From assembly GCA_963747935.1 (NCBI GenBank), contig CAVVGY010000005.1, positions 197,620 through 261,619 of the forward strand: a stretch of DNA of 64,000 bases, in the 5' to 3' direction. Numbering within the stretch: the stretch's first letter is position 1; every line of letters begins with the position of its first letter. The position numbers and the translations under genes were made by a program. The DNA is from an uncultured Thermoleophilia bacterium (GTDB lineage Bacteria > Actinomycetota > Thermoleophilia > UBA2241). Below, piece after piece: positions 1-64,000 of the stretch. The notes below the pieces were generated by a model. It saw only the letters and a list, made by a program, of their open reading frames with translations. It made no database searches and was not told where the DNA came from.

Positions 1-472
1 ACCACCGCCGTCGAGGTGGCGCGCCCCGGCGGCGGCAGCGGCTGGCTGCGCCGCGCCGGCGTGGCGCTGCACGACGACGGCGCCGCGTGGCCGGCGCTGA
101 GCGGCGCGCGGCTCGTCACGCGAGGCGCGCCGCTTCCTCGGCCTCCCGTACCTGTGGGCCGGCACCTCCGGCTTCGGCTACGACTGCTCCGGGTTCACGC
201 ACAGCGTCTTCAGGGCGCTCGGCACCACGATCCCGCGCGACGCCGCCGACCAGATGACGGTCGGGCGCCGCGTGGCCGGGCGCAGCGCGCTCCGGCCGGG
301 AGACCTCGTGTTCTTCCGCAACGCGTCGGGTTCCATCCACCATGTGGGCATGTACGTGGGCGACGGCAAGATGATCCACGCGCCGTCCACCGGCAGCGCG
401 GTCAGCGTCGTCTCGCTGAGCTCGCAGCCCTACGCAGGCGAGTTCGCCGGCGGGCGCCGGCTCACACCGTAG
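1..472 (+). pseudogene. NlpC/P60 family cell-wall peptidase; 5' end outside window, frameshifted near 121
   Basis: Frame 2 ending TAG 470-472 reads EARRFLGLPYLWAGTSGFGYDCSGFTHSVF...HHVGMYVGDGKMIHAP (NlpC/P60 Cys/His core). Frame 2 has TGA at 98-100, while the upstream residues (..PALSGARLVT) continue in frame 1. This fits one extra base at about 121. Confidence 0.8.
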
Positions 473-483
473 AGAGGAGAGGC

Positions 484-1636
484 GTGGACGCGGCGACCTT
501 CAGACCGGGTGCGAGCGGTCACCTGGTCAGCACCGAGGATGGCCATGCGGCGTTCGTGCCGGCTCCGCTCCCGCCGGTACTGGCGTTCTCACCAGACCTG
601 GTCGAGCGACTGTCCGCCGCCGACGCGGCGCTCGGCGAGCTCAGCGGCCTGGCCGGCGCACGGCGCGACCCGCAGATCCTCGTCGCGCCGTTCCTGCGCC
701 AGGAGGCCGTGCTCTCCTCGCGCATCGAGGGCACGCCGGCCACGCTGGTCGACCTGCTGTTCGACGAAGTCGCCGCGTCACCCGACCTGGAGCTGCGCGA
801 GAACCTCCGCGAGGTGCGCAACTACGTGGCGGCCCTGCAGTACGGCGTCGAGCGCCTGGCGGAGGCGCCGCTCGGCACCAAGCTGGTGCTGGAGCTGCAC
901 GAGCGCCTGCTGCGCGGCGTGCCCGACGTCGCCTGGACGCCGGGCGAGCTCCGCACCGGCCAGAACTGGGTGGGACCGCCGGGGTCGACCATCGAGACGG
1001 CGGTCTACGTGCCTCCGCCGGTGCCGCAGATGCACGCCGCGCTCGCCGAGTGGGACACGTTCCTCGGCGCGCGCACCGGCTTGCCGCCGCTCGTGCAGTG
1101 CGCGCTCATGCACGAGCGCTTCGAGGCCATCCACCCGTTCCTCGAGGGCAACGGCCGTCTCGGCCGGCTGCTCATCACTCTGTTCCTCATCGAGCGCGGC
1201 CGCCTCTCGCACCCGCTCCTGTATCCCTCCGCGTACATCGAGGCGCACCGGGACGAGTACTACGACCTGCTGCAGGCGGTGCGCACCGACGGCGCCTGGG
1301 AGCCGTGGCTGGGGTTCTTCGTCGACGCCGTGCGCGAGAGCGCCGAGCGCGCCTCCGGCCAGGCGCGCACGCTCATGGCCCTGCGCGAGCAGTACCGCTG
1401 GAAGGTCTCGGGCCACGCCCGCCAGCTGGTGGACGACCTGTTCCGCACGCCGTTCGTCACCGTGCCGGAGGCGCAGGTGACGCTCGGCGTGAGCAACGCC
1501 ACGGCGCGCAAGGCGGTCCGCGAGCTGCAGGAGTGGGGCATGCTCGAGGAGCTGGCCGCGCGCCGCTGGCCGCGCGCCTACATCGCGCGGCCCATCCTCG
1601 ACGCCATCCAGGAGCCCCTGGAGGACCTGCGCCTGA
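484..1636 (+). CDS. Fic/DOC family protein with C-terminal wHTH-like region; 3' end uncertain
   Basis: GTG start at 484. Fic motif HPFLEGNGRLGR. As sequenced the frame has no stop until 2838 and reads through two downstream genes. Removing one base at about 1633 gives ..QEPLEDLR followed by TGA 1634-1636. Confidence 0.75.
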
Positions 1637-1684
1637 CCTCCCAGGCCGTGCTCGAAGGGGGCGCTGCTCAAGTCGGCCACAGAT

Positions 1685-2518
1685 GTGGAGGAGCCCCCGG
1701 AGCGGCCGGCCGAGCGGCACATGGCCGAGGCCATGGCGCTGATCGACGAGGCACGACGGTTCGGCATCCAGGTCCGGCTCATGGGCGGCCTCGCCGTGCG
1801 CCGGTACTGCACCGACCTCGTGTTCATGGACCGCGAGTACTCGGACATCGACCTCGTCGGTCTCTCGTTGCAGAACCCCGGCCTGCACGAGGTGTTCACG
1901 CGGCTGGGCTACGCGGAGAACCGGCTGGTGACGGAGGCGACCGGCGCCGGCCAGCTCCAGTACGTCAAGACCCAGGTGCTGGAGGGCGCCGGCGCGGGCC
2001 TCCTCGTCGACCACGTCGACGTCTTCCTCGACGTCATGCGCATGGACCACGACCTGGACGTCCGCGACCGCCTGCTCATCGACGACTACGCCATCTCGCC
2101 GGCCGACGCGTTCATCGGCAAGCTGCAGATCGGCCGCCTCAACGCCAAGGACGCTCACGACGTGATCGCCCTGGTCAAGGACGTGCCGCTGCGCCGGACG
2201 GACGACGAGCACTCCCTGTGCGTCCCGTACATCGCCGCCGCCTGTGCCGCCGACTGGGGCCTGCACGAGGACGTGCTGGCCAACATCGGCAAGGTCCTCG
2301 CGCTGCTCGACGAGTTCGAGCTGGACGAGGAGGAGGCTGCGCGGGTCTCCGAGCGACTGCTCGCCGTCGGCGAGGCCATCGAGGCCGAGGAGAAGCCCGT
2401 GGGCTGGCGCCTGCGGGCTCGCGTCGGCCGGCGCGTCGCCTGGCGGCGCAGCATCGAGGACCAGGAGGGCACGGACGTGATCGCGCCGGAGTGGGACTGG
2501 CGCCGCGACCTCGGTTGA
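1685..2518 (+). CDS. Nucleotidyltransferase-fold protein (uncharacterised family)
   Basis: 277-aa ORF. RLMGGLAVRRY...YSDIDLVG resembles the GG-x-A ... DxD signature of small nucleotidyltransferases. Alternative ATG start at 1721. Confidence 0.6.
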   Translation: MEEPPERPAERHMAEAMALIDEARRFGIQVRLMGGLAVRRYCTDLVFMDREYSDIDLVGLSLQNPGLHEVFTRLGYAENRLVTEATGAGQLQYVKTQVLEGAGAGLLVDHVDVFLDVMRMDHDLDVRDRLLIDDYAISPADAFIGKLQIGRLNAKDAHDVIALVKDVPLRRTDDEHSLCVPYIAAACAADWGLHEDVLANIGKVLALLDEFELDEEEAARVSERLLAVGEAIEAEEKPVGWRLRARVGRRVAWRRSIEDQEGTDVIAPEWDWRRDLG

Positions 2519-2550
2519 CGCAGACTGCAGGGGACCGAAAGGCGGCAGGC

Positions 2551-2838
2551 ATGGCGTACGTCCTCATCGAGCACCGGGTCGGCGACTTCGCGAGGTTCGA
2601 GCAGGTCTTCAACGACGACGCCGAGCGCCGGGAGGGGCTGGGCTGCAGAGGAGGGGTCGTCTACCGGGTGGCCGACGACCCCGGCAACCTCATCGTCGTG
2701 CTCGAGTGGGACTCGCTGGACGCGGCGCGGGACTTCGCGGGGTCGCTGGAGTTCGAAGAGGCCGTGGAGTGGGCCAGCAGCGACATCGCCACGCCGCGCG
2801 TGACCGTGCTGGACGTCGCCCTCGAGTCGCCGCGCTGA
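2551..2838 (+). CDS. Small ferredoxin-like/ABM-like protein, paralog 1
   Basis: ATG 2551, 95 aa (MAYVLIEHRVGDFARFEQVFNDDAERR..). Clear paralog of 2972-3259. Confidence 0.7.
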   Translation: MAYVLIEHRVGDFARFEQVFNDDAERREGLGCRGGVVYRVADDPGNLIVVLEWDSLDAARDFAGSLEFEEAVEWASSDIATPRVTVLDVALESPR

Positions 2839-2971
2839 GGCGCGACCTCGCGGCCCTTGCGTCCGCCGCGCCGGGGCTGCTTGGCGTCCGTCCTCACTCG
2901 TCCTTTGCGAGCGGCTCACCCCACGATACTCTGTGTCCGACACACCTTCGGGCGAGGCAGAGGAGGACGAC

Positions 2972-3259
2972 ATGGCTTACGTGGTCATCAGACACGAGAT
3001 CTCCGACCTCGAGCGGCTCAAGCAGGTCTACGCCGACGACGCCGAGCGGCGGAGGCGGATGGGCTGCATCGGCGGCAAGCTGCTGCGCGAAGTGGACAAT
3101 CGCGCCGAGGTGACCGTTGAGCTGCAGTTCGACACCACCGAGCACGCACGCGCCTTCGCCGGCTCGTTCGAGCTCGAGCAGGCGCTGCACTGGTCGACGG
3201 CCAAGGCGCCGACCACGCGTGTGCTGGTCTACGAGGAGATCCACACCTCGGCGTACTGA
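2972..3259 (+). CDS. Small ferredoxin-like/ABM-like protein, paralog 2
   Basis: ATG 2972 preceded by GAGGAGGA. MAYVVIRHEISDLERLKQVYADDAERR.. is collinear with 2551-2838. Confidence 0.7.
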   Translation: MAYVVIRHEISDLERLKQVYADDAERRRRMGCIGGKLLREVDNRAEVTVELQFDTTEHARAFAGSFELEQALHWSTAKAPTTRVLVYEEIHTSAY

Positions 3260-3397
3260 GGGCGGCGCCCCGGGGCGGGCTGACCGCGCCCGACTGGATT
3301 GCTTCACTCGGCGTCTTCGTTTCGCCGTGTCGTGGTCGTGAAATGACGGGAGCACGGGCGGCGCGGCCTGCGCCGCGGAAGACGAAGGAGACGCATC

Positions 3398-3715
3398 ATG
3401 GCCGATGACTACCTGCCCGACGTGTACGTGGGCTTCCGTCAGGACTACCCGGACGTAGCAGCCGCGCTCGACGGCCTCGGCGAGGCCGTGGACGGCGCGG
3501 GACCGCTGGACGAGCGCGGCTTGCGGCTCGTCAAGCTCGGGCTCGCCGTCGGCGCGCTCGCCGAGGGCGCCGTCAAGTCCAACGCGCGCAAGGCGCTGGC
3601 GGCCGGCGCGACGGCGGACGAGGTGCGGCAGGTCGGCATCCTGGCGATCACGACCTGCGGCTTCCCGACGGCCATCGCCGGCCTCGGCTGGATCGACGAG
3701 GTGCTCGGGGCCTGA
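3398..3715 (+). CDS. Carboxymuconolactone decarboxylase (AhpD-like) family protein
   Basis: 105 aa with RBS GAAGGAG. LVKLGLAVGA...AGATADEVRQVGILAITTCGFP is typical of the CMD family. Confidence 0.85.
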   Translation: MADDYLPDVYVGFRQDYPDVAAALDGLGEAVDGAGPLDERGLRLVKLGLAVGALAEGAVKSNARKALAAGATADEVRQVGILAITTCGFPTAIAGLGWIDEVLGA

Positions 3716-3746
3716 CGTCGCGGCGCGCCTCGCGGCGGCCGCGCCG

Positions 3747-4481
3747 TCACCACCCGACGCGGCCGCCGTCGCGGGCGATCTTCTCCTCGCAGATCCGCGT
3801 CATCGCGGCGCGCACCGCGCGCGCCGCGAGCCAGCCCACGGGTGTGGCCGGACCGGCGTAGCTCGACTCCTCACCGCGGCCGGTGCACGCCACGACCACG
3901 GTGTCGGTGGACGTGCCGCTGGCGTCGTCGCCCTCCGGCGTCTTCACGTCCCACTGCCGCAGTGTCATCGTCTTGGCCTCCGTGACCGTGATCACCGCGT
4001 TCACCTGGGCCGCCGGCGTGAGCGCGCCGTCCACGAGCAGGATCACGTTGATGGTGCCGGGGCGCGTCATGCCCGCCCGGGCCTCCTCGGCGCCGGACTC
4101 GCCGTCGCCCGCGTCCGTGTACGGCGGAGTCACCCCGGCCGACGACGTGTTGCTGAGGCCCACCGACACCACGGCGGCCACCGTGAGCGCATCGCGCTTC
4201 TCCACGGCGCAGCGCGCGTACTCGGTGTAGGCGGCCGTCATCAGGCCCACGAACGGTGCGCCGGCCCCGACGTCCTGCGCCAGGGCGGCAAGGTCCGCGT
4301 CCGGCCGCCCGTCGTACTGGTCGTCCACGTGCATGTTCAGGATCTCGCGCGCGACGCACGAGCCGCCGCCCACCACGGCCGAGCTGAGCACGGTCAGCGG
4401 CACCGCACTGCGCACGTGCACCAGCCGCGGCCCGATGTCCACGCTCACGCCGGGGAGAGGGTGAAGGGTCTGGTCGTCCAT
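3747..4481 (-). CDS. cbiZ: Adenosylcobinamide amidohydrolase (CbiZ family)
   Basis: ATG at 4481 (MDDQTLHPLPGVSV..), 244 aa. SSAVVGGG...GLMTAA...GTINVILLVDG...TEAKT is the CbiZ pattern. The ORF-track N-terminal extension to 5033 looks spurious. Confidence 0.8.
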   Translation of the reverse strand: MDDQTLHPLPGVSVDIGPRLVHVRSAVPLTVLSSAVVGGGSCVAREILNMHVDDQYDGRPDADLAALAQDVGAGAPFVGLMTAAYTEYARCAVEKRDALTVAAVVSVGLSNTSSAGVTPPYTDAGDGESGAEEARAGMTRPGTINVILLVDGALTPAAQVNAVITVTEAKTMTLRQWDVKTPEGDDASGTSTDTVVVACTGRGEESSYAGPATPVGWLAARAVRAAMTRICEEKIARDGGRVGW

Positions 4482-4638
4482 GGGTGGTTCCTCGGTCCGG
4501 GGCTCGGGCGCCCGCCATCCTAGCGCAGCCTCGGCGGGCGCAGCCATCAGAACTCGGAGTGATGGAGTCCTGTATCCCGGGAACACCCGGGGTAAGCCGG
4601 GCCCGCCCAACGAGGGCCCGGACACAAGGAGAGAGAGC

Positions 4639-4980
4639 ATGCCACTGTTGACAGGATCCATCGAGGCCGCCGTCCCGGTCTCGTTCGCCGACCGCGAGTG
4701 GCGGGAGTACGTCGGCCGCGCCGTGTACGACCGCTTCCCGGAGGGGTACGAAGACGTCCGGTCCTCGTTCGCCGACTTCGACGCCGACGCGGGCAAGGTC
4801 ATCTTCGCCGACCTCGGCCCCAACCGGTCGCGCGTGAGTGTGGAACTGCAGTACACGCCGCACGGAGGCGCCGACCCCGAGAGTGACGTCGCGCGCGCCC
4901 AGCGGGAACTGGACCGCGACCTGGACAAGTACCGAGACTTCGTGCTGCGCCGCTGCGACGAGCAGCTCTGCCGCCACTGA
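4639..4980 (+). CDS. Hypothetical protein (113 aa)
   Basis: ATG 4639 after GGAGAGAGAG. Coding-like composition. Followed by a strong hairpin. Confidence 0.55.
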   Translation: MPLLTGSIEAAVPVSFADREWREYVGRAVYDRFPEGYEDVRSSFADFDADAGKVIFADLGPNRSRVSVELQYTPHGGADPESDVARAQRELDRDLDKYRDFVLRRCDEQLCRH

Positions 4981-4990
4981 CGGATCGATC

Positions 4991-5028
4991 GCGGGCGGGC
5001 GGCCGGGCAAGCAGGGCCGCCCGCCCGC
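4991..5028 (+). terminator. Perfect 14-bp GC stem-loop after 4639-4980
   Basis: GCGGGCGGGCGGCC (4991-5004) pairs with GGCCGCCCGCCCGC (5015-5028). No clear U-tract. Confidence 0.55.
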
Positions 5029-5131
5029 GTCACGCGTCATTCCTCGCCTCGGGCCCCTGATTCCGTGTCCGCAGGCTGTTCCTGGGTATAAGGGGACTGA
5101 TTCTGTCCTGATTATCCCTGCGAGGTGACCC

Positions 5132-5977
5132 ATGAGCAGAGGCGGCGCCCCCGCGATCGCGGACCAGACGGCCCTGTCCGTACTGCTCCGGGAGCCGCGC
5201 TACGAAGTGATCCCCGTCCGGGGCATCGAGCAGAAGGTGGCCGCGCTGCCCTACGGCTCGACCGTGACCGTCACCGCCTCTCCCGCGCTCGGCATCGACC
5301 GGACGCTCGACGTGAGCAGGGCGCTGGCCGCGCGCGGCTTCTCGGTGGTGCCGCACCTGGCCGCGCGCATGATCTCCGGCCGCGGCCACCTCGAGCGGCT
5401 GGTCCAGCGGCTCGAGGGCTCGACCATCCGCGAGGTGTTCGTGATCGGCGGCGACGCGACCCCGCCGGCGGGCGCCTACGCCGACGCCGGCGACCTCCTG
5501 GAAGAACTGGCCAGCCTCGCGCACCCCTTCACGCGCGTCGGCATCGGCGGGTACCCCGAGGGCCACCCCGTGGTCTCCGACGACCAGTTGCTCGAGGCGC
5601 TGCTTCGCAAGCAGCCCGCCGCCAGCCACATCGTCACTCAGTTGTGCTTCGACGCCGGTGCGCTCGCCGCGTGGGCGGCGGACATCCGCGCCGCCGGCAT
5701 CACGCTCCCCGTGGTCGTCGGCCTGCCGGGGGTCGTGGAGCGCAAGCGGCTCGCGGAGATCTCACTCAAGTCGGGCGTCGGGGCGTCGCTGCGGTACCTG
5801 CGCAAGCACGGCCGCCAGATCGTCACGCTGGCGCGCTCGAAGCGCTACGACCCGACCCAGCTGGCGGGCGAGGTCGCGGAGTACGCCGCGGACGCGTCAC
5901 TCGGCCTCCGCGGCGTGCATCTCTTCACCTTCAATCAGGTGGAGCCCACGCGGGACTGGGTCGCCGAGCACTCCTGA
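5132..5977 (+). CDS. metF: Methylenetetrahydrofolate reductase-like protein
   Basis: 281 aa. YEVIP..VTVTASP..HLAAR..VFVIGGD..IGGYPEGHP..QLCFD matches the MetF/MTHFR fold pattern. Confidence 0.8.
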   Translation: MSRGGAPAIADQTALSVLLREPRYEVIPVRGIEQKVAALPYGSTVTVTASPALGIDRTLDVSRALAARGFSVVPHLAARMISGRGHLERLVQRLEGSTIREVFVIGGDATPPAGAYADAGDLLEELASLAHPFTRVGIGGYPEGHPVVSDDQLLEALLRKQPAASHIVTQLCFDAGALAAWAADIRAAGITLPVVVGLPGVVERKRLAEISLKSGVGASLRYLRKHGRQIVTLARSKRYDPTQLAGEVAEYAADASLGLRGVHLFTFNQVEPTRDWVAEHS

Positions 5978-6041
5978 GGTCCGTCGCATCCTCGCGATGC
6001 TCTTCGTGCCGAGCAGGCGCCCGCGCCCGAGGCGGCCACGC

Positions 6042-6977
6042 TCAGGGCGCTGGAGGCGCGTCCTCCAGTTCGTCCTCCGGCGTACCGGCTCCGGCCTCGC
6101 CCTCCGGCGCGCCCCCTTGACCGCCGGGGCGCGTGCGTGAGGTGGCGAGCACCGAGCCCGCCAGGATCAGCGGCATGCCGATCGCGATGCCCAGAGTGAA
6201 CGACTCGCCCAGCAGGGCCACGCCCAGCAGCACCGCCACCAGGGGGTTCACGTAGGTGATGACCGTGGTGCGCGACGGCCCGACCTCGCGGATCAGCGCG
6301 AAGAACAGCAGGAACGCGAGCACGGTGCAGACCACGGAGAGCACCGCCACCGAGATGATCGTGTCGGTTGAGAGCGACGCCGGCATGGTGAGCACGCCGG
6401 CCGGCGCGTACAGCACGGCCGTCACCACCAGGGAGGCCGTGATGACGCCGATCGCCGGCAGGTGGGAGAGCCGCCGGCTGATGACGAGCGGCCCCATCGC
6501 GTAGCAGAACGCGACGACCACCGTCTCGGCGATGCCGAGCGCGTCGCTGTGCGAGATGTCCAGGCCGACCAGGGCGGCGACGCCCGCGAACCCCACGAAG
6601 AGCCCGGTGAGCCGGCGCGCGCCGAAGTGGTCGGCCACTCCGAACGCGCGGTACGCAACGGCGCCGATGAGCGGCACCGTGGCGATCAGCAGGCCGGCGA
6701 GCGAGCTCGAGATGCGCTCCTCGGCGTGCGCCAGCAGCAGCCACGGCACGCAGAGCTCGAGCGCCGTGTACAGGAGCACCCACGGCCAGCTGCGCAGCAC
6801 GCGCCGCAGCTCGCCGCTGCGCAGCGCGAACGGCAGCAGCAGGAGCGCCGCCGGCGCCGTGCGCAAGAAGACCAGCGCCGGCGGCGGCAGCTCGCGCACC
6901 GCGACGCGGATGAACAGGTAGGGGATGCCCCAGATCACGCAGAGCGCGATGAACAGCAGCCAGCCTTTGCGGGACAC
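6042..6977 (-). CDS. EamA/DMT family transporter
   Basis: GTG 6977 (VSRKGWLLFIALCVIWGIPYLFIR..). About 10 hydrophobic helices with an acidic C-terminal tail. Confidence 0.8.
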   Translation of the reverse strand: MSRKGWLLFIALCVIWGIPYLFIRVAVRELPPPALVFLRTAPAALLLLPFALRSGELRRVLRSWPWVLLYTALELCVPWLLLAHAEERISSSLAGLLIATVPLIGAVAYRAFGVADHFGARRLTGLFVGFAGVAALVGLDISHSDALGIAETVVVAFCYAMGPLVISRRLSHLPAIGVITASLVVTAVLYAPAGVLTMPASLSTDTIISVAVLSVVCTVLAFLLFFALIREVGPSRTTVITYVNPLVAVLLGVALLGESFTLGIAIGMPLILAGSVLATSRTRPGGQGGAPEGEAGAGTPEDELEDAPPAP

Positions 6978-7068
6978 CGGGTCGGTCCTTCCGTCGTGCG
7001 TGGGCCGCCATCCTACCGCGCACGTGCATGGTAGGCTCCGGGTCCGTCTTGACGAGGAGGAGACCGGC

Positions 7069-7578
7069 ATGGACGTGTTCGAGGCCATCGAGAAGCGGTA
7101 CAGCGTGCGTGGATACAAGCCCGACCCCGTCGAGGACGAGAAGCTGCAGCAGGTGCTCGAGGCGGCGCGGAGGGCTCCGACCGCCGCCAACAGGCAGCCG
7201 TTCCGCATGCTCGTCGTCCACACGGAGGGCAGGGAAGAGGAACTGGGTCGCGTGTACGGCCGCAAGTGGCTCGTCCAGGCGCCGCTCATCGTCGCGTTCG
7301 TCGCCGTGCCCGGCGAGGCCTGGCGGCGCATGGACGACAAGCCCTACGACGAGGTGGACGCCACCATCGCCATGGACCACTTCGTGCTGGCCGCGACGGC
7401 GCTCGGGCTCGGCACGTGCTGGATCGCCGCGTTCGACCCGGCCGCGGCGCGCGAGGTGTTCGGGCTCCCCGCAGACGTCGAGCTGGTCGCCCTCACGCCT
7501 CTCGGCTACCCGGACAAGGTGTCCGCCGGCACGACGCGCCGCCCACTCGAGGAGCTCGTGCGCCACGAGCGCTGGTGA
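7069..7578 (+). CDS. Nitroreductase family protein
   Basis: ATG 7069 after GAGGAGGAG. RYSVRGYKPDPV...APTAANRQPF...LGLGTCWIAAFD. Confidence 0.85.
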   Translation: MDVFEAIEKRYSVRGYKPDPVEDEKLQQVLEAARRAPTAANRQPFRMLVVHTEGREEELGRVYGRKWLVQAPLIVAFVAVPGEAWRRMDDKPYDEVDATIAMDHFVLAATALGLGTCWIAAFDPAAAREVFGLPADVELVALTPLGYPDKVSAGTTRRPLEELVRHERW

Positions 7579-7751
7579 GCGCCGAGGGACCCTCGCGCGG
7601 CAGTACGACGGACGCCGCTTCCTCGTCACCGATTCCGGGGCCGGCCTTCTCTTCGTTCTGCGTCCCGACGTCGGACGTCGCAAACACCCCATGGGACGCC
7701 TGCCCCTCGCCTCTTCCGGGTAGGTAGGAGCTGTCGGTACCGCGGTACGGC

Positions 7752-8210
7752 GTGGAGTCGCAGGCAGCGCAGGTCCAGCGAGGGGAGGCGGTCGTGGGGT
7801 TCGTGGACGAGTCCATCGTGGTCTCCCTCGACGCCGCCGACGCCTACTCGCTCTGGCTCGACTACGAGCACTACCCCTCCTTCATGCGCGGGGTCGAGCG
7901 GGTCGAGGTGGTCGGCTACTGCGAGCTGCGCTGGAGCGGTCGCGTGTGCGGCGAGGTGCTCACCTGGGACGTGGACGTTGTCGACCGCATCGAGGACACG
8001 CGCCTGCGCTGGCGGGCGCGGGACGGCCGCGAGACCGGCGACGTGGACTTCCAGAAGCTGGATGCCGGTGCCACGCTCGTCCACTACCAGCTCGAGTACG
8101 AGCCCGAGCGCTGGGGAGTGGAGGAGGAGGCGCTGCGCGGCTGCCTGCAGGCGCGCGTGCGCGGCGACCTGAAGGAGTTCAAGGCGCTCGCGGAAGCTCC
8201 GCGCGTCTAG
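7752..8210 (+). CDS. SRPBCC (cyclase/dehydrase-like) family protein
   Basis: 152-aa ORF. AYSLWLDYEHYPSFMRGVERVEV...LTWDVDVV is SRPBCC-like. Start could instead be GTG 7794. Stop is TAG 8208-8210. Confidence 0.7.
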   Translation: MESQAAQVQRGEAVVGFVDESIVVSLDAADAYSLWLDYEHYPSFMRGVERVEVVGYCELRWSGRVCGEVLTWDVDVVDRIEDTRLRWRARDGRETGDVDFQKLDAGATLVHYQLEYEPERWGVEEEALRGCLQARVRGDLKEFKALAEAPRV

Positions 8211-8628
8211 TCGCGGGGTCCCCTCGCGGTCTGGACGAACTTCACGGTGACAAGGCGCGGAGATGGGCGTACAGTCTCCGGTGGGACCAACCTCCCCTCT
8301 TAGCATCGACTCGCCAGGCTTTGCTTACCCCCCGGTTGGTCCCATTTTCTTTGCCCCGACCCGGCAGCCGGCGCGTTCACTTCCCGGTGCGCGTACTACG
8401 GCAGGAATGGACTCCCGTCCGCCGAACCCCTCTCCTGGGGTCGCCGGCCATACCAGTGCTCCTTGGCTCGCTCCGCTGGTCCTTCTCAGCTCAAACGGCG
8501 ACCCCTGTTCATTGGGCGGCCACGGGTGTGTGCAGGATGACGACGAGGGGGTGCGGGTTGAGCAGGCCAGAACGAACCCTCATACTCGTGGCTTGGCCGC
8601 TGCCGGCTGACAAGGGAGTGTCTATCCC

Positions 8629-9342
8629 ATGATCGTCTTCGAAGACGTCACCAAGACCTACGACCCGGACGTGGTCGGCCTCCAGGACTTCACCTGCCAC
8701 ATCGGTAAGGGTGAGTTCGTGTTCCTCGTAGGAGCATCGGGGTCCGGCAAGTCCACACTCATCAAGCTGGTGCTCAAGGAGCTCGTGCCCGAATCGGGTC
8801 GCATCCTCGTGGCCGGCCGTAACCTCGGCACCCTGCGACACAGCAAGGTGCCGCTGCTGCGTCGCAACATCGGCTGCGTGTTCCAGGACTTCAAGCTCCT
8901 GCCGAACAAGACGGTGCACGACAACGTCGCCTACGCCCTCGAGGTGGTCGGCGAGCCGCGACGCAGCATCCGCCGCAAGGTGCCGGAGATCCTCAGCCTC
9001 GTCGGCCTCACCGACAAGGCGAACAGCTACCCACACGAGATCAGCGGCGGCGAGCAGCAGCGCGTGAGCGTCGCGCGAGCGTTCGTCAACCATCCGCCGC
9101 TGCTGCTCGCGGACGAGCCGACCGGCAACATCGACCCCGAGACCGCGGTCGGCATCATGCAACTCCTCGTGCGCATCAACCGCACGGGCACCACCGTGGT
9201 CGTCGCCACGCACGACCGCGACATGGTCAACCGCATGCGCCGGCGCGTGCTGCAGCTCGACAACGGGCGCCTGGTGCGCGACGAGCGCCGCGGCGGCTAC
9301 GACCAGGTCACCGACGTCGAGGAGCAGGAGGTGCTCACGTGA
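8629..9342 (+). CDS. ftsE: Cell division ATP-binding protein FtsE
   Basis: Walker A GASGSGKST, signature ISGGEQQRV, Walker B LLLADEPTG. Followed by ftsX with a 4-nt overlap. Confidence 0.95.
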   Translation: MIVFEDVTKTYDPDVVGLQDFTCHIGKGEFVFLVGASGSGKSTLIKLVLKELVPESGRILVAGRNLGTLRHSKVPLLRRNIGCVFQDFKLLPNKTVHDNVAYALEVVGEPRRSIRRKVPEILSLVGLTDKANSYPHEISGGEQQRVSVARAFVNHPPLLLADEPTGNIDPETAVGIMQLLVRINRTGTTVVVATHDRDMVNRMRRRVLQLDNGRLVRDERRGGYDQVTDVEEQEVLT

Positions 9343-10250
9343 GGCTGGGCTTCTTCCTCGCCGAGGCGTTCGGCTCGATGCGTCGCAACTGGGTGATGGC
9401 CATGGCGGCCGTCATCACGGTCTTCATCAGCACCGCCATCCTCGGCGCCGTGCTGGTCACGCGCGACAACCTCAACCAGGGCGCCACCAGCCTCAAGAAC
9501 CGGGTGCTCATCGAAGTCTTCATCAAGGACGAAGCCACGGAGGAGCAGAAGGCCGCTCTGGAGCAGAGGATCCAGGCCATCCCCGAGGTCAAGTCGTTCA
9601 AGTACATCAGCAAGGAAGAGGCGCTCAAGCGCTTCGAGGACAGGTTCGGCCCGCGCATCGTGCAGAACCTGCCCATCAACCCGCTGCCGGCCAGCTACGA
9701 GATCCAGGTCAAGGACGCCAACCAGGTCGACGCGGTGGCCAAGAAGTTCTTCGACGACCCGGCCGTGGACAACGACCCCGGCACGCACAACGGGGTCAAG
9801 TACGCCGCCGAGACGGTGCGCAAGATGCTCGGCACCATCAACCTGATCGGCATCGGCATGTGGATCGCCACCGGCATCTTCGCGCTCGCCGCGGTGCTGC
9901 TCATCAGCACCACGGTGCGGCTCAGCATCTTCGCCCGGCGCCGCGAGGTCGAGATCATGCGCCTGGTGGGCGCCACCAACTGGTTCATCCGCTGGCCGTT
10001 CGTGCTCGAGGGCTTCATCACCGGGCTCATCGGCGCAGTGATCGCCGCCGGCTTCGTGTGGCTGTGCAACTGGGCGCTGGCGAACTGGCTCGAGAGCAGC
10101 CAGATCAACTTCCTCGACATCCGCGTGTTCAGCATGTGGTGGCAGAGCGGGTCCTGGCCCGCCGGCCTGCTGCCTACGCTCGCCATCCTCGGCGCGGTGC
10201 TGGGCGCCCTGGGCAGCATGGTGGCGCTGAGGCGCTACCTCAAGACCTGA
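9339..10250 (+). CDS. ftsX: Cell division permease-like protein FtsX
   Basis: GTG 9339 overlaps the ftsE stop. One N-terminal TM helix, an extracytoplasmic domain and three C-terminal TM helices, with the EIMRLVGAT motif. Confidence 0.9.
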   Translation: MRLGFFLAEAFGSMRRNWVMAMAAVITVFISTAILGAVLVTRDNLNQGATSLKNRVLIEVFIKDEATEEQKAALEQRIQAIPEVKSFKYISKEEALKRFEDRFGPRIVQNLPINPLPASYEIQVKDANQVDAVAKKFFDDPAVDNDPGTHNGVKYAAETVRKMLGTINLIGIGMWIATGIFALAAVLLISTTVRLSIFARRREVEIMRLVGATNWFIRWPFVLEGFITGLIGAVIAAGFVWLCNWALANWLESSQINFLDIRVFSMWWQSGSWPAGLLPTLAILGAVLGALGSMVALRRYLKT

Positions 10251-10284
10251 CGCTCGTCACGCGCGCACGCCGTGCGCGGGGGTC

Positions 10285-10330
10285 GCGACCGGCGGCGGCG
10301 CTCTGACGCAGGGACGCCGCCGCCGGTCGC
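10285..10330 (+). terminator. 16-bp perfect inverted repeat after ftsX
   Basis: GCGACCGGCGGCGGCG (10285-10300) pairs with CGCCGCCGCCGGTCGC (10315-10330). No U-tract, so it may be an attenuator or stabiliser rather than a terminator. Confidence 0.45.
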
Positions 10331-10348
10331 CGAACTCTGATTGTTGCC

Positions 10349-11542
10349 ATGGTCTCCACTCGCAGGCTCATCACCATCGTCCTCCTCGCCGTCGCGGCGC
10401 TGGCGTTCGGCGCGGCAGCAGCGGGCTCGGCGCGGGCCGCCACGGCCGACGAGATCCAGCAGAAGCTGCAGAGCGCGCGCGACAAGATCGCCGCCGCCGA
10501 GGACAAGAAGGACTCACTCTCCGAGCAGATCAGCGACCTCGACGGGCGGCTCGCGGCCATCCAGAAGAAGCTCGACGGCCTGGGCGGCCAGATCGCGGCC
10601 GTCGAGACCAAGCTCGACGTGACCAAGGAGAAGCTCGGGGTGCTGCGCGAGGAGCTGCGCCTCAAGAAGCTCGAGCTCCAGGAGGCGCAGGCCGAGCTCG
10701 TGCTCGAGCAGAAGAACTTCGCCCGGCGCGCCGTGCTCAGCTACAAGAGCGACGACCTCGACTACGTGGACGTCATCCTCGCCTCCTCCGACTTCGAGGA
10801 CCTCATCAGCAGGGTCGACACCATCCACGACCTGCTCGGCGGCAACAACACGCTGGTCGGAGGCCTGGAGACCACTCGCGACAAGGTCGACTCCGAGAAG
10901 GACGCCATCGCCAGGCGCGAGGACGCGGTGGCGGACGCGGCCCGCGTCCTGCAGGAGAAGAGCGATGAGCTCGCCGCCCTCAAGGCCCAGCAGGCGGCGA
11001 GCCAGGCGGCCGCCCTGGCCGTGCGTCAGCAGAAGCACACGGCGCTCAAGGGCGTCAACAAGGACCTGGCCGAACTCGAGCGCCAGGAGAGCCAGCTGCT
11101 CTCCGAGAGCCAGGCGCTCACCGGCGTGGTGGGCGGCAGCGGCAGCAGCGGCTCGGGCAGCGGCAGCCTCAGCTGGCCGGTGAACGGCCCGGTCACGTCG
11201 CCGTTCGGCTGGCGCATCCACCCGATCCTCGGCTACAAGAAGTTCCACACCGGCATCGACATCGGCGTCGGCTACGGCGTGCCCGTCCGCTCCTCGGCCG
11301 CCGGCACCGTCATCTACGCCAGCTGGATGGGCGGCTACGGCAACGTGATCATCGTCGACCACGGCGACGGCCTCTCGACGCTCTACGCGCACCAGTCGAG
11401 CCTCGCCGTCGGCAACGGCGCACACGTGGCGCGCGGCCAGACCGTCGGCTACGTGGGCTCCACGGGGTTCAGCACGGGCCCGCACCTGCACTACGAGGTG
11501 CGGGTCAACGGCAACCCCGTGGACCCGATGGGCTACCTCTGA
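10349..11542 (+). CDS. Secreted coiled-coil M23 family metallopeptidase (EnvC-like partner of FtsEX)
   Basis: Signal peptide, long heptad-rich region, C-terminal HTGIDIG...GYGNVIIVDHG...GPHLHYEV LytM/M23 motifs. Confidence 0.9.
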   Translation: MVSTRRLITIVLLAVAALAFGAAAAGSARAATADEIQQKLQSARDKIAAAEDKKDSLSEQISDLDGRLAAIQKKLDGLGGQIAAVETKLDVTKEKLGVLREELRLKKLELQEAQAELVLEQKNFARRAVLSYKSDDLDYVDVILASSDFEDLISRVDTIHDLLGGNNTLVGGLETTRDKVDSEKDAIARREDAVADAARVLQEKSDELAALKAQQAASQAAALAVRQQKHTALKGVNKDLAELERQESQLLSESQALTGVVGGSGSSGSGSGSLSWPVNGPVTSPFGWRIHPILGYKKFHTGIDIGVGYGVPVRSSAAGTVIYASWMGGYGNVIIVDHGDGLSTLYAHQSSLAVGNGAHVARGQTVGYVGSTGFSTGPHLHYEVRVNGNPVDPMGYL

Positions 11543-11636
11543 GCCCGGCCGCAGCTCCGCAGGGCCGGGCCCTCGTTCGCCGCGTCGACGCCCGTCGTTT
11601 GCCGCTCCATCACCGACCGACTACCATCTACGACTG

Positions 11637-12819
11637 ATGCGCATCCTTCGCACCGTCATCGTCGTCCTCCTGGTCTCCATCGGGTTCCTCGGCGGCTACT
11701 TCGCCGGCTGGTACCTGCACGGGGAGAACACCGTGCGCCTCATCGCCGACCCAGCAGACGTCGGCCAAGGAGGCCGGCAAGCTGCAGCAGAAGATCATCG
11801 AGGAACTGCAGACGCGCTACTACCGGCCGGTCAACGTCGACAAGCTCTCCACCGCCGGCGTCAACGGCATGCTCAAGTCGCTCAAGGACCCGTACACGGT
11901 CTACCTCACGCCCAAAGAGGTGCAGGACTTCGAGGAGAAGGAGCGCGGCTCGTACTCGGGCATCGGCGCCAGCCTGCAGAAGACCAAGGACGGCCTCATC
12001 ATCACCGCCGTGTTCGACGGGTCGCCGGCCAAGGCCGCGGGCCTGGCCCCCGGCGACGCCATCGTCACCGTGGACGGCAAGGACACCAAGGGCGTGGCCA
12101 TCGAGACGAGCATCAGCCGCATCAAGGGCGCGGAGGGCAGCACCGTCACCCTCGGCGTGCAGCCCAAGGACAAGAAGCAGCCGGTCAAGACCTACAAGAT
12201 CCAGCGCAAGACCATCGAGATCCCCGAGACGAGCAGCAAGATCATCAACGACAAGGGGACCAAGGTCGGGTACGTGCAGCTCTACGAGTTCGGCGGCCTC
12301 GCCGGGCGCGACGTGCGCAAGGACGTGGACGAGCTGAGCAAGAAGGGCGCGCAGTGGTTCATCCTCGACCTGCGCTACAACGGCGGCGGCCTGCTCACCC
12401 AGGCCGTGGACGTCACCGGCGTGTTCCAGACCGGCCTCGTCACCTCCACGGCCGGCCTGAACTCCCCCAAGGAGGAGCTCACGGCCACCGGACCGGTCGC
12501 CACCAGGAAGCCCATGGTCGTGCTGGTCAACGGCTACTCGGCCAGCGCCTCCGAGATCGTCACCGGCGCGCTCAAGGACCACAAGCGCGCCACCATCATC
12601 GGCACCAAGACCTTCGGCAAGGGCCTCGTCCAGAGCATCGTCGACCTCGGCAACGGGGCGGCGCTCAAGCTCACCACGGCCGTCTACCTCACGCCGAACG
12701 GCACCAACATCAACAAGAAGGGCATCACTCCGGACATCGTCGCCCCGGACAAGCCCAAGACCAAGCCAGACGACGCGCTGCAGCGCGCGCTGCAGTACAT
12801 CGCCGCGCAAGCGAAGTAG
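11637..12819 (+). pseudogene. ctpA: S41 carboxy-terminal processing peptidase (CtpA-like), frameshifted at about 11751
   Basis: The N-terminal TM helix (MRILRTVIVVLLVSIGFLGGYF..RLIAD) is in frame 0. The rest (QQTSAKEAGKLQQKIIEEL...PDZ...NGYSASASEI...TFGKG) is in frame 1. Deleting one C of the CCC run at 11749-11751 restores the ORF. Stop is TAG 12817-12819. Confidence 0.85.
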
Positions 12820-12823
12820 CGGC

Positions 12824-14929
12824 ATGAGCCCCTCGCGGCACCCGGGCGGACCGGGTGACAGTGCGAGACACGGAGGGCAGCGCCCGTCCCGAGGCGGCGG
12901 ACGCCGGAGGGCGGACGGCTCCCGGCAGCCGCAGGAGACTCCGGACCAGGGCCGCCCGCTTCCGTACCGCGTCACCCGCTGGGGCAAGTTCTGGTCGCTC
13001 GAGCCCCTGTTCGCCGACGTGCGCTCGTACCTGGTCGCCAAGGGCGGCATGCCGCCGAAGACCGACGATCTGGTGCTCGCCGTGCCCTCGCACGGCGACC
13101 GGCGCAGGATCGTCGAGGTCCTCGGTCGCGCGGACGACGTCCAGGCCGTGCTCCGCGCGCTGCTCCACGCCAAGGGCGTGCGCCAGGGATTCTCGGACGC
13201 CGTGCTGGACGAGGCGGCGGCCGTCAAGGGGCGCGGCGCGCGCCCCGACCCCGGCCGCCGTGACGTCACGGCCGTGCCCACGTTCACCATCGACCCGGAC
13301 ACGGCGCGCGACTTCGACGACGCCATCTCGGTCGCGCGCGAGGGCTCCGGCTACCGCGCCCACGTGCACATCGCCGACGTCTCGTACTTCGTCGACGACG
13401 ACGGCGAGATCGAGCGCGAGGCGCGTCGCCGCACGTCCAGCCTCTATCTGCCGCTGTTCGCCGAGCCCATGCTCCCGGCGGCGCTCAGCAGCGACCTCTG
13501 CAGCCTCGTCCCGCGGCAGCCGCGCAAGTGCCTCACCGTGGAGTTCACGTTCGACGCCGAGGGCCGGCGGACGAGCACGCAGTACTACCGCTCGCTCATC
13601 AGCAGCGATCACCGCCTGACCTACGGCTTCGCCGACACGGTGATCGGACCGGCCGGCGTGGCCGCGGCCGCCGAGTCGGCCGACCGAGACGCGGCCGGCG
13701 ACGACACCGCGGCTCCGCCGCTCGCCGACCCCAAGGCCGCCGTGGCGGCGCTGCCCGGCGCGCACCTCGTGGCGGACCGCGAGCCGCCGCGCGACGTTCC
13801 GGACGCCACCATGGAGGCCGACGACGCGCTCCGCGACCAGCTGCTGCTCGCCGCCGAGCTGGCCGGGATCCTGCGCCGCCGCCGGATGGCCCGCGGCGCG
13901 CTCACCATCGGCTCGTTCGAGCCCGAGTACGCGTTCGACCACGCGGGCGCGCTCAGCGGCGCGGCCGCGCGCCCGGAGACGCCCTCCCACGCGCTCGTCG
14001 AGGAGTTCATGCTCGCCGCCAACGAGGCCGTCGCCGAGTACCTGCTGCGCAAGAAGGCGCACGCGCTCTACCGCGTGCACGAGCCCCCCGAGCCGATGAG
14101 CACGCGCGAGCTCTTCGACCAGCTGGAGGAGCTCGGCATCCCGACGCCGCCGTTCCCGGCCGGCGAGGCCGTGCCGGCGGCGCAGCTCCAGGAGCTGTAC
14201 GGCCGCCTGAGCAGCCTCGTCGCGCAGACCGGCGCCCGCGAGCGCCGCGGCCGCCTCGCGTGGTCCACCCTCATCCTGCGCTCGCTCAAGCAGGCGCGCT
14301 ACGCGCCCGTGAACCTCGGTCACTTCGGCCTCGCCAGCCCGGCGTACCTGCACTTCACGTCGCCCATCCGCCGCTACCCGGACCTCGTGGTCCATCGCGC
14401 GCTCATCTACCACCTCGGTGACGGCGGCTCCGAGCTCGGCGACGCCGAGCTGGCCACCGCCGCCGACGACTGCTCCACGCGCGAGCGCGAGTTCAGCAAG
14501 GTCGAGCTCACCGGCGACGACATCGCCCTCTGCTTCCTGCTCCACGGCCGCCTGGAGGTCGAGGGCTGGGAGCAGGTGTTCGGCGGCGAGATCGTCGGCC
14601 TGGTCGGGGGCGGCCTGTTCATCCGCTTCGGCGAGGTCTTCGAGGGGTTCCTCTCGTCGCGCCGGCTGGGCGGCGAGCGGTTCGAGGTCAGCGAGCACGA
14701 GACGGCGCTCGTCGGTGAGGTGACCGGCACGCGCTACCGGCTGGGTGACGCGATCGAGGTCAGGGTCGAGCGCGTGGACCGCCTGACCGGCAAGGTCGAC
14801 CTGTCGCCGCCACCGGACGCCGATCGTCCCGGCTCCGGTACCGACCGGCGCCCGGCGCGCCGGACCACGGGCTCCCGCCCGTCCCACCACCGCGGCCCCG
14901 GGCGCCAGAACCACCGCAAGCGCCGCTGA
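12824..14929 (+). CDS. rnr: RNB-domain exoribonuclease (RNase R-like)
   Basis: [54 protein letters not shown]-terminal S1-like domain and basic tail. Confidence 0.85.
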
Positions 14930-14996
14930 CGCGGCCGCGCCCGGCGCGTCAGGCGCCGGACGCGCCCGCCGTCCCCGATGGGGTACCCTAGGCGGC

Positions 14997-15485
14997 ATGC
15001 CGCGAGAGACCGGGATCAAGCGCGTGGCCGAGAACCGCAAGGCGCGCCACGACTACTTCATCGACGACACCTTCGAGGCGGGCATCGTGCTCGTCGGTAC
15101 GGAGGTCAAGTCGCTGCGCGAGGGCCGCATCAACCTGCGCGACAGCTACGTGGAGGTGCGCGGGAGCGCGCACGCGCCGGAGCTCTTCCTCATCGGCGCC
15201 CACATCAGCCCCTACGACCAGGGCAACATCTGGAACCACGACCCGCTGCGGGCGCGCAAGCTGCTCATGCACCGGCACGAGATCGAGCGTCTCGCCGGCA
15301 AGGTGCGCGAGAAGGGCTACACGATCGTGCCGACCAAGGTGTACTTCAAGGACGGGCGGGCCAAGATCGAGGTCGGGCTCGGGCGCGGCAAGAAGCTCTA
15401 CGACAAGCGCCACGACATGGCCGACAAGGACGCCAAGCGGGACATGCAGCGTGCCTTGCGCGGACGCGGGGAAGACAGGCGGTAA
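14997..15485 (+). CDS. smpB: SsrA-binding protein SmpB
   Basis: 162 aa. [11 protein letters not shown]...GTEVKSLR...[11 protein letters not shown]...KLYDKR. Confidence 0.95.
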
Positions 15486-15530
15486 GGGTCGGCCACGCCG
15501 TGCGCCGGCCCGGCGAGTGAGGGAGGGCGC

Positions 15531-15809
15531 ATGGACACGCTCAATCACGAGCAGATCGAGGCCGCGCTCGCGGACCTGGACGGCTGGGGGTTCCAGGACG
15601 AGGCGCTGGTACGCACGTTCCGCTTCGCCGACTTCGTCCACGCCATCGGCTTCGTCGAGCACCTCGCCGACCTCGCTGAGGAGCGCAAGCACCACCCGGA
15701 CATCGACATCCGCTACAACAAGGTCACGCTGCGCCTGAGCAGCCACGACGCCGGCGGAGTGACGAAACGCGACGTGGACCTGGCCCAGGCCATCCAGCAG
15801 CTCGTGTAG
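15531..15809 (+). CDS. phhB: 4a-hydroxytetrahydrobiopterin (pterin-4a-carbinolamine) dehydratase
   Basis: 92 aa. DGWGF...FRFADFVHAIGFVEHLADLAEERKHHPDIDIRYNKVTLRL. Stop is TAG. Confidence 0.9.
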   Translation: MDTLNHEQIEAALADLDGWGFQDEALVRTFRFADFVHAIGFVEHLADLAEERKHHPDIDIRYNKVTLRLSSHDAGGVTKRDVDLAQAIQQLV

Positions 15810-15880
15810 GCCCGGGCAGAGCAAAGGCGGGCGCGCACCGAGAGGTGCCGCGCGCCCGCCGTGCTATGATGCGCATCCGT

Positions 15881-15957
15881 GCCCTCGTAGCTCAGGGGAT
15901 TAGAGCGCGCGCCTCCGGAGCGCGAGGTCGAAGGTTCGAATCCTTCCGGGGGCACCA
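15881..15957 (+). tRNA. tRNA-Arg (anticodon CCG), CCA encoded
   Basis: Manual cloverleaf. Acceptor GCCCTCG/CGGGGGC, D arm GCTC..GAGC, anticodon stem CGCGC/GCGCG with loop CTCCGGA, T arm GAAGG-TTCGAAT-CCTTC, then ACCA. Confidence 0.9.
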
Positions 15958-16002
15958 CCCTCCTTCACCGCGATCCTCCCTCACTGCGCGCTCCCTCCGC
16001 GT

Positions 16003-16483
16003 TCACCACACGAACGGCACGAACCTGCCGTGGACGCTCGTCCGGTACGCCGCGTAGTCCGGGTTCGCCTCCAGGAGCCAGGCCTCCTCGCGGCGCCGCT
16101 TCGCGTCCAGGAAGACCGCGGCGAGCGCCCAAGGCAAGAGCACCAGGGGCGACGACACAAGCGCCCAGGCGAGGGCCAGCAGCAGGACGCCGCCGTACAT
16201 GGGGTGTCGCACGAGGCCGTAGGCGCCACTCCGCTTGATCGCGCCGTGCATCCACGGGCTTCGGGAACGGGGTGAGCTGCCGCCCGAGACCCGCCAGCGC
16301 ACTGACGAAGAGGTACAGGCCGCCGGCGGCGGCCAGGGCGGCGGCCGTGAGCCTCGCGGCGCCGGCCGCCGAGGGCCAGCCGGCGCCGAGCACGCCACAC
16401 GTGATGATCGCGGCGAGCAGCACGACCTGCAGGAGCACCCAGCCCTCGCCGCGGCGTCCCAGGTCCGGGAGTCTGAGCTTCAT
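16003..16483 (-). pseudogene. Isoprenylcysteine carboxyl methyltransferase-like membrane methyltransferase, frameshifted at about 16249
   Basis: The N-terminal part (MKLRLPDLGRRGEGWVLLQVVLLAAII..LTPFPKPVD) is in one frame. The C-terminal part (HGAIKRSGAYGLVRHPMYGGVLLL..) is in the next. One extra base sits at about 16249. Its ATG overlaps the stop of the upstream gene (ATGA). Confidence 0.7.
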
Positions 16484-16834
16484 CGGGCGCCTCCCCCGAT
16501 GGCGGTCGGCGTGTCGCCGTTGCGGCCACGCCGGTGCAGCCCGGTGACGAGGATCGCCGAGCCGACGGTGATGGCGAGCGCCGACCAGATGACCACGCCG
16601 CTCCCAAGTTCCAGGGCGTCGGCGAGCAGGGCGAGGCCGATCGCGAGGCACACCACGCCGCCCAGGGTCACGCGGCGCTCGTCGAGCATCGGCCGCGATC
16701 GCCCAGCCCGCGATGGCCAGCGGCCACCACTGGCCGATGGTCTGCGCCGAGTCGACGGCGCCGGCGGCGTCGAGCAGGCCGAAGACGCCGAGCGCCAGCA
16801 GCACGAAGGCGATCCAGAGTGTCGTGAGTTTCAT
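16480..16834 (-). pseudogene. Small polytopic membrane protein, frameshifted at about 16690
   Basis: MKLTTLWIAFVLLALGVFGLL..LAIAGWAIAA continues as MLDERRVTLGGVVCLAIGLALL.. in the adjacent frame. Confidence 0.5.
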
Positions 16835-16852
16835 GTGAGCTCCCTTCGATTC

Positions 16853-16868
16853 TTCGATAACTATCGAA
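16853..16868. promoter_or_regulatory. Inverted repeat TTCGATA-AC-TATCGAA (candidate ArsR operator) upstream of the membrane-protein/methyltransferase pair
   Basis: Perfect 7-bp arms. An extra CTTCGAT half-site lies at 16844-16850. The same half-sites occur at 17217-17242. Confidence 0.5.
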
Positions 16869-16897
16869 CTACGGTGCGAAAAAAAGGGGGGTGGCGC

Positions 16898-17212
16898 TCA
16901 GCCGCCCGCCCCGTTGCCCTTCGCGAAGTCCGCGAGCTGTTTGAGCGCGTCCTGGTCCACCCAGCAGTGCAGTTGCTGGCCGCGCTTCTCACACGTGATG
17001 AGCCCCGAGTTCCTGAGCTCCTTGACGTGGTGCGAGACGGTCGAGAGCGAGAGGCCGAACCGCTCGGCGATCTGCGAGAGGTTGTCGCTGACCTCCGCAT
17101 CGGAGCACCCCTCGGGCTTGCCGCAGTCGCGCACGAGCTGGAAGATGGCGAGCCGCTTGGGGTCGCTCAAGGCCTTGAAGATCCTGGTCAGCTCCGTCAC
17201 ACGAGCCTCCAC
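16898..17212 (-). CDS. ArsR/SmtB family transcriptional regulator
   Basis: FKALSDPKRLAIFQLV...LSTVSHHVKELRNSGLI wHTH. GTG 17200 (VTELTRIF) has a GGAGG RBS and may be the true start. Confidence 0.85.
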   Translation of the reverse strand: MEARVTELTRIFKALSDPKRLAIFQLVRDCGKPEGCSDAEVSDNLSQIAERFGLSLSTVSHHVKELRNSGLITCEKRGQQLHCWVDQDALKQLADFAKGNGAGG

Positions 17213-17216
17213 TGCA

Positions 17217-17242
17217 CTTCGATACTTAGATGACTATCGAAG
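17217..17242. promoter_or_regulatory. Inverted repeat CTTCGATA-N10-TATCGAAG in the arsR / 17317 divergent region
   Basis: Perfect 8-bp arms. Same half-site as 16853-16868. Confidence 0.5.
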
Positions 17243-17316
17243 TATAACGGCAGGACGACGGTTGTCAACGTTGCCGTTGGGCCGTGCATAGAATCGGCGC
17301 GGAGGGAGGTGAGCCG

Positions 17317-17837
17317 ATGCCGAAGATCGTCGCCGTTCCGACCAGCGTCCCCGTGGGCGTGCTCGCCACGCTTTCCATGGACGCGGTCTTCGTGCTCGCC
17401 GCCCTGGCGGGCGGTGACCGTTTCGCGTCCGACAAGGCAGGACTCGAACCGGTGGGCAGGTGGGCGGGAGGCATGGCCCGGGGCCGGATCCGCTACGACG
17501 ACATCACGCAGGAGCCGGCGCTCCGGGGCGAGGCGCTCATCGGGCTCGCCGTGCACTACTTCACCGGCGTCGCGCTCGCGGCCGCGTACCTGCGGCTGAC
17601 GCGCGGCCGCGGGCGCGGTCCGGGAGTGCTGAACGGCGCGGTGTTCGGCGCCGCCACCGCGCTGCTGCCGGAACTGGTCATGTACCCGTGCTGGGGTCTC
17701 GGCCCGTTCGCGCTGCGCAGCGACGAGACCCTCCGTCTGGCTCGGCTCATGCTCCTCGGGCACACGACGTTCGGCGCGGCGCTGGGACTCTGGTCCGCCG
17801 CGCTCGCCGGCCGGACGCGGGTCGCACCGGCTCGTAG
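17317..17837 (+). CDS. DUF2938-like membrane protein; 3' end unresolved
   Basis: MPKIVAVPTSVPVGVLATLSMDAVF...VGRWAGGMARGRIRYDDI...LIGLAVHYFTGVALAAAYL. The frame has no stop until 18507 and would overlap the next gene. The nearest stop (TAG 17835-17837) is in the -1 frame. Confidence 0.5.
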
Positions 17838-17899
17838 ACGGGTCGCGCAGCGAGCACGGCGTCCCGGAGGTCGCGCTCTCGCTGGGGTACGCTTGGCGC

Positions 17900-18916
17900 A
17901 TGCAGGACCGCCCGCCCGCCTCCGCCTACGCCGCCGCCGTCGGCATGACGCTGGCGTTCGCGCTGTCGTTCGTCGCCACCAAGACGGCGCTCAAGGGGTT
18001 CGAGCCGCTGCTCATCGCGCTGCTGCGGTTCGCGCTGGCCGGCGCGATCCTGTGGGTGGCCTGGCGCCTGCGGCCGGTGCGCGAGCCGCTGACGCGCAAG
18101 GAACTCGGCCGGCTCGCGCTCATCGGCTTCGTCTCCCTCACGGTGTACTTCAGCTTCGAGAACCTGGGGATCGCGCGGACCAGCGCCTCGGAGGCCGCGA
18201 TCCTCATCGCCACCATCCCGATCTTCGTCGCCGTGATCGGGGCGTTCGTGCCGGCCGAGCGGCCCTCGGGCCGCCAGTGGGCCGGCATCCTGCTCTCGTT
18301 CGCCGGCATCGTCGCGCTGGTGCTCGCCGCCGGCGGTACCGGCGGCGGCTCGCTCGGCGGCAACCTGCTGGTGCTCGCCGCCTCCGTCTCCGGCGCCGCC
18401 TACGGCATCCTGGCGCGGAGGCTGCTCGTGAGCCGCTCCGCGCTGTTCGTCACCGCCTGGCAGAACCTGTTCGGCGCGCTCTTCATGGCGCCGCTGGCGC
18501 TGGGTGAGGCGCTGCTGGTGGGGGTCCGCCGGCCCACGGCTCCCGCCGCCGGCGGCGTCCTGTTCCTCACGCTGGTCTGCTCGATCCTCGCCTACCTGCT
18601 GCTCAACTACGCGTTCCGGTTCCTGCCGGCCAGCCGCGTGAGCGTGTTCATCAACCTCACGCCGGTCGTGGCGGTGGCCAGCGCCTACGTGCTGCTGGGG
18701 GAGAGGCTCACGCTCGCGCAGGGCGCGGCGGCGGTCGTGGTCGTAGCTGGGGTGTGGGTGACGAACAGTGGGGGCGCGGCGGAGCAGGAAGCTCAGAAGT
18801 CCATCGGGAGGATGAGGTCGCGCTCGAGCGCGACGACGATCCTGTCCACCTCGTCCTCGAAGTTGCGGCGCATCATCCGGTCGGCCTCTTTGGCCAGCGC
18901 CTGGGCGCCGAAGTAG
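17900..18916 (+). CDS. EamA/DMT family transporter
   Basis: 338-aa ORF with two EamA repeats. The last roughly 40 codons overlap the convergent gene and may not all be real. Confidence 0.8.
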   Translation: MQDRPPASAYAAAVGMTLAFALSFVATKTALKGFEPLLIALLRFALAGAILWVAWRLRPVREPLTRKELGRLALIGFVSLTVYFSFENLGIARTSASEAAILIATIPIFVAVIGAFVPAERPSGRQWAGILLSFAGIVALVLAAGGTGGGSLGGNLLVLAASVSGAAYGILARRLLVSRSALFVTAWQNLFGALFMAPLALGEALLVGVRRPTAPAAGGVLFLTLVCSILAYLLLNYAFRFLPASRVSVFINLTPVVAVASAYVLLGERLTLAQGAAAVVVVAGVWVTNSGGAAEQEAQKSIGRMRSRSSATTILSTSSSKLRRIIRSASLASAWAPK

Positions 18917-19263
18917 AGCTCACGGTTGAACTGCTCGACCGAGGCGCGACCCAGCGTCACCTCGCGCCGCGTCTCGCACTCCGGGCAGCGCAGGATGAGC
19001 GTCCAGCTGACCTGGCTCGAGCGGTCCCAGTCGACGGGATACACGAACGTGCTTCCGCACACGGGGCAGGTGTGCGCCTCCGGGTCCTCTTGCGGAGGCG
19101 GCGGCACGCAGCAGGAGGAGGGAGCGGGCTTGGCCGGGGCGGCGCCGGCGGACGCGGCCGGCGCCGCGGCTCGAGCGCACCGCTCGCGATCGAACACCAT
19201 CAACTCGACGGACGTGCCGTCCGGGAAGATGAAGAGTTCGATCTTGTACTTCTCAGTTCTCAC
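18793..19263 (-). CDS. Hypothetical zinc-ribbon protein
   Basis: GTG 19263 after GGAGG. CPVCG...CPEC four-Cys pattern and conserved-looking C-terminal helical region. Confidence 0.5.
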   Translation of the reverse strand: MRTEKYKIELFIFPDGTSVELMVFDRERCARAAAPAASAGAAPAKPAPSSCCVPPPPQEDPEAHTCPVCGSTFVYPVDWDRSSQVSWTLILRCPECETRREVTLGRASVEQFNRELYFGAQALAKEADRMMRRNFEDEVDRIVVALERDLILPMDF

Positions 19264-19432
19264 GACCCGCCTCCGCGTCGCCGTAGTCCCCTCTCTCACT
19301 CCACCTATCGGACGGTCACCGGCGCCGCTTGAGTATCTCCGTCATCGCCATCAGGGCGGCCGGCCGAGGCCCCGTCTGGACAGTCCTGCGCGCAGTGGGG
19401 AATACTACCGGAGCGCCTCACCGCGCCCCGAC

Positions 19433-20290
19433 ATGACCGTTGCTCCCTCCGACAACCTGACCGGACCCGCCGCGCTGCCTATCGGCATGTTCGACAGCGG
19501 TATGGGCGGCCTCACGGTGCTCCACGAGTGCCTCGTGCAGCTGCCCGGGGAGCACTTCGCCTACGTCGGCGACACCGCGCGGTTCCCCTACGGCGAGAAG
19601 AGCCGTGAGCAGCTGGAGCTGTTCTCGCGGCAGATCACGGCGTTCCTCGAGACGGTGCCCTGCAAGCTCATCGTCGTGGCCTGCTACTCGGCCACGTCGG
19701 CGGCGTTGCCGGCTCTGCAGGAGCAGTTCGAGACACCCATCATCGGCGTGGTCATGCCGGGCGCGCGAGCCGCGGTGGAGACCTCGCGCTACCGCAAGAT
19801 CGGCGTGCTCGCCACGGAGGCCACGGTGGCGAGCGGCGCCTACCCGCGCGCCATCCACAGCCTCGACAGCGGCGCCGAGGTCATCCAGCAGGCGTGCCCC
19901 GGCCTGGTCGACTTCATCGAGGCCGGGGACGTCACCAGCCAGGAGCTGGCCGACGCGGTGCAGGGCTTCACCGAGCCGCTCAAGGCGCAGCGCCCGGACG
20001 TGGTGATCATGGGCTGCACGCACTACCCGCTCATCCAGCCCATGCTGCAGCGGTTCCTGGGGCGCGACGTCACGCTGGTCAACCCGGCGGCCGAGATCGC
20101 CCGGGAGGTCGAGGCCATGCTCCTGCGGCAGGGCATCGAGCGCCCGGGCGACGAGATGGGCTCGTACCGCTTCTACACCACCGGCGACGTCGAGCGGTTC
20201 CGCGACACCGGCGCCCGGTTCCTCCAGATGCCTCTCACGCGCGTCCGCGCACTGCCGCTCGAGCGCCTCGGCGAACTCGTAGTCCCATGA
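19433..20290 (+). CDS. murI: Glutamate racemase
   Basis: IGMFDSGMGGLTV...YVGDTARFPYG...IVVACYSATS...VIMGCTHYPL. Confidence 0.9.
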   Translation: MTVAPSDNLTGPAALPIGMFDSGMGGLTVLHECLVQLPGEHFAYVGDTARFPYGEKSREQLELFSRQITAFLETVPCKLIVVACYSATSAALPALQEQFETPIIGVVMPGARAAVETSRYRKIGVLATEATVASGAYPRAIHSLDSGAEVIQQACPGLVDFIEAGDVTSQELADAVQGFTEPLKAQRPDVVIMGCTHYPLIQPMLQRFLGRDVTLVNPAAEIAREVEAMLLRQGIERPGDEMGSYRFYTTGDVERFRDTGARFLQMPLTRVRALPLERLGELVVP

Positions 20291-20769
20291 GCAGTCGCAC
20301 GCTCGTCCGGGCGGCCGTGTACGCCGCCCTCTACGCCGTGCTCACGCTCGCCCCCGGGCTCAGCGCGCTCGCCTACGGGCCGGTGCAGTTCCGGGTCTCC
20401 GAGACGCTCATGGTCTTCGCCTGCTTCGACCCGGTCGCGGTGGTGGGGCTCACCGTGGGGTGCGCGATCGCCAACCTCGGCAGCCCGATGATGCCGGTGG
20501 ACAGCATCGTCGGGGCGCTGCTGACCCTGGTCGCCGGGCTCATCATGTACCGGATCGGCCCGCGCGTGGTCGCGCTCGCCGCGCCGGTGGTGGTCAACGC
20601 GTTCGGCGTGGCGGCCATGCTCGCGCTCATCCTGGAGCTGCCGTACTGGGCGAGCGCCCTGTGGGTAGGTATCGGGGAGGCGGCGGTGCTGTTCACGCTG
20701 GGCCTCGCCCTGTTCTTCGCGGTGCGACGCCACCGCGAGCTGTTCGGACTGACACGACCGGCCGCCTGA
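20287..20769 (+). CDS. queT: QueT-type queuosine-precursor transporter (ECF S-component-like)
   Basis: ATG 20287 overlaps the murI stop. 160-aa polytopic protein (YAVLTLAPGLSALAYGPVQFRVSETLMVF..). Confidence 0.7.
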   Translation: MSSRTLVRAAVYAALYAVLTLAPGLSALAYGPVQFRVSETLMVFACFDPVAVVGLTVGCAIANLGSPMMPVDSIVGALLTLVAGLIMYRIGPRVVALAAPVVVNAFGVAAMLALILELPYWASALWVGIGEAAVLFTLGLALFFAVRRHRELFGLTRPAA

Positions 20770-20836
20770 GGCCGGGACATCGACACGATCGGCCGCTCGC
20801 GCGGCTGTTGCCGCCGACGGCGGCGAGGAGGAAGAC

Positions 20837-21568
20837 GTGAGAAAAGGACGCAAGCCCGACGAGCTCCGGCCGGTGAGCATCACGCCGGCGGTGGCCAAGT
20901 TCGCGGCCGGCTCGGCGCGCATCGAACTGGGCGACACGCACGTCTTCTGCACCGCGTCGCTCAGCGACGGCGTGCCCGGCTGGCTGCGCGGTTCCGGCCG
21001 CGGCTGGCTCACGGCCGAGTACAGCATGCTGCCGGGTGCGACGCCGTCGCGCACCCAGCGCGAAGCGGTGCGCGGCAAGCAGAGCGGCCGGACCATGGAG
21101 ATCCAGCGCCTGATCGGCCGCAGCCTCCGCGGCGTGGTCGACCTGGGCATCATCGGCGAGCGCACCATCGCCGTGGACTGCGACGTGCTGCAGGCCGACG
21201 GCGGCACCCGCACGGCGAGCGTCACCGGGGCCTACGTCGCCGTCTACCAGGTCGCGCTCAAGATCAAGGACCTCCTCGGCCTGCACGAGGTGCCCCTGTT
21301 CGACTCCATCGCCGCGGTCAGCGCCGGCGTGGTGGACGGCGAGCTGCGTCTTGACCTCGACTACGAGGAGGACTCCTCGGCGGAGGTCGACCTCAACGCG
21401 GTGATCACCGGCGACGGCCGCCTCGTGGAGGTCCAGGCCACCGCCGAGGGCGAGCCCTACTCGCGCGCCTCCCTCGACGGCATGCTCGACCTCGTGGCCG
21501 CAGGCGCCCACTCGCTCGCCGCCGTGCAGACGGCCGCCTGCGCGGAGCTGGAGCGGCCGGCGTCATGA
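20837..21568 (+). CDS. rph: Ribonuclease PH
   Basis: GSARIELGDTHVFCTAS...GWLTAEYSMLPGAT..R....GRTMEIQRLIGRSLR...DCDVLQADGGTRTA. Confidence 0.95.
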   Translation: MRKGRKPDELRPVSITPAVAKFAAGSARIELGDTHVFCTASLSDGVPGWLRGSGRGWLTAEYSMLPGATPSRTQREAVRGKQSGRTMEIQRLIGRSLRGVVDLGIIGERTIAVDCDVLQADGGTRTASVTGAYVAVYQVALKIKDLLGLHEVPLFDSIAAVSAGVVDGELRLDLDYEEDSSAEVDLNAVITGDGRLVEVQATAEGEPYSRASLDGMLDLVAAGAHSLAAVQTAACAELERPAS

Positions 21569-22233
21569 TCCGATTCGTCCTCGCCACCGGTAACCGGCAC
21601 AAGGCCGTGGAGTTCGGCGCCATCCTGGCGCCGTGCCGCGTGGACGTCATGCCGGACGGCGTGGAGCTGCCGCCCGAGGGCGTCGAGTCGTTCGCCGAGA
21701 ACGCCCTCGGCAAGGCCGAGGGGCTGGCGCGGGCGGTCGAGGCCGACCCCGCGCTGCTGGAGCAGCTCGGCCTCGAGGCGGACGAGCAGGTGCTCTACCT
21801 CGCCGACGACTCCGGCCTCGAGGTCGAGGCGCTGGACTGGGCGCCGGGCGTGACCAGCGCCCGCTACGCGGGCGTGGACGGACCCGGCGCCGACAGGGCC
21901 AACTACGAGCGCCTGCTGGGCGAGCTCGGCGGCCTTGCCGGGCCGCTCGCCCGTCGCGCCCGCTTCGTCTGCTCGGTTGTCGCCGTCGGCCCCGCTATGG
22001 AACACTACGCCGCAACGGGACACTGGTGGGGCTCCATTGCGGACGCACCGCGCGGTGAAGGTGGGTTCGGCTACGACCCCGTCTTCGTCCCGCAAGGGTC
22101 AGACCTGACTGTGGCCGAGTGGCCGCAGGATGCCAAGGACCAGGCCAGCCACCGCGCGCTGGCCGGCAGGGCCCTCGTCGATGTACTGCGACGGGAGGGT
22201 CTGCTGCATGGCAACGAAGGCACACAAGGGTAG
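21565..22233 (+). CDS. rdgB: Non-canonical purine NTP pyrophosphatase (RdgB/HAM1 family)
   Basis: LATGNRHK...ADDSGLEV..L.GAPGV.SARYAG...GFGYDPVF...SHRA. Confidence 0.9.
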   Translation: MIRFVLATGNRHKAVEFGAILAPCRVDVMPDGVELPPEGVESFAENALGKAEGLARAVEADPALLEQLGLEADEQVLYLADDSGLEVEALDWAPGVTSARYAGVDGPGADRANYERLLGELGGLAGPLARRARFVCSVVAVGPAMEHYAATGHWWGSIADAPRGEGGFGYDPVFVPQGSDLTVAEWPQDAKDQASHRALAGRALVDVLRREGLLHGNEGTQG

Positions 22234-23215
22234 TCCGGCCGCTCCGGTCGACCCCCACAACGACCACCGGGCAAAGTCGCGCGCCGCCGCGACCTCGATC
22301 GCGTCCAACGCGATCCTGATCGTGTTCAAGCTCACGGTCGGCATCCTCTCCGGGTCCATCGCCATCATCTCCGAGGCGCTGCACTCCGGGTCGGACCTGG
22401 TGGCGGCGCTCATCGCGTTCTGGTCGGTGCGCCAGGCGGCGCAGCCGCCGGACGAGCGCCACCACTACGGCCACGAGAAGGTCGAGAACCTGAGCGGCGT
22501 CATCGAGGCGCTGCTCATCATCGCCGCCGCCGGCGTGATCATCTTCGAGGGCGTCACCAAGATCATCGACGGCCCCGAGCTCGACCACATCTGGCTGGGC
22601 ATCGGGGTCATGATGGTGTCGGGCGTGGCCAACCTCATCGTCTCCAAGAAGGTGCTGTACCCGGTCGCCAGGCGGACGGAGTCGGCGGCCCTGGAGGCGG
22701 ACGCCGCCCACCTGCTCACCGACGTGTACACGTCGTTCGGCGTGGCCTTCGGCCTGCTGCTGGTCAAGATCACCGGCTGGCCTTACTTGGACCCCATCGC
22801 CGCCATCGCCGTGGCCGTGCTCATCATCAAGACCGGCTACGAGCTGGTGATGCAGTCCACGCGCGTGCTGCTCGACGAGACGCTGCCCGACGACGAGCTC
22901 GAGGAGATCCGCCGCTGCGTGCGCGAGCACCGCGGCGACATCATCAGCGGCTACCACAAGTTGCGCGCGCGCCGGGCCGGCAGCCGGCGGCACGTCGACC
23001 TGCACGTGCTCGTGGACGAGAACCTGACGATCACGCAGGCGCACGACATCGCCGAGCACATCGAGGACGACATCCGCGCCTGCATCCCCAACACGGACGT
23101 GCTCGTCCACGTCGAGCCTCGCACGCACAAGGCGGAGGGCGAAGCGGGCGCCACGCCGCGCCGCGACGAGAGTGAGCCCGCCCCGCCCGGCGACGCCGGC
23201 GAGGCGGCCGGCTAG
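22208..23215 (+). CDS. Cation diffusion facilitator family transporter
   Basis: ATG 22208. SEALHSGSDL, HYGHEKVE, AAHLLTDV, C-terminal cytoplasmic domain. Stop is TAG 23213-23215. Confidence 0.85.
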   Translation: MATKAHKGSPAAPVDPHNDHRAKSRAAATSIASNAILIVFKLTVGILSGSIAIISEALHSGSDLVAALIAFWSVRQAAQPPDERHHYGHEKVENLSGVIEALLIIAAAGVIIFEGVTKIIDGPELDHIWLGIGVMMVSGVANLIVSKKVLYPVARRTESAALEADAAHLLTDVYTSFGVAFGLLLVKITGWPYLDPIAAIAVAVLIIKTGYELVMQSTRVLLDETLPDDELEEIRRCVREHRGDIISGYHKLRARRAGSRRHVDLHVLVDENLTITQAHDIAEHIEDDIRACIPNTDVLVHVEPRTHKAEGEAGATPRRDESEPAPPGDAGEAAG

Positions 23216-24483
23216 AAGATGAACGGTGACGCGACCAGCGTCACCGAGAGCCCGATCAGCGCGATCGAGAACGCCCAGGCGACGGTGTTGTAGACGCGGC
23301 CGTTCACGTGCTCGCCCATCACCCGCGGGTCGTTGATGATCTTGAGCACGTAGATGAGGATGATCGGCAGCAGGATGCCGTTCACGTCCTGGCTCAGGAG
23401 CATCACCTTGACCAGTGGCAGGCCGGGGATGATGGCGACGAGCGCCGGCACGACGATGAACGCCGTCAGGATGCCGTTGAACGCAGGCGCCTCGTCGAAC
23501 TTCTTGTCCAGGCCGCTCTCGAGGCCGAACGCCTCGCAGATCGCGTAGGCGGTGGTCAGCGGCAGGATCGCCGCGCCGAGGATCGAGACGTTGAGCAGGC
23601 CGAACCCGAAGATCCATTCGGCGGCCCGCCCGGCGACGGGCTCGAGGGCGCGGGCCGCCTCCTGCGCGGTCTGGACCACGATGCCCGACTTCCAGAGCGT
23701 GGCGGCGCAGGCCACCACGATGAAGAAGTCGATGGCGTCGGTGAAGATCGCGCCCACCACGACCTCGATCCGCGTGGTCACGTACTGCCGGATCGAGATG
23801 CGCTTGTCCACGATGTACGCCTGGATGAAGAACTGACCCCAGGGCGTGATGGTGGTGCCGATGGCGGCCACGACGGTGAGCAGCCAGAGGCTTCCGGCAT
23901 GGACCTGCGGGCGCACCGAGCCGTGGAGCGCCGCCCCCCAGTCGGGGCGGGCGAGAAAGCCCGCCACGATGTAGGCGGCGTAGACGGCCGTCAGGAGCAG
24001 GAACACACGCTCGACCTTGCGGAAGCTCGCGCGTGTCACCAGGAGCCACACCCCCGCGGCCACCGGCGGCACGCTCAGCCAGGCCGGCACGCCGGCAAGG
24101 CTGAACGCCGCCGCCACGCCGCTGAACTCGGCCACCGTGGTGCCGAAGTTGGCGACCAGGAGGGCGAGCATGGCGAACGCCGTCACCCTCAGGCTGAACT
24201 TCTCGCGGATGAGCGCCGCCAGGCCTTTGCCGGTCACGGCGCCCATGCGCGCGCCCATCTCCTGGGTGACCGCGAGGATGGGCGTGATGAGCACCAGCAG
24301 CCACAGCAGGCTGTAGCCCCAGCGCGAGCCGATGACCGACCAGGTGGTGATGCCGCCGGCGTCGTTGTCGGACGCGGCGGCGATGAGCCCGGGGCCGACC
24401 ACGGCGAGCACCACCATCAGCCGCGTGCGGCCGACGCGGCCGGCGAGCCGTGTTCCTAGGCGCCGACGGCCTCCGCGGGCCAT
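23212..24483 (-). CDS. NRAMP-related transporter, non-canonical metal site (NRMT-like), copy 2 of tandem pair
   Basis: 423 aa, 11-12 TM helices. TM1 has GPGLIAAASDNDAGG instead of DPGN. TM6 has GTTITPWGQFF instead of the Met-Pro-His motif. Confidence 0.85.
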   Translation of the reverse strand: MARGGRRRLGTRLAGRVGRTRLMVVLAVVGPGLIAAASDNDAGGITTWSVIGSRWGYSLLWLLVLITPILAVTQEMGARMGAVTGKGLAALIREKFSLRVTAFAMLALLVANFGTTVAEFSGVAAAFSLAGVPAWLSVPPVAAGVWLLVTRASFRKVERVFLLLTAVYAAYIVAGFLARPDWGAALHGSVRPQVHAGSLWLLTVVAAIGTTITPWGQFFIQAYIVDKRISIRQYVTTRIEVVVGAIFTDAIDFFIVVACAATLWKSGIVVQTAQEAARALEPVAGRAAEWIFGFGLLNVSILGAAILPLTTAYAICEAFGLESGLDKKFDEAPAFNGILTAFIVVPALVAIIPGLPLVKVMLLSQDVNGILLPIILIYVLKIINDPRVMGEHVNGRVYNTVAWAFSIALIGLSVTLVASPFIF

Positions 24484-24502
24484 CTGTGCCGCCTCCCGCG
24501 CA

Positions 24503-25774
24503 TCACGTGAACAGTGGCGAGAGGAGCAGGATGGCGCTCATGCCGATGAGTGCGACGGTGAATGTCCAGGCGATCACATTCCGGACCTTCCCGTTCGTGT
24601 GCTCGCCCATCACCCGGGAGTCGTTGATCATGAGCAGCGTGAAGATGAGGATCACCGGCAGCAGGACGCCGTTGAGCGACTGGGCGACGAGGATCACGTT
24701 CACCAGCGGCAGGCCGGGGATGATGGCGACAGCCGCCGGCACGAACATCAGGAACGTGATGATGCCGTTGAACACCGGGGCGTCGCGGAACGAGTTGTCC
24801 AGGCCGCTCTCGAAGCCGAAGGCCTCGCAGACCACGTAGGCGGTGGCCAGCGGCAGCACGCCGGCGGCGAGGATCGAGACGCTGAGCAGTCCGATGGCGA
24901 AGAGGTACTGGGCGGCGGCGCCGAGAAACGGCACGAGGGCCATCGCCGCCTCCTCTGCCGACTGCACCACGATGCCGTCGTCGTAGAGCGTGGCGGCGCA
25001 GGCGAGCACGATGAAGAAGTCGATCGTCGTCATGAACACTGACCCGGCGTAGATCTCGTACTTGGTGTACTTGAACTGCGCCCACGGCACCTTCTTGTCC
25101 ACCACGGCCGCCTGGATGAAGAACTGACCCCAGGGCGTGAGCGTGGTGCCGATGGCGGCGATCACGGTGAAGATCCACAGGCTGTCCCACTGGACGTACG
25201 GGTGCGTGGCCCCGTGGAGCGCGGCGCTCCAGTCGGGGCCGGCCAGGATGCCGCTGGCCACGTAAGTGAGCAGCACGAACCCGAGTACGAGGAGGACGCG
25301 CTCCACCTTGCGGTACGAGCCGCGCGTGACGAGCAGCCAGATGCCCAGGGCCACCACGGGCACCGCGATGTAGGGCGGCACGTGGAAGAGGCTGCTGGCG
25401 GCGGCGACGCCCGAGAACTCCGCCACGGTGGTGCCGAAGTTCGCGAGTACCGTGGCGAGGATCGCGAGGGCGGTGATCTTGAGGCTGAAGTTCTCGCGGA
25501 TGAGCCCGGCCAGCCCGCGTCCCGTGACCACGCCGACGCGGGCGTTCATCTCCTGCACGATCGCGAGGATGGGTGTGATCAGCACCAGCAGCCAGATCAT
25601 GCTGTAGCCGTAGCGCGAGCCGATCACCGACCACGTGGTGATGCCGCCGGCGTCGTTGCCGGCGTTGGCGGCGATGAACCCCGGCCCCACCATCGCGAGG
25701 ATGACGAGCAGCCGGGTGCGGCCGACGCGGCCGGCCAGCCGGAGGCCGCCTACACGGCGGGGAGTCTGCGCCAT
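24503..25774 (-). CDS. NRAMP-related transporter, non-canonical metal site (NRMT-like), copy 1 of tandem pair
   Basis: 423 aa. Clear paralog of 23212-24483 (GPGFIAANAGNDAGG; GTTLTPWGQFF). Confidence 0.85.
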   Translation of the reverse strand: MAQTPRRVGGLRLAGRVGRTRLLVILAMVGPGFIAANAGNDAGGITTWSVIGSRYGYSMIWLLVLITPILAIVQEMNARVGVVTGRGLAGLIRENFSLKITALAILATVLANFGTTVAEFSGVAAASSLFHVPPYIAVPVVALGIWLLVTRGSYRKVERVLLVLGFVLLTYVASGILAGPDWSAALHGATHPYVQWDSLWIFTVIAAIGTTLTPWGQFFIQAAVVDKKVPWAQFKYTKYEIYAGSVFMTTIDFFIVLACAATLYDDGIVVQSAEEAAMALVPFLGAAAQYLFAIGLLSVSILAAGVLPLATAYVVCEAFGFESGLDNSFRDAPVFNGIITFLMFVPAAVAIIPGLPLVNVILVAQSLNGVLLPVILIFTLLMINDSRVMGEHTNGKVRNVIAWTFTVALIGMSAILLLSPLFT

Positions 25775-25787
25775 CGTCGAGGCCTCC

Positions 25788-27071
25788 TCAATGGAAGATC
25801 CTCGGCAGGCGCTTCTTCCACGCGAGCGGAAGCACCAGGTCGATGGCGTCGTCGATGGTGATGATGCCGTGCAGTTCGCCGTCCGCGTCCACGACGGGGA
25901 GGGCGAGCAGGTTGTACTTGGCGATCACCTCGGTGATCTCTTCTTCGCTGGCCTCGGGGCGCACGGAGACGGGGTTCTCCGTCATGAACTCGCGCACCTT
26001 GCGGTCCGGCGCGCTCATGACCAGCTCGCGCAGAGAGAAGACGCCGCGGAGGTGCTCTGAGCGGTCCACCACGTAGATGTAGTAGACCGTCTCGGCCTCT
26101 TCTTCCTGCGTGCGCAGCCGCTCGATCGCCTTGTAGGCGGTGTCGTCGAGGCGCGCCCACGCGTAGTTCGGGGTCATGATGCCGCCGGCGGAGTGCTCCG
26201 GGTAGCTGAGCAGCTCGCGCATGTCCTCGGCGTCGTCCTTCTCCATCATCGCGATGAAGTGCTGGCGCCGGTCGTCGGGCAGGTCCGCCAGCAGGTCGGC
26301 GGCGTCGTCCGGCGACATCTCGTTGAGGATCTCGCTCGCCTTCTCGTCGGGCAGGTCGAGCAGCAGCGACGCCTGGTACGAGGGGTGCAGCTCCTCGAAC
26401 GTGTCGGCGGCCAGGTCGTCCTCGAGCGCGTCGAACACCGCGGCCCGCTCCTCCGGCGAGAGCTCGTGGACGAGCTCGGCGATGTCGGCGGGGTGGAGCA
26501 GTTCCAGCTTGGTCTGGGGGACGGCGAGGCGCACGGCCGCGTCGTCCGTCTGCTCGATGTCGACGTCCTTCCAGTCGATCAGGTGCGGCTTGGGGTGCTG
26601 GCGCGACTTCGCGAGGCGGTCGCCGACCACGGCGAGGCCCACTCGGCGGAGGATGGCGTTGCTGGAGACGTCCACTGCCGCGACGTGCACGAACGGGCCG
26701 TTGCGCAGCAACTGGATGTCGTTGACGCGGATGACCTTGCGGCCCTCGGTGTCGACGAGCTGCTTGTCCAGGAACGTGGCCGAGAGGTTGAGCTCGTCGG
26801 CCTCGAGCTCACGCTCGACGAGCTCGGAGCCGGGCACGCGCAGCATCAGGCCCGACTCCTCGAAGCTGCTGACTGCGTCCCACGGCGCGTAGAGCACCTT
26901 GCCGCGCCGCTTGACGCCCACCGCGGTCACGCGCGGGTAGGCCTGTCGCGTGCTGACCACCAGGTCGTCGAGCGTACCGGCGGATTTGTTCTCGACGTCC
27001 TTGACCGGGCTGCCCAGCAGCTTGCTCAGGTAGAACACAGGCCTCACCTCCTTCGCGTGACCAACGGTCAC
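25788..27071 (-). CDS. Soluble PRC-barrel + MgtE N-terminal domain + CBS-pair protein (no MgtE membrane domain)
   Basis: LHPADIAELVHEL..., SPDDAADLLADLPDD, then two CBS motifs (IMTPNY..; MTENPVSV..LPVVDADGELHGIITIDD). Ends 14 aa later without TM helices. Confidence 0.85.
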   Translation of the reverse strand: MTVGHAKEVRPVFYLSKLLGSPVKDVENKSAGTLDDLVVSTRQAYPRVTAVGVKRRGKVLYAPWDAVSSFEESGLMLRVPGSELVERELEADELNLSATFLDKQLVDTEGRKVIRVNDIQLLRNGPFVHVAAVDVSSNAILRRVGLAVVGDRLAKSRQHPKPHLIDWKDVDIEQTDDAAVRLAVPQTKLELLHPADIAELVHELSPEERAAVFDALEDDLAADTFEELHPSYQASLLLDLPDEKASEILNEMSPDDAADLLADLPDDRRQHFIAMMEKDDAEDMRELLSYPEHSAGGIMTPNYAWARLDDTAYKAIERLRTQEEEAETVYYIYVVDRSEHLRGVFSLRELVMSAPDRKVREFMTENPVSVRPEASEEEITEVIAKYNLLALPVVDADGELHGIITIDDAIDLVLPLAWKKRLPRIFH

Positions 27072-27080
27072 CGGACATAC

Positions 27081-27103
27081 AAAAGCCTCCCTGCAGGGAG
27101 GCT
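27081..27103 (-). terminator. Expression-platform hairpin of the M-box (terminator / RBS sequestrator)
   Basis: Minus strand reads AGCCTCCCTGCAGGGAGGCTTTTG. The 3' arm contains the GGAGG that lies 14 nt before GTG 27071. Confidence 0.7.
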
Positions 27104-27130
27104 CCGGACGCGCAGAGCGAAGGGGCGATC

Positions 27131-27290
27131 CTCTCTCGTCCCAGCTTTAGCACAACACACCGTAGAGGTCAGGGCCTCAGCCGTTTCGGGCAAAACCTTG
27201 TGCCGGTAGTGCCTGTCCTACGCGTTGGCGTCTCTGGACGTTTCCGCGCAACGGCCTCTATGTGTGCCGGAGCCTCACCTAACGAGGAAC
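27131..27290 (-). promoter_or_regulatory. M-box (ykoK leader) Mg2+ riboswitch aptamer
   Basis: Minus strand reads CGUUAGGUGAGGCUCC ... GUCCAGAGACGCCAACGCGU ... UGUGCUAAAGCUGGGACGAGAG. These match, from memory, the conserved blocks of the B. subtilis mgtE M-box (CGUUAGGUGAGGCUCC / GUCCAAAGACGCUAAUGGGU / AGUGCUAAAGCUCUACGA). Confidence 0.85.
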
Positions 27291-27430
27291 TGCGCCTGGT
27301 TGACGCTCGGTCAACGTACCCCTGCACTCCGGCAGTGTCAAGGCGGACCCCGGTGGTATACTTGGCGCCGCCGAGGGCCGGCGCCGACACGGGCGCCGGC
27401 TTCTGTGCGAAGGCCGATGGGAGGCCCCGC

Positions 27431-28384
27431 GTGATCATCACCGTCACGCCCAACGCCGCGGTCGACAAGACGCTCACCGTCCCCAACTTCCAGACCGGGT
27501 TCCGTCACCGCGCCAGCGAGAGCCTCACGCTCCCGGGCGGCAAGGGAGTCAACATCGCCCGGGCGCTCAAGGCGGTCGGCGAGCCGGTGGTCGTCACGGG
27601 TCTCGTGGGCGGCCGCGCGGGGCAGCAGATCGTCGAGGGCCTGCAGCGCGAGAACATCCTCAACGACTTCGTGCACATCGGCGGCGAGTCCCGTACCTCC
27701 ACCGCCGTCGTCGACCCCACCACCATGACGCAGACCGAGGTGGTCGAGTACGGCCCCGTGGTCAGTGAGGCCGAGACCTCCGCCCTGCTGGACAAGACAG
27801 AGTATCTCGCCAAGGGCGCCCGCTTCGTCATCCTCGCCGGCTCGCTGCCGCGCAAGATGAGCGAGGACTTCTACAGCATTCTGCTGCAGCGCTTGCGCAA
27901 GTACCGCTGCTTCGTCGTGCTCGACAGCGCCGGCGAGCCGCTGCGCCGCGGCGTACGCGGCCGGCCCAACCTCGTGGCTCCCAACCTGCGCGAGGCCGAG
28001 GACCTGGTGGGGCACGAGTTCCACGACGACCAGGACCTGGTCGACGCCACAGGGATCGTCTGCGAGATGGGCGCCCGCAACACCGTGATCAAGACGCAGC
28101 ACGGCTGCGTCGCGCGGTTCCAGGTGGGGCGCAAGCAGCGCGTGTTCCGCGCCTCCGTCGCCCCGCTCGAGACCGTCATCAGCACCGTCGGGTCCGGCGA
28201 CGCGTTCCTCGCCGGGTTCGTCAGCGCCAGGTTCCGCAGGCTCGACCTGCCCGAGTGCCTGCGCCACGGCCTGGCCGCCGGCGCCGCCAACACGCAGCTG
28301 TACGGCGCCGGTGTGCTCGACGCCGCACTCGCCGCGCGGCTCCTCGACTCCACCGAGGTGGAGGAGCTCTCCGCAAAGTCCTGA
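27431..28384 (+). CDS. PfkB-family sugar-phosphate kinase (1-phosphofructokinase/tagatose-6-P kinase type)
   Basis: GTG 27431 after GGGAGG. TVTPNAAVDKT...GGKGVNIARAL...GSGDAFLAGF. Confidence 0.85.
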   Translation: MIITVTPNAAVDKTLTVPNFQTGFRHRASESLTLPGGKGVNIARALKAVGEPVVVTGLVGGRAGQQIVEGLQRENILNDFVHIGGESRTSTAVVDPTTMTQTEVVEYGPVVSEAETSALLDKTEYLAKGARFVILAGSLPRKMSEDFYSILLQRLRKYRCFVVLDSAGEPLRRGVRGRPNLVAPNLREAEDLVGHEFHDDQDLVDATGIVCEMGARNTVIKTQHGCVARFQVGRKQRVFRASVAPLETVISTVGSGDAFLAGFVSARFRRLDLPECLRHGLAAGAANTQLYGAGVLDAALAARLLDSTEVEELSAKS

Positions 28385-28488
28385 CTCGCCGCCGGGCCGA
28401 CTCATCCGGCCCTCCGCGAGGCCGCGTGTGCTTGCCCGGCGTTCGTAACCCGTTTTCTCGGGACATACTGCATCTCGAAGGGTGAGCC

Positions 28489-29892
28489 ATGGGGAGCGGA
28501 GGCACGGGTATCGACCAGCTCGCGGGCACCGTATTGCTGTACGTGCAGACGGCGGCCATCGCCGCGGACGGCGACGGCCGCGTCGGTGTGTTCAATCCTG
28601 CCGCCGCGCGCGTCCTGAGCGTGGAGGTGGACGAAGTCCTCGGCCGCGAACTCGAGGAGCTCACGCGCGGCGACGACGCCGTGGCCGCGCTGGCCGAGGT
28701 GCTGAGCGAGACGCGGCGGACCGGCCTGGCGGTCGCCCGCCGCCAGATGACCGTCAACGGCCGCGACGGCGAGCAGGTGCTCGGCTACAGCGCCTCGCTG
28801 ATCGGCGAGGGTGCGACGGCCGTGTTCTTCGCCGACCTCACGGACGCCCTGGCAGAAGAGCAGCGGGCTGCCGAGGCGCAGCGGTTCGCCGAGGTCGGCC
28901 GCATCGCCAGCGCCATGGCCCACGAGCTGAAGTCGCCGCTGGCCACCGTGGAGCTCTACGCCAACCTGCTCCGCCGGACGCTCCTTGAGGACACCGCCTC
29001 CCTCGAGCGGCTCGACGTGATCAAGGACCAGACGCGCCTCTGCCTCGACCGCATCGGCGCGATCATGCACTCCATCAACCCCGACATCGCCAAGGCCGGC
29101 GGCATGACGCTCACGCCGGTGGGTCCGCTGCTGCGCGACGTGGTCGGCGACCTGCGCCAGCGGCACGAGGACGCCGAGATCTCGCTGCGCGGCGCCGGCG
29201 GCGGCGCGCGCGTGGCTCTGGCGGAGAACGACCTGCGCTCGGTCGTGAGCAACCTCATCGTCAACGCTATCCAGGCGAGCGGCAGAGGGGCACGCGTGAC
29301 CGTGACCGTCAGCGGCGACGAGGACACGCTCACCATCACCATCGCCGACCGAGGTCCCGGGCTGCCCGAGGGCGACGTGTTCGAGGCGTTCTACACGACC
29401 AAGTCCAGCGGCACCGGGCTCGGTCTCTGGCTCGTGCGCCGCCTGGTGGAGGACGCCGGCGGCAGCATCAGCTCCGGCGCCCGCAAGGGAGGCGGCGCCG
29501 TGTTCACCGTGCGCCTGCCGCTCCCGCGCCGCGAGCGCGTGCGCGGCGCGCGGATCCTCGTCGTCGAGGACGAAGCGCCGCTGCGGGACTTCACGGCCGA
29601 GGTGCTGGAGGGTGGCGGCGCGCGCGTGACGGCGGCCGCTTCGGGGAATGACGTGCAACTGGCCTCGGAGCGTTGGGACTGCGCCGTGCTCGACTACCAC
29701 CTGCCGGGCATGACCGGGGTGGAGATCGCGACGCGTTTGGCACCCGGCACGCCCGTGCTCCTCGTGAGCAGCGATCCGGCCGCTGGAGCGGCTCTGGCCG
29801 AGGTGCGCGACAGGCGCGCGTGGTACCGGCCCAAACCTGTAGAGGCCGAGCTGTACCTCGACCTCGTCTCACTCCTGTTGGGGGCGACATGA
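28489..29892 (+). CDS. Cytoplasmic hybrid sensor histidine kinase (PAS-HisKA-HATPase-REC)
   Basis: H-box SAMAHELKSPL, N/G boxes NLIVNAIQAS, DRGPGL, GTGLGLW. C-terminal receiver ILVVEDE...LDYHLPGMTG. Confidence 0.85.
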   Translation: MGSGGTGIDQLAGTVLLYVQTAAIAADGDGRVGVFNPAAARVLSVEVDEVLGRELEELTRGDDAVAALAEVLSETRRTGLAVARRQMTVNGRDGEQVLGYSASLIGEGATAVFFADLTDALAEEQRAAEAQRFAEVGRIASAMAHELKSPLATVELYANLLRRTLLEDTASLERLDVIKDQTRLCLDRIGAIMHSINPDIAKAGGMTLTPVGPLLRDVVGDLRQRHEDAEISLRGAGGGARVALAENDLRSVVSNLIVNAIQASGRGARVTVTVSGDEDTLTITIADRGPGLPEGDVFEAFYTTKSSGTGLGLWLVRRLVEDAGGSISSGARKGGGAVFTVRLPLPRRERVRGARILVVEDEAPLRDFTAEVLEGGGARVTAAASGNDVQLASERWDCAVLDYHLPGMTGVEIATRLAPGTPVLLVSSDPAAGAALAEVRDRRAWYRPKPVEAELYLDLVSLLLGAT

Positions 29893-30551
29893 GAGATAAG
29901 GGAAGAGTGATCATCGCCGATGACCACGGACTGTTCCGCCAGGGGCTGCGGCAGCTCCTCGAGCATGAGGGCTACGTCGTGGAAGCGGAGGCGACCAGCG
30001 GCGACGAGGCACTGACGGCCGTCGCCGAGCACCAGGGCTGCGTGCTGCTGCTCGACATCGCCATGCCCGGCATGAACGGTCTCGAGGTGGCGCGGCGCCT
30101 CAACGAGCGCGGCGATGACGTCAAGGTGGTCATGCTCAGCGCGCGCGAGGACCGCGACGCGCTGTTCAGCGCCATCTCCGCCGGCGCGCGCGGCTACGTG
30201 GCCAAGGACGCCGAGCCCGACCAGCTCTTCGCCGCCATCGACCTCGTCGTGCGCGGAGGTACCGTGCTCAGCACCGGTGTGGCCCGGAACCTCGGCGAGG
30301 GCATCCGCCAGCTCGACTACGCCCCCGGCGCGTACGAGCAGCGCCGTCTCGCGCTCACCGACAGGGAGCTCGAGATCCTGCGCCTGCTCGCCACGCCCAA
30401 GACACCGGCGCAGATGGCCTCGCAGTTGTTCCTGAGCAAGAAGACGGTGCAGAACCACATCTCCGCGATCTATCGCAAGCTCGACGTGCGCAGCCGCTCG
30501 GAGGCCATCGTCAAGGGCATGGAGCTGCACCTCATCGACAACAAGGGCTAG
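29889..30551 (+). CDS. NarL/LuxR-family response regulator
   Basis: ATG overlaps the kinase stop (ATGA). VIIADDH...LLLDIAMPGMNG plus LTDRELEILRLLA...KTVQNHISAIYRKL. Stop is TAG. Confidence 0.9.
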   Translation: MRDKGRVIIADDHGLFRQGLRQLLEHEGYVVEAEATSGDEALTAVAEHQGCVLLLDIAMPGMNGLEVARRLNERGDDVKVVMLSAREDRDALFSAISAGARGYVAKDAEPDQLFAAIDLVVRGGTVLSTGVARNLGEGIRQLDYAPGAYEQRRLALTDRELEILRLLATPKTPAQMASQLFLSKKTVQNHISAIYRKLDVRSRSEAIVKGMELHLIDNKG

Positions 30552-30561
30552 CGCCGGACGC

Positions 30562-30585
30562 GCGGGCCCCGCTTCGGGGGCCCGC
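30562..30585 (+). terminator. GC hairpin after the response regulator
   Basis: GCGGGCCCC-loop-GGGGCCCGC. Confidence 0.45.
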
Positions 30586-31107
30586 CGCGCAGCCGCCTGC
30601 TCACACCTTCCGCCTGCTCCGCGCACGCATTCATGCACGGCCTCGTCGTGGTCGTGCTCATCGCATGGGCTTCGCATTGCTGCGCCGGCGCCGGGCCTGA
30701 GCTTGTTCGGCGCGGCGCCGCCGAAGGCGCCGCAGCTGCGGTCCCTCGCGATTCGGGAGCCAGTACCTATCGCGGTGGGGAAGACGTACGACGATGCTGT
30801 CAGGGAAGGAAGAGATCCCGCCGGATCGCGCGAAGATGCATCGGGGAGCGCGTAGAGCTCCCGACCAGGTCCGGCGAGATCTCCCCAATCTCCGACAGGG
30901 AGGCGCTTCCGGTCACGTCCCACACGCTCATTGCCTTGCCTGGCCTCCAAGGGGCGGGCGGAGAGTCTGCCAGGACCTCCGTCCGCCCCGGCCACGTACG
31001 GGGAGCGGAGCGTGTGGACACCGGGCGACGCTGCGGTGCGAGGACCCGGGGGCCTCTGGGGCGCAGTCACCGGACTGTCCGCCCGCTGAACGGGCACCAC
31101 CAGAACC

Positions 31108-31611
31108 ATGGACGAGGTGCAGATCGGTGAGGCGTTCATCGGCGACGGCGCCGACGCGGCGCACGTCAATACGGTGCTGGGACGGCGCGACGGACCCGTA
31201 GGGACGGCGTGGGCCACGGCGCTGGCGACGCCCCGCGCCGGCCACGTCCCGTTCGTGGCGGTGGTGCGGCCAGGGCTCGCCGTCCAGCCCATGACCCTGT
31301 TCGTCAACAAGGCGGCCATCGAGCCCGGCAGGCACGGGGACCTCACGTGGGGCGCGGCCCAGGCCGGCGTCGCCGCTGGAGTGGCGGATGCGGTGGCGGA
31401 GGGCGTCGTCCCGCAGGGTGAGGTCGCGGAGTTGGCGCTGATCGCCGCGGTGTGGGTGAACCCGGCGGCGCAGGACGAGGACGCCGTGTTCGCCAACAAC
31501 CGCGAGGCGGCTCTGACCGCCCTGCGCAACGGACGGGAGAGCGCGCCGCCCGTGGAGGACGTGCTGGCGGCGCGCGACGACCCGTGGAACCCCTTCTTCA
31601 GGGCGCGCTGA
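31108..31611 (+). CDS. fae: Formaldehyde-activating enzyme (Fae) homolog
   Basis: MDEVQIGEAFIGDGADAAHVNTVLG...FVNK...AQAGVAAGVADAVAEGVVP is collinear with Fae of methylotrophs ([20 protein letters not shown]..., recalled from memory). Confidence 0.8.
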   Translation: MDEVQIGEAFIGDGADAAHVNTVLGRRDGPVGTAWATALATPRAGHVPFVAVVRPGLAVQPMTLFVNKAAIEPGRHGDLTWGAAQAGVAAGVADAVAEGVVPQGEVAELALIAAVWVNPAAQDEDAVFANNREAALTALRNGRESAPPVEDVLAARDDPWNPFFRAR

Positions 31612-31650
31612 CCGTGGCGACGGAGCGCGACGGGCGCAGGCAGCGGTGAC

Positions 31651-32691
31651 GTGATGGACGAGGCGACCCCCTTGCGAGTGGCGTTCGTCGGGCTGGGCCA
31701 TATGGGCGGCCCGATGAGCCGGCGCCTGGCCGAGTCGGGCCTCGATCTGACCGTGTTCGACCTGGATCCGGCGCGCGCCGCGCCCGCGCTCGCGCACGGC
31801 GCGCGTCTCGCCACGTCCGCCGCTGAGGCGGCGTCCGGAGCGGACGTGCTGGTCACCATGCTGCCCACGCCGGCGGCCGTCCAGGAGGTCATGCTCGGCG
31901 CCGGGGACGTGCTGCGGGCGCTCCCCGACGGCGCGCTCTGGATCGACATGTCCACGTCTTCGCCCGAGGTCGCCGAGCGCGTGCACGCCCGAGGAGCCGG
32001 GCGCGGCATCAGAGTGGTGGACGCGCCGGTGGCCGGCATGGCCGCCGGCGCGGAAGCCGGCACGCTCGAGATCTTCGCCGGCGGTGACGGCGCCGACGTG
32101 GAGCGCGCGCGTCCTCTCCTCGCCCGTCTGGGCGACCCGGAGCGCATCTTCCACGTCGGCGGACGCGGCGCCGGTTACGTGGTCAAGCTCATGCTCAACC
32201 TGCTCTGGTTCGACCAACTGGTGGCGATCGCCGAGGTGCTCACCATCGGCACGCGCGCCGGCGTGGACCTCGGCGTGCTGCACACGGCGCTGGCGGAGGG
32301 GCCGACGCGGAGCCGTCTGCTGGCGCGGGACCTGCTGCCGTTGCTCACGCGCGGCGACTACGAGGAGAACTTCTCGCTGGCGCTGGCCACCAAGGACCTG
32401 CGGCTGGCCGTGGACCTCGCGCGCTCGGCCGGCGTGCCGGCCGAGCTCAGCGCCGTCGTCGAGCAGGTGTTCACGCGCGCCCGCGCGCTGTTCGGTGACG
32501 ACGCGGGCGAGATGACGCCGGTGCGCCTCTACGAGCAGACCGCCGGCGTTGCGTTGCGGCTGACGGAGCCGGCCGTGGATGCCGCGAGCCGTCTGCCGGA
32601 GCGGGACGGAAGGGCCGCGAGCCGCTCGGCGGAGCGGGACGCTGCGGCCCCCAGCCGGCCGCCGGCGACCGAGGAGAAGCGAGCGGCGTGA
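31651..32691 (+). CDS. NAD(P)-dependent beta-hydroxyacid dehydrogenase (3-hydroxyisobutyrate dehydrogenase family)
   Basis: VAFVGLGHMGGPM Rossmann motif, DAPV.G, and the KD..LA catalytic Lys region (LALATKDLRLA). Confidence 0.8.
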   Translation: MMDEATPLRVAFVGLGHMGGPMSRRLAESGLDLTVFDLDPARAAPALAHGARLATSAAEAASGADVLVTMLPTPAAVQEVMLGAGDVLRALPDGALWIDMSTSSPEVAERVHARGAGRGIRVVDAPVAGMAAGAEAGTLEIFAGGDGADVERARPLLARLGDPERIFHVGGRGAGYVVKLMLNLLWFDQLVAIAEVLTIGTRAGVDLGVLHTALAEGPTRSRLLARDLLPLLTRGDYEENFSLALATKDLRLAVDLARSAGVPAELSAVVEQVFTRARALFGDDAGEMTPVRLYEQTAGVALRLTEPAVDAASRLPERDGRAASRSAERDAAAPSRPPATEEKRAA

Positions 32692-32743
32692 CGCCGCGTC
32701 GGCGCCGCCCGCCGGTCTCCTGCCTCGCGGGTACGCGGGCGCG

Positions 32744-32772
32744 TTGATTCTCCGCGAGGCCGCTGGTAGAGT
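32744..32772 (+). promoter_or_regulatory. Candidate promoter TTGATT-N17-TAGAGT for guaB3-like/guaA
   Basis: Hexamers at 32744-32749 and 32767-32772. Confidence 0.4.
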
Positions 32773-32821
32773 CGGTCCACGTTGCCACCGCAGACAGCAA
32801 GAGACACCACACAGAGCTCAG

Positions 32822-32856
32822 AGACCCAGGGACGTCCGTGCCCGGGTCTTTTGTTT
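32822..32856 (+). terminator. Leader hairpin with U-tract upstream of guaB3-like gene
   Basis: AGACCCAGGGAC-GTCC-GTGCCCGGGTCT followed by TTTTGTTT, 33 nt before ATG 32889. Confidence 0.5.
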
Positions 32857-32888
32857 ATCTCGCATCGCGCCCCTGTGAGGAGGACGGC

Positions 32889-34046
32889 ATGGAAGTAGAG
32901 ATCGGCCGCGGCAAGAAGGGCCGCCGGGCGTATGGCTTCGACGACATCGCGATCGTGCCCAGCCGGCGGACCCGCGACGCCGAAGACGTGGACATCACCT
33001 GGAAGCTCGGCTCGCACACGCTCGAGCTGCCGTGCCTCGCCTCCGCCATGGACGGCGTGGTCGACCCCGGCTTCGCCGTCACCATGGGCAAGCTCGGCGG
33101 CCTCGCCGTGCTCAACCTCGAGGGCGTGCAGACGCGCTACGAGAACGCCGACGAGCAGCTCGACCGCATCGCGTCGCTGCCCAACGACACGGCGACGCGC
33201 ACCATGCAGGAGATCTACAAGGAGCCCATCAAGCCCGAGCTGGTCGCCAGGCGCATCAAGGAGATCAAGGACGGCGGCGTGCTGGCGGCAGCCTCCCTCA
33301 CGCCGCAGCGCGTGGAGGACTACTACCAGATCGCCCTCGACGCCGGCCTCGACGTGCTCATCATCCAGGGCACCGTCGTGTCGGCCGAGCACGTGAGCAC
33401 CAGGGTCGAGCCGCTCGACCTCAAGAAGTTCATCTCGGGCTGCGAGGTGCCGGTGATCGTGGGCGGCGTGGCCAGCTACGCCACCACGCTGCACCTCATG
33501 CGCACCGGCGCCGTCGGCGTGCTCGTCGGCGTCGGCCCGGGTCACGCCTGCACCACGCGCGGCGTGCTCGGCATCGGCGTCCCGCAGGCGACGGCCATCG
33601 CCGACGCCGCGGCGGCGCGCGTGCAGCACGTGCTCGAGACGGGCCAGTACTGCAACGTCATCGCCGACGGCGGCATGCGCACCGGCGGCGACGTGAGCAA
33701 GGCCATCGCCCTCGGCGCCGACGCCGTCATGATCGGCTCGCCGCTGGCGACCGCCAGCGAGGCGCCCGGCCGCGGCTACCACTGGGGCATGGCGACGTTC
33801 CATCCGGAGCTGCCGCGCGGCACGCGCGTCAAGGCCGGCACCAAGGGCACCCTCGAGGAGATCCTTCTTGGCCCCGCGCACGAGAACGACGGCACGCGCA
33901 ACCTGTTCGGCGCCCTGCGCACGAGCATGGCCACGTGCGGTTACGAGACGTTGAGCTCGTTCCAGAAGGCCGAGGTCATGGTCGCCCCGGCGCTCATGAC
34001 GGAGGGCAAGAAGCTGCAGAAGGAACAAGACGTAGGCATGGGATAA
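32889..34046 (+). CDS. GuaB3-type IMP dehydrogenase-related protein
   Basis: ATG 32889 after [25 protein letters not shown]...AMDGVV...VGVGPG..CTTR...GVPQATAI..., no CBS insert. Confidence 0.85.
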
Positions 34047-34055
34047 GGAGGCGCA

Positions 34056-35612
34056 GTGGCACAGGGTCCGGCACAGGTCAAAGGGTTCGACACCGTCCTG
34101 GTCCTCGACTACGGGGCCCAGTACGGGCAGCTCATCGCGCGCCGCGTGCGCGAGTGCAGGGTCTATAGCGAACTGATCCCGCACGACGCGTCCATCGAGC
34201 GCATCAAGAGCTACGACCCCAAGGGCATCATCCTGTCCGGCGGCCCCGCCAGCGTCTACGTCGACGACGCGCCCAAGGTCAATCCCGAGCTGTTCGAGCT
34301 CGGCGTGCCCGTGCTCGGCATCTGCTACGGCGCCCAGGGCATCGCCCTGGAGCTCGGCGGCACCGTCTCACGCACCGACCTCAGCGAGTTCGGCAAGACC
34401 ACGCTCAGCGTGCACAAGAAGGGTCTCGTGCTCGAGAGCATGCGGCCTGAGGAGCAGTGCTGGATGAGCCACCGCGACAGCATCACGGCGGCGCCGCCCG
34501 GCTTCGATGTGCTCGCCTCCACCCCCGGCGCTCCCGTGGCCGCCATGGAAGACCGGGAGCGCGGCTTCTACGCCGTGCAGTTCCACCCCGAGGTGGTGCA
34601 CACGCCCAAGGGCATGGACGTGCTCCGCAGCTTCCTCTACAAGGCCTGCGGTTGCGAGCCCTCGTTCACGCCCGAGGCCGTCGTCGAGGAGTCCATCCGC
34701 AAGATCCGCGAGCAGGTCGGCGATTCCAAGGCGATCCTCGGCCTCTCCGGCGGCGTCGACTCGTCCGTGGCCGCGCTGCTCATGCACCGGGCCATCGGCG
34801 ACCGTCTCACCTGCGTCTTCGTCGACCAGGGCATGATGCGCATGCGCGAGGCCGACCGTGTGGTCGAGACGTTCTCGGGCACCTTCGGCATCCCGCTGGT
34901 CTCGGTCGACGCCAGCGACCGGTTCCTGGACAAGCTGGCCGGCGTCACCGAGCCGGAGCGCAAGCGCAAGATCATCGGCGAGGAGTTCATCCGTTGCTTC
35001 GAGGAGGAGGCGCGCAAGCTCACCGACGCCAAGTTCCTCGTGCAGGGCACCCTGTACAGCGACGTGATCGAGAGCGGCACGCGGCAGGCCGCCAAGATCA
35101 AGAGCCATCACAACGTCGGCGGCCTGCCTGAGAAGATGGACTTCGAGCTGGTCGAGCCGCTGCGCTGGCTGTTCAAGGACGAGGTCCGCGCCGTGGGCGA
35201 GGAGCTGGGGCTGCCGGAGCACATCGTGTGGCGGCAGCCGTTCCCGGGTCCCGGCCTGGCCATCCGCATCATCGGCGAGATCACCCGCGAGCGCGTGGAC
35301 GTGCTGCAGCGCGCCGACGCGATCGTGCAGGAGGAGATCCGTAAGGCCGGGCTCTACCGCGAGCTGTGGCAGTGCTTCGCCATCCTGCCCGTGATCCGCA
35401 GCGTCGGCGTGCAGGGGGACGAGCGCACCTACGGGTATCCCATCGCCATCAGGGCCGTCACCAGCGACGACGCCATGACGGCCGACTGGGCGCGGCTCCC
35501 CTACGACCTGCTGGAGACGCTGGCCTCGCGCATCATCAACGAGGTGCCCGAGGTCAACCGCGTCGTCTACGACGTCTCGAGCAAGCCGCCCAGCACCATC
35601 GAGTGGGAGTGA
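34056..35612 (+). CDS. guaA: GMP synthase (glutamine-hydrolysing)
   Basis: [30 protein letters not shown]-terminal ..PPSTIEWE. Confidence 0.95.
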
Positions 35613-35774
35613 TACTCGTAGGCGCGCCGCGCTAGCGGCCGCCGTAGGGTGGTCATCGTCGGGTCTCACCACCAGGGTCGAGCCCCCTCTCCTGTTCCGT
35701 CGACCCTCCCGTCGTTACACGACCCCGCATGCGGGAACGTGCTGAGGTACTGCGGCAACACGACGGAGGATCCC

Positions 35775-37028
35775 GTGGAGCACATCGACGTGGCGATCGT
35801 GGGCGCCGGACAAGCCGGCCTCGCGGTCAGTCACGAGCTGACCGAGGCCGGCATCGACCACCTGGTGCTCGAGCACGGCCGGATCGGCGAGACGTGGCGC
35901 CGGCGCTGGGAGAGCTTCTGCCTCGTCACCCCCAACTGGAGCGTTCGGCTGCCCGGGTTCGCCTACGACGGTGACCAGCCGGACGGCTTCATGTCGCGCG
36001 ACGAGGTGGTCGGCTATCTCGAGCGCTACGCCGCCTCATTTGGCGCCCCCGTGCGCGCCGGAGTGCGCGTGGAGGCGGTGCGCGACAACGGCGCCGCCGG
36101 GTTCGTCCTGTTCACGAGCAGCGGGGCGCTCCACGCGGGCGCGCTGGTGCTCGCGAGCGGCGCGTACCAGCGCGAGCACCGTATCCCCGGCGCGCTCGGC
36201 CTGCCGCCCGACGTGCCCCGGTTCGGGCTCGCCGACTACCGCGACCCCGGCTCCCTGCCCGACGGTGAGGTCCTGGTCATCGGCAGCGGCCAGTCGGGTG
36301 CGCAGATCGCCGAGGAGCTCCGCAGGGCGGGGAGGGAGGTCACGCTGTCCTGCGGGCGCGCTCCCTGGGCGCCCCGCCGGTGGGCCGGCCACGACGTCGT
36401 CTGGTGGCTGGCCGAGTCGGGCTTCATGGACGCTCCGGCGAGCGCGCTGCCCACGCCGGCCGCCCGGCTGATCTCCAATCCGCTCGTCACCGGGCACGAC
36501 GGCGGGCGCGACCTCAACCTCCGCACGCTGCACGCTCAAGGCGTGCGGCTCACCGGGCGCTTTCTGGGCGCCGACGGGCGCGAGGCCCGCTTCGCTCCCG
36601 ACCTCGCGGAGAGTGTCGCGTGGGGTGACGCCCGCTACAAGGAACTGATGGACCTCTTCGGCAAGACTGCCGCCGCCCGCGGCGTCGCGGCGGACCCTCC
36701 GCCCGAGCCCGAGCCGCTCGCCCCGGACGCTCCCGAGCGCCTGGACCTCTCCCGGATCGGCTCCGTCCTCTTCACCGGCGGCTACCGTCCCGACTACCGC
36801 GCCTGGCTCCCCTGGCACATGGCGTTCGACGACCTCGGCTTCCCGCTGCACGACGAAGGGGAGAGCGTCGTGGTCCCCGGCCTGTTCTTCGTCGGCGTCC
36901 ACTTCCTGCGCAGGCGCAAGTCGGCGCTGCTGCTGGGGGTGGGAGAGGACGCGGCCGTGGTCGCGAGCCGCGTCGCCGCGCGCGCCGGCCGGCGGGATGT
37001 CCCGAAGGATGTGCCCCTGGCGAGCTGA
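35775..37028 (+). CDS. FAD/NAD(P)-binding flavin monooxygenase-like oxidoreductase
   Basis: GTG 35775 after GGAGGA. Two dinucleotide motifs, VAIVGAGQAG and VLVIGSGQSG. Confidence 0.75.
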   Translation: MEHIDVAIVGAGQAGLAVSHELTEAGIDHLVLEHGRIGETWRRRWESFCLVTPNWSVRLPGFAYDGDQPDGFMSRDEVVGYLERYAASFGAPVRAGVRVEAVRDNGAAGFVLFTSSGALHAGALVLASGAYQREHRIPGALGLPPDVPRFGLADYRDPGSLPDGEVLVIGSGQSGAQIAEELRRAGREVTLSCGRAPWAPRRWAGHDVVWWLAESGFMDAPASALPTPAARLISNPLVTGHDGGRDLNLRTLHAQGVRLTGRFLGADGREARFAPDLAESVAWGDARYKELMDLFGKTAAARGVAADPPPEPEPLAPDAPERLDLSRIGSVLFTGGYRPDYRAWLPWHMAFDDLGFPLHDEGESVVVPGLFFVGVHFLRRRKSALLLGVGEDAAVVASRVAARAGRRDVPKDVPLAS

Positions 37029-37070
37029 CCGGTGGCGAACCGGGCAGCGTCGTCCCGCGTCCCGGGTATC

Positions 37071-37811
37071 ATGAAGTCAGTGATGTTGCCGCGCCGTGCC
37101 TTGATCTTCCTGTTCGTCGCCTGGACGCTCGTGATGCTCTATCCCGACCCCGGGATGCTCGTGCGCAGCGTGCGCAACACGCTGCAGCCGCAGATCCAGC
37201 CGCAGGCGGTGGCGGCCATCGCCGCCCGGCTCCCCAACGACCCCAAGGCGATCGAGGCCTACGTCCTCGACAGGCAGGTGCCCTACGCCTACGACTGGCA
37301 GACCGCCGGCGTGCCCTGGTACTTCCCGACCACGGCCGAGGCCGTCAAGGCCGGCGCCGGGGACTGCGAGAGCAGGGCCGTCGTGCTGGCCGCCATCCTC
37401 ACCGCCAAGGGCATCCCCAACCACCTCTACATGTCGCTCGACCACATCTGGGTCGCCTACCCGGGCAAGCAGACCAACGCGCTCGAGAATCCCGCCGTGC
37501 AGATCGCCGGCCGCAAGAACGGGGAGTGGTACTTCCACCTGCCGCGGTTCTTCAACCTCGGCCAGGAGTGGGACACGCAGGTGGGCCAGTACGTCACGCC
37601 GGCGCCGCTGGTGCGCGTGATCCTCCTGCTGGCAGGGCTCTCGCTCATCGCCCTCTGGAACACGCTGGCGCGGCGGCTGGGCGCCGGCCGGCTGGCCGCC
37701 GACGGGCTGCTGCCCGTGGAGCGGCCCCGGAGCCGGCGCTGGTTCCGCCGCCGTCCGGCGCCGACGCCGGCGCACCGCCGGTCCGGGCTCCCTCACCCGC
37801 AGCGCGCCTGA
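37071..37811 (+). CDS. Membrane-anchored transglutaminase-like protein
   Basis: ATG 37071. N- and C-terminal TM helices. GAGDCESRAVVLAAIL is a transglutaminase-core-like Cys motif. Confidence 0.6.
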   Translation: MKSVMLPRRALIFLFVAWTLVMLYPDPGMLVRSVRNTLQPQIQPQAVAAIAARLPNDPKAIEAYVLDRQVPYAYDWQTAGVPWYFPTTAEAVKAGAGDCESRAVVLAAILTAKGIPNHLYMSLDHIWVAYPGKQTNALENPAVQIAGRKNGEWYFHLPRFFNLGQEWDTQVGQYVTPAPLVRVILLLAGLSLIALWNTLARRLGAGRLAADGLLPVERPRSRRWFRRRPAPTPAHRRSGLPHPQRA

Positions 37812-37905
37812 GCGGCGGGGCCTTCCGCGCCATCACCCGGTTCCGCTCCCGTACCCGCCTGCGATACCCTCGTCCGGCACCTGCCCGTCCCGCCAAGGAG
37901 GCCTC

Positions 37906-38946
37906 ATGAAGACCGTCGACCTGCGCAGCGACACCGTCACGCGGCCTTCTCCCGAGATGCGGGCGGCGATGGCGGGGGCCGAGGTCGGCGACGACGTGCT
38001 GGGCGATGACCCCACCGTACTCGAGTTGCAGCGGTACGCCGCCGAGCTGCTGGGCAAGGACGAGGCGCTCTACTTCCCGTCGGGCACCCAGTGCAACCAG
38101 GCGGCGGTGCGCGCGCTCACGCGGCGCGGCGACGAGGTGTTCCTGCACGCGCAGGCGCACATCATCTTCTACGAGCAAGGCGCCGCATCCGCCCTCAGCC
38201 AGGTGCAGTTGCGGGTGTTCGACTCGCCGGACGGCACGCTGGATCTCGAGAAGATGGAGGAGTACCGCCACACGGACGCGGACGTGCACTGGGCGCCGAC
38301 GCGGCTGGTGTGCCTGGAGCAGACGCACAACCACTGCGGCGGCGTCGTCGTGCCTCTGGAGCACATCCTGGCCGTGCGCGAGTTCTGCGACCGGCACGGC
38401 CTCAAGATGCACCTCGACGGCGCCCGGCTGTTCAACGCCGTCGCGGCCACCGGTGTGAGCGCCGCCGAGTACGCGGCGCCGTTCGACACCGTCAGCGTGT
38501 GCCTCTCCAAGGGCCTCGGCGCCCCCGTCGGGTCGGTGCTGGTCATGGACGCCGAGACGCTGCCGGCGGCGGCGCGCGCCCGCAAGGTGCTCGGAGGCGG
38601 CATGCGGCAGGCCGGCATCATCGCCGCCGGCGGCCTCTACGCGCTGCGCAACAACGTGGCGCGCCTCGCCGACGACCACCGGCGGGCGAGGCGCCTGGCC
38701 CAGGAGCTGGCCGCCGTGCCCGGCCTGGACGTCGACCTGGGCACGGTGCAGACCAACATGGTGTTCGCCGGCACCCGGGGGACGGGGGTGCCGGCCGCCG
38801 AGCTCGTCGAGCGCCTGGCCGCGCGGGGCGTGCTGTGCCTCGACGAGGCGCCTTGGAGCGTGCGCTTCGTCACGCACCTGGACGTGGACGACGAGGGCGT
38901 GGAGCAGGCGATCGCCGTGGTGCGCGAGGTCCTCGCCGCGACCTGA
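37906..38946 (+). CDS. ltaE: Low-specificity L-threonine aldolase
   Basis: DLRSDTVT.P...[12 protein letters not shown]...FPSGTQCNQ...HLDGARL.NA...[14 protein letters not shown]. Confidence 0.85.
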
Positions 38947-39020
38947 GGCTGCCTCCCGAAGATCCTGAGGCCCTACTCTTGGCGGGCGCGGCCTTCCGAG
39001 GTAGTCTACGGCGGCTTATG

Positions 39021-39034
39021 CCACCCGGGTGGAT
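39021..39034. promoter_or_regulatory. Operator palindrome CCACC-CG-GGTGGAT, site 1 (tetR promoter)
   Basis: Lies 14 nt downstream of a TTGGCG-N17-TAGTCT promoter (38979-39007) and 16 nt upstream of GTG 39050. Confidence 0.65.
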
Positions 39035-39049
39035 AGGAAGAGGGCGACC

Positions 39050-39736
39050 GTGACCACATCCAAGAAGAGTGCGCGGGGCAAGCTGCAGTTCCCGTTCGAG
39101 GATCCCGTCGAGACCCTGCCCGCTACGGCGCAGAAGATCCTCAAGGCCGCGACCACGCTGCTGGCGGAGAGGGGCTACGAGGCCGTCACGCTCGAGAACG
39201 TCGCCACCGAGGCGGGCGTGAACAAGGCCTCCATCCGCTACAACTTCGGCAACAAGGCGGGCCTCATCATGGCCGTCGCCGACGCGCTCATCCACAACGA
39301 GTGCCTGCGCCTGGCCGCCGACACGGAGAGCGTGCCGGAGGAGGAGCGGCTGCACGCGGCCATGGTCGGCATCCGCCGCATGATCGTGGACGCCGACTCG
39401 TTCCGCGGGTTCTTCGACATCCTGCCGCACGCGTTCCGCGACCCCGAGCTGCGCGAGCGCATGTTCGCGCTGTACGAGTGGTGGTACCACCAGAACCTCA
39501 CGTGGCTCGGCCTCGCCGGGCCGGGCGCGGAGAGCAACGAGATGCTCATGGGACTGGCCGAGCTCATCGCGGCCATCCCCGACGGCCTCTCGGTGCAGGC
39601 CGGCCTCAACCCGGACGGCTTCGAGCTCAGCCGGCCGCTCGCCACGCTCGAGTTCCTGCTGCGCAACTCGATGGTCCAGCTGCTGGAGATGGCCGCGAGC
39701 GCAGGCGATGCAGAGGCGGCCGCGGCGACGTCCTGA
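39050..39736 (+). CDS. TetR/AcrR family transcriptional regulator
   Basis: GTG 39050 after AGGAAGAGGG. HTH VTLENVATEAGVNKASIRYNFGNKAGL. The ORF-track start at 39029 lies inside the operator. Confidence 0.85.
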   Translation: MTTSKKSARGKLQFPFEDPVETLPATAQKILKAATTLLAERGYEAVTLENVATEAGVNKASIRYNFGNKAGLIMAVADALIHNECLRLAADTESVPEEERLHAAMVGIRRMIVDADSFRGFFDILPHAFRDPELRERMFALYEWWYHQNLTWLGLAGPGAESNEMLMGLAELIAAIPDGLSVQAGLNPDGFELSRPLATLEFLLRNSMVQLLEMAASAGDAEAAAATS

Positions 39737-39798
39737 CGCTTCCGCGGCCCTGGCCGGCACGCCTCACGGTCGGCGAAGTGTTGGTCGGCAGGTCGCGT

Positions 39799-39814
39799 AT
39801 CCACCTAGGTGGAT
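39799..39814. promoter_or_regulatory. Operator palindrome ATCCACC-TA-GGTGGAT, site 2
   Basis: Perfect 16-bp palindrome. Its centre is 108 bp from the centre of site 3. Confidence 0.65.
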
Positions 39815-39877
39815 TGACTCACGGTATCCGCCCTCGTGCTCGGCGTCAAGAGCTGGCCTCGTCGACGACCCATACGC

Positions 39878-39905
39878 TTGACAACCCCCCATTTGCACCT
39901 ATTCT
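39878..39905 (+). promoter_or_regulatory. Candidate promoter TTGACA-N16-TATTCT of the mtbB operon
   Basis: Hexamers at 39878-39883 and 39900-39905. Operator site 3 starts 3 nt after the -10. Confidence 0.55.
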
Positions 39906-39907
39906 TT

Positions 39908-39921
39908 TCCACCCAGGTGGG
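39908..39921. promoter_or_regulatory. Operator palindrome TCCACC-CA-GGTGGG, site 3
   Basis: Immediately downstream of the -10 element of the mtbB promoter. Confidence 0.65.
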
Positions 39922-39964
39922 TAGTTCTTCCCACACCAAGCGCTACCGTGGAGGGGGTGAGCGG

Positions 39965-41386
39965 GTGGCTTCGATCGTCACGCGCATGGGTGACGGCAGC
40001 ACCGTCCAGATGACCCGCGACGAGATCCGCAGGGAGATCGTCGAGGGGTCTGAGGCCGCGGCGGTGAAGGCCAAGGTCCCCGTACTCGAGGAGAACGAGG
40101 TCGACTACCTCGTCGACATGTTCTGTTGCCCCAGCCGCGTGTGGGGCGTGGAGCGCGGCCACGAGGCCGTCATGACCAAGGACGGCGGCACCAACACGCT
40201 CATCTCGTCGCGGCTCTCGAGCGGCATCGCCGCGCCGATCGGCCGCGAGACGGCCGTCAGGCTGTTCGAGCGGGCGTTCGCGTTCGACTCCATGGAAGTC
40301 GGCCACATCGACTACTCCGTGAAGCCGAGCAAGTTCATCGTCAGCGTGGAGCAGGAGCACATGGAACTGCTCCAGCACACCACCGTGTTTCCGCTCTTCT
40401 ACGGGTTCATGCCGAACCTGGGCCTCTACTACCGGCCCGACGGGCAGTTCGAGAACCCGTCCGACCTCTTGCCGCTGGGCAAGATCGCCGAGGCGCGGCG
40501 CACGCAGGAGGAGGCCCTGGAGGCCTGCCACGACGACGTCGTCTGGCAGAGCAAGATGTTCGCCGAGACCGGCGCCGACGGCATCAACTACGACACCGTG
40601 GCGTCCACCGGCGACGCCGAGTTCCTCGCCACTCTCCGCGCCACCGAGACCATCTCGTCCGAGACCCACATGCCGGTCGAGGTGAGCATGGCGGCCGAGA
40701 TGGTGCTGGGGTTCCACGGCGAGCTCGAGTACAAGGGCACCCGGCTCGCCGGGCTGTGGCCGCACCAGCAGATGAAGGTGGTCGAGCAGGCCGGCGCCGC
40801 GATCTTCGGCCCCGTGGTCAACAACAACAGCAAGAAGTCGTGCGCCTGGAACGTCGCCCGGGCGGTCACGTTCGTCAAGGCCTGCACCAAGGACGCGACC
40901 ATCCCCATCCACCCCAACGTGGGCAACGGTGTGGGCGGCGTGCCGATGTTCGAGGTCTCGCCGATGGACATGGTCAGCCGGGCGAGCGCCGCGATGATCG
41001 AGATCGGCAAGGCCGACGGGTTGTAGGTGGGTACCGGCGACCCGAACGGCATGGGTATGGCGCACGCGCTGGCCTCGTCGATGGGTGGCATCAAGACCGC
41101 GGGAGATCTCGTGGCCAGGATGCAGCTCAGCAGGAAGATGAGGCTTCCGGAGGCCAAGCAGTACGTGGCCGACAAGCTCGGCGTGAGCGTCTTCGACCTG
41201 TCCGACTCGACCGTGATGCGCACCGTGCGCGAGGAGTTCGACATCGGCGTCGTCACCGCCGTCCCCGGGCTCGCCAAGGGCCTCGAGGCCAAGTCGCGTA
41301 TCGCCGACCTGCTCGACATCCGCATCAACTCCGTCGAGCGCCTCAAGGCCAAGACGGGACTGGGCGCGCCGGCCGGAGCCGTCTGA
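39965..41386 (+). CDS. mtbB: Dimethylamine:corrinoid methyltransferase MtbB with in-frame UAG (putative pyrrolysine) at 41024-41026
   Basis: GTG 39965 after GGAGGGGG. VASIVTRMGDGSTVQMTRDEI...MEVGHIDYSVKP...FPLFYGFMPNLGLYYRPDGQFENP...LAGLWPHQQ...ARAVTFVK...IEIGKADGL-TAG-VGTGDPNGMGMAHALA...AGDLVARMQLSRKM. Collinear over its full length with Methanosarcina MtbB as I remember it (..VAGVDGI-Pyl-IGVGDPLGM..). The ORF track splits it into 39836-41026 and 41027-41386 in the same frame. Confidence 0.9.
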
Positions 41387-41396
41387 AGGAGAATCG

Positions 41397-42023
41397 ATGA
41401 AAGACCAGCTCAAGCAAGCCATCATCGACGGCAACGAGGGCGTCGCCCTGGCGATGACCCAGGCGCTGCTCGCCACCGGGGCCTCGGCCCGTGAGATCTT
41501 AGACGAGGGCCTGCTCCCGGGCATGGAGGTCGTGGGCACGCGCATGCGCGAGGGCGAGTGCTTCATCCCCGAGGTGCTGCTCTCCGCCCGGGTCATGCAG
41601 GCCTGCCTCGACCTGCTGCGCCCGCACATGGCGGCCGGCGAGGAGGCCGGCATGGGCACGGTCGTGATCGGCACCGTCGAGGGCGACCTGCACGACATCG
41701 GCAAGAACCTCGTCGGCATGCTCCTCCAGGGCGCCGGCTTCACGGTCGTGAACCTCGGCACCGGGGTGACGGCCGCCGACTTCGTCGCCGCGGTCAGGGA
41801 GCACTCACCCGCCATCATCGGCATGAGCGCCCTGCTCACGACCACGCTGCCGCACATGAGCGAGACGATCGCGCAGCTCAAGGCCGAGGGCCTCCGGGAC
41901 GCGGTCAAGGTGATGGTCGGCGGCGCCCCCGTGACGGCCGCCTACGCCGAGGAGATCGGCGCCGACGGCTACGGCGCCAACGCCGGCATGGCCGTGGAGC
42001 GGGCGAAGGAGCTGGTGGGGTAG
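41397..42023 (+). CDS. Methylamine-type corrinoid (B12-binding) protein, MtbC/MttC-like
   Basis: N-terminal helical cap plus Rossmann B12 domain with the DxHxxG motif (GDLHDIGKN) and GMSALLTTT. Stop is TAG 42021-42023. Confidence 0.85.
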   Translation: MKDQLKQAIIDGNEGVALAMTQALLATGASAREILDEGLLPGMEVVGTRMREGECFIPEVLLSARVMQACLDLLRPHMAAGEEAGMGTVVIGTVEGDLHDIGKNLVGMLLQGAGFTVVNLGTGVTAADFVAAVREHSPAIIGMSALLTTTLPHMSETIAQLKAEGLRDAVKVMVGGAPVTAAYAEEIGADGYGANAGMAVERAKELVG

Positions 42024-42122
42024 GCTGGAGGCCGTGGAGGCCGCCCGCGCCGCGTGCGGACGGCGAGAGACCAGAGCCTCCGCCAGGGGGCGGCGGATCC
42101 TGATGGGGAACGGGGTGGACTG

Positions 42123-43553
42123 ATGACCGTGCGGGTCGAGTGGCTCACGGCAGACGAGCGCGAGGCGATCTACACCCAGGCGCTCGACATCCTCGAGCGC
42201 GTCGGCATGCGCATGAAGGGCGCCGCGGTGCTCGACCTGCTGCGCGAGGCCGGCGCGGAGGTGGACGACTCCGGGACGGCGCGCCTGCCGGCAGGGCTCG
42301 TCGAGCGCGCCGTCGCCGCGTGCCCGCGCGACCTGCTCATGGCCGGCGAGACGCCGGACGACGACGTGCTGCTCGACGGCTCCCGGACGTTCTTCAACGT
42401 CAGCGGCTGCGCGGCCAAGACCCTGGACCAGCAGACCGGCGCCGTCCGGCCCTCCACGCTGGACGACCTGCGCGACGGCACCATCGTGCTGGACGCCACG
42501 CCCGAGCTCGACGTCGTCTGGACGTTCCTCACCGCCACCGACGTGCCGCTCGAGCGGCGGGAGCTCGTCGAGTACTACACGTACCTCACGGAGACCACCA
42601 AGCCGCTGGTGTTCGTCGACTGCCCCGAGAAGACCGACCACGTGCGCCACATCATCGAGATCGTGTCCGGGGACCTCGAGAAGTTCCGGCAGCGGCCGCG
42701 CATGTCGCTGCTGTGCGCGGCCCGCTCGCCGCTCGAGGTCAACGGCCAGCTGCTCGACGTGGCCTGCGAGTTCGCGTCGCTCGGCGCTCCCATCTGGGTC
42801 TACTCCATGCCCATCTCCGGGGCCACGGCTCCCGTCACCCCGGCCGGTACCCTGGCGCTGCTCTGGGCCGAAGTACTGGGCACCCTGACCGCCATCCAGA
42901 CGGCGGCGCCCGGGGCCCCCATCCTCGCCTGTTGCGGGCCCGGGATCCTCGACATGCGCGCCACCACCATGTCGCTCGGCAACCTCGAGAGCACGCTCAT
43001 GGGCGCGGCGGCGGTCGAGATCGGCCACCACCTCGGGATCCCGGTGCACAACTCCGGCCTCTCCACCGACGCCAAGCACCTCGGCGTGCAGGCCGGCTAC
43101 GAGAAGGGCCTCAAGGTGATGGCGGCGGTCGCCACCGGCGCCGACATCTGCAGCGGCGGCTTCGGGTTCCTCGACTCCTCGAGCACGTTCAGCCTGCGCA
43201 TGATCCCCGTGGACGCCGAGATCGCCGCCATGGCGACGCGCATGGCGCGGGGCATCGAGGTGACGCCCGACACCCTTCTTGCGGACTCCATCGGGCGTGT
43301 GGGTATCGGCGGGGACTTCCTGCGCGAGAAGGAGACACGCCGCCGCATCCGCGCCGGCGAGCACTTCGTACCGCGCATCGGCTCGCGGCTGCCGTTCGAA
43401 CAGTGGCTCGCCGAGGGCCGCACCGAGACGGACGCCGCCGACGACGCGGTGCGAGCCGCGCTGGCCGCGCGCGAAGAGCGCGGCCCGCGGCTGTCGGAGG
43501 ACCAGCGGCGCGCGCTCGCCGCGGTCTGCGACGTGACCACGACCACTACGTGA
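42123..43553 (+). CDS. MttB-superfamily methyltransferase without pyrrolysine (quaternary-amine type)
   Basis: ATG 42123 (MTVRVEWLTADEREAIY..). At the Pyl-equivalent column it reads SG-L-STDAKHLGVQAGYEKGL, with Leu in place of Pyl. Confidence 0.85.
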   Translation: MTVRVEWLTADEREAIYTQALDILERVGMRMKGAAVLDLLREAGAEVDDSGTARLPAGLVERAVAACPRDLLMAGETPDDDVLLDGSRTFFNVSGCAAKTLDQQTGAVRPSTLDDLRDGTIVLDATPELDVVWTFLTATDVPLERRELVEYYTYLTETTKPLVFVDCPEKTDHVRHIIEIVSGDLEKFRQRPRMSLLCAARSPLEVNGQLLDVACEFASLGAPIWVYSMPISGATAPVTPAGTLALLWAEVLGTLTAIQTAAPGAPILACCGPGILDMRATTMSLGNLESTLMGAAAVEIGHHLGIPVHNSGLSTDAKHLGVQAGYEKGLKVMAAVATGADICSGGFGFLDSSSTFSLRMIPVDAEIAAMATRMARGIEVTPDTLLADSIGRVGIGGDFLREKETRRRIRAGEHFVPRIGSRLPFEQWLAEGRTETDAADDAVRAALAAREERGPRLSEDQRRALAAVCDVTTTTT

Positions 43554-43597
43554 CGTGACCATTCCGAGCAATCAGAGATGAGAAGGGAGGTGCGCCC

Positions 43598-45064
43598 ATG
43601 AAGCGGAACCACCAGGCCGGCCGCACGCGCCGGGAGGGCTGCGAGTTCCGGGTCCTGACCGACGACGACCTCGCCGACATCCACCTCGGGACCCTGGAGG
43701 TCCTGGAGCGGACGGGCGTGTACGTCGAGGACGAGGAGGCCCGCGAGGTCTTCGCCGGGGCCGGCGCCACGGTCGACGCCAAAGGCGTCGTCCGCATCCC
43801 CGGCCACGTCGTCGAGCAGGCCGTGCGCACGGCGCCCAGCAAGCTCCGGCTCGCCGGCCGCAACCCCAGGAACGACATCGTGCTCGAGGCCGGGCGCGTC
43901 GGCTTCACCAACTTCGGTGAGGGCGTCGCGATCATCGACCCGTACACCGGCGAGCTCAAGGTACCGACCAAGCAGGACGTCGCCGACACCGCCAAGGTCG
44001 TCGACGCGCTGCCCAACGTGGACGTCTACGAGCGCGCCGTGGTGGCCGAGGACGTCGACCAGCGCGTCGTCCACCTGCACCAGTACGAGGCCTGGGCGAC
44101 CAACACGTCCAAGCACGGATTCATGGGCTCCGGCAACGGCTGGCTCTCCCGCAAGCTGGTCGAGATGGCGTCCGTCATCGCCGGCGGGCGCGAGAAGCTC
44201 AAGGAGCGCCCGATCATCAGCTTCATCACCTGCCCCGTGAGCCCGCTCAAGCTGGTGCAGGACACGTGCGAGATCATCATGACCGGCGCCCGCGAGCACA
44301 TCGCCGTGAACATCCTCTCGATGGCGATGGCCGGCGGCTCGTCGCCGGTGACGCTGGCGGGCACGCTGGTCACGCACAACGCCGAGGTGCTCGCCGGCAT
44401 CACGCTGAGCCAGCTCACCCAGCCGGGCGCCAAGGTCGTGTACGGCAGCTCCACGACGGCCATGGACCTGCGGCTCGCCTCCGCGAGCGTCGGCTCGCCC
44501 GAGTGCGGCCTCATCAACGCCGCCGTCGCCCAGATCGCCCGCTTCTACCTGCTGCCCAGCTGGGTAGCGGGTGCGTAGGGCGACGCCAAGACGGTCGATG
44601 CCCAAAGCGGCCACGAGAAGACCCTGACCGGCCTGATGCCGGCGTTGGCAGGCGCCAACCTGATCTACGGTCTGGGGATGATCGAGTCGGGCATGACCTT
44701 CGACTTCGGCCAGCTCGTCATGGACGACGAGTTCGCCGGCATGATCAAGCAGTGCGTCCGCGGCATCCGCGTGGACGACGAGGCGCTCGCCATCGACGTG
44801 ATCGACGACATCGGTCCGTTCGGCGACTTCCTCAGCCACGACCACACCATGGCGCACATGCGCGAGCAGTCGCAGCCTGCGGTGATCGACCGTCGCGTCC
44901 GGGAGGACTGGACGACCAACGGCTCGCTCACCATCCAGGACCGCGCCCTCGCCAAGGCGCGCAAGATCCTCGAGACCCACCAGCCGGACCCGCTGCCGGA
45001 CGGCGTGGCCGACGAGCTCAAGGAGATCATCCGCGCGGCCGAGCGCGAGCTCGGCGTCGGGTGA
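43598..45064 (+). CDS. mttB: Trimethylamine:corrinoid methyltransferase MttB with in-frame UAG (putative pyrrolysine) at 44576-44578
   Basis: ..NILSMAMAGGSSPVTLAGTLVTHNAEVLAGITLSQLTQPGAKVVYGSSTT...[45 protein letters not shown]. Methanosarcina MttB (from memory) reads ..YVAGS-Pyl-SDAKVPDDQAGHEKT. The ORF track splits it into 43598-44578 and 44636-45064 in the same frame. Confidence 0.9.
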
Positions 45065-45108
45065 ACGCCCGCCGCCCGTAACGGCTCGAGGGCGAGCACC
45101 AGCAGCCC

Positions 45109-45150
45109 GCGGACGCCCGCGGCCGGCAGACGCCGGCCGCGGGCGTCCGC
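45109..45150 (+). terminator. Perfect 19-bp stem-loop after mttB
   Basis: GCGGACGCCCGCGGCCGGC-AGAC-GCCGGCCGCGGGCGTCCGC. No U-tract. Confidence 0.6.
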
Positions 45151-45263
45151 GTACGTGCGTCCGCGCTTCCGCGGCTGCAGGACCACTGCGCCGCAGGCGT
45201 CCGCCCTCGCAGCACTCGCCGCCTCGCGAGGGGAGGAGAGCGCCGTCGGCCTCCTCTGAGAAC

Positions 45264-45335
45264 GGATATCCGTCGGCTCTCCGTATCGAGTAGCCCGGGC
45301 GCAAGGGCGCCGAGATGGATATCCATCGGCTATCC
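45264..45335. repeat. Pair of 19-bp palindromes (GGATATCCGTCGGCTCTCC / GGATATCCATCGGCTATCC) spaced 53 bp start to start
   Basis: Motifs at 45264-45282 and 45317-45335. Same motif and same spacing as 63920-63991. Confidence 0.7.
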
Positions 45336-45606
45336 GGGAACAGAGCGCCCCGCCACTGTCTCCCGCCACTGCCCCACGCCGCGGAGCCGGCCGCAGGCTG
45401 CGAGGTTCCAGTGCAGTCTCGCTTTTTGGATTCCTTACCGATTCTCACTTCATCAGGCACTAAGTGCTCCAGTTGGCGGTAATCTCGTCACGAACCGACG
45501 AAAAGTGCCACTATCGGTTCAGAATCCATCGCTGAGCGGTTGTCAGCCGTCAGTCTCGGTGCTACTCTCGGAACGACCAAATCACGAGCAATCGAGGAGC
45601 CGCTCC

Positions 45607-46341
45607 ATGAACAACAAGATCGTCCCGCTCTGGTCCGTACCGCGGTCTATCTCCACCGGCTTCGAGCGCATGATGTTCGAGCGCGGCGACTTCAAGGTCA
45701 TCCACGAGCCCTACGGCTACTTCTTCTACCTCGAGGCCGCGCACAAGGAGCCCGTGGGCATGCAGCCGCAGGAGGGTCATCCGCAGACCTTCGAGGGCAC
45801 GACCGAGATGATCGAGGCCGCCGCGACCGCCGACAAGCCGGTCTTCTTCAAAGACATGGCGTACTACGTCAGCGACGTGGCGGACGAGGACTTCATGAAG
45901 AAGTTCACCAACACGTTCATCATCCGCGACCCCGCCCTCACGCTCGTCTCGTACCACAAGCTCGACCCCACGGTGACCCTGCGCGAGATCGGCTTCGAGT
46001 CGCAGTTCAAGCTGTTCGAGCTCGCCAAGAAGATCACCGGCGAGGTGCCGGCGGTCGTCGACGCCGAGGACCTGCTCATCGACGCCGGGTCGGTGGTCAA
46101 GCAGTACTGCGAGAAGGTCGGCATCCCGTTCCTGCCCGAGTCCCTCACCTGGAAGCCCGAGTTCAAGCAGGAGTGGAAGGACTGGGAGATGTGGCACCTG
46201 GACGCCGGCGACAGCACCGGCTTCCAGAAGGACATGGAGGACTTCGGCTACACGGTCGACGACGTGCCCGAGCTCAGGGAGATGTACGACAAGTGCCAGC
46301 CTCTGTACGAGAAGATGTACGCGGAGCGGCTCAAGCCGTAA
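45607..46341 (+). CDS. Sulfotransferase-family protein
   Basis: ATG 45607 after GAGGAG. N-terminal WSVPRSISTGF resembles the PAPS 5'-phosphosulfate-binding loop. Sits directly upstream of sat and a SulP permease. Family assignment is tentative. Confidence 0.6.
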   Translation: MNNKIVPLWSVPRSISTGFERMMFERGDFKVIHEPYGYFFYLEAAHKEPVGMQPQEGHPQTFEGTTEMIEAAATADKPVFFKDMAYYVSDVADEDFMKKFTNTFIIRDPALTLVSYHKLDPTVTLREIGFESQFKLFELAKKITGEVPAVVDAEDLLIDAGSVVKQYCEKVGIPFLPESLTWKPEFKQEWKDWEMWHLDAGDSTGFQKDMEDFGYTVDDVPELREMYDKCQPLYEKMYAERLKP

Positions 46342-46444
46342 CGAGCCTCGTTCGTATCCCCGGGAGGGCCTCCGAGCTGGGGGCCCTCCCGCTGGGATCC
46401 TCCACCTCCGCGACCGCGTCCGTGACCCTGCCGGGAGTCCTGCC

Positions 46445-47662
46445 GTGAACCAGCGTCCCGAGAACTGCGAGCTCATCTCGCCCTTCGGCGGCGGGCCTCT
46501 GGTCGACCTGGTGGTCCACGACCCCGACGAGCGCGCCGCGCTGCTCGAGCGGGCCCAGAACCTGCCTGTGGTGCCGCTCTCGTTGCGCGCCCAGTACGAC
46601 CTCGAGATGCTCGCGGTGGGCGCGTTCTCGCCGCTGGACAGGTTCATGCCGCACGACGAGTACGAGTCGGTCCTCTACGAGATGCGCCTCGAGGGCGGCG
46701 AGCTGTTCCCCATCCCGCTCGCCGTGCCCTGCCGCGAGGAGGTCCTCCGCGGGCACCCGCGCGAGATCGCGCTGTCGGACGAGGAGGGCGTCATCCTGGC
46801 CCTGCTCGAGGTGGACGAGGTCTACCCGGCCGACATCCTGCGCGAGATGCGCGCGGTGCTGGGCGGCCGGGACAGCGCGCACCCGCTCGTCATCGAGGCC
46901 AAGGGCTGGCCGAGTCACTATCTCGCCGGACGCCCGCGCGTGCTCGACCTGCCGCGCCACCGGCTGCACGGACCCATGTGCCTCACGCCGGCGGAGTTGC
47001 GCGCGCGCCTCGCCACCATGGGCAACTCGACCGTGGTGGCGTTCCAGACGCGCAACCCCATGCACCGCATCCATGAGGAGCTCACCAAGCGCGCGCTCAG
47101 GACGGTCGGCGGCACGCTCCTCATCCATCCGGCCGTGGGCGTCACGCGGCCCCAGGACGTCGGCGCGGCGCTCCGTGTGGAGGCCTACGAGGTCCTCGTG
47201 CACAACTACTACGACTCGTCGAACACGCTGCTCTCCCTCATGCCTCTGGCCATGCGCTTCGCCGGGCCGCGGGAGGCCGTGTGGCACGCGATCATCCGGC
47301 GCAACTACGGCGCCACCCACATCATCGTGGGGCGGGACCACGCCGGGCCTGGTCCCGACTCGCACGGGGTGCCGTTCTACGGGCCCTACGACGCGCAGGC
47401 CATGGCCGAGCACTACTCGCACGAGATCGGGGTGAAGACCATTTTGGCGCGGGAGCTCGCCTACCTCACCGACGAAGACCGCTACGTGGAGCTCAACGAG
47501 GTCCCGTACGGCGCGCGCGTCTCTTCCATCTCGGGCACGCAGGTGCGCGAGGAGTACCTGGCCAAGGGCAAGAAGCTGCCCGAGTGGTTCACCCGTCCCG
47601 AAGTCGCGGAGGTCCTGCAGCGGGCGTACGCGCAGGCCGGCGATGCGGCGCCCGGCGCCTGA
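46445..47662 (+). CDS. sat: Sulfate adenylyltransferase (ATP sulfurylase, Sat type), no APS-kinase domain
   Basis: FQTRNPMHRIHEELTKRA...GRDHAGPG... Confidence 0.9.
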   Translation: MNQRPENCELISPFGGGPLVDLVVHDPDERAALLERAQNLPVVPLSLRAQYDLEMLAVGAFSPLDRFMPHDEYESVLYEMRLEGGELFPIPLAVPCREEVLRGHPREIALSDEEGVILALLEVDEVYPADILREMRAVLGGRDSAHPLVIEAKGWPSHYLAGRPRVLDLPRHRLHGPMCLTPAELRARLATMGNSTVVAFQTRNPMHRIHEELTKRALRTVGGTLLIHPAVGVTRPQDVGAALRVEAYEVLVHNYYDSSNTLLSLMPLAMRFAGPREAVWHAIIRRNYGATHIIVGRDHAGPGPDSHGVPFYGPYDAQAMAEHYSHEIGVKTILARELAYLTDEDRYVELNEVPYGARVSSISGTQVREEYLAKGKKLPEWFTRPEVAEVLQRAYAQAGDAAPGA

Positions 47663-49354
47663 CGGCCGCACCCGGCTGAGCCTCCCCACGCGCCGCGACC
47701 TGCTGCACGACCTGGTCGCGGGGCTCACCGTCGGGGCCTCGCAGGTCGGCAATGCGATGGCCTACACCATGCTCGCCGGGGTGCCGCCGGTCCACGGCCT
47801 CTACGCCGTCGCGGCGGGTACGCCGGCGGGGGCGCTCACCGGCGGGTCGCAGCGCATGCCGATGGTGCCTACGGCGGCGCTCTGCCTGGCGGCCGGCGGC
47901 GCGCTCGCCACGCTCCCGGCGGACAAGCGCGTCGTCGGCCTCTTCACGCTGGCCGCGCTCACCGGCGCCCTCATGCTCGTCCTCGGCCTCCTGCGCGCCG
48001 GCGGCCTTGTGCGCTTCGTCTCCAACGCGGTGATGATCGGCCTCATGGGCGGGATCGGCGTCACGATCCTGCTGTCGCAACTCGGTGCGCTCACCGGCTT
48101 CTCCAGCCGCTACGACAACAAGGTGCTCAAGGCCGCCGATCTGTTCATGCACCCGGGCGCGTCGGACGTGGAGACCACCGTCATCGGACTCGTCACGGTC
48201 GCGCTGGTCGTGGCGCTCAGGCATACGCGGCTCAAGCTCTTCGCCATGGCGCTGCCGCTGCTGGTCATGACGGTGGTCGTGGCGCTGCTCCAGGTGGACT
48301 CGATCGCGGTCGTGGGTGACATCGCACCCATCCCGCGCTCGTTGCCCCTGCCCCGGCTTCCCGATCTGGCGCTGGTGCCGGTCGCTGGTGGTGCCGGCGC
48401 TGTCCCTCGTGATCATCGGCCTCGTCCAGGGGGCGGGCATCAGCCGCACCGTCGCCAACGCGGACGGCTCGTTCGGCGACACCAGCCGGGACTTCGTGGG
48501 GCAGGGGGTGGCCAACGTGTTCTCGGGGATGTTCAGCGGCGGCGTGGTGGGCGGCTCCGTGCAGGCGACGGCGCTCAACGTGGGCGCGGGCGCGCGCACG
48601 CGGTGGTCATCGGTCATCACCGCGGCCTTCGTCGTGGTGGTGCTGCTCGCGGCCGCCCCGCTCGTGCAGCAGGTGCCGCTCGCCGTCACCGCCGGCATCC
48701 TCATCGTGGCCGCGACCAGCGCGCTGCAGCCGCGCGCCGCGCTGGACGTGTGGAGGGCCGACAGGGTGTCCGCCCTCATCATGCTCGTCACGTTCGCCCT
48801 GGTCCTGATCGTGCCTCTGCAGTACGCCGTGCTCGCCGGGGCGGGGATCTCGGTGCTCAAGTACCTCTACCTCTCGTCGGTCGACGTGCACGTCAAACAG
48901 GTCGTGCTGGACGGCGACGGGCTGCCGAGGGAGCTGGACGCTCCTGCGGAGCTCTCCGGCGACGACGTCACCGTGCTGGACATCTACGGCAGCCTGTTCT
49001 TCGCGGCCGCCCCCAAGATCCGCTCGTCCCTGCCGGCGGTGGGCGAGCGCGCACTGCCCCGTGGTGGTGCTGCGCCTCCGCGGCCGCGGCACGCTGCACA
49101 GCGCGACCATCGTGGTGCTGCGCGAGTACGCGGCCGAGTGCGCGGCCGGGGGCGGCCGGCTGTACCTCGCCGGCGTCGGCAGCGAGATGGAGGAGCAGCT
49201 CAGGCGCACGGGAGTGCTGGACCTGCTGGGCCCCGACGCCGTGGTCACGGCCACGGACGAGTTGTACGGCGCCTGCGCCCTGGCGCAGGCGCGGGGACGC
49301 GACTGGCTTGCGGCCCGCACCGACGGTCTGCCGGGAGGCCCTCGCACCGTCTGA
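47643..49354 (+). pseudogene. SulP-family anion transporter with STAS domain, two frameshifts (about 48381 and 49054)
   Basis: Three consecutive frames. ..AGLTVGASQVGNAMAYTMLAGVPPVHGLY..PDLALVP | SLVVPALSLVIIGLVQGAGISR..DIYGSLFFAAAPKI..GERA | CPVVVLRLRGRGTLHSATIVVL.. Confidence 0.85.
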
Positions 49355-49424
49355 CCGGCGCGGCCGCCGGGACCGGCACTCGGGTCGGCGCCTGCGTGAT
49401 CGGCCGACCCGCGCTACCGACGTG

Positions 49425-49649
49425 TCAGTCGCCGCCCTGGAGCCCGCGTTCCGGGTGCTCGCCGCACCAGTCGTCCGGCTCGGTGAGCGGGAAATCGCGC
49501 GGGGGGCTCGGCGGGTACCGGCGGCACTCACCCTTGTCGTTGGCGGTGCGGATCTCCACCTGCTCGGACGCTGCCTCCGACCAGCGGTACTCGATCCGGT
49601 CGGGCAGCCGCGACCACATGGGGCAGGTCGCACACCTGGGTTCGTCCAT
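49425..49649 (-). CDS. Hypothetical small Cys-containing protein (74 aa)
   Basis: ATG 49649 after AGGGG (MDEPRCATCPMWSRLPDRIEYRW..). Weak evidence. Confidence 0.35.
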   Translation of the reverse strand: MDEPRCATCPMWSRLPDRIEYRWSEAASEQVEIRTANDKGECRRYPPSPPRDFPLTEPDDWCGEHPERGLQGGD

Positions 49650-49729
49650 GGAGCACCCCTTCTCGCTGAGCGGTTCGGCAGGAGCGTACCCTCCGCGCCC
49701 CCCAGAGCGCCATCCGGATCCCGGAGCGC

Positions 49730-50575
49730 TCAACCCACCGTGATGCACACGATGCCGGCGAACACGAGGCCGGCGGCGACCCACTGCAGGGGCCTGAGCC
49801 GTTCGTGCAGTACGGCGGCCGCCCACGCCATCGTGACCGCCGGGTTGAGCCAGCCGAGGACTCCCACCACGCTCAGGTAGCCGTGGGCGGTCGCGGAGGT
49901 GAACAGGATGTTGGCGGCCGCGATCAGCACGCCGACGACCACGAGCGTGGGGAGCGCTCGCCTGCGCAGCCGGATCGTCGGGCGGGTGGCGGCGGCGGCG
50001 ACGAGCAGGGTCAGCGCCGCCGTGGTGCGCGCCACCGTCACCGTGTACAGGGGCGCGGCCTTGTCGCCGTAGCTCAGGGCGACGAGGAAGAGGCCCATGG
50101 CGACTGCGCAGAGGATCGCCATGAGGATGCCGGTCCGGGCGCGCGAGCGCGCCTCGCCGGCATCCCTCCGTCCCGTGCTCGAGATCAGGATCATCCCGAG
50201 CAGCGCACAGGCGATGCCGAGGACCTGGACGGCGCCGGGCCGCTCACCGGTCGCGACGCCCCACAGTACCGGCACGAGAGCGGCGCCGGCGATGATCGGC
50301 GACACGAGGCTCAGGTCGGCGAGGGCGAACGCCCGGTAGCCGAGGACGACCCCGACGCCGCCGACCAGGCCGCCCACCGCCGGCGCGACCAGGGCGCCCG
50401 GCGTGGGACGGTCGGGCGTGAGCGCCACGAGCAGGACGACCAGCGAGAGGGCGGCGACGACCTGCCCGCCCAGCGCGACGGTCCAGGCGGTCGAGCGTCG
50501 CGATTCGAGGCCGGCGAGGAAGTCCGACGTGCCCCACGAGAAGCTCGCCAGCAGGGCGAGGAGGGCGGCCGTCAC
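49730..50575 (-). CDS. EamA/DMT family transporter
   Basis: 281 aa, 10 TM helices (SFSWGTSDFLAG..). Lies 14 nt downstream of the Lrp-like gene. Confidence 0.8.
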   Translation of the reverse strand: MTAALLALLASFSWGTSDFLAGLESRRSTAWTVALGGQVVAALSLVVLLVALTPDRPTPGALVAPAVGGLVGGVGVVLGYRAFALADLSLVSPIIAGAALVPVLWGVATGERPGAVQVLGIACALLGMILISSTGRRDAGEARSRARTGILMAILCAVAMGLFLVALSYGDKAAPLYTVTVARTTAALTLLVAAAATRPTIRLRRRALPTLVVVGVLIAAANILFTSATAHGYLSVVGVLGWLNPAVTMAWAAAVLHERLRPLQWVAAGLVFAGIVCITVG

Positions 50576-50588
50576 GGACCGGGCGGGG

Positions 50589-51177
50589 TCAGGAGGAGAG
50601 TTCGTCTCCGTCGAGGGTCACTCCGTCCCCGCTCGGAGCCGGCCCGAGGCCGACGTCCTCGCCCTCCCAGTTGTAGAAGAACTTCTCGGTGCGCAGCACG
50701 TTCCACGTCTGGGTGCCGGCGATGCCGTCGATCTTCTCGAGGTCCTCGTTGAGGAACTTGAACAGGCCCTCCATGTGCGGCAGGTAGGCCTGGATGATGA
50801 TGTCGAAGTTGCCGGCCACGTAGGCGACGTAGGCCACGTTCTCCATCTCCGCGAGCCTGCGCCCGACCTCGCGGACCTTGCCGCGCTGCACGTTGATGCC
50901 GACCATGGCGTCGATGGGGAAGCCGATGGGCGCCGGGTTGATGCGCGCCGCGTTGATGATGGCCCCGGCGTGCACCAGCCGGTCGATGCGCTTGCGCACG
51001 GTGGGCTCGGAGAGTCCGACCGGTGCGGGCGATGTGGGCGTAGCTCAGGCGCGCGTCGTGGCGCAGCAGCTTCATGATCTGACGGTCCACGTCGTCAAGC
51101 TCTATGGTACCGTGGGGCAGGGAGCCCTGACGGACGATTGGTTGGCTTTCGCTTTGGCTATCGCTTTCGCCGTTCAT
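50589..51177 (-). pseudogene. Lrp/AsnC family transcriptional regulator, frameshifted at about 51021
   Basis: HTH half (LDDVDRQIMKLLRHDARLSYAHIART) and the continuation (VGLSEPTVRKRIDRLVHAGAI.. plus RAM/AsnC_trans_reg domain) are in adjacent frames. Start is ATG 51177 or GTG 51237. Confidence 0.8.
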
Positions 51178-51310
51178 AAGAGCGAAGTATAGCGATTCGC
51201 CACGAATCTGTTCAAGGAACTGTTCGGAATCCGTCACTTCACCTATGAATCCGCAGGTTCCGTCTTGTCAGCCCTGCGCTCGCGGTGGTAACCTCTCCTC
51301 TCAAGGACGC

Positions 51311-51340
51311 TTGACAGACGGGTGACTCGATGACCATAGT
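51311..51340 (+). promoter_or_regulatory. Candidate promoter TTGACA-N18-CATAGT of the ABC importer operon
   Basis: -35 at 51311-51316, -10 at 51335-51340. Confidence 0.45.
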
Positions 51341-51352
51341 GTCGTTCGTGTA

Positions 51353-51367
51353 CCCACCCGGGTGGAT
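51353..51367. promoter_or_regulatory. Operator palindrome CCCACC-CG-GGTGGAT, site 4
   Basis: 13 nt downstream of the -10. An extra CCACCC half-site lies about 20 nt further on. Confidence 0.6.
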
Positions 51368-51536
51368 GGTCACTGGGCCACCCATCCGGAGAGCGTCACA
51401 GGGGTGTGCAGAGCCGGGGGGCTCGCTGCGGGCGGTGTGACCTACCATCGTTCCGCATTCCCTGCCTCCTGGGCGCGTGTGAGAGCAAGTGTGAGACTGG
51501 ACCTTCAGGTAACGACCAAGACAGGGGGACGGGAAC

Positions 51537-53181
51537 GTGACTGACAAGGATCAGCGCAGTCCATCAGGGTTCGAGGAGATCGGCGAGCTCGTCAACGGCA
51601 AGCGCATCTCGCGCCGCAGCCTGATCAAGGGCGCCGCCGCGATGGGCGCGGTCGCGGCTCTGGGACCGATCGCCGCGGCGTGCGGCAGCAGCAGCAGCGA
51701 CACCGGCTCGTCGGCCAGCCCGGCGGCGGGCGCCAGCGCCACCAAGGGCGGCGACCTCATGGTCGGCATCGTCGGCGGCTCGGCCAAGGACACGGCCGAC
51801 CCGCACACCGGCTCGTACGAGCCCGACATCGCCATCCAGTACATCATGTACGAGGGCCTCACCGCGTGGGACTTCGACATGAACCTCACCAACCTCCTGG
51901 CCGAGACCATCGAGCCCAACGCCGAGGGTACCGTCTGGCAGGTCAAGCTGCGCGACGGCGTGACGTGGCACGACGGCAAGCCCCTCACCGCCGACGACGT
52001 GGTGTACTCGCTGGACCGCATCGTCGACCCGAAGGACCCGAAGGTCGGCGCCGCCGCTCTCACCGGCGTCACCAAGGGCGGCAACAAGAAGGTCGACGAC
52101 GAAGACCGTGGAGATCACGCTCTCGACGGCCAACGTGCTGCTGGACGAGAACCTGGCGGAACGCAGCTGCAAGATCGTGCCCGTGGGCTTCGACCCGAAG
52201 GCCCCGATCGGCAGCGGCCCGTTCAAGATGCTCGAGATGAAGCCCGGTGAGTCGTTCAAGTGGGCCAACTTCACCGAGTACTGGAACACGCCCGCGTATG
52301 TCGACACGCTCACCATGATCGAGTACGCCGACGACACGGCGCGCATCAACGCTCTGCAGAGCGGCCAGATCCAGGCCATGTCGCAGCTTCCGAAGAGCCA
52401 GGCCAAGGTCATCGAGGCCACGGACGGCCTGGCGCTCCTCAACGCCGAGACCGGTGCGTGGCGTCCGTTCACCATGCGCATCGACGCCAAGCCGTACAGC
52501 GACGTGCGCGTGCGGCAGGCGTTCCGGCTCATCGTCGACCGCCAGCAGATGATCGACCAGGCGTACAGCGGCCTGGGCGCCGTGGCCAACGACATGTACG
52601 CCCGGTACGACGCCGGTACGCCGCAGCTCGAACAGCGCGTGCAGGACATCGAGCAGGCCAAGTCCCTGCTCAAGCAGGCCGGCTACGACAACAACCTCAC
52701 CGTCGAGCTCGTCACCTCCGAGGGCGCGCTGGGCGGCGACGAGGTCGCAGCGGCGCAGGTGTTCGCCGAGCAGGCCAAGGCCGCCGGCGTCACGGTGAAG
52801 ATCAAGAAGACCGACGCCAGCGTCTTCTACGGCGACGACTACCTCTCCTGGCCGTTCGCGCAGGACTTCTGGGCCACGCGTGGCTTCCTCGCGCAGGCCA
52901 GCCAGGGCACCATGCCGGACGCGCCGTACAACGAGACGCATTGGCAGAACCCCGAGTGGCTGTCCCTGGTGCAGAAGGCGTTCAAGACCGTCGACGACGG
53001 CCAGCGCAACGACCTGATCAGCCAGGCCCAGCAGATCGAGCAGGAGACCGGCGGCTACATCGTGTGGGCGTGGCGTAACCAGGTCGACGCCTATTCCAAG
53101 ACGACCACCGGCTACAAGCTGGACAAGCTCGGCGGTCCCATCGGCCGCATGTACTTCAAGGACGTGTACTTCACGGCCTGA
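51537..53181 (+). pseudogene. ABC transporter substrate-binding lipoprotein, family 5 (Opp/Dpp/Nik type), frameshifted at 52101
   Basis: Tat-like RRSLIKGAAAMGAVAAL plus lipobox AAAC. ..GNKKVDD | KTVEITLSTANVLLDEN.. continues in the next frame. Confidence 0.85.
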
Positions 53182-53196
53182 TCGCGAGTAGACATC

Positions 53197-53235
53197 GACC
53201 GCGGGCGCGGGGTGATCCTCCCCGCGCCCGCGGTC
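53197..53235 (+). terminator. 16-bp perfect intra-operon hairpin after the binding-protein gene
   Basis: GACCGCGGGCGCGGGG-TGATCCT-CCCCGCGCCCGCGGTC. Typical of an mRNA stabiliser or partial terminator between an SBP gene and its permease genes. Confidence 0.5.
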
Positions 53236-53373
53236 CACTCCGGTGACGAGCACTGCCGCGGTGCTCGCTCGATCGTGACGTCATCCGCGGCGGCCTGTGA
53301 CCCCGCTTCCCTGTAGTTCCCCCCGAGAGGCAGTCATCATGATCAGTAGAACCGAAAGAGGGAGAGGCCGTTC

Positions 53374-54339
53374 ATGCCCCCGCTTCTGAAGCTGATCCTC
53401 ATCCGGATCGGCCTGGGGGTGCTCACGCTGTTCCTGGTGTCCATCGTCGTCTTCGTCGCGACACAGGCTCTCCCTGGCGACACCGCCAAGGCGATCCTCG
53501 GCAGGGAGGCGGTCAACAAGGAGCGGTACGAGGCGCTCAAGGAGCAACTCGGGCTCAACAAGCCGGTCGCCTCGCAGTACCTCGACTGGCTCGGCGGTGT
53601 GGTCACCGGCGACTTCGGCGACTCGCTCGTGCAGGGCTCGCCGGTCACCAGCCTCATCGGCCATCGCGTCCTCAACTCCTTCATCCTGGTGTTCGTCGCG
53701 GCTCTCGTGAGCGTGCCCGTCTCGCTCCTCCTGGGCTCCCTCACCGCGTTACGAAGAGACAGCAAGTTCGACGCGAGCGTCACCGTCGGCAGCTTGGCGA
53801 TGGCGGCGCTGCCGGAGTTCGTGATCGGCATCATCCTCATCCTGCTGTTCGCCACCCAGGTGTTCAAGATCCTGCCGGCGACGTCCCGGGTGGACTCGAG
53901 CGTGCCGATCGTGGAGCAGCTCGACCTGTTCATCCTGCCTGCGCTCACACTCACGCTGGCGGTAGCGCCGTACATCACCCGTATCCTGCGCGCCAGCACC
54001 ATCGAGGTGCTGGAGAGCGAGTACGTGATGATGGCGCGCCTCAAGGGCTTGCCCGAGCGGCTGGTGCTCAACCGGCACGCGCTCCCCAACGCGCTGGCCC
54101 CGGCGCTCCAGGTCACGGCGCTCAACCTGGCCTGGCTGGCCGGCGGCGTCGTCGTGGTCGAGTACCTGTTCGCCTTCCCCGGCATCGGCTCGCTGCTCGT
54201 CGACTCCGTCGCCAACCGCGACATGCCCATGGTGCAGGCGATCACCCTGATCATCGCCGCGGTGTACGTGGTCGCCAACCTGACGGCCGACATCCTCACG
54301 ATCCTCGTCAGCCCACGACTCAGGACGGGCCTGCGATGA
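53374..54339 (+). CDS. ABC transporter permease (DppB/OppB type)
   Basis: 321 aa, six TM helices, EAA-like loop (YVMMARLKGLPE). Confidence 0.9.
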   Translation: MPPLLKLILIRIGLGVLTLFLVSIVVFVATQALPGDTAKAILGREAVNKERYEALKEQLGLNKPVASQYLDWLGGVVTGDFGDSLVQGSPVTSLIGHRVLNSFILVFVAALVSVPVSLLLGSLTALRRDSKFDASVTVGSLAMAALPEFVIGIILILLFATQVFKILPATSRVDSSVPIVEQLDLFILPALTLTLAVAPYITRILRASTIEVLESEYVMMARLKGLPERLVLNRHALPNALAPALQVTALNLAWLAGGVVVVEYLFAFPGIGSLLVDSVANRDMPMVQAITLIIAAVYVVANLTADILTILVSPRLRTGLR

Positions 54340-55259
54340 GCACCCCAGAGATGAGAGTCAACGACTCAGAACTCGTCGAGCCGCCCGTCGTGCACGCCGA
54401 CCGCCGGCCCTCCGAGTGGATCATGATGCTGCGCGAGGCGTGGAGCATGCGCCGCACCAAGATCGGCGTCGCCATCTTCGGCGTCATCGTCCTCATCGCC
54501 GTCGTCGGGCCCTGGGTGGCGCCGTACTCGCCCACCGAGTTCGTCGCCCCGCCGTTCTCGCCGCCGGCCATCCCCAAGATGTGGCTGGGTAGCGACTACA
54601 TCGGGCACGACGTGCTCACGCGCGTGCTCTACGGCGGCCGCACAGTCATCCTGCTCGCCCTCGCGGCCACCGTCATCGGCCTCGTCCTGGGCGTGACCCT
54701 GGGACTCATCACCGGCTACGCGCGGCGCTGGATCGACGAGTCCATCATGCGCATCCTGGACGTCGTCCTCGCCTTCCCGCAGATCGTGCTCGCGCTGCTC
54801 TTCGTCTCCATCCTCGGGCCAAGGCTGTGGCTCATCGTGGTCATCGTCGGCATCTCGCACGCACCGCGCATCGCGCGTGTCGCGCGTGCCGCCACGCTCG
54901 AGGTCTCACAGCGCGACTTCGTTCGCGCGGCCGAGGCCTTCGGCATCGCCCGGTGGAAGATCCTCTTCAACGAGATCCTGCCGAGCATCACCAGCCCGCT
55001 GCTGGTCGAGTTCGGTCTTCGGCTGACCTACTCCATCGGCGTCATCGCCGCCTTGTCGTTCCTCGGGTTCGGCATGCAGCCGCCGGCGGCCGACTGGGGC
55101 CTCATGATCAACGAGAACCGCATCGGCATCATCATCCAGCCGTGGCCGGTGCTCGTGCCCGTGCTGCTCATCGGTATCCTGACCATCGGGACCAACCTGA
55201 TCGCGGACGGCCTCGGCCGCGCCTTGATCGGGATCGAACGCGACACGGGGGTGGGGTGA
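54336..55259 (+). CDS. ABC transporter permease (DppC/OppC type)
   Basis: 307 aa. Overlaps its neighbours by 4 and 1 nt. Confidence 0.9.
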   Translation: MSTPEMRVNDSELVEPPVVHADRRPSEWIMMLREAWSMRRTKIGVAIFGVIVLIAVVGPWVAPYSPTEFVAPPFSPPAIPKMWLGSDYIGHDVLTRVLYGGRTVILLALAATVIGLVLGVTLGLITGYARRWIDESIMRILDVVLAFPQIVLALLFVSILGPRLWLIVVIVGISHAPRIARVARAATLEVSQRDFVRAAEAFGIARWKILFNEILPSITSPLLVEFGLRLTYSIGVIAALSFLGFGMQPPAADWGLMINENRIGIIIQPWPVLVPVLLIGILTIGTNLIADGLGRALIGIERDTGVG

Positions 55260-57082
55260 TGGCGACGACGATCACTGACGGGACCGCTGCGACGCCGGAG
55301 CTCGTGACCGTCCTCGAGGTCGAGGGCCTGCGCATCGTCCTCGATCCTTCGGGAGTGGACATCGACGACGATGTCTCGATGGTCATCCATCGCGGCGAGG
55401 TGCTCGGGTTGGTAGGCGAGTCCGCCTCCGGCAAGACGACCGTCGGCACCAGCCTGCTCGACTACCAGCGTCGCGGCGCCAAGATCGCCGGCGGACGCGT
55501 CGAGATCGACGGACAGGACATCCTGGCGATGGACCCCGCCGCCCTGCGCGGCATCCGCGGCGGGGCCATCAGCTACGTCCCCCAGGACTCCTCGGCGGCG
55601 CTCAACCCGGCGCTGCGCATCGGCACCCAACTCATGGAGATCCTCGAGGTGCACGGCTTCGGCTCCTCGCAGGCTGACCGCGAGGCCCGCCTGACCCAGA
55701 TGATGGAAGAGGTGCTGCTGCCGTCCGACAAGGCGTTCCTGAAGCGCTACCCGCATCAGCTCTCCGGTGGCCAGCAGCAGCGCGTCGCCATCGCCATGGC
55801 GTTCGCCAACCGGCCTAAGGTCATCGTCCTCGACGAGCCGACCACCGCCTTGGACGTCACGACGCAGGCGCACGTGCTGGACACGGTCCGCGACCTCACC
55901 AAGTCCTACGGGGTCGCGGCGCTCTACATCACCCACGACCTCGCCGTCGTCTCCAACCTCGCCGACCGCATCGCTGTCATGTACGCCGGGAGGGTCGTCG
56001 AGGTCGGCACGCGCGACGAGCTGTTCGACCAAGGGCATCACCCGTACACGCGCAAGCTGCTCGCCTCCATCCCCGACATCACCGGGGAGCGCGCGCTGCG
56101 CGGCATCTCCGGCTGGGCGCCGCGCCCGGGCCAGCGACCGAGCGGCTGCGCCTTCACGCCGCGCTGCGACTGGGCGGTCGACAAGTGCAGCGAGGCGTTC
56201 CCGCCGGTCGAGGATGTGAGCCCCGGCCACCACGTGCGCTGCTGGCGCTACAAGGAGGTCGGCGCGCAGGCGGCCGGGCTCGACATCCTGCTGCGCGACA
56301 AGTCGCTCTCGGCTCCTCAGGCACAGGAGAAGCAGGTCATCAGCGTGCGCGACGTGACGGCCTACTACCAGCACAAGGAGATACTTCACGGCATCAACGC
56401 GAGCCTCAGCGAGCGCCGCTGCCTGGCGCTCGTCGGGGAGTCGGGGTCCGGCAAGACGACCCTGGCGCGCTGCATCGCCGGCCTGCATCGGCACAAGATC
56501 GTCGGCGACATCGACTTCATGGGCAAGCCGCTCGCGCGCGACGCGCGTGGCCGGCCGCGCTCGACCCGCCAGTCGATCCAGTACATCTTCCAGAGCCCCT
56601 ACAGCTCGCTCAACCCACGCAAGACGATCGCCCAGATCATCTCGCAGCCGCTGAAGGTCTTCTTCGACCTCTCGCGCGACGAGATGGAGGACCGGATGGT
56701 GAAGGCGCTCGAGCAGGTGGCGCTCGACTCGTCCCTGCTGAGCCGCTACCCGGACCAGCTGTCCGGCGGCGAGCGTCAGCGTCTGGCCATCGCGCGCAGC
56801 CTCGCCGCCGAGCCGACGGTGCTGATCTGCGACGAGGTGACCTCGTGGCTGGACGTCTCGGTACAGGCGGCGATCATCGAACTGCTGGCGGCCCTGCAGC
56901 GCGACATGGATCTCTCGATGCTGTTCGTCACCCACAACCTGGCCCTGGTGCGCAGCATCTCCCAGGAGGTGGCGGTGATGAACGACGGCCGCATCGTGGA
57001 GTACGGGCTCGTCGACGCGGTGCTCGAAGACCCGCAGGCCGACTACACGAAGAAACTGCTGTCGGACACGCCGACGGTGTAG
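55259..57082 (+). CDS. Fused double ATP-binding subunit of the Opp/Dpp-type ABC transporter
   Basis: Two Walker A motifs (GESASGKTT, GESGSGKTT) and two signature motifs (LSGGQQQRV, LSGGERQRL). Stop is TAG 57080-57082. Confidence 0.9.
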   Translation: MATTITDGTAATPELVTVLEVEGLRIVLDPSGVDIDDDVSMVIHRGEVLGLVGESASGKTTVGTSLLDYQRRGAKIAGGRVEIDGQDILAMDPAALRGIRGGAISYVPQDSSAALNPALRIGTQLMEILEVHGFGSSQADREARLTQMMEEVLLPSDKAFLKRYPHQLSGGQQQRVAIAMAFANRPKVIVLDEPTTALDVTTQAHVLDTVRDLTKSYGVAALYITHDLAVVSNLADRIAVMYAGRVVEVGTRDELFDQGHHPYTRKLLASIPDITGERALRGISGWAPRPGQRPSGCAFTPRCDWAVDKCSEAFPPVEDVSPGHHVRCWRYKEVGAQAAGLDILLRDKSLSAPQAQEKQVISVRDVTAYYQHKEILHGINASLSERRCLALVGESGSGKTTLARCIAGLHRHKIVGDIDFMGKPLARDARGRPRSTRQSIQYIFQSPYSSLNPRKTIAQIISQPLKVFFDLSRDEMEDRMVKALEQVALDSSLLSRYPDQLSGGERQRLAIARSLAAEPTVLICDEVTSWLDVSVQAAIIELLAALQRDMDLSMLFVTHNLALVRSISQEVAVMNDGRIVEYGLVDAVLEDPQADYTKKLLSDTPTV

Positions 57083-57182
57083 AGGGCTCCGGCGGCGGGC
57101 GGACGCAGCTCCGCCCGCCGCCGGACGCCTTGCCCCGCCAGACCCATCGAATCGACCTGAGCAACAAGATCGGAGGAGGCCG

Positions 57183-58634
57183 ATGCGTGCCCACATGACC
57201 TGGCTGGACGAGGCCGAGAAGCGGTCGTTCGTCGACGAGGCGCTGGGGATCCTCGAGCGCGTGGGCGTCGAGCTCAAGGGGTCGGCGGCGCTGCCCGTCC
57301 TCGCCGACCTCGGGGCGGACGTCGACTTCTCCACCGGGGTCGTCCGCCTGCCGGCCGAGCTTGTACGGGACACCGTCGAGGCCTGCCCGCGCCGGGTGCT
57401 CTTCGCCGGCGCGTCGCCCGAGTACGACGTGGTACTGGACGACGGGGAGCCGGCACACTTCTGCTCCTCCGGCTGCGCCGCGTTCGTGCTCGACCACGAG
57501 ACCGGCGTCCGGCGTCCCTCCACGCTCACCGACCTTCAGTCGGCCACGATCCTGCTGGACGAGGTGCCCGAGGTCGACGTCATGTGGACCACCATCACGG
57601 CCGGCGACGTGCCCGTGGAGGTCCGCGAGCTGGTCGTCTGCTACGTGGTGCTCACCGAGGCGCGCAAGCACGTGACCCTGGTCGACAGCCCGTCGCAGGC
57701 CGAGCCGCTGCTGCGCATCATGGACATCGTCTCCGGCGACGCGGAGGCCTTCCGCGCGCGGCCGCGGTTCAGCACGCTGCTCACCGCGGCGTCCCCGCTG
57801 CGCATCGACGGCCCGCTGCTCGACTTCCACGCGGTCACGGCCGGTCGCGGGGCGCCGGTGGAGGTCTACACGGTACCCATGGCCGGCGCCACCTCGCCGG
57901 TGACGCTCGCGGGCACCATCGTCCAGGGGCTCGCGGAGTTCCTCGGCGTCGCCACCGCGCTGCGCGCGCTCGCCCCGGAGGCGCGCGTCGTCATGGGCGT
58001 GTCCGGCTCGACCATGGACATGCGCTCCGCCGGCGTCTCGTACGCTTCGCCGGAGTGCACGCTGATGAACGTCGCCTGCGTGGAGCTCGCGCACCACCTC
58101 GGCGTGCCGGCGGCGGTGCCCGGCCTCGCCACCGACGCCAAGTACGCCGGCCTGCAGGCGGGCTACGAGAAGGCGCTCAAGGGTCTCGCGACGGCCGGCG
58201 TGGGCGCCGACGTGCTCAGCGGCGGCGTCGGCATGATCGACTCGGTGAACACGCTGTTCCTGCCGCAGATCGTGCTGGACGCGGAGGTGGTGGGCATGAT
58301 CCGCCGCATCCTGGGCGACGTGGACACGAGCCCCGAGGCGATGCTGGCGGACATGATCGCGCGGGTCGGCATCGGCGGCGACTTCCTCAAAGAGAAGGAG
58401 ACCGCCAGGCGGCTGCGCGCGGGCGAGCACTTCTCGCCGGCGATCTCGTCGCGCCAGGCCTACGACCAGTGGGTCGCGGACGGGCGCGACGAGGTGGCCC
58501 GCGCCCGGGAGCGCATGGATGCGCTCTTCGCGGCGCGGGCGGAGCGGGGCCGCCCGCTCGGCGACGAGCAGCGGGCGGAGCTCGCGCGCGTCTGCGGCGT
58601 CACGCCGGAGATGGCGCGCGCCCTCGGCGACTGA
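57183..58634 (+). CDS. MttB-superfamily methyltransferase without pyrrolysine, second paralog
   Basis: 483 aa. Pyl-equivalent column reads PG-L-ATDAKYAGLQAGYEKAL. Confidence 0.85.
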   Translation: MRAHMTWLDEAEKRSFVDEALGILERVGVELKGSAALPVLADLGADVDFSTGVVRLPAELVRDTVEACPRRVLFAGASPEYDVVLDDGEPAHFCSSGCAAFVLDHETGVRRPSTLTDLQSATILLDEVPEVDVMWTTITAGDVPVEVRELVVCYVVLTEARKHVTLVDSPSQAEPLLRIMDIVSGDAEAFRARPRFSTLLTAASPLRIDGPLLDFHAVTAGRGAPVEVYTVPMAGATSPVTLAGTIVQGLAEFLGVATALRALAPEARVVMGVSGSTMDMRSAGVSYASPECTLMNVACVELAHHLGVPAAVPGLATDAKYAGLQAGYEKALKGLATAGVGADVLSGGVGMIDSVNTLFLPQIVLDAEVVGMIRRILGDVDTSPEAMLADMIARVGIGGDFLKEKETARRLRAGEHFSPAISSRQAYDQWVADGRDEVARARERMDALFAARAERGRPLGDEQRAELARVCGVTPEMARALGD

Positions 58635-58702
58635 CCACGAGGCGCCGCCGGCGCCGCTGCGGCGGTCCGGGCGGCGGCGCCCCGGCATGAACGCGAGCGC
58701 TG

Positions 58703-58731
58703 TTGACACCCGGGCGGGCAGCACTTAAGTT
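58703..58731 (+). promoter_or_regulatory. Candidate promoter TTGACA-N17-TAAGTT of the aminotransferase operon
   Basis: Hexamers at 58703-58708 and 58726-58731. The operator starts at the next base. Confidence 0.55.
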
Positions 58732-58745
58732 TCCACCTGGGTGGA
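58732..58745. promoter_or_regulatory. Operator palindrome TCCACC-TG-GGTGGA, site 5
   Basis: Abuts the -10 element, the same layout as site 3. Confidence 0.65.
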
Positions 58746-58766
58746 TACCGGAGGAGAGGAAGGACC

Positions 58767-60155
58767 ATGGCAGATCAGGGACAGGCGCCGGCCGACGGGG
58801 TCAAGGAGGAGTTCCTCGAGCAACACCTCTGGCCGCCGTTCACGCAGATGCAGGGCCTCAAGCCCGTCGTCATGGAGCGCGCCGAGGGCGCGCTCGTGTG
58901 GGACAGCGACGGCAACGAGTACATCGACGCCTTCGCCAGCCTGTGGACCGTCAACGTCGGCCACGGGCGCAAGGAGATCCACGACGCGATCAACGCGCAG
59001 ATGGAGAAGCTCTCCATCTACCACATCTTCCAGATCGCCAACGAGCCGGCGGTCAAGCTGGCGAACAAGGTCGCGGCGCTGGCGCCGGGCGACCTGGACC
59101 ACGTGTTCCTCACGCTCGGCGGGGGAGAGTCGGTCGAGACCGCCGTCAAGATGGCGCGCCAGTACTGGCGCAACAAGGGCAAGGGCACCAAGTACATGGT
59201 CATGTTCCGCGAGCGCTCGTACCACGGCACGACCATGACCAGCACCAGCGCCCAGGGTCTCACCGTCAACCGCGCCAAGTTCGAGCCGCTGCTGCCCGGG
59301 TTCATCAAGCTCGGCGCGCCCTACTGCTACCAGTGCGCCTGGAACAAGACCTACGGCGAAGACTGCAGGATGGAGTGCGCCACGCAGGTCGAGCACGAGA
59401 TCGACTTCTACGGCGCCGAGAACGTCGGCACCCTGCTCGGCGAGACGATGATCGGCACCGGCGGCGTGATCCCGCCGCCGCCCGAGTACTGGCCGATGGT
59501 CAACGAGATCTGCAAGGCCAAGGACGTGCTCGTCATCAACGACGAGGTCATCACCGGCTTCGGGCGCAGCGGCACCTGGTTCGGCTTCGAGCAGTTCGGC
59601 TCGGACCCCGACCTCGTCACCTGCGCCAAGGGCCTCTCGTCCGGCTACCTGCCGCTCGGCGCCGTGATCGCCAAGAAGCACGTGTTCGAGGCGTTCCTCG
59701 GCGGCCCCGGCGAGGCGTTCATGAGCGGGGCCACCTACATGGGCCACCCGCTGTGCTGCGCGGCCGGCCTCGCCAACCTCGAGATCGTCGAGCGCGAGAA
59801 GCTGGTCGAGCGCTGCGCCGAGCTGGGCCCGTACCTGCAGGACGGCCTGCAGACGCTGCTCAAGCACCCGATCGTCGGCGACGTGCGCGGCGTGGGGCTG
59901 GTCTCCGGCATCGAGTACGTCAAGGACAAGGAGACGCACGAGTGGTTCGCGCCGGCGCAGGGCGTCGCGGCCAAGATCCGCGACGAGGCGTTCAAGCGCG
60001 GCGTGTTCGTGCGGCTGCTCGGCGGCGGCCACGTGCACGCGGTCGCGCCGCCGTTCATCATCAGCAAGGAGCAGATCGACACGGTCGTCGCGCGTCCTGG
60101 ACGAGTCGATCGGAGTCGTCGAGAAGGAACTGGGCTACTGACAATCAGGAGCTGA
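58767..60155 (+). CDS. Class III (omega) PLP aminotransferase; last ~15 codons shifted by an extra base at 60093
   Basis: ..LWTVNVGHG..., DEVITGFGRSG, PLP-Lys motif TCAKGLSSGY. The expected C-terminus VLDESIGVVEKELGY-TGA (60139-60141) is in the +1 frame. Confidence 0.85.
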   Translation: MADQGQAPADGVKEEFLEQHLWPPFTQMQGLKPVVMERAEGALVWDSDGNEYIDAFASLWTVNVGHGRKEIHDAINAQMEKLSIYHIFQIANEPAVKLANKVAALAPGDLDHVFLTLGGGESVETAVKMARQYWRNKGKGTKYMVMFRERSYHGTTMTSTSAQGLTVNRAKFEPLLPGFIKLGAPYCYQCAWNKTYGEDCRMECATQVEHEIDFYGAENVGTLLGETMIGTGGVIPPPPEYWPMVNEICKAKDVLVINDEVITGFGRSGTWFGFEQFGSDPDLVTCAKGLSSGYLPLGAVIAKKHVFEAFLGGPGEAFMSGATYMGHPLCCAAGLANLEIVEREKLVERCAELGPYLQDGLQTLLKHPIVGDVRGVGLVSGIEYVKDKETHEWFAPAQGVAAKIRDEAFKRGVFVRLLGGGHVHAVAPPFIISKEQIDTVVARPGRVDRSRREGTGLLTIRS

Positions 60156-60157
60156 AC

Positions 60158-61198
60158 ATGAGCAAGCCAAGAGTGGGAGTCGTGGGGTACGGCGTCATCG
60201 GCCAGCGACTCGCCGACGGCGTGGCGCTGCAGGGGGACATGGAGCTGGTGGGCGTCGTCGACGTCGCGCCGACGCTCTCGACGCGCGCGCTGTGCGAGTC
60301 CGGCATGCCGTACGACCTGTACGTCGTCGAGGCCGGCCAGAAGGCCGCGTTCGACGCCGTCGGCATCCCGGTCACCGGCACCATGGACGAACTGCTCGGC
60401 AAGGTCGACATCGTGCTCGACTCGTCGCCCGGCGGCGTCGGCCGCAAGAACAAGGAGCTCTACCAGGCCAAGGGCGTCAAGGCCGTGTTCCAGGGCGGCG
60501 AGAAGAACGACATCGTCGACGTGTTCTTCCACGGCTACGCCAACTACGAGAAGGGCGTCGGCAAGGACTACCTCAAGCTGACGAGCTGCAACACCACCGG
60601 CCTCATCCGCGCCGTGGACTGCCTCGACCGCGAGGTCGGCGTGGAGCGCGTCATCGTCACCATCGTGCGCCGCGTCGCCGACCCCGGCGACACGCACCGC
60701 GGGCTCGTGGACGTGGCCCAGGTCGAGCCCGTCCCGAACCACCAGGCCGTCGACCTCATGACGATCATGCCGCACATCGAGGCCACCGGCCTGCTCGTGC
60801 ACGTGCCCACCACGCACGGCCACATCATCAACGTCATCGCCACCACCAAGGGCGACATCAGCAAGGAGCGGGCGCTCGAGCTCTTCGAGGCGCACCCGCG
60901 CATCCGCAACGTCAAGATCGCCGACGGCTTCAACAGCAACTCGGCGCTGTTCCGCTACGCGCGCGACCTCGGCAACAAGCGCGCCGACATGTACGACATC
61001 GCCGTGTTCGACGAGACCATCGCCAAGAGCGGCCGCGAGTTCATGTTCGCGATCAACATCCCGCAGGAGTCGGTGGTGATCCCCGAGACCATGGACGCCG
61101 TCCGCGCGGCGCTCAGCATGCAGACCGACCGCCTCGAGGCCGTCGGGCTGACCAACCAGTACCTCGGCCTGAGCGCGCCGGTCGCCGCCAACGCCTGA
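60158..61198 (+). CDS. gap: Type II (archaeal-type) phosphorylating glyceraldehyde-3-phosphate dehydrogenase homolog
   Basis: ATG 60158 after CAGGAG. VGVVGYGVIGQR Rossmann motif and active-site SCNTTGL. Overall archaeal Gap layout. Confidence 0.8.
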   Translation: MSKPRVGVVGYGVIGQRLADGVALQGDMELVGVVDVAPTLSTRALCESGMPYDLYVVEAGQKAAFDAVGIPVTGTMDELLGKVDIVLDSSPGGVGRKNKELYQAKGVKAVFQGGEKNDIVDVFFHGYANYEKGVGKDYLKLTSCNTTGLIRAVDCLDREVGVERVIVTIVRRVADPGDTHRGLVDVAQVEPVPNHQAVDLMTIMPHIEATGLLVHVPTTHGHIINVIATTKGDISKERALELFEAHPRIRNVKIADGFNSNSALFRYARDLGNKRADMYDIAVFDETIAKSGREFMFAINIPQESVVIPETMDAVRAALSMQTDRLEAVGLTNQYLGLSAPVAANA

Positions 61199-61226
61199 CG
61201 CGCGGCGGCGGGGAGGGGGTCGCGCG

Positions 61227-62502
61227 ATGAAGTACGGCATCAACACGCTCGACGACTTCGAGTGGGGCGGCAAGACGGTCCTGTGCCGCGTGGACATCAA
61301 CGCGCCGCTCGACAAGGAGACCGGCGGGCTGCGCGACATCACGCGGCTCAAGGGGTGCGCGCCGACCGTCCGCGAGCTCGCGGAGGCGGGCGCGCAGAGT
61401 CGTGCTGCTCGCCCACCAGGGCGGCGACCTCGAGTACCACAACTACGCGTCGACGGAGCCGCACGCGGCCGTGATGAGCGAGCTGACCGGCCGGCCCGTG
61501 AGCTTCATCGACGACGTCTGCGGGCCGGCCGCGCGCGACGCGGTCGGCCGGCTCGCGGACGGCGACGTGCTGCTGCTCGACAACGTGCGCTTCTGCGGCG
61601 AGGAGCTCACGCTGTTCGAGCGCAAGCTGGACCTCTCGCCCGAGGACCAGGCCAAGACCCTCGTGGTGCGCAAGCTGGCGCCGCTCGCCGACCTCTACGT
61701 GTGCGACGCGTTCGCCGCCGCGCACCGCTCGCAGCCCACGCTGGTCGGGTTCGAGCAACTGCTGCCGTCGGCAATGGGCCGGCTGTTCGAGCGCGAGTAC
61801 GCCAACCTGGCGCGCCTGCGCGAGGAGCCGGCGCGCCCGTGCGTGTTCATCCTCGGCGGCACCAAGATCCAGGAGGCGTTCCCGATGATGGCCGCCGCTC
61901 TGGCCGACGGCGTCGTGGACACCGTGCTCACCGCCGGTCTGGTCGCCAACGTCATGCTGGCGGCGAGCGGCGTGGACATCGGCGAGCCCTCGCTGGAGTT
62001 CATCAGGGCGAGCCAGCTCGAGAGCTACATCGAGGAGTCCAGGGCCATCCTCGCCGAAGCACGGCGACAAGATCGTGCTGCCGCCGGACGTGGCGGTCGT
62101 GCGCGGCGGGGAGCGGGTCGAGGTGGCGACGGCCGACCTGCCGGTCGGCGAGCAGATCGTCGACCTCGGGCACGCGCGCCGTCGACGCGTACCGCACGGC
62201 GATCGCCGGCGCCGGCACGGTGTTCGTCAACGGCCCGGCCGGCGTGTTCGAGCAGCCCGAGACCGAGTACGGCACGCGCGCGCTGTGGGAGGCGATGGCC
62301 GCGACCGGCGGGTTCAGCGCCCTGGGCGGCGGCGACAGCGTGACCGCCATGAACCGCTTCGGACTCGCCGACCGGTTCGACTACGTGTGCACGGCCGGCG
62401 GCGCCATGGTCCAGTTCCTCTCCGGCAAGCCGATGCCGGTCATCGAGGCGCTCAAGGCGTCCGCGGCGCGGTTCGGCTGGCGGGGTGCGGACGGCGACGT
62501 GA
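61227..62502 (+). pseudogene. pgk: Phosphoglycerate kinase homolog, three frameshifts (61395, 62059, 62180); stop unresolved
   Basis: VDINAPLD | VVLLAHQGG..LLDNVRF..DAFAAAHRSQ..ILGGTKIQ | HGDKIVLPPDVAV..VDLG | VDAY..VFVNGPAGVFE..GGGDSV..TAGGAMVQFL. A TGA at 62500-62502 overlaps the GTG of the next gene but is in another frame. Confidence 0.8.
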
Positions 62503-63771
62503 ACGTCTCCATCCCCTACGGCGAAGGAGTGCTCGAGGCCGTCCTGCCGGACGGCCTCGACGTCACCGTGGTCGGCCCGGGCTGCGGGCTCGGCGAGGAG
62601 GCGCCGCCTCCGGCGGCGCCCTCCGCCGAGGACGAGCAGGCCGAGATCCGGCGTGCCCTGGCGGAGCCCATCGGCACGCCGCGCCTCTCCGAGCTCGCCG
62701 CTCGGGCGAGCAAGGCCGCCATCGTCGTCAGCGACATCACGCGGCCCTGCCCGACGTACCGGTTCCTGCCCGCCCTGCTCGACGAGCTCGGCGCGCTGGC
62801 GCCGGAGGACGTCAGCATCCTGTTCGCGCTCGGCGGCCACCGCGGCCACACGCCCGAGGAGCAGGTGCGGCTGGTCGGGCGAGGAGGTGGTGGCGCGCGG
62901 CGTGCGCCTCGTCGACCTCGACGCGTCGCGCTGCGTCCCCGTGGGGACGACCACCCGGGGCACGCGCCTCGAGGTGTTCGAGGAGTACCTCGACGCCGAC
63001 CTGCGCATCTGCACCGGCAACATCGAGTACCACTACTTCGCCGGGTTCAGCGGAGGGGCCAAGGCGGTCGTGCCCGGCCTGTGCTCGTACGCGGCGATCC
63101 GCGACAACCACAGCATGATGCTCGCGCCGACCGCCCGGGCCGGCATCATCGACGGCAACCCGGTGCGCGAGGACATCGACGAGGCCGGCGGGCTGATCGG
63201 CGTCGACTTCATCTTCAACGTGCTGCTCGACGAGCAGAAGCGCATCTTCCACGCCGTCGCCGGGCACTACCTGGAGGCGCACCGCGCCGGTTGCGAGGCC
63301 TACGACCGGCGCTGCGACCTGCGCGTGCCCACCGCCGCGGACGTCGTCATCGCCTCGCCGGGCGGGCGCCCCAAGGACATCAACCTGTACCAGGCGCAGA
63401 AGACGCTCGACAACGTCGGCGGCGCGGTCAGGGACGGCGGCGTCATCGTCCTGGTGGCGCGCTGCGGCGAAGGCTTCGGCCAGAAGGTCTTCGAGGAGTG
63501 GATGACCGGCATGGGGAGCCCGCAGGTGCTCATCGACCGCATCCAGCGCGAGTTCGTGCTCGGCGGCCACAAGGCGGCCGCCGTCGCCGGCCTGCTCGCG
63601 CGGGCGGACGTCTACCTCGTCTCGGACTTCCCCGACGAAGTGGTGCGCAGCATGTGCATGACCCCGTTCGCGACCGTCGACGCGGCGGTCGCGTCGGCGC
63701 TCGAGCGGGCCGGCGACGGCGCGAGCTGCCTCGTCGTGCCCCACGGAAGCCGTGTGACGGCCGGTTCCTGA
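62499..63771 (+). pseudogene. LarA-family (nickel-pincer cofactor) 2-hydroxyacid racemase/epimerase homolog, frameshifted at 62880
   Basis: VNVSIPYGEGVLEAVLPDG..IVVSDITRPCP..GGHRGHTPEEQVRLVG | EEVVARGVRLVDLD..GNIEYHYFAGFSGGAKAVVPG..NPVRED.. The GGAK Lys and the His-rich motifs of LarA are present. Confidence 0.8.
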
Positions 63772-63919
63772 CCTCCGTCCCGGGTGCGCCCCCCTCGCGC
63801 CCGGGTGCCGGCCGGATGATGGGCGCGGGGTGGCCGTGAAGTCGCCCCGCGCCTCTCGTCGCCGGCTCCGCACGACTGCCCGGGCCACGGGCAGTGGCCT
63901 TCAGGCGCCCTCTGCGAGT

Positions 63920-63991
63920 GGATAGCCGCCGGCTATCCATCCCGCGCTCATGTTGCCCGACGGTCGCGATCCGGATAGCCGCCGGCTATCC
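63920..63991. repeat. Pair of perfect 19-bp palindromes GGATAGCCGCCGGCTATCC spaced 53 bp start to start
   Basis: Motifs at 63920-63938 and 63973-63991. Same element as 45264-45335, and both copies end ..GG(G/T)(A/G)ACAGA. Confidence 0.7.
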
Positions 63992-64000
63992 GGTGACAGA

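Follow-up and report, generated by a model that had tools for sequence, protein, structure and literature searches.

A Thermoleophilia operon with an M-box leader, a pore-less MgtE-type sensor gene and two genes for NRMT-clade transporters

The arrangement of an MgtE-like sensor gene next to an NRAMP-related transporter gene was described by Shin, Wakeman et al. in 2014 (PLoS Genet, PMC4072509), who found a gene for the MgtE cytoplasmic domain ahead of most NrmT genes, with the two frequently transcribed together under the control of an M-box ('mgtE-nramp operons'). It was speculated in that study that the MgtE-like fragment provides cytoplasmic feedback regulation, and experimental evidence for the M-box control of NrmT genes was given in C. 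acetobutylicum. The NrmT proteins complemented Mg2+ auxotrophy without the fragment, which was dispensable for Mg2+ transport by Ca_c0685 and Ca_c3329, and when the A. capsulatum transporter was expressed together with its fragment, the rescue was no better (PMC4072509). The latter is a weak negative result, since an inhibitor is not expected to raise the rescue. The A. capsulatum transporter appears to favour Mn2+ (PMC4072509); therefore, Mg2+ need not be the signal everywhere. As for the transporters, EleNRMT alone moves Mg2+ and Mn2+ in proteoliposomes and is monomeric (PMC8806188). A literature search on the MgtE-like fragment, or on the combination of PRC, MgtE and CBS, found no later functional study. 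The survey reported here sharpens the question of what the ancillary protein does and makes it easier to test.

The window, namely the whole 64,000-nt stretch of DNA that was analysed, derives from an uncultured Thermoleophilia bacterium (Actinomycetota). As shown in Table 1, it contains an operon in which an M-box, a terminator hairpin, a pore-less sensor gene and two tandem NRMT-clade genes follow one another, all on the minus strand. The original prediction of an M-box, a pore-less MgtE-type sensor and two NRMT transporters was confirmed. It had also been supposed that the sensor-transporter arrangement was undescribed; this was wrong, because both the arrangement and the feedback idea were published by Shin et al. 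in 2014 (PMC4072509). Like the 'mgtE-nramp' operons of that study (e.g., C. acetobutylicum Ca_c0685), the locus has an M-box leader, an MgtE cytosolic homologue and a downstream NRAMP-related transporter, and its MgtE-like fragment is a separate gene immediately upstream of an NRMT gene and under an M-box. The locus is a further example of a system known since 2014, the regulatory role in which is hypothetical. However, the fragment is a single 416-aa gene here, whereas it is split into two genes in C. acetobutylicum. Furthermore, the tandem PRC N-terminus (unmentioned in PMC4072509), the two NRMT paralogs and the Thermoleophilia host distinguish the locus from the operons of Shin et al.

Table 1. 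Features of the operon, with positions in the window
Feature	Coordinates	Strand	Remarks
Putative promoter-like boxes	27313..27341	-	TTGACA 27341-27336, 17-nt spacer, TACGTT 27318-27313; read from the sequence
M-box (ykoK-type) Mg2+ riboswitch aptamer	27124..27293	-	Rfam RF00380
Candidate antiterminator partner, aptamer 5' strand	27267..27276	-	GAGGCUCCGG; complementary to CCGGAGCCUC at 27107-27098
Putative anti-SD segment	27117..27125	-	CCCCUUCGC; pairs with SD region GCGAAGGAGG in MFE folds
Intrinsic-terminator-like hairpin	27074..27107	-	GGAGCCUCCC-UGCA-GGGAGGCUUU, U-rich tail UUUUGUAUGU
Shine-Dalgarno (SD) of sensor gene	27047..27054	-	GAAGGAGG; 8 nt upstream of GTG 27038; relatives have GGAGGAGG
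Pore-less sensor gene, 416 aa	25788..27038	-	Tandem PRC barrels 1-~125, MgtE_N ~183-277, CBS pair ~284-402, poly-basic tail LPLAWKKRLPRIFH
nrmtA, NRMT-clade (NRAMP-related Mg2+) transporter, 423 aa	24503..25774	-	Pfam Nramp 1.4e-83; EleNRMT 7qia 8.4e-103
nrmtB, second NRMT-clade transporter, 423 aa	23212..24483	-	Pfam Nramp 2.8e-86; 65% identical to nrmtA (BLASTP)

The M-box, placed at 27131-27290 in the original prediction, was verified with RF00380. At 144.5 bits (gathering score 44; E = 1e-32), the match covered positions 1-169 of the 169 in the model and extended the aptamer to the coordinates given in Table 1. The aptamer was nearly invariant in the relatives L001-L005. Upstream of it, the TTGACA box was invariant and the -10-like box nearly invariant in six aligned Thermoleophilia leaders. 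The TTGACA/TACGTT pair was not reported by a consensus promoter scanner, because its -10 box fits TATAAT at only three of the six positions.

The perfect 10-bp complementarity between the aptamer strand GAGGCUCCGG and CCGGAGCCUC gives a duplex of -22.5 kcal/mol. This pairing was used by the unconstrained MFE fold of the leader, and 8-9 bp of it were read from the alignment A3 in the relatives. Moreover, the antiterminator fold (-91.1 kcal/mol) and the fold with the aptamer P1 and the terminator (-89.4 kcal/mol) were nearly isoenergetic, with a difference of 1.7 kcal/mol. In the terminator helix, 98.3% of the cells were paired across the six leaders, with one compensatory CG<->UA pair, compared with 47-77% in the slid controls, and the U-rich tail was present in five of the six. 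A simple terminator scan did not call the hairpin at 27074..27107, because the stem takes up three of the Us. In silico, the expression platform is predicted to be able to switch between terminator and antiterminator upstream of a Mg2+-transport gene.

The hairpin had been proposed to serve both as a terminator and in sequestering the ribosome-binding site, and this stood only in part. Its GC-rich stem (27105-27081) is terminator-like; however, the real SD (27054-27047) lies downstream and pairs, in the MFE folds, with the separate anti-SD segment at 27125-27117. CCUCC-type segments opposite GGAGGAGG were seen in the relatives in the six-leader alignment. MAFFT loses register there, and the anti-SD helix is suggested only tentatively. 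The GGGAGG in the 3' arm of the hairpin, combined with ATG 27078 as a start, was also considered and rejected; this frame overlaps the sensor gene, and the homologues back GTG 27038. Overall, the RNA layer of the Mg2+ feedback is well supported.

The leaders of 80 loci (L001-L080, collected at the GTDB species level) were surveyed with nhmmer, and an M-box was found in 10 of them. The window and its relatives L001-L005 carry an M-box. Since nhmmer alone could overlook divergent aptamers, Infernal was rerun on sampled M-box-negative loci, and no aptamer was found in any of the 11. Most of the operons lack the riboswitch; therefore, the protein may be the main Mg2+-responsive control there.

The mechanically called ORF of the sensor (25788-27071, minus strand) encodes 427 aa, with a PRC domain at residues 12-71 (9e-9), MgtE_N (PF03448) at 192-292 (2e-29) and two CBS domains (PF00571; 3.6e-20) in Pfam. 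The PRC, MgtE_N and CBS parts of the 427-aa protein originally proposed were recovered, but its length is most likely 416 aa, with the true start at GTG 27038, because the 120 closest homologues are, almost without exception, 414-418 aa long and the SD GAAGGAGG lies 8 nt upstream of this codon. The claim that the protein lacks a membrane pore held. No match to PF01769 (the MgtE 5-TM pore) was found in the sensor with Pfam. The TIGR00400 mgtE profile reached 197 bits (cut-off 232.75), and its match is restricted to profile positions 24-251 of 450, so that the pore is absent. In a tblastn search with the MgtE TM domains, no pore was detected in any frame of the window. Judged from these searches, the sensor protein is not an MgtE channel.

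A gene without a pore could be the decaying remnant (or pseudogene) of an mgtE gene, or a sequencing or assembly truncation. However, in addition to the tblastn result, the start of nrmtA lies 13 nt beyond the stop of the sensor gene, and a conserved, specific poly-basic tail takes the place of the plug. Moreover, an exhaustive search gave 13,862 representatives at E <= 1e-3, and pore-less full-length proteins of 380-480 aa made up 120 of the top 149 (in alignment A1, ten representatives were classified with Pfam and the others from hydropathy and BLASTP). Wherever the sensor ORF was complete, at 79 loci, the product was pore-less and 339-452 aa long, and only two of these products fell outside 399-452 aa. 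The remnant or truncation explanation is refuted.

The sensor matched the MgtE cytosolic domain 2yvy in sequence (3e-39). Its AF2 model (pLDDT 83.9) was superimposed by Foldseek on 2yvy and 5x9g with a target-normalised TM of 0.82-0.83 and an rmsd of 2.2 A. Like the T. thermophilus MgtE (PDB 2yvx/2yvy/2zy9), the sensor shows the fold of the N domain and CBS pair and the Mg4, Mg6 and Mg7 ligands; unlike it, the sensor has no 5-TM pore, a basic tail in place of the plug, Asn at D226 and an added tandem PRC. The PRC domain had been counted as part of the MgtE cytosolic region. This was incorrect, as the PRC does not belong to the canonical cytosolic domain and occurs only in a long-MgtE subfamily. 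Residues 1-402 of the sensor align, with 35-41% identity, with such long PRC-MgtE channels (~600-625 aa) of Coriobacteriia/Anaerosomatales (e.g., P0324, the Anaerosoma tenue 'magnesium transporter'), but these retain an acidic plug and have a 5-TM MgtE-type pore on the same polypeptide.

PRC barrel 1 was recognised by PF05239 (35.7 bits; threshold 21.2). The N-terminal AF2 model (pTM 0.81) contains two barrels, and its Foldseek matches were the tandem-PRC CdpB1/B2, RC-H and RimM; the model thus places a tandem PRC barrel at the N-terminus. The structures that resembled the N-terminal 182 residues most closely were those of archaeal CdpB1/CdpB2 (PDB 8qzo; E = 2e-7, TM 0.57-0.70). Nevertheless, CdpB1/CdpB2 are only 10-13% identical to this region and belong to a cell-division context, so that the likeness is limited to the tandem PRC interaction fold.

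The conservation of the Mg2+ sites, as defined in PMC5882242, was counted over the 149 family representatives. The Mg4 ligands D91 and D247 were present in 138 and 140 of them, respectively, the Mg6 ligand D95 in 146, and the Mg7 ligand E59, as D or E, in 130. These counts put the conservation of the acidic Mg4, Mg6 and Mg7 ligands at 87-98% of the representatives. The Mg5 ligand D226 is Asn in the window sensor and in half of the family, and this is the substitution that has been used experimentally to disable Mg5. The ligands of Mg2 and Mg3 are lost in the sensor, where a basic tail (W-K-K-R) replaces the acidic plug helix that bears E258/D259 in MgtE and touches the pore there. Nearly all the pore-less forms end in a poly-basic tail, those of Eggerthellaceae end in a single TM helix, and the pore-bearing forms retain the acidic plug. 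This pattern suggests that the C-termini of the pore-less sensors are membrane-directed. This replacement of the acidic plug by a basic tail or a TM anchor is specific to the family and suggests concrete mutants.

The degenerate Mg5 site also bears on the identity of the ligand. The sensor might answer mainly to something other than Mg2+, either an adenine nucleotide in the CBS pair, where MgtE binds ATP, or Mn2+, and couple NRMT to the energy status or to another metal. CBS pairs often bind adenosine ligands, and many of the sequence and Foldseek matches are among such proteins; the match to the ATP-bound MgtE cytosolic domain 5x9g was equally good. Moreover, Shin et al. suggest that the A. 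capsulatum fragment may sense Mn2+ (PMC4072509), and most of the operons have no M-box. However, three Mg2+ sites keep their acidic ligands, and those operons that have a riboswitch have an M-box. A mainly non-Mg2+ ligand is held to be rather unlikely. It would also be compatible with the preferred Mg2+-sensing reading, because ATP modulates the Mg2+ affinity of MgtE.

The two genes behind the sensor gene were said to be NRAMP-related, and both proved to match Nramp (1e-83 and 3e-86) and to lie close to EleNRMT (7qia). The start of nrmtA is preceded by GGAGG within the spacer, and the ATG of nrmtB by a 19-nt spacer with GGGAGG. The NRMT signature consists of DxxG in helix 1, TxxA/T in helix 6, Q379 in helix 10 and E133 in helix 3 (PMC8806188). 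It was read as D41-A-G-G44, T210-T-L-T213, Q365 and E119 in nrmtA and as DAGG, TTIT, Q and E in nrmtB, the equivalents of Q379 and E133 being Q365 and E119 in both transporters. The clade has also lost the histidines of helix 6b; like EleNRMT, both have Trp at the first histidine position of this helix (TPWGQFF). At the NRAMP methionine position they carry Thr, not Ala, and the signature allows both. Therefore, by their signature, both transporters are assigned to the NRMT clade of SLC11/NRAMP, with EleNRMT/CabNRMT (Ramanadane et al. 2022, PMC8806188; PDB 7qia; 8e-103) as the characterised counterparts. From this homology, NRMT-A and NRMT-B are predicted to be importers of Mg2+ (and Mn2+). The A-type and B-type NRMT form separate orthologous groups in the relatives.

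EleNRMT, whose structures have been solved, was characterised alone (PMC8806188), whereas the window transporters are encoded behind a sensor gene. In an Eggerthella sp. MAG, the gene for a close EleNRMT homologue (641 bits) directly follows a sensor gene whose product carries a C-terminal TM anchor. Instead of acting as a gate, the sensor could serve as a chaperone or buffer for Mg2+, or could promote the assembly or stability of NRMT. 'Metal chaperone activity' was an alternative given by Shin et al. (PMC4072509), the PRC barrels of CdpB1/B2, RC-H and RimM are modules for protein-protein interaction or oligomerisation, and EleNRMT was unstable in detergent and required consensus mutations (PMC8806188), which makes a stabilising partner conceivable. 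However, NrmT is functional in heterologous hosts without the fragment (PMC4072509), cytosolic Mg2+ is millimolar, so that a chaperone would be unnecessary, and the same module in cis is the known gating domain of MgtE. We consider a chaperone or stability role improbable.

To survey the co-occurrence of pore-less MgtE-N/CBS genes with NRMT genes, the 20-sequence alignment A2 was used for the locus search, as the 149-sequence A1 was too diverse. Of the 80 loci, 76 were informative. An NRMT gene adjoined the sensor gene in 71 of these (93%). In 70 it was the next gene downstream, in the same orientation, and in one (L046) it lay on the opposite strand; five sensors were orphans with unrelated neighbours. 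The linkage is conserved in more than 10 phyla, archaea included, with examples in Chloroflexota, Actinomycetota, Nitrospirota, Eremiobacterota, Armatimonadota, Desulfobacterota, Firmicutes and methanogenic archaea. The partnership with NRMT is almost universal for the sensor family.

Such synteny could mean co-regulation only, with the sensor signalling elsewhere, for instance to another transporter or to a cytosolic partner bound by the PRC domain. The five orphans would fit this explanation, as would the tandem PRC domain, which has no known role in MgtE gating, and the lack of a natural sensor-NRMT fusion. However, the adjacency, nearly always with NRMT downstream on the same strand after a short spacer and in both bacteria and archaea, is far tighter than mere co-regulation predicts, and the sensor C-termini appear to be directed to the membrane. 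Co-regulation without a functional contact is regarded as distinctly improbable. In other proteins, the PRC, MgtE_N and CBS module behaves like a regulatory part of transporters, as it shares a polypeptide with MgtE 5-TM pores and, in P0243, with a P-type ATPase. This last fusion was accepted and the suspicion of an artefact dropped, because two independent assemblies encode the identical protein. The regulation of NRMT by the sensor in trans, as put forward in the original prediction, is plausible but unproven. It fits the data because of the 93% synteny, the kept Mg2+-site ligands, the cis fusions to other Mg2+ transporters and the membrane-directed C-termini. The experiments of Shin et al. 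have so far lent it no positive support (PMC4072509), and the regulatory role of the fragment is held as an inference.

We slightly favour the view that the locus is a Mg2+-uptake operon with two layers of Mg2+ feedback, one of RNA and one of protein. A sigma-70-like promoter would drive the leader that contains the M-box aptamer. At low Mg2+, the aptamer strand GAGGCUCCGG would pair with the 5' arm of the downstream hairpin as an antiterminator, and the operon would be read. At high Mg2+, the aptamer would become compact and retain GAGGCUCCGG, so that the terminator hairpin with its U-tail and the anti-SD helix would form and expression would be turned off. In the protein layer, the sensor would sit at the membrane, bind the co-translated NRMT-A and NRMT-B, and close on Mg2+ as the MgtE cytosolic domain does, and Mg2+ influx would be inhibited once cytosolic Mg2+ is replete. 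For this layer, the physical binding, the inhibitory direction and Mg2+ as the signal are what we infer. More tentatively, as a real possibility but not our leading expectation, the sensor may be an almost obligatory gating subunit of the LeuT-fold NRMT, one that depends on Mg2+, lies against the membrane and docks through the poly-basic tail or, in Eggerthellaceae, the TM anchor; evolution would then have separated the MgtE gating domain from its pore and put it to use in trans on an unrelated transporter fold, in bacteria and archaea alike. If this is true, what has been published on EleNRMT and CabNRMT, both measured in the absence of this partner, applies to the unregulated half of a system. 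If the sensor gates NRMT, it would show that the cytosolic sensor of a channel can be moved, as a subunit of its own, to the fold of a secondary transporter.

When a concatenated sensor and NRMT profile was run against 5.8 billion proteins, no credible natural fusion was found. Six singletons that span two adjacent operon genes (P0271-P0276) were rejected as frameshift or gene-calling artefacts of high-GC assemblies. The five sensor-NRMT singletons and P0271 contain Arg/Pro/Gly-rich out-of-frame read-through, mostly at the junction. P0271 carries Nramp only and represents two merged NRMT genes, and P0274 was the least obvious artefact among the six.

The locus adds a Thermoleophilia member to a known operon type and carries a tandem duplication of NRMT. 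The most likely picture is that of two layers of Mg2+ feedback, in which a well-supported M-box OFF switch precedes a pore-less MgtE-type sensor gene and the transporter genes nrmtA and nrmtB. The original prediction was confirmed in its observation and partly supported in its interpretation. Its claim that this arrangement had not been described was refuted by Shin, Wakeman et al. (PMC4072509), who had already published the central idea: an MgtE-like fragment is encoded beside most NrmT genes, the two are frequently co-transcribed under an M-box, and the fragment was suggested to exert cytoplasmic feedback control.

An Rfam scan of the entire window bore out the M-box, a single full-length RF00380 match (144.5 bits, E = 1e-32; gathering threshold, 44 bits). 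When the leaders of the window and five Thermoleophilia relatives were aligned, the aptamer was almost unchanged. The hairpin GGAGCCUCCC-loop-GGGAGGCUUU was 98.3% paired over the six leaders with one compensatory CG<->UA exchange, compared to 47-77% for slid controls, and a U-rich tail followed it in 5/6. The hairpin 5' arm can form 10 uninterrupted base pairs with the conserved aptamer 5' strand GAGGCUCCGG. For the transcript ending at the U-tract, the antiterminator form was the unconstrained MFE (-91.1 kcal/mol), and the aptamer P1 plus terminator form lay 1.7 kcal/mol above it. As predicted from the folds and the alignment, the leader layout is that of a transcriptional OFF switch, in which pairing of the aptamer 5' strand with the hairpin 5' arm would compete with aptamer P1 and the terminator. 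The hairpin had been proposed as a terminator or an RBS-sequestering element; the terminator-like stem stood and the sequestration did not, the sensor SD being located 3' of the GC-rich hairpin and the predicted folds pairing it with a distinct anti-SD. The GGGAGG in the 3' arm of the terminator resembles an SD and is followed after 7 nt by an ATG. The reading frame from this ATG overlaps the sensor gene in another phase and is unlikely to be a gene; for M. tuberculosis, a small uORF beneath an M-box has been reported (PMC12810186). On the opposite strand, a divergent PfkB-family mechanical ORF overlaps the M-box. Since its Pfam domain begins only at residue 102, the real start is probably downstream, and the gene may be transcribed from a sigma-70-like site that stands back-to-back with the operon promoter.

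The sensor ORF encodes PRC, MgtE_N and two CBS domains. The MgtE pore domain was absent, and the NCBIfam mgtE equivalog covered only profile positions 24-251 of 450, below cut-off. When 24 MgtE-type TM domains were used as tblastn queries, no MgtE pore was detected in any frame of the window, so that the predicted absence of a pore held up against the appearance of a TM domain after sequence correction. The domains assigned to the predicted 427-aa protein were recovered; its length was most likely 416 aa from a GTG start, since nearly all of the 120 nearest homologues in the database measure 414-418 aa, and GAAGGAGG precedes the GTG by 8 nt. MgtE_N and the CBS pair do form the cytosolic part of MgtE, as had been stated, and the PRC domain lies outside canonical MgtE. 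The Thermus thermophilus MgtE cytosolic domain aligned to ORF residues 188-413 (177-402 in the 416-aa form) at 3e-39, and the AF2 sensor model (pLDDT 83.9) matched 2yvy/5x9g with a target-normalised TM of 0.82-0.83 at 2.2 A. Modelled alone, the N-terminal 182 residues formed two beta-barrels (pTM 0.81), best matched by the tandem-PRC proteins CdpB1/CdpB2 and next by reaction-centre H subunits and the RimM C-terminal domain. The tandem PRC barrel is a fold for protein interaction, and we know of no role for it in MgtE gating.

The two downstream genes, the first with its ATG 13 nt from the sensor stop codon, are both Nramp-family, as predicted. Both matched EleNRMT (PDB 7qia) at 8e-103; classical MntH-type NRAMPs reached 1e-20 at best, and one unnamed divalent-cation transporter entry gave 2e-26. 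NRMTs carry DxxG in helix 1 and TxxA/T in helix 6, with D55, T224 and Q379 functional (Ramanadane et al., PMC8806188); the window transporters have DAGG, TTLT or TTIT, Q365 and E119, and thus the NRMT signature. NRMT-A and NRMT-B share 65% identity and fall into separate orthologous groups among relatives, both being present in the window, L004 and L005, A alone in L003, and B alone in L001 and L002. Therefore, the duplication predates these species and the losses were differential. A CDF-family cation-efflux gene (MntE/FieF-like, TIGR01297, 238 bits) overlaps the nrmtB end by 4 nt, which places a divalent-cation exporter tail-to-tail with the importers.

Searched exhaustively with the sensor, 1.84 billion cluster representatives contained 13,862 relatives with E <= 1e-3, of which 1,284 had E <= 1e-30. 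Full-length pore-less proteins made up 120 of the top 149; the remainder included proteins of ~600 aa with the PRC + MgtE_N + CBS module and a 5-TM MgtE-type pore, frequent in Coriobacteriia and Anaerosomatales. A fusion of the module to a P-type cation ATPase, identical in two independent assemblies (L081, L082) and directly followed in both by a second module gene, makes this ATPase a third transporter class bearing the module.

One genome per GTDB species was scanned, yielding 80 loci of >593 matches. The nearest were uncultured Thermoleophilia MAGs (76-89% identity), which assigns the window to that lineage, and the others came from Chloroflexota, Rubrobacter, Eggerthellaceae, Nitrospirota, Desulfobacterota, Eremiobacterota, Dormibacterota, Armatimonadota, Firmicutes, Saccharimonadales, Methanobacteriaceae and Methanocella. 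An NRMT gene was immediately downstream on the same strand in 70/80; one further locus had it on the opposite strand. Since 4 of the 9 loci without NRMT were at a contig edge, the co-occurrence proposed for survey was found in 71/76 informative loci; the signature was present in 73/75 adjacent transporters, and in an Eggerthella sp. MAG (L071) an NRMT close to EleNRMT (641 bits) lies behind a sensor gene. A pseudogene was excluded. That the sensor acts on a partner other than NRMT is a rival reading, to be set beside five orphan sensors, whose neighbours were unrelated. An M-box preceded the operon in 10/80 loci (iterative nhmmer), and Infernal detected none in 11 sampled nhmmer-negative loci. 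In some Chloroflexota/Eremiobacterota loci (L034, L031, L039, L072) 280-2,000 nt separate the M-box from the sensor gene downstream of it; in L034 this interval contains another sensor-like ORF, which is divergent (30% identity).

Features of the operon, its surroundings and related loci (window coordinates unless a locus is named; Mg2+-site definitions from Maruyama et al., PMC5882242; counts over 149 family representatives; 416-aa numbering)
Feature	Position	Strand	Remark
CDF-family gene	22130-23215	+	
Sensor ORF	25788-27071	-	
Sensor GTG start	27038	-	
Out-of-frame ATG	27078	-	
M-box	27293-27124	-	
Promoter-like boxes			TTGACA invariant, TACGTT-like box 17 nt further on (window + L001-L005)
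PfkB-family sugar kinase ORF	27200-28384	+	
Sigma-70-like site	27335-27362	+	GTGTCA-16-TATACT
MtbB-like gene	39836-41395	+	TAG 41024-41026 (GKADGL*VGTGDPNG)
MttB-like gene	43598-45076	+	TAG 44576-44578 (SWVAGA*GDAKTVD)
Module/P-type ATPase fusion	L081 1940-5884		1,314 aa
Second module gene	L081 6018-7883		621 aa
L034 M-box locus	L034 3864-7251		
Mg4, TtMgtE D91	D244		D in 138/149
Mg4, TtMgtE D247	D397		D in 140/149
Mg6, TtMgtE D95	D248		D in 146/149
Mg7, TtMgtE E59	D212		D/E in 130/149
Mg5, TtMgtE D250	D400		D/E in 125/149
Mg5, TtMgtE D226	N376		N in 73, D in 44 (of 149)
Mg2, TtMgtE E258	K408		K/R in pore-less forms
Mg3, TtMgtE D259	K409		K/R in pore-less forms

The MgtE plug-helix ligands E258/D259, which bridge to the pore, are replaced in the sensor by the Lys-Lys of a conserved tail, LPxAWKKRLPRIF. 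Among the 80 loci, almost all pore-less sensors had a poly-basic C-terminal tail; three from Eggerthellaceae (L068, L071, L078), encoded beside EleNRMT-type transporters, had instead an acidic stretch and one predicted TM helix, which may have been left over from MgtE TM1. Pore-bearing relatives retained the acidic plug (...EEEAEED...). Both endings are predicted to put the sensor C-terminus at the membrane.

For the second layer, we infer that the sensor is an Mg2+-binding cytosolic subunit that would dock at the membrane and hold NRMT back when Mg2+ is replete. In favour are the near-universal synteny with short SD-containing spacers, the conserved Mg2+ ligands, the membrane-directed C-termini, the use of the module as a cis-regulatory domain on MgtE pores and a P-type ATPase, and the fact that most lineages have no riboswitch. 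Degeneracy of the Mg5 site speaks against this role, and a rival reading takes the protein as a sensor for a nucleotide or Mn2+. The transporters also function alone: the fragment was not needed for complementation, and co-expression of the A. capsulatum pair brought no gain (PMC4072509). Another rival makes the protein a chaperone or stabiliser. A restraining subunit is further opposed by a targeted search for naturally fused sensor-NRMT proteins, which yielded frameshift artefacts only. The apparent sensor-NRMT and NRMT-NRMT 'fusions' P0271-P0276, from public metagenome assemblies, contained out-of-frame Arg/Pro/Gly-rich stretches, mostly at the gene junction, and were attributed to frameshifted high-GC assemblies in which the gene caller merged adjacent operon genes; such artefacts could mislead surveys of domain architecture. 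The 2022 EleNRMT paper (PMC8806188) does not mention the neighbouring sensor, and literature searches turned up no later work on the fragment and none on PRC + MgtE + CBS. Defined constructs, and a pair amenable to structural work, now allow the role of the MgtE-like partner to be posed as a question.

Elsewhere in the window, two methylamine methyltransferase genes, MtbB-like and MttB-like, each contain a single in-frame TAG in canonical pyrrolysine context. A scan of the window with ARAGORN gave no tRNA-Pyl; Rfam PYLIS_2 and PYLIS_3 matches begin precisely at the two TAGs, and the sequence is suggestive of pyrrolysine being used in a genome from the Thermoleophilia (Actinomycetota).

Follow-up and report, generated by a model that had tools for sequence, protein, structure and literature searches.

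Genes and operons in the window

The window analysed here is a 64-kb stretch of DNA from a member of the Thermoleophilia, a lineage that is abundant in soil and sediment and uncultured. The TetR-family gene and three operons that concern us are listed below.

39050-39736, + strand: TetR-family regulator, 228 aa (Pfam TetR_N HTH and BetI-type C-terminal TetR_C_6)
39965-45064, + strand: methyltransferase operon (Pfam, NCBIfam, Rfam PYLIS_2 and PYLIS_3)
39965-41386, + strand: mtbB, with an in-frame TAG at 41024-41026
41397-42023, + strand: corrinoid protein gene of the methyltransferase operon
42054-43553, + strand: non-Pyl MttB paralogue of the methyltransferase operon
43598-45064, + strand: mttB, with an in-frame TAG at 44576-44578
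51537-58634, + strand: importer operon (Pfam, NCBIfam)
51537-53181, + strand: SBP_bac_5 binding protein, with an apparent frameshift near 52100-52250
53374-54339 and 54336-55259, + strand: two permeases of the importer operon
about 55260-57082, + strand: fused OppD/F ATPase of the importer operon
57183-58634, + strand: second non-Pyl MttB paralogue, in the importer operon
58767-63771, + strand: aminotransferase operon (Pfam; NCBIfam and Pfam on intact orthologues from locus L033, mapped back)
58767-60155, + strand: class III omega-aminotransferase
about 60160-61198, + strand: archaeal-type (type II) GAPDH
61227-62480, + strand: PGK paralogue, with three apparent frame changes
about 62500-63771, + strand: LarA-family 2-hydroxyacid racemase, with one frame change

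Pfam and NCBIfam searches bore out the gene labels of the initial annotation, namely TetR, mtbB, Opp plus MttB paralogue, and aminotransferase-gap-pgk-larA. The identity and conservation of the in-frame TAG codons of mtbB and mttB were examined in other loci, and the TAG is conserved. No tRNA-Pyl and no pyl genes were found in the window or in any locus compared. In a PDB sequence search, the two non-Pyl MttB paralogues were equally far from the MtgB and MttB structures, and this search gave no clue to their substrates. The PGK paralogue carries H-Q-G-G-D in place of H-Q/L-G-K/R-P. This change, invariant in about 20 orthologues, replaces the basic residue otherwise conserved at the 3-phosphoglycerate phosphate site. 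For the LarA homologue, the best NCBIfam match is malate racemase (469 bits, just below the 500-bit cut-off). An AsnC/Lrp-type regulator gene is located at about 50589-51044, divergent from the importer operon.

A rare palindrome in intergenic DNA

The sequence CCACCNNGGTGG has six exact matches in the window, with core matches starting at 28350, 39021, 39801, 39909, 51354 and 58733, compared with 0.11 expected, and none of 100 shuffles reached six. When the centre is restricted to YR (CCACC-YR-GGTGG), five matches are found vs 0.05 expected by chance, and the claim that such a motif should occur by chance less than once in a window of this size holds. The five YR-centred copies are those listed in the initial annotation, at coordinates correct to within 1 base, and they are referred to here as sites 1 to 5. 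Their flanks are, in order, GCCACC..GGTGGAT, TCCACC..GGTGGAT, TCCACC..GGTGGGT, CCCACC..GGTGGAT and TCCACC..GGTGGAT. All five are intergenic in the Pfam gene map of the window, as had been proposed.

The sixth core match, TCCACCGAGGTGGA at 28349-28362, was absent from the earlier list. It lies in frame in a gene for a PfkB-family kinase, close to the 3' end of the gene, where TCC ACC GAG GTG GAG encodes S-T-E-V-E with preferred codons. In locus L006 the orthologous position contains a mismatch. As this match has a non-YR centre, is codon-aligned in the PfkB gene and is not conserved, we read it as a chance occurrence and not as an operator. The remaining non-YR exact matches, found only in L004 and L030, are both intragenic, and in coding DNA a background of about 3 per 640 kb is seen.

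Promoters and putative operators

The promoters and the 18-bp sites associated with them are as follows; no strand is assigned to the sites.

38979-39007, + strand: tetR promoter, TTGGCG (38979-38984), 17-nt spacer, -10 TAGTCT (39002-39007), read from the sequence
39018-39035: site 1, putative autoregulatory operator atgCCACCCGGGTGGata (window scan and orthologous sites)
39798-39815: site 2, putative accessory operator tatCCACCTAGGTGGatt (window scan)
39878-39905, + strand: mtbB-operon promoter, TTGACA (39878-39883), 16-nt spacer, TATTCT, 10 of 12 consensus matches
39906-39923: site 3, putative operator over the mtbB-operon transcription start tttCCACCCAGGTGGgta (window scan, orthologous loci)
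51311-51340, + strand: importer-operon promoter, TTGACA (51311-51316), 18-nt spacer, CATAGT (promoter scan)
51351-51368: site 4, putative operator tacCCACCCGGGTGGatg, the 14-mer about 12 nt downstream of the -10
58703-58731, + strand: aminotransferase-operon promoter, TTGACA (58703-58708), 17-nt spacer, TAAGTT (58726-58731)
58730-58747: site 5, putative operator tttCCACCTGGGTGGata, the 14-mer directly after the -10 (window scan, other loci)

Site 1 is 13 nt past the -10 TAGTCT and 17 nt ahead of the GTG start codon of TetR. A palindrome orthologous to it is found just 5' of TetR in 25 of the 47 genome loci described below, and the layout cTTGGCg-N17-gTAnnCT is kept upstream of it in about 25 orthologous loci. 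Site 2 lies 63 nt downstream of the TetR stop codon, and neither inspection of the sequence nor the promoter scan revealed a recognizable promoter of its own. The core of site 3 begins 3 nt after the -10 TATTCT, and the placement of the mtbB-operon promoter relative to the palindrome is kept in orthologous loci. Site 4 has orthologues upstream of SBP genes in L025-L028, L030, L042, L043 and L141. The promoter associated with site 5 was read directly from the sequence, as it falls outside the stricter -10 rule of the promoter scan. Its layout is shared by the AT3 promoters of L030, L033, L034, L046 and L047 and is also found in 25 metagenome contigs. Sites 3, 4 and 5 are thus the three copies that, as originally noted, lie at or just after the -10 of a promoter with a TTGACA box.

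Conservation in Thermoleophilia genomes and metagenomes

The comparison set consisted of 47 species-level Thermoleophilia genomes, chosen solely because they contain an orthologue of the TetR (46-95 % identity). The window and 20-kb slices around the 47 loci, 816 kb in all, were compared. An exact palindrome is found beside TetR in 44 of the 47 loci. The palindrome, whose full form is the 18-bp TAY-CCACC-YR-GGTGG-RTA, occurs 84 times in the 47 genomes. The 816 kb includes 89 exact YR sites where shuffles predict fewer than one. Crude ORF calls place 73 of these in intergenic DNA, and almost all of the other 16 are artefacts of over-extended or antisense ORFs in DNA of 70 % GC. One-mismatch non-YR variants are distributed as background (85 coding vs 19 intergenic).

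Despite reshuffled gene order, the units that bear the palindrome are TetR, the mtbB/mttB operon, SBP/Opp (with or without an MttB paralogue) and aminotransferase-GAPDH-PGK-LarA; an MtaA/MtbA-like (URO-D family) methyltransferase is also found behind it in some genomes. In almost every locus the palindrome stands before MtbB or MttB; it also stands before SBP-Opp-MttB-TetR in L026, L027, L030 and L043, and before AT3-GAPDH-PGK-LarA-TetR in L033, L034, L046 and L047. A few orthologous units have no exact site, among them mttB after TetR in L014 and L016 and units in L032, L041 and L044, though in L044 two sites with one mismatch each lie in promoter context.

The layout TTGACA-N15-18-TAnnnT-N1-5-palindrome accounts for 42 of the 89 exact sites in the genome set and window. 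Other placements are the SBP type (8 sites), the TetR type (22 sites) and a position inside the spacer (8 sites; TTGTGT-tat-PAL-ga-TAGCAT). Outside the 18 bp the flanks are unconserved, yet the palindrome keeps a constant distance from the -35 and -10 boxes. The pattern expected of a regulon under a single regulator, with the same motif before orthologous genes, diverged flanks and rearranged order, was found.

In the reverse direction, metagenomes were scanned with the promoter and palindrome alone, ignoring genes, and 89 high-GC contigs were retained. Regulon gene families are present on 83 of these, and a TetR orthologue on 47, the contigs being short. Overall, the layout recurs in about 130 related sequences. 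The genome and metagenome comparisons support the original proposal that one TetR-linked palindrome would unite four transcription units.

The TetR-family protein

The 228-aa protein includes a TetR_N domain (residues 30-75; E=2.5e-14, 53.2 bits vs a cut-off of 24) and a TetR_C_6 domain (33.4 bits vs a cut-off of 27). An N-terminal HTH and an all-helical C-terminal domain, within about 190-250 aa, are the features by which TetR-family members are recognized. A TetR-family operator is expected to be a palindrome of about 15-30 bp at target promoters, usually including the regulator's own; by computation, the 18-bp palindrome overlaps promoter elements at four units in the window and at orthologous units of other genomes. 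The NCBIfam TetR model gave only 22.9 bits vs a cut-off of 265. Homologues numbered 389. In 92 orthologues, with overall identities as low as about 46 %, the recognition helix, AGVNKASIRYNF, hardly varies, which matches the invariant operator core. In L044, which has a CTACC half-site, the recognition helix is unchanged. As helix and operator are both essentially invariant, co-variation is uninformative.

The AlphaFold (AF2) model has a mean pLDDT of 62.8, and only the DNA-binding domain, which is helical, is modelled with confidence (pLDDT 84-96). The C-terminal ligand domain is all-helical at low confidence, and the poor model of this domain is uninformative on the binding pocket. A PDB sequence search with the TetR found uncharacterized regulators (best E=7e-9) and gave no clue to the ligand.

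Comparison with known regulators

The protein resembles Tn10 TetR in its TetR_N HTH, all-helical C-terminal domain and size (about 200-230 aa), and the system resembles TetR/tetO in having a short perfect palindrome over promoters, including that of the regulator, with release by a ligand presumed here. However, the operator is unrelated to tetO, and instead of an efflux pump the TetR would control operons for the catabolism and transport of methylated amines.

BetI, the choline-responsive repressor of the proteobacterial bet genes, shares the TetR_C_6 'BetI-type' C-terminal family and is also a repressor tied to quaternary-amine metabolism. Among the NCBIfam matches it ranks second, practically level with PsrA. 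However, the TetR is not a BetI orthologue (47.5 bits vs 201.3 for TIGR03384 and 37.6 vs 118 for PRK00767/NF001978), its targets are corrinoid-dependent methyltransferases, and the genomic association of BetI was not seen, as betA, betB and betT were not found in the window or loci, where the neighbouring genes are mtbB/mttB, the corrinoid protein gene, Opp and the aminotransferase operon.

RutR, the Escherichia coli TetR-family regulator of pyrimidine catabolism, has a 7-N2-7 palindromic operator, TTGACCAnnTGGTCAA. The operator architecture is similar and RutR likewise controls a catabolic operon for nitrogen compounds, but the half-site sequence and regulon differ, and the NCBIfam match is weak (24 bits vs cut-offs of 230-368).

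In Methanosarcina acetivorans, mtbB/mttB-type pyrrolysine-dependent methyltransferase genes are regulated by MreA (PMC3419521), but MreA is an archaeal factor of the TrmB family and is not homologous to the TetR. In the literature searched, no TetR regulator of MttB or MtbB genes is described, and no bacterial regulator of pyrrolysine-dependent methylamine methyltransferase genes was found.

A putative TetR regulon

The analysis shows that the sites are there, that they are too many to be random, where they lie in the promoters, and that they are conserved together with the TetR gene and the same target genes. We infer from this that this TetR binds the palindrome and acts as a repressor, and we likewise infer the nature of the inducer. 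It is very probable that the TetR represses its own gene and the three other units via the 18-bp palindrome and is released by an inducer, the proposed link between protein and site resting on their co-localization and on the usual autoregulatory habit of TetR proteins.

In the proposed mechanism, a TetR dimer would bind TAY-CCACC-YR-GGTGG-RTA (18 bp), which in sigma-70-type promoters lies over the predicted transcription start, over the first part of the transcribed region or, in some relatives, over the spacer between -35 and -10. It would repress its own gene and three further units: mtbB(Pyl)-corrinoid protein-MttB paralogue-mttB(Pyl); the Opp-type ABC importer with the second non-Pyl MttB paralogue; and omega-aminotransferase-type II GAPDH-PGK paralogue-LarA-family racemase. 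In related genomes, the MtaA/MtbA-like methyltransferase would come under the same operator. A small molecule would free the repressor; the BetI-type ligand domain and the kind of genes targeted make a methylated or quaternary amine the most likely candidate.

It is improbable that the operator is real but bound by another factor, either the AsnC/Lrp-type protein or an unlinked one, with tetR merely among the regulated genes. In the window, as in L025, L028 and L094, an AsnC-type gene adjoins the SBP promoter region, but it is absent from most loci with the palindrome, where TetR is adjacent at the frequencies given above for genome loci and metagenome contigs. The TetR recognition helix is also as invariant as the palindrome core, and a perfect 6-N2-6 palindrome extended to 18 bp is a typical site for a TetR dimer, whereas Lrp/AsnC sites are AT-rich.

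Some TetR-family proteins activate, and one of these, FasR, is among the weak NCBIfam matches. Nevertheless, sites over the transcription start, in the spacer or just past the -10 are positions for a repressor and not an activator, and we consider it very improbable that the TetR is an activator or dual regulator, or that DNA looping lets sites 2 and 3 act together. Looping had been suggested by the 108 bp between the centres of these sites, a distance that was confirmed, and paired sites are also present in some relatives (L007, L008, L019, L064, L072, L088, L100, L103, L106 and L120). However, the spacing, where a pair is present, is 107, 108, 119, 122, 131 or 145 bp, and no helical phase is kept. 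L003 and L020 have a degenerate upstream site, and the closest relatives (L001, L002 and L004-L006) have none. As both spacing and presence vary among genomes, looping is unsupported.

That the palindrome is not bound by protein, and is instead a repeat due to chance or base composition, a small mobile element of repeat type, or a hairpin or terminator in the RNA, is hardly credible and is effectively refuted by the genome-locus and metagenome comparisons. A scan flagged site 3 as terminator-like, and the core does arise by chance in high-GC coding DNA (at 28350, and in two further cases in the loci), but these intragenic copies all have non-YR centres, the observed count was reached by no shuffle, and the flanks are unconserved while the palindrome's distance from the promoter boxes is fixed. 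A 5-bp stem with a 2-nt loop is too small for a stable hairpin and, in the commonest layout, transcription starts within the palindrome, and the RNA would carry only part of it. Because of stem and loop size and the place at the transcription start, we reject site 3 as a terminator or hairpin. The TetR system is taken to be a real yet conventional on/off switch, of the familiar kind made up of a TetR repressor and its operator.

Possible pathway and significance

The regulon may mark an undescribed route from a quaternary amine to a primary amine and then to ATP from the carbon skeleton, though we regard this as unlikely. First, the Pyl-type MttB and MtbB and the non-Pyl MttB paralogues would remove methyl groups in corrinoid-dependent reactions. 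Omega-transamination would then turn the primary amine into an aldehyde, which the archaeal-type GAPDH would oxidize to an acyl phosphate. Substrate-level phosphorylation by the PGK paralogue with its H-Q-G-G-D motif would follow, and the LarA homologue would racemize the 2-hydroxyacid so formed. By our own reasoning, a putative conversion of L-carnitine via 4-amino-3-hydroxybutyrate, (R)-malate semialdehyde and D-malate to L-malate would fit stereochemically.

Transcripts of Actinobacteriota Pyl-type mttB and mtbB are present in peat (PMC10805028). Within the literature searched, the TetR and its palindrome are the first candidates for a regulator and an operator of bacterial genes for pyrrolysine-dependent methylamine methyltransferases. 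With an 18-bp site and a 228-aa protein that can be synthesized, the hypothesis is testable without culture. The main value of the finding is that it ties the odd GAPDH/PGK/LarA operon to methylamine use. As a tool for guilt by association, the operator would place the importer, the non-Pyl MttB paralogues, the MtaA-like methyltransferase and the aminotransferase operon in one response, and the make-up of the putative regulon offers concrete candidates for the substrate and for what becomes of it once it is demethylated.

GENES IN THE WINDOW

Genes were mapped using Pfam, NCBIfam and Rfam, and the gene labels of the initial annotation are correct.

Features of the window
37906-38946, beta-eliminating lyase/threonine-aldolase-like
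39050-39736, TetR-family regulator (TetR_N and BetI-type TetR_C_6)
39965-41386, mtbB, in-frame TAG at 41024-41026, PYLIS_2 match
41397-42023, corrinoid protein
42054-43553, non-Pyl MttB paralogue, full-length
43598-45064, mttB, in-frame TAG at 44576-44578, PYLIS_3 match
45505-49743, sulfotransferase, ATP sulfurylase and SulP permease
49730-50575, minus strand, EamA
about 50589-51044, minus strand, AsnC-type regulator
51537-57082, SBP_bac_5 binding protein (SBP), two permeases and fused OppD/F ATPase
57183-58634, second non-Pyl MttB paralogue
58767-60155, class III aminotransferase
about 60160-61198, type II (archaeal-type) GAPDH
61227-62480, PGK
about 62500-63771, LarA homologue

Apparent frame changes are present in the SBP gene (1, 52100-52250), PGK (3, 61300-62200) and LarA (1, about 62860). 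These are likely to be assembly indels, as many loci from long-read MAGs contain comparable breaks at other positions; pseudogenes are a possible alternative reading.

The sulfotransferase-ATP sulfurylase-SulP genes follow the methyltransferase operon, and their order recurs in many orthologous loci (L002, L004, L006, L007, L013, L015 and L023). These genes may conceivably be connected with a sulfated amine, for example choline-O-sulfate. The flavoprotein gene at 35649-37028, upstream of the TetR locus, has Pyr_redox_3 and weak FMO-like matches; bacterial trimethylamine monooxygenases are FMO family members. No operator was found 5' of either the sulfotransferase group or the flavoprotein gene. 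An M-box (magnesium) riboswitch (27124-27293, minus strand, 144.5 bits) precedes a gene on the same strand (about 25788-27146).

PALINDROMES IN THE WINDOW

The window (70 % G+C) contains 6 copies of CCACCNNGGTGG vs 0.11 expected, and 5 copies with a pyrimidine-purine (YR) centre, starting at 39021, 39801, 39909, 51354 and 58733, vs 0.05 expected. The latter are the same five palindromes that the initial annotation had listed. That list omitted TCCACCGAGGTGGA at 28349-28362, the sixth exact match to the core. This copy is in register with the codons of a PfkB-family kinase gene, close to its 3' end; its centre is not YR, relatives do not conserve it, and it was rejected as an operator. As all three exact non-YR matches (28350 in the window, and in L004 and L030) are within real genes, and one-mismatch non-YR variants are distributed at the background ratio (85 coding vs 19 intergenic), this match is probably a chance coincidence in coding sequence.

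The core of site 1 begins 13 nt past TTGGCG-17-TAGTCT (38979-39007), and 17 nt separate the end of the 14-mer from the GTG start of TetR. Site 2, for which no recognisable promoter was found, lies 63 nt beyond the TetR stop codon. The remaining sites were said to lie at or just after the -10 element of TTGACA promoters, and this holds: the core of site 3 (mtbB) begins 3 nt past TTGACA-16-TATTCT (39878-39905), the 14-mer of site 4 (importer) 12 nt past TTGACA-18-CATAGT (51311-51340), and that of site 5 (aminotransferase) immediately follows TTGACA-17-TAAGTT (58703-58731). In the importer operon, the operator is separated from the start codon by a long leader of about 170 nt (51367-51536), which matches no Rfam family at the gathering threshold; leaders of 110-230 nt recur in the orthologous loci.

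LOCI WITH A TetR ORTHOLOGUE

Public data include 389 homologues of the TetR protein, the best 120 of the 389 sharing 74-97 % identity. The scan, limited to one genome per species, covered 47 loci (46-95 % identity), almost all from Thermoleophilia MAGs, onto each of which the window's proteins were mapped. Together the loci span 752 kb and contain 84 exact copies of CCACC-YR-GGTGG, and 44 of the 47 have at least one; two additional exact core matches have non-YR centres. In the common order (hypothetical gene, threonine aldolase, TetR, mtbB), one palindrome (PAL) is just 5' of TetR and another is between TetR and mtbB/mttB. In rearranged genomes, the palindrome travels with the operon starts. 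The order is PAL-SBP-OppBCDF-MttB paralogue-TetR-PAL-mtbB in L026, L027, L030 and L043, and PAL-aminotransferase-GAPDH-PGK-LarA-TetR-PAL-mtbB in L033 and L046 (partly in L034 and L047). In L026-L028 and L043, the aminotransferase gene directly follows the corrinoid gene and has no site of its own. Extra palindromes are found 5' of a URO-D-family MtaA/MtbA-like methyltransferase gene in L014 (16759), L016 (11749), L045 (12805) and L042 (7577 and 7647), where this gene and an IlvD/Edd-family dehydratase gene are divergently oriented. MtaA/MtbA-like methyltransferases are the second methyltransferase of the pathway. The dehydratase gene has LarA-like and FAH-family neighbours.

CONTIGS SELECTED BY DNA PATTERN ALONE

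Metagenome contigs were scanned for TTGACA-N15-18-TANNNT-N2-5-CCACCYRGGTGG, giving 104 matches in 100 stretches.

What lies downstream of the 104 matches
mtbB, 33
aminotransferase, 25
Pyl-mttB, 6
TetR, 5
URO-D gene, 2
MttB paralogue, 1
corrinoid protein, 1
contig end, 14
nothing recognised, 17

Of the 17 unrecognised cases, about nine come from low-GC contigs and probably reflect chance. The set includes 89 contigs of 64 % G+C or more, mostly no longer than a few kb. A regulon family is represented on 83 of them and the TetR orthologue on 47. The SBP-Opp-MttB-PAL-aminotransferase arrangement of the window is also found in L141, L123 and L128. Promoter and palindrome precede an SBP_bac_3 amino-acid-type ABC transporter, accompanied by a distant class III aminotransferase, in L112 (2242) and L121 (6553), and abut a tRNA-Glu gene in L132 (5137); these could be extra regulon members or chance matches.

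MOTIF AND PROMOTER ARCHITECTURE

The symmetrised profile of 89 exact YR sites is T-A-Y-CCACC-Y-R-GGTGG-R-T-A, with no conservation outside these 18 bp. Crude ORF calls place 73 of the 89 in intergenic DNA; almost all of the other 16 are spurious, the result of ORFs called too long or antisense where G+C is high. The commonest layout (42 sites; mtbB, mttB, aminotransferase and URO-D promoters) is TTGACA-N15-18-TAnnnT-N1-5-palindrome. In SBP promoters (8 sites), the palindrome is 6-18 nt further downstream of the -10, and TetR promoters (22 sites) combine a TTGGCN-type -35 with TAnnnT and a gap of about 10 nt. In a further 8 sites (L025-L028, L030, L040 and L043), it is within the spacer, TTGTGT-tat-PAL-ga-TAGCAT. 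All four layouts are positions at which a bound protein blocks RNA polymerase.

PYRROLYSINE AND A POSSIBLE PGK/LarA MODULE

Across loci L001-L147, the in-frame stop at the Pyl position is TAG in 75/75 mtbB and 46/47 mttB orthologues, which suggests that Pyl decoding is conserved across this lineage of Thermoleophilia. A search of the fetched DNA detected neither tRNA-Pyl nor pyl genes.

The PGK paralogue is archaeal-like, and HQGGD replaces the H(Q/L)G(K/R)P of canonical PGKs, a motif that helps to bind the phosphate of 3-phosphoglycerate. HQGGD is invariant in all of the about 20 orthologues seen (including L033, 3476-4747). This PGK is paired in a regulated operon with the type II GAPDH and the LarA homologue, which is closest to malate racemases (469 bits vs an NCBIfam cut-off of 500). 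The combination suggests a non-glycolytic module, in which an aldehyde would be converted via an acyl-phosphate to an acid with formation of ATP.

THE REGULATOR

Across 92 orthologues, the TetR recognition helix (A55-F66, AGVNKASIRYNF) hardly varies, which matches the invariant operator core. In L044, two sites in promoter context have CTACC as one half, and the recognition helix is unchanged. By NCBIfam, the protein is not a BetI orthologue, and no close relative was found among solved structures.

Looping between sites 2 and 3 had been proposed. However, a second upstream site occurs only in some lineages, 107, 108, 119, 122, 131 or 145 bp from the main site, and is missing from the closest relatives; looping is not supported. 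Site 2 is probably an accessory operator, and may act as a roadblock against read-through from the TetR gene.

The palindrome observation is confirmed, and the interpretation as a TetR regulon, with one TetR-linked palindrome across four units, is supported at the sequence level by its retention at the same operon starts in other genomes. We infer TetR binding, repression and an inducer alike. The protein would be a classical autoregulated repressor acting through the 18-bp operator and controlling how methylated amines are taken up and demethylated, as well as a downstream carbon-skeleton module.

Follow-up and report, generated by a model that had tools for sequence, protein, structure and literature searches.

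Pyrrolysine (Pyl) is encoded by UAG, a codon that otherwise ends translation. In an uncultured soil member of the Thermoleophilia (Actinomycetota), a reading frame resembling the dimethylamine methyltransferase gene mtbB carries one in-frame TAG, which raises the question of whether this codon terminates the protein or is decoded as Pyl. We addressed this question in a 64-kb stretch of DNA, hereafter the window, using protein family profiles, RNA models and related loci. The sequence comparisons make it highly probable (about 0.9 by our estimate) that this mtbB encodes a functional, pyrrolysine-dependent dimethylamine:corrinoid methyltransferase.

A full-length mtbB frame with a single TAG

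The mtbB frame opens with a GTG start codon, with a Shine-Dalgarno-like run (GGAGGGGG) 9 nt 5' of it, and closes with a TGA at 41384-41386. In translation, the TAG at codon 354 is its sole interruption (Table 1). A preliminary description of this DNA had claimed a full-length MtbB homolog, and the profile searches bear this out. The product matches the Pfam family PF09505 (Dimeth_Pyl) with 627.3 bits over profile positions 4-462 of 463 and the NCBIfam equivalog TIGR02368, for which the curated cut-off is 369.1 bits, with 517.8 bits over positions 6-465 of 466. Judged by these two profiles, the family match runs from end to end and is far above chance. The flanks quoted in the preliminary description (IEIGKADGL-TAG-VGTGDPNGMGM) are found exactly in the translation. 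A PDB search with MtbB returned no solved homolog.

Homology was also said to continue past the TAG to the natural C-terminus, as is indeed seen in the alignments of relatives. Across 12 Thermoleophilia-type orthologs, the 119 codons that follow the TAG (codons 355-473) have a dN/dS of 0.10-0.24, similar to the N-terminal part of the gene (0.06-0.30 before the TAG). Purifying selection has kept the frame downstream of the TAG up to the natural C-terminus. The same segment shows the codon-position G+C pattern of this genome's coding sequence (GC3 0.92, GC2 0.47).

The nearest genomes are Thermoleophilia MAGs, in agreement with the actinobacterial context proposed earlier, and their mtbB orthologs are 60-98% identical. 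Relatives of mtbB were found in 28 GTDB species representatives, 26 of them labelled Thermoleophilia, Actinomycetes or Actinomycetota.

Table 1. Features of the methyltransferase cluster and its surroundings (window coordinates).
Feature	Coordinates	Strand	Details and basis
TetR/BetI-type transcriptional regulator	39029..39736	+	Pfam TetR_N 53 bits, TetR_C_6 (BetI-type) 33 bits
mtbB, dimethylamine:corrinoid protein Co-methyltransferase	39965..41386	+	473 codons, Pyl predicted at codon 354; PF09505, TIGR02368
In-frame TAG, putative Pyl codon of mtbB (codon 354)	41024..41026	+	Rfam PYLIS_2 position 1, TAG conservation, homolog lengths
Corrinoid (B12-binding) protein, MtbC/MttC-like	41397..42023	+	Pfam B12-binding_2 and B12-binding
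MttB-superfamily methyltransferase without Pyl	42123..43553	+	Pfam MTTB 248 bits; start may be GTG 42054
mttB, trimethylamine:corrinoid protein Co-methyltransferase	43598..45064	+	488 codons, Pyl predicted at codon 327; TIGR02369
In-frame TAG, putative Pyl codon of mttB (codon 327)	44576..44578	+	7XCL_A alignment, Rfam PYLIS_3 position 1
Opp/Dpp-type ABC importer: SBP_bac_5 (frame-shifted), two permeases, fused double ATPase	51537..57082	+	Pfam
Third MttB-superfamily gene	57183..58634	+	Pfam MTTB 251 bits; single 483-aa ORF, no in-frame TAG

The TAG aligns with the pyrrolysine column in mtbB and in a neighboring mttB

The Rfam model PYLIS_2, which represents mtbB and begins at the UAG, aligns to 41024-41123 with 54.9 bits (gathering score 36). 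Its translated consensus reads O-IGVGDPMGM, compared with O-VGTGDPNGM in the window. The 120 best database homologs of MtbB (59-96% identity) are 301-356 aa long, mostly 346-356 aa, which implies that gene callers stop them at the same TAG. Across 27 related loci, 36 of 37 mtbB alignments retain the codon, among them that of a 62%-identical paralog; the one remaining alignment looks frame-shifted. The genomes checked, assembled independently from short reads or from long reads, also carry this TAG. Based on the Rfam model, the homolog ends and the related loci, we assign the TAG to the pyrrolysine column, as the preliminary description had done from the letters of the sequence.

A second gene of this kind, mttB, lies 2 kb downstream of mtbB. 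Its product scores 737 bits against TIGR02369 (cut-off 525 bits) and matches M. barkeri MttB (PDB 7XCL/7XCM) over its full length with 395 bits. The mttB TAG aligns with the X of chain 7XCL_A (YVAGSXSDAK), which we take to be Pyl334, and with a K in 7XCM_A; position 1 of Rfam PYLIS_3 also falls on it, at 44576, and it is conserved in every ortholog found. From these matches we identify the gene as an equivalog-level mttB with UAG at the Pyl column of the solved MttB structure. It differs from M. barkeri mttB (PDB 7XCL) in its bacterial host and in being paired, within the cluster, with a non-Pyl MttB paralog.

Both PYLIS models score above gathering in the window, at mtbB and mttB, and we considered whether a PYLIS stem-loop (RF02509 / RF02510) lies 3' of the UAG. 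This candidate was rejected. Many of the model pairs reported by cmscan are non-canonical, the first hairpin of the Rfam mtbB model is mostly unpaired in the window sequence, and no stable mRNA structure was found after the TAG, the folding energy being that of shuffled sequence (z = -0.14 and -0.32). The non-canonical pairs and the shuffled-level folding energy indicate that the PYLIS matches reflect coding-sequence homology and not structure. We know of no mRNA structure 3' of a Pyl UAG that is required in bacteria.

Two further candidates for TAG read-through were discarded. The corrinoid gene and the MttB-like gene downstream of it share a frame in the window and in relatives L001 and L002, but a fusion of the two by read-through is broken by stops or by another frame in L005, L014 and others, and the shared frame is probably incidental. 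Likewise, an EamA gene ending at a TAG (18914-18916) is followed by an in-frame racemase gene, and Pfam resolves the pair as two unrelated genes.

Other genes of the methyltransferase cluster

The corrinoid gene lies immediately downstream of mtbB, between mtbB and mttB. Its translation contains the DxHxxG motif (as DLHDIG). The product scores 192.5 bits with the NCBIfam model pyl_corrinoid, below the curated cut-off, and the MtbC and MtgC models also match below their curated cut-offs; the gene is therefore assigned at family level only, with no MtbC/MttC/MtgC subtype. The product of the following gene reaches 327 bits with TIGR02369, below the cut-off of 525, and has Ser at the Pyl column, encoded by TCC or TCG in orthologs. 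The substrate of this non-Pyl MttB-superfamily protein is probably a quaternary amine or another methylated amine. The TetR/BetI-type gene just upstream of mtbB is syntenic in related loci and possibly encodes a substrate-responsive repressor of the cluster. The Opp/Dpp-type importer, which in relative L035 adjoins the methyltransferase genes directly upstream of them, may take up the substrate.

Related lineages encode the pyrrolysine machinery

The 64-kb window yielded neither pylT (ARAGORN, Rfam) nor pylS (best E = 3 in tblastn with M. mazei PylSc), and no PylB-, PylC- or PylD-type domain was detected among the window ORFs scanned with Pfam. In 28 related loci, no pylT or pylS was found within 10 kb of mtbB. 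Hence, the pyl genes are not linked to the methyltransferase cluster. On a 365-kb contig (ERZ25039513:contig_13825), mtbB(TAG) and mttB(TAG), with ~80% nucleotide identity to the window, occur together with pylSc and pylSn. The pyl cluster lies ~200 kb from the mtbB/mttB cluster on the sole contig where both could be placed. Among relatives that have mtbB and pylS on one contig, the closest shows an MtbB identity of just 75%.

The machinery is complete in relative L038, in which pylSc, pylSn, pylD, pylC and pylB all exceed the NCBIfam cut-offs (PylB 448 bits, cut-off 348; PylC 331, cut-off 248; PylD 206, cut-off 150) and a tRNA-Pyl(CUA) is located at 14204-14276. In L033, pylSc, pylSn, pylD and pylC are above cut-off, pylB is frame-shifted and falls below it, and tRNA-Pyl(CUA) is present at 17466-17538. 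The PylSc proteins of these relatives score 305 and 327 bits against TIGR02367 (cut-off 178) and the PylSn proteins 121 and 127 bits against TIGR03912 (cut-off 51). The tRNA-Pyl folds as a cloverleaf, with compensatory changes at two stem pairs between L033 and L038. In gene order, pylSc is followed by genes for a corrinoid protein and a radical-SAM protein and by pylSn; tRNA-Pyl, pylD, pylC and pylB come next, on the opposite strand. The best match of the related lineage's PylSc is D. hafniense PylSc (PDB 3DSQ/2ZNI; 295 bits), and one NCBI record, MFA4966234.1, is already named as a Thermoleophilia PylS (large subunit).

A query of the word-indexed protein database with M. mazei PylSc returned only Methanosarcina-type sequences. 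The PylSc sequences of the relatives were reached by an exhaustive search of cluster representatives, from which candidates were picked by high-G+C amino-acid composition, and a renewed search with their alignment. The Thermoleophilia-type PylSc profile retrieves 4,829 distinct 90%-identity clusters at E <= 1e-10, and the Methanosarcina PylSc query 400 clusters at E <= 1e-5.

Proposed function of the cluster and alternative explanations

We propose that an amber-suppressor tRNA-Pyl with a CUA anticodon decodes the UAG at codon 354. A split PylSn/PylSc synthetase of the bacterial type would load this tRNA with pyrrolysine, itself the product of PylB, PylC and PylD; these pyl genes would be placed elsewhere in the genome. 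The predicted read-through product of mtbB is a 473-residue enzyme that would demethylate dimethylamine, passing the methyl group to the Co(I) form of the corrinoid protein encoded directly downstream. The Pyl-containing MttB would likewise transfer a methyl group from trimethylamine to a corrinoid protein, and the two non-Pyl MttB-family paralogs probably have other methylated amines as substrates. Tetrahydrofolate or another pterin carrier is the presumed next acceptor of the methyl group; no methyltransferase for passing a methyl group to a pterin was detected among the window genes scanned.

If the mtbB TAG were instead a true stop, mtbB would be a pseudogene or encode a truncated 353-residue protein, with its 119-codon tail untranslated or made separately from a GTG. 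A GTG that could serve as a start does lie directly after the TAG, gene callers report two pieces, the window is devoid of pyl genes, and TAG is the ordinary stop of at least nine Pfam-supported genes in the window, including the corrinoid gene beside mtbB. Nevertheless, the TAG is fixed at one column in orthologs and a paralog spanning 60-98% identity, and the tail stays in frame with a dN/dS like that of the N-terminal part. The neighboring mttB shows the same arrangement at a structurally defined Pyl column, and relatives encode the full Pyl machinery. We thus regard termination at this codon as highly unlikely. Given the many window genes that end in TAG, its read-through must be tolerated, partial or regulated. 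An assembly or sequencing error is less credible still, and we consider its probability negligible. The window comes from a long-read MAG with other errors, and several of its genes are frame-shifted in a way typical of long-read consensus errors: compared with intact orthologs, the SulP gene (two breaks), the AsnC gene and the SBP_bac_5 gene (near 52084-52100) shift frame midway, by +1 for SulP and SBP_bac_5. In keeping with the preliminary description, these disruptions are indels, not substitutions; moreover, the identical TAG recurs in the independent short-read and long-read assemblies, and the lengths of the 120 best MtbB homologs imply it as well.

A very unlikely third explanation is that the pyl genes have been lost and the UAG is read through without pyrrolysine, a near-cognate or other suppressor tRNA inserting a standard amino acid. 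Members without Pyl do occur in the sister families: MttB paralogs have Ser, Gly or Thr in the Pyl column, and an MtmB homolog in L032 has Asn. These same cases show, however, that lineages dispensing with Pyl swap the TAG for a sense codon, whereas related lineages that retain the TAG own complete pyl gene sets. The low dN/dS relative to close relatives further argues for an unchanged function, and pyrrolysine insertion remains the reading that we favor.

Comparison with known systems

M. barkeri MtbB1-3 are characterized Pyl-containing dimethylamine:corrinoid methyltransferases. The mtbB of the window resembles them in its end-to-end family match, in its single in-frame UAG at the same column and in the adjacent gene for a cognate corrinoid protein. 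It differs in its bacterial host, its high G+C content (~70%) and its lack of a PYLIS-like structure. In addition, coenzyme M cannot serve as the methyl acceptor, as it does in methanogens; a pterin carrier presumably takes its place.

Bacterial Pyl systems are found in Firmicutes and Deltaproteobacteria such as Desulfitobacterium hafniense, Acetohalobium arabaticum and Bilophila wadsworthia. The Thermoleophilia relatives share with these the split PylSn and PylSc and the clustering of pylB, pylC, pylD and pylT, and in the window, as in those bacteria, TAG is still an ordinary stop codon elsewhere. Distinguishing features are the host phylum and class (Actinomycetota, Thermoleophilia), the order of the pyl genes and the distance of ~200 kb, seen on one contig, between the pyl genes and mtbB/mttB.

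The preliminary description was right to place a Pyl gene in an actinobacterial host; the taxonomic novelty is smaller than it implied. Actinobacteriota MAGs from Stordalen Mire have Pyl-encoding mttB and mtbB genes, recognized by their truncation at the amber codon, and transcripts of these were detected (Ellenbogen et al., 2023, PMC10805028). PylRS has also been reported in 'two Actinobacteria' (Guo et al., 2022, PMC9630628). Both reports concern the same phenomenon in the same phylum, without the locus-level description given here. In the literature searched, we found no paper tying pyrrolysine or mtbB/mttB to Thermoleophilia by name.

Significance

The TAG-containing mtbB described here adds one more member to a known class of genes and involves no new mechanism. 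With it and its neighbor mttB, the demethylation of dimethylamine and trimethylamine can be assigned to an actinobacterial class common in soils, which is relevant to the competition with methylotrophic methanogens for methylamines. It also extends the range of bacteria in which natural expansion of the genetic code is documented. Both Pyl genes are broken up by standard gene callers, in the window as in relatives, as had been predicted for mtbB (353-aa and ~111-118-aa pieces in relatives). Consequently, the methylamine-using capacity of Thermoleophilia MAGs is likely under-annotated. Orthogonal pairs of practical interest could also come from the split PylSn/PylSc and tRNA-Pyl of a high-G+C lineage.

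The 120 best MtbB relatives and the 28 GTDB representatives appear to belong to this Thermoleophilia clade. We tentatively suggest, at somewhat below even odds, that pyrrolysine-decoding bacteria are very numerous, yet hardly described, among soil and wetland Thermoleophilia. In that case, soil methylamines could have a significant sink other than methanogenesis in the Pyl-dependent demethylation of di- and trimethylamine by Actinomycetota, which would run in genomes in which TAG is still a common stop codon.

Reading frame and identity of mtbB

The dimethylamine methyltransferase gene mtbB is a single frame of 473 sense codons closed by TGA. Translation finds one internal stop, the TAG at 41024-41026, flanked by IEIGKADGL and VGTGDPNGMGM, in agreement with the preliminary description, which had been made from the sequence alone. 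The GTG start is preceded at 9 nt by a GGAGGGGG run. With TAG translated as X, the product matches Pfam Dimeth_Pyl with 627 bits (model positions 4-462 of 463) and the NCBIfam equivalog TIGR02368 with 517.8 bits (positions 6-465 of 466; curated cut-off 369.1 bits), bearing out the proposal of a full-length MtbB homolog whose homology runs on past the TAG to the C-terminus. The 119 codons 3' of the TAG have a GC3 of 0.92 and a GC2 of 0.47, the coding signature of this genome (the window is ~70% G+C).

The TAG is real and lies in the pyrrolysine (Pyl) column, and four independent lines agree on this. The Rfam model PYLIS_2, which begins at the mtbB UAG, matches the window at 41024-41123 with 54.9 bits (gathering score 36); its translated consensus is O-IGVGDPMGM and the window reads O-VGTGDPNGM. 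The best 120 MtbB homologues among 5.8 billion proteins (59-96% identity) are 301-356 residues long, mostly 346-356, indicating that gene callers stop them at the same TAG. The assignment to the Pyl column made in the preliminary description is upheld both by model position 1 of PYLIS_2, which falls on the TAG, and by the presence of TAG at this column in 36 of 37 alignments from 28 loci of GTDB species representatives, a second mtbB paralogue included; the lone exception, L028, lies in a stretch of alignment that looks frame-shifted. Against 12 Thermoleophilia-type orthologues, dN/dS (Nei-Gojobori) is 0.10-0.24 after the TAG and 0.06-0.30 before it, so the tail is translated in this frame. 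No PYLIS-type structure is present at the window's TAGs, which fold with no better energy than shuffled sequence; the window's Rfam PYLIS hits rest on coding-sequence similarity.

The second paralogue, only ~62% identical and with TAG at the same column (L001 15245-16636; also L005, L007, L017, L021, L024 and L026), lies directly 3' of the trimethylamine methyltransferase gene mttB in several relatives. It is missing from the window, which has a sulfotransferase-domain gene at that place. The related locus L016 carries tandem mtbB copies, both with TAG (10001-11401 and 11464-12540, the latter beginning at residue 112), which arose by duplication or else are an artefact of assembly.

The methyltransferase cluster

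The mtbB cluster is compact and lies entirely on the plus strand. Within it, mttB scores 737 bits on TIGR02369 (cut-off 525) and 395 bits against M. barkeri MttB, and in the alignment the TAG inside its frame falls on the residue given as X in chain 7XCL_A and as K in 7XCM_A, both M. barkeri MttB. The window therefore has two Pyl genes, not one; mttB was not mentioned in the preliminary finding. Two MttB-superfamily genes are of the non-Pyl kind, one in the cluster and one following an Opp/Dpp-type ABC importer farther downstream, and their substrates are probably methylated amines different from trimethylamine. In the related locus L035, the counterpart of this importer lies directly upstream of the methyltransferase genes. 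The related contig L032 bears a homologue of the monomethylamine methyltransferase MtmB (4549-5931) without any TAG, with Asn aligned to the X that marks Pyl in M. barkeri MtmB (PDB 1L2Q); it adjoins an MttB-family gene, a corrinoid protein and choline-kinase/APH-like genes.

Elsewhere in the window, genes for a formaldehyde-activating enzyme (Fae) and an MTHFR-like protein hint at C1 metabolism; together with a flavin monooxygenase-like gene, they may have a part in C1 or methylamine metabolism.

Features of the window, with coordinates, strand where recorded, and remarks
Feature	Position	Strand	Remark
MTHFR-like protein	5132-5974
Polyketide cyclase	7728-8210		TAG stop
Pterin dehydratase	15486-15809		TAG stop
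EamA	17900-18916		TAG stop
Cation efflux (CDF-type) transporter	22130-23215		TAG stop
Nramp	23212-24483	-	TAG stop
Nramp	24503-25774	-	Tandem with preceding
MgtE-N/CBS protein	25788-27071	-
M-box magnesium riboswitch	27124-27293	-	144.5 bits; precedes MgtE-N/CBS and both Nramp genes
LuxR regulator	29673-30551		TAG stop
Fae	31090-31608		174 bits
Flavin monooxygenase-like oxidoreductase	35649-37028
TetR/BetI-type regulator	39029-39736	+
mtbB	39965-41386	+	Pyl at codon 354; Pfam, TIGR02368
B12-binding corrinoid protein	41397-42023	+	TAG stop
MttB-superfamily paralogue	42123-43553	+	Ser at Pyl column; TIGR02369 327 bits, below 525 cut-off
mttB	43598-45064	+	In-frame TAG 44576-44578; TIGR02369
Sulfotransferase-domain protein	45505-46341
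SulP	47643-49743		Breaks near 48.33-48.38 kb and 49.0 kb
AsnC/Lrp	50572-51237	-	Break near 51.02 kb
Opp/Dpp-type ABC importer	51537-57082
SBP_bac_5 binding protein	51537-53181		Break near 52.09 kb
ABC ATPase	end at 57082		TAG stop
Third MttB-family gene	57183-58634		No TAG

Pyrrolysine machinery in the lineage

No Pyl machinery was found in the 64-kb window, nor in the related loci at a distance of up to 10 kb from mtbB. We searched cluster representatives with M. mazei PylSc (checked against PDB 2Q7E), picked those with a high-G+C amino-acid composition, and used their alignment as a new query; 4,829 clusters matched it at E <= 1e-10. Among them is MFA4966234.1, named at NCBI 'pyrrolysine--tRNA(Pyl) ligase large subunit [Thermoleophilia bacterium]'. 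The contig ena:ERZ25039513:contig_13825 (364,837 bp) carries mtbB(TAG) and mttB(TAG) at 131-152 kb, a region with ~80% nucleotide identity to the window and with ABC, SulP and AsnC genes in common, and also bears the split synthetase genes pylSc and pylSn at 346-365 kb. L033, 96% identical to the pylS region of this contig, further has tRNA-Pyl (CUA), pylD, pylC and a frame-shifted pylB. L038, from the same ENA accession (ERZ25039462) as the mtbB(TAG) contig L032, holds tRNA-Pyl and a complete, intact pyl set with every protein over its NCBIfam cut-off (PylSc 327 bits, cut-off 178; PylSn 127, 51; PylD 206, 150; PylC 331, 248; PylB 448, 348).

The tRNA-Pyl folds as a cloverleaf with a 5-nt D loop and one base between acceptor and D stems, both hallmarks of tRNA-Pyl, and shows compensatory substitutions at two stem pairs between L033 and L038. 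The PylSc of the lineage is nearest to D. hafniense PylSc (PDB 3DSQ/2ZNI, 295 bits), a bacterial enzyme of the split type. A complete Pyl system of the bacterial kind is clearly present in the lineage, and we infer one for the window's own genome. The setting of the pyl locus is conserved (L033 10001-20800; L038 10001-17437; L036/L037): gltX, OKR_DC, TldD/PmbA, OsmC, BacA and Amidase_3 precede pylSc, which is followed by a corrinoid protein, a non-PylB radical-SAM gene and pylSn, and then, on the opposite strand, by tRNA-Pyl, pylD, pylC and pylB.

TAG as an ordinary stop codon

TAG is not avoided in the window, where at least nine Pfam-supported genes end in it, the corrinoid gene included; the 58 coding-like ORFs, some of them probably opposite-strand shadows, end in TGA (40), TAG (15) or TAA (3). 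UAG decoding would therefore have to be partial, tolerated or induced. In Acetohalobium, induction of Pyl decoding reportedly depends on the carbon source. Ambiguous amber decoding has been described in methanogens (PMC12626013).

The corrinoid TAG recurs in ~10 of ~16 orthologues. In the window, the frame beyond it stays open through the next MttB-family ORF (42024-43553, 509 sense codons), and Pyl read-through would join the two proteins. L001 and L002 have the same arrangement, whereas in L005, L014 and further loci it is interrupted by stops or a change of frame; it is therefore probably incidental.

Host lineage and alternative explanations

As the preliminary description proposed, the context is actinobacterial: the GTDB genome collection holds 28 related loci, and 26 of these are labelled Thermoleophilia (22) or Actinomycetes or Actinomycetota (4). 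Many are from a single series of long-read MAGs whose isolate names carry 'MFD'. The best-matching locus is 98% identical in protein and ~92% in DNA, with gene order kept from guaB and guaA to the cluster. The 4.3-kb contig L004 (JBLMXT010000196.1) bears the label 'Deltaproteobacteria bacterium' and encodes an MtbB 93-95% identical to those of Thermoleophilia; it is probably mis-binned.

Compared with intact L035 orthologues, SulP (twice), AsnC/Lrp and SBP_bac_5 have frame breaks. Frame-shifting indels are common consensus errors of long-read assemblies, and these look like such errors rather than decay; related long-read contigs also show frame breaks, for example in pylB of L033. Of the earlier claim that the other disruptions are single-base insertions, the indel-type frame shift stands, at the level of SulP, AsnC and SBP_bac_5.

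We put the probability of a functional Pyl-encoding mtbB at about 0.9. Conservation of the TAG and selection on the tail count against every alternative, and sister families without Pyl have a sense codon, not TAG, at the Pyl column. It is thus very improbable that UAG is read through without Pyl in a genome that has lost its pyl genes, and slightly more improbable that the TAG is a true stop or marks a pseudogene. A sequencing error is scarcely credible: the TAG is conserved among homologues, which excludes it, and the defects elsewhere in the window are indels that shift the frame, not substitutions. Both the observation of the mtbB TAG and its original interpretation are right.

Discussion

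Established Pyl and methylamine-methyltransferase biochemistry suggests how this organism would use the cluster. UAG-354 would be read by Pyl-tRNA-Pyl to give full-length MtbB, which would transfer a methyl group from dimethylamine to the neighbouring corrinoid protein in its Co(I) state; MttB would likewise transfer one from trimethylamine. The pathway would need a methylcorrinoid:pterin methyltransferase and a reductive activase, neither of which was seen among the scanned window genes.

The gene belongs to the MtbB family and to the type of bacterial Pyl users whose PylS is split. The mechanism is already known and the phylum has been noted before: two Actinobacteria are among 81 bacterial PylRS genomes (Guo et al., 2022; PMC9630628), and Actinobacteriota MAGs express Pyl-encoding mttB and mtbB (Ellenbogen et al., 2023; PMC10805028). 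As to the earlier view that the bacterial Pyl users described are mainly Firmicutes and Deltaproteobacteria, actinobacterial use is rare in the literature, yet it was already on record. Within the literature searched, no paper was found that ties Thermoleophilia by name to pyrrolysine, mtbB or mttB. In a Thermoleophilia MAG, a PylS had already been named by the NCBI pipeline. How large the clade seems to be, going by the best 120 homologues, the 28 loci and the 4,829 PylSc clusters, might interest specialists.

Follow-up and report, generated by a model that had tools for sequence, protein, structure and literature searches.

A UAG-containing mttB gene of an uncultured Thermoleophilia bacterium: evidence for pyrrolysine coding and a conserved hairpin downstream of the UAG codon

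Does an in-frame UAG codon in a methyltransferase gene of a high-GC actinobacterium encode pyrrolysine (Pyl), does it end translation, or is it read as a standard amino acid? The question is raised by a locus in a 64-kb stretch of DNA (the window, i.e. the whole stretch analysed; GC content ~70%) from an uncultured Thermoleophilia bacterium (Actinomycetota), in which the reading frame of a trimethylamine:corrinoid methyltransferase, mttB, is interrupted by a single TAG (Table 1). Alignments, conservation of the codon, selection acting on both sides of it and the gene content of related genomes together make it very probable that the frame represents one functional, Pyl-encoding mttB. Downstream of the UAG codon we identified a conserved hairpin, for which we discuss a role as cis-acting RNA element as a tentative reading.

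Table 1. Features of the mttB gene cluster and of a further MttB-superfamily gene, in window coordinates
Feature	Position	Strand	Remarks
TetR/BetI-type regulator, head of the cluster	39029..39736	+	Pfam TetR_N, TetR_C_6; start codon uncertain
Candidate promoter TTGACA-16-TATTCT, then palindrome CCACCCAGGTGG	39878..39920	+	read from the sequence
mtbB, dimethylamine:corrinoid methyltransferase	39965..41386	+	in-frame UAG at 41024-41026; start uncertain, GTG 39965 or ATG 39977
Corrinoid (B12-binding) protein	41397..42023	+	Pfam B12-binding, B12-binding_2
MttB-superfamily paralog without Pyl	42054..43553	+	Ser at the Pyl column
Shine-Dalgarno sequence AAGGGAGGTG of mttB	43583..43592	+	5 nt upstream of ATG 43598; direct reading
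mttB, trimethylamine:corrinoid methyltransferase	43598..45064	+	488 residues including Pyl327; NCBIfam TIGR02369.2, Pfam MTTB
UAG codon, residue 327, taken as pyrrolysine	44576..44578	+	alignment, ortholog conservation, downstream selection
Hairpin GUUGGC-AGGC-GCCAAC inside mttB	44644..44659	+	codons A349-N354; begins 66 nt after the UAG
Second MttB-superfamily paralog without Pyl	57183..58634	+	Ala at the Pyl column

Identity of the gene and position of its UAG codon

Translation of the mttB frame gives 488 sense positions followed by a terminal TGA, the TAG at codon 327 being the sole internal stop. This agrees with a preceding sequence-only reading, according to which frame 2 is open over this region except for the TAG at codon 327 of 488, and the context quoted there, LLPSWVAGA in front of the TAG and 16 residues behind it, matches the translation exactly. 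The corresponding context of Methanosarcina barkeri MttB, given there as YVAGS-Pyl-SDAKVPDDQAGHEKT, agrees with PDB chain 7xcl_A. GC3 of mttB amounts to 0.96 both upstream and downstream of the TAG, showing the coding signal continuing past the codon. The identity of the gene is directly supported by profile searches, in which the protein with the TAG masked reaches 737.1 bits on the Pyl-type MttB equivalog model TIGR02369.2 of NCBIfam (cutoff 525) and 333 bits on Pfam MTTB.

The best match of the MttB protein among solved structures is M. barkeri MttB (7XCL/7XCM), a full-length match of 395 bits. The counterpart of residue 327 in this alignment is X334 of 7xcl_A, i.e. Pyl334, for which the 7xcm variant has a Lys. 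The TAG lies in the Pyl column in the HMMER as well as in the MAFFT alignment; a position outside this column had beforehand been named as one of two observations that would speak against a Pyl codon. The residues acting together with Pyl in M. barkeri MttB include Gly110 and Tyr364, which are fully conserved; Met249 shifts so that trimethylamine can enter (PMC9842639). According to the HMMER alignment these three residues correspond to G107, Y357 and M242 of the protein studied here, and Thr111 of the archaeal enzyme is replaced by Glu108.

Two further genes of the window belong to the MttB superfamily, both sharing 29-31% identity with the UAG-containing mttB (29% for the gene directly upstream of it). 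The upstream paralog scores 327 bits on TIGR02369, under the cutoff of 525, and is about equally similar to MttB (~164 bits) and to MtgB (~160 bits); the second paralog reaches 251 bits on Pfam MTTB, ~167 bits to MttB and ~163 bits to MtgB. The sequence-only reading had placed a Leu at the Pyl column of both paralogs, which has to be corrected: MAFFT aligns a Ser and an Ala, respectively, with this column, the Leu residing one residue earlier. This slip leaves the conclusion on mttB unaffected. Both genes fall into the non-Pyl part of the superfamily, comprising D. hafniense MtgB (PDB 2QNE) and E. limosum MtcB, MtpB and MtyB, with which mttB shares the TIM-barrel family (286 bits to 2QNE). At the Pyl column this group carries a sense codon, for MtgB a Leu codon by MAFFT, and enzymes such as MtgB act on quaternary amines, whereas mttB has a UAG and scores above the Pyl-MttB equivalog cutoff.

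Pyrrolysine supply and the reading of the UAG codon

Orthologs were sought in GTDB species represented by one genome each, which gave 80 mttB loci, mostly from Thermoleophilia MAGs and from Desulfobacterota, with relatives at 63-94% identity. The codon at the Pyl column is TAG in 80/80 of these primary orthologs, which represent two phyla, with no occurrence of TAA, TGA or a sense codon, and TAG occupies this column in 120 Pyl-type mttB genes when all loci later gathered are included. Measured against eleven orthologs, dN/dS of mttB ranges from 0.15-0.29 before the TAG and from 0.17-0.34 after it; selection thus preserves the protein sequence that the 3' third of the gene, including the codon of the catalytic Tyr, encodes in this frame. 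Such in-frame selection past the TAG rules out a pseudogene and a pair of independent genes, and it equally disposes of a sequencing error as source of the TAG. The steady GC3, the invariant TAG and the low downstream dN/dS also bear out the earlier statement that a chance nonsense mutation is very unlikely.

Within the 64-kb window we found no pyl genes and no tRNA-Pyl, the sole tRNA there being Arg-CCG. Searching with a PylRS query, i.e. the M. mazei catalytic domain being 100% identical to PDB 2q7e, revealed pylSc beside mttB in Desulfobacterota loci but not in the flanks of the Thermoleophilia loci. Around 42 mttB loci of Thermoleophilia, ARAGORN detected no tRNA within flanks of 10 kb, PylSc being likewise absent from these flanks, and a PylSc profile scan yielded only Desulfobacterota and other non-Thermoleophilia among the best 80 matches listed. 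A DNA pattern that spelled out two invariant motifs of PylSc with GC-rich codons detected PylSc genes in dozens of MAGs of Thermoleophilia and other Actinomycetota, including MAGs named bog_752, fen_672 and palsa_645. The PylSc-positive MAGs include carriers of mttB orthologs of 82-92% identity, and in two cases PylSc and mttB are located on one contig.

The closest relative is MAG MFD02416.bin.2.102, in which MttB is 94% identical and the gene order is the same. This MAG contains pylB, pylC, pylD, pylT, pylSn and pylSc all in one cluster (locus L264), the products all scoring above the respective cutoffs (PylB 447 bits, cutoff 348; PylC 349 bits, cutoff 248; PylD 184 bits, cutoff 150; PylSn 127 bits, cutoff 51; PylSc 323 bits, cutoff 178) and the tRNA-Pyl of 73 nt having the anticodon CUA. 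A MAG with a 91% mttB ortholog has the same pyl gene set, which also occurs in many other Thermoleophilia MAGs, and the tRNA-Pyl is encoded directly downstream of PylD in 10/10 Thermoleophilia PylD loci. Thermoleophilia and Desulfobacterota differ in the location of these genes: in the latter pylS is found less than 10 kb from mttB, whereas in the former the pyl cluster is located elsewhere on the chromosome. The other observation named beforehand as speaking against a Pyl codon, a lack of Pyl-decoding machinery, thus does not apply to the lineage. The complete pyl systems of the closest sibling MAGs suggest that the genome from which the window derives possesses one as well.

The same systems, each including a tRNA-Pyl(CUA), argue against the UAG being read as a standard amino acid by a near-cognate or an ordinary suppressor tRNA. 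This reading could invoke the window being devoid of pyl genes and the Pyl supply of this genome being deduced from its siblings, but we consider it very unlikely, as catalysis by the MttB enzyme of solved structure depends on Pyl as the catalytic residue (PMC9842639) and as close paralogs having Val, Ala or Leu in place of Pyl use sense codons for them and not TAG, so that retention of the TAG implies a need for Pyl itself. That the TAG is a true stop, leaving either a nonsense pseudogene or two genes, one for an N-terminal product of 326 aa and one for the C-terminal part, is extremely improbable even though TAG does serve as ordinary stop elsewhere in the window and a mechanical ORF with an ATG start extends from 44636 to 45064, since an ordinary stop would sometimes be TAA or TGA in the orthologs, frame, GC3 and purifying selection persist across the TAG, the ATG at 44636 is not conserved (orthologs have ATG, TTG, CTG, TTA or ACG) and the catalytic Tyr357 is encoded 3' of the TAG.

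TAG terminates ~8 of the other 44 confident ORFs of the window. UAG is hence ambiguous in this organism, as it is in other Pyl bacteria, and its readthrough would be partial, conditional or tolerated. For mttB as a Pyl-encoding gene this suggests Pyl insertion at the UAG competing with termination.

The methylamine gene cluster and a hairpin 3' of the UAG codon

The gene order at the locus is threonine aldolase-like, TetR regulator, mtbB, corrinoid protein, MttB-like paralog, mttB, sulfotransferase-like and ATP sulfurylase. The closest Thermoleophilia loci share this order entirely or for the most part, and in them the two halves of mtbB, and likewise those of mttB, are exactly one codon apart. 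The earlier notion of a second Pyl-type gene in the operon was confirmed: MtbB scores 514 bits on TIGR02368 (cutoff 369) and 622 bits on Pfam Dimeth_Pyl, and its in-frame TAG is kept at the same column in 34/34 non-redundant orthologs. The corrinoid protein contains a DxHxxG motif (GDLHDIG), its nearest NCBIfam models being MtgC and MtbC, both below cutoff, and the arrangement of its gene beside mttB is kept in sibling loci. By analogy, it is the probable methyl acceptor for both MtbB and MttB. The stop codon of the corrinoid protein gene is a TAG at 42021, with the ORF that follows continuing in frame, so a programmed fusion of corrinoid protein and MttB-like paralog was considered as well; we rejected it because the frames agree in just 2/5 sibling loci checked.

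The TetR regulator keeps its position at the head of the cluster in sibling loci. A palindrome, CCACC-NN-GGTGG, is present at 39021-39032, at 39801-39812 and at 39909, directly 3' of the candidate promoter, and it is kept in the tetR-mtbB regions of 11/12 sibling loci checked. The TetR regulator is the probable repressor of the cluster.

These data support a model in which the UAG of mttB would be decoded by tRNA-Pyl(CUA), charged with pyrrolysine by the split synthetase PylSn and PylSc, the pyrrolysine being made from lysine by PylB, PylC and PylD, with all these genes presumably residing elsewhere in the genome. If the chemistry follows that of the M. barkeri enzyme, trimethylamine would be bound and activated by the pyrroline ring of Pyl327, aided by Tyr357 and the backbone of Gly107, and the methyl group would be transferred to the Co(I) of the corrinoid protein. 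The dimethylamine released could then be demethylated likewise by the UAG-containing MtbB. Pyl insertion itself, the substrate, the methyl acceptor and the regulation are what we infer in this model. The final methyl acceptor would presumably be tetrahydrofolate and not, as for the M. barkeri enzyme, coenzyme M; neither a methylcorrinoid:tetrahydrofolate methyltransferase nor a RamA-type activase was identified within the window.

The PYLIS models of Rfam match both UAG-containing genes. RF02510 (PYLIS_3) matches from the UAG of mttB onward (44576-44675; 59.6 bits, gathering score 38), and a match to RF02509 begins exactly at the UAG of mtbB. In the mttB match, most of the few pairs of the model are non-canonical, so that the consensus structure is not formed, RNAalifold predicts a structure unlike PYLIS_3 for the region following the UAG, and the fold of the first 105 nt behind the UAG is about as stable as that of shuffled sequence (z = -1.04). 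The paper from which the model originates states that mttB shows no common structure (PMC3639795), and earlier searches for bacterial PYLIS elements reported no common structure either (PMC1976440; PMC3639795). We therefore conclude that the Rfam matches reflect homology of the coding sequences, and rejected them as evidence for an RNA structure.

Aligning these 105 nt of 26 diverse orthologs revealed a shorter element, GCG-TTG-GCA-GGN-GCC-AAC, which is invariant even at synonymous sites and forms a hairpin with a 6-bp stem and a 4-nt loop (GUUGGC-AGGN-GCCAAC; folding energy -8.9 kcal/mol). Among the PYLIS elements of Rfam (RF01982, RF02509, RF02510), the RF02510 model does not include this hairpin, which occupies columns 69-84 after the UAG. 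In a codon-entropy scan of 81 full-length Pyl-mttB genes, comprising 218 columns with a conserved degenerate amino acid and a mean of 1.21 bits, only three columns fall below 0.15 bits, and all of them are stem codons of the hairpin, i.e. Leu350 (TTG in 80/81), Ala351 (GCA in 81/81) and Ala353 (GCC in 81/81), while Gly352, the codon of the loop, ranks with the most variable columns (1.81 bits). TTG and GCA are rare choices for a gene with this GC3. As five of the six pairs never vary, covariation statistics were uninformative, and the evidence for the hairpin consists in synonymous-site invariance rather than in covariation; the outer pair is G-C in 101, A-U in 14 and G-U in 2 cases, with 3 mismatches.

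The element follows the UAG. It is present in 118/120 UAG-containing mttB genes, the two exceptions being 58% identical and encoding ALAGVN, and across all loci 119/120 occurrences of the motif are found exactly 66 nt after a TAG. Close paralogs in which Val, Ala, Leu or Gly takes the place of Pyl (identity of at most 70%) provide a natural control: they encode the same ALAGAN peptide, but their codons vary freely, so that the stem is broken. The sole non-TAG gene retaining the motif has a TAT at the Pyl column, one base from TAG. An analogous hairpin 3' of the UAG of mtbB was looked for and not found. In mtbB, the codon before the UAG is always TTG and the Gly at +26 is always GGA.

We tentatively interpret the hairpin as an RNA element acting in cis, which would be specific to UAG-containing mttB mRNAs in a large bacterial clade including Thermoleophilia, Desulfobacterota and others and would influence what becomes of these messages, a reading that its sequence conservation makes possible but that we hold with more doubt than confidence. 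Positioned at +66, the hairpin is out of reach of a ribosome with the UAG in its decoding site, and it could be linked to recoding only indirectly; the element would act on the balance of Pyl insertion and termination, on the coupling of transcription and translation while the ribosome waits at the UAG, or on how stable the mRNA is in its 3' part. It is unlikely that GTTGGC-N4-GCCAAC instead serves at the DNA level as palindromic binding site of a dimeric regulator such as the TetR protein of the operon. The motif is a perfect 6-4-6 palindrome at the DNA level, and the G-C to A-T change of its outer pair suits DNA symmetry as well as RNA pairing. However, it is unique in the window and the promoter regions bear a different conserved palindrome, the CCACC-NN-GGTGG described above, being the better candidate for a TetR operator, which renders a TetR operator role of the intragenic motif unlikely, though it may act at the DNA level in another way. 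Moreover, the element is kept in Desulfobacterota, in which the neighbourhood of mttB differs with pylS adjoining mttB, and it tracks the presence of the UAG, for which a transcriptional operator has no reason.

Relation to known systems and significance

Pyl-dependent MttB is a textbook enzyme of methanogens. Pyl-encoding mttB and mtbB are known from Desulfobacterota, e.g. the Olavius delta-1 symbiont (Zhang & Gladyshev 2007), and from the Actinobacteriota MAGs Bog-752 / RBG-16-64-13 (Ellenbogen et al. 2023). The gene analysed here shares with M. barkeri MttB (PDB 7XCL/7XCM/7XCN) the UAG/Pyl at the same column, the retained Gly110, Met249 and Tyr364 and a B12-binding corrinoid protein encoded nearby. 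It differs in its bacterial host of ~70% GC, in the Glu replacing Thr111 and in that the PYLIS_3 structure of Rfam, which is mostly derived from archaea, is not formed. The resemblance to the systems of Desulfobacterota (Olavius delta-1 symbiont) and of the Actinobacteriota MAGs Bog-752/RBG-16-64-13 comprises orthologs of 63-94% identity with the TAG at the same column, a split pylSn/pylSc, pylBCD, pylT and the same hairpin after the UAG.

Bacteria have been known to possess Pyl-dependent MttB since the work on D. hafniense and on the Olavius delta-1 symbiont (PMC1976440). PylRS was listed for two Actinobacteria in a survey from 2022 (PMC9630628), and a multi-omics study from 2023 reported, by metatranscriptomics, that Actinobacteriota MAGs of the genera Bog-752, RBG-16-64-13 and Bog-1198 express Pyl-encoding mttB and mtbB (PMC10805028). 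The trait is thus already published for related Actinobacteriota MAGs, and the present gene is one more instance of it. The mttB hairpin is apparently new to the literature, and it is the only part of our results that we did not find described.

Demethylation of trimethylamine and dimethylamine via the 22nd amino acid is a probable ability of this high-GC actinobacterium. In soils, peat and digesters, Thermoleophilia would then belong to the anaerobes that draw on methylamines in competition with methylotrophic methanogens. As a practical warning, standard gene callers cut Pyl genes in two at the TAG. The hairpin could matter more than the gene itself, as it tracks the UAG, is under strong synonymous constraint and offers a concrete target for mutation tests, and it bears on how bacteria using UAG as stop distinguish a Pyl codon from a terminator. 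If our tentative interpretation is true, it would be the first sequence-supported candidate for the long-sought cis-element of bacterial Pyl genes.

Nucleotide constraint around the pyrrolysine codons

Within mttB, the trimethylamine methyltransferase gene whose in-frame UAG is very probably read as pyrrolysine (Pyl), we identified a hairpin, GUUGGC-AGGC-GCCAAC. Of 120 mttB genes with a UAG, which span two phyla, 118 carry it with no variation at synonymous sites; the wobble base of the loop varies freely. The hairpin is missing in non-Pyl paralogs coding for the same peptide. It is not part of the structure described by the Rfam model PYLIS_3, a proposed RNA structure following the Pyl UAG.

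In mtbB, the second gene with a Pyl UAG, only two of 136 codon columns show zero entropy: TTG directly 5' of the UAG (41021-41023) and a GGA glycine codon 26 codons 3' of it (41102-41104), each present in 34/34 orthologs. These fixed codons may reflect a codon-context effect on UAG decoding.

The corrinoid-protein gene between both genes ends with TAG (42021-42023), and since an MttB-like paralog follows in the same frame with no stop in between, UAG readthrough would join the two. This arrangement is probably a coincidence, because the frames match in the related loci L001 and L002 and differ in L005, L006 and L008.

MttB relatives without pyrrolysine and the pyl cluster

Many Thermoleophilia MAGs carry UAG-mttB in two or three copies. 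Close paralogs at several loci, with 62-70% identity to Pyl-MttB over a 121-residue probe, have TAT (Tyr), GTC (Val), GCC (Ala) or CTC (Leu) in place of the Pyl codon; these are natural variants that lost Pyl.

In the Thermoleophilia pyl cluster (L264, L193) the interval between pylSn and pylSc contains a radical-SAM gene, which is not PylB, and the gene for another corrinoid protein (TIGR02370, 222 bits). L264 has an extra small gene, by eye SAM-dependent methyltransferase-like. In one Thermoleophilia MAG (L162), a retron-type reverse transcriptase gene immediately adjoins pylC and pylT.

Features in the window and in loci of related genomes
Feature	Location	Strand	Score
mttB hairpin	window 44644-44659 (motif 44642-44659)
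CCACC-NN-GGTGG	window 39021-39032, 39801-39812, 39909-39920, 51354-51365, 58733-58744, also 28350
SulP-family sulfate permease gene	window 47643-49743
M-box (magnesium) riboswitch	window 27124-27293	(-)	144.5 bits
Formaldehyde-activating enzyme (Fae) homolog	window 31108-31611		174 bits
Methylenetetrahydrofolate-reductase-like gene	window 5132-5977
Genes between pylSn and pylSc	L264 12108-14671; L193 3602-5389
Retron-type reverse transcriptase gene	L162 2055-2906	(-)	NF038233, 134 bits
Pyl-MttB paralogs without Pyl codon	L056 ~3790; L069 ~1692; L046 ~641; L042 ~19568; L039 and L043 ~12480

Other genes and a candidate TetR regulon

The Fae homolog and the methylenetetrahydrofolate-reductase-like gene are additional C1-metabolism genes within the window. 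The M-box riboswitch lies 5' of an ORF (25788-27071, minus strand) resembling MgtE-type magnesium transporters by eye, next to two ORFs judged likewise to encode membrane proteins (23212-25774, minus strand). The SulP gene shows apparent frame shifts near 48300-48400 and again near 49300, which could indicate a pseudogene or an assembly frameshift.

The palindrome CCACC-NN-GGTGG is present in the promoter regions of mtbB and of tetR, encoding a TetR regulator, with more copies 5' of an ABC-transporter operon and of an aminotransferase gene adjoining the third MttB paralog, and is kept in sibling loci. It is likely a TetR operator, and its distribution hints at a common regulon.
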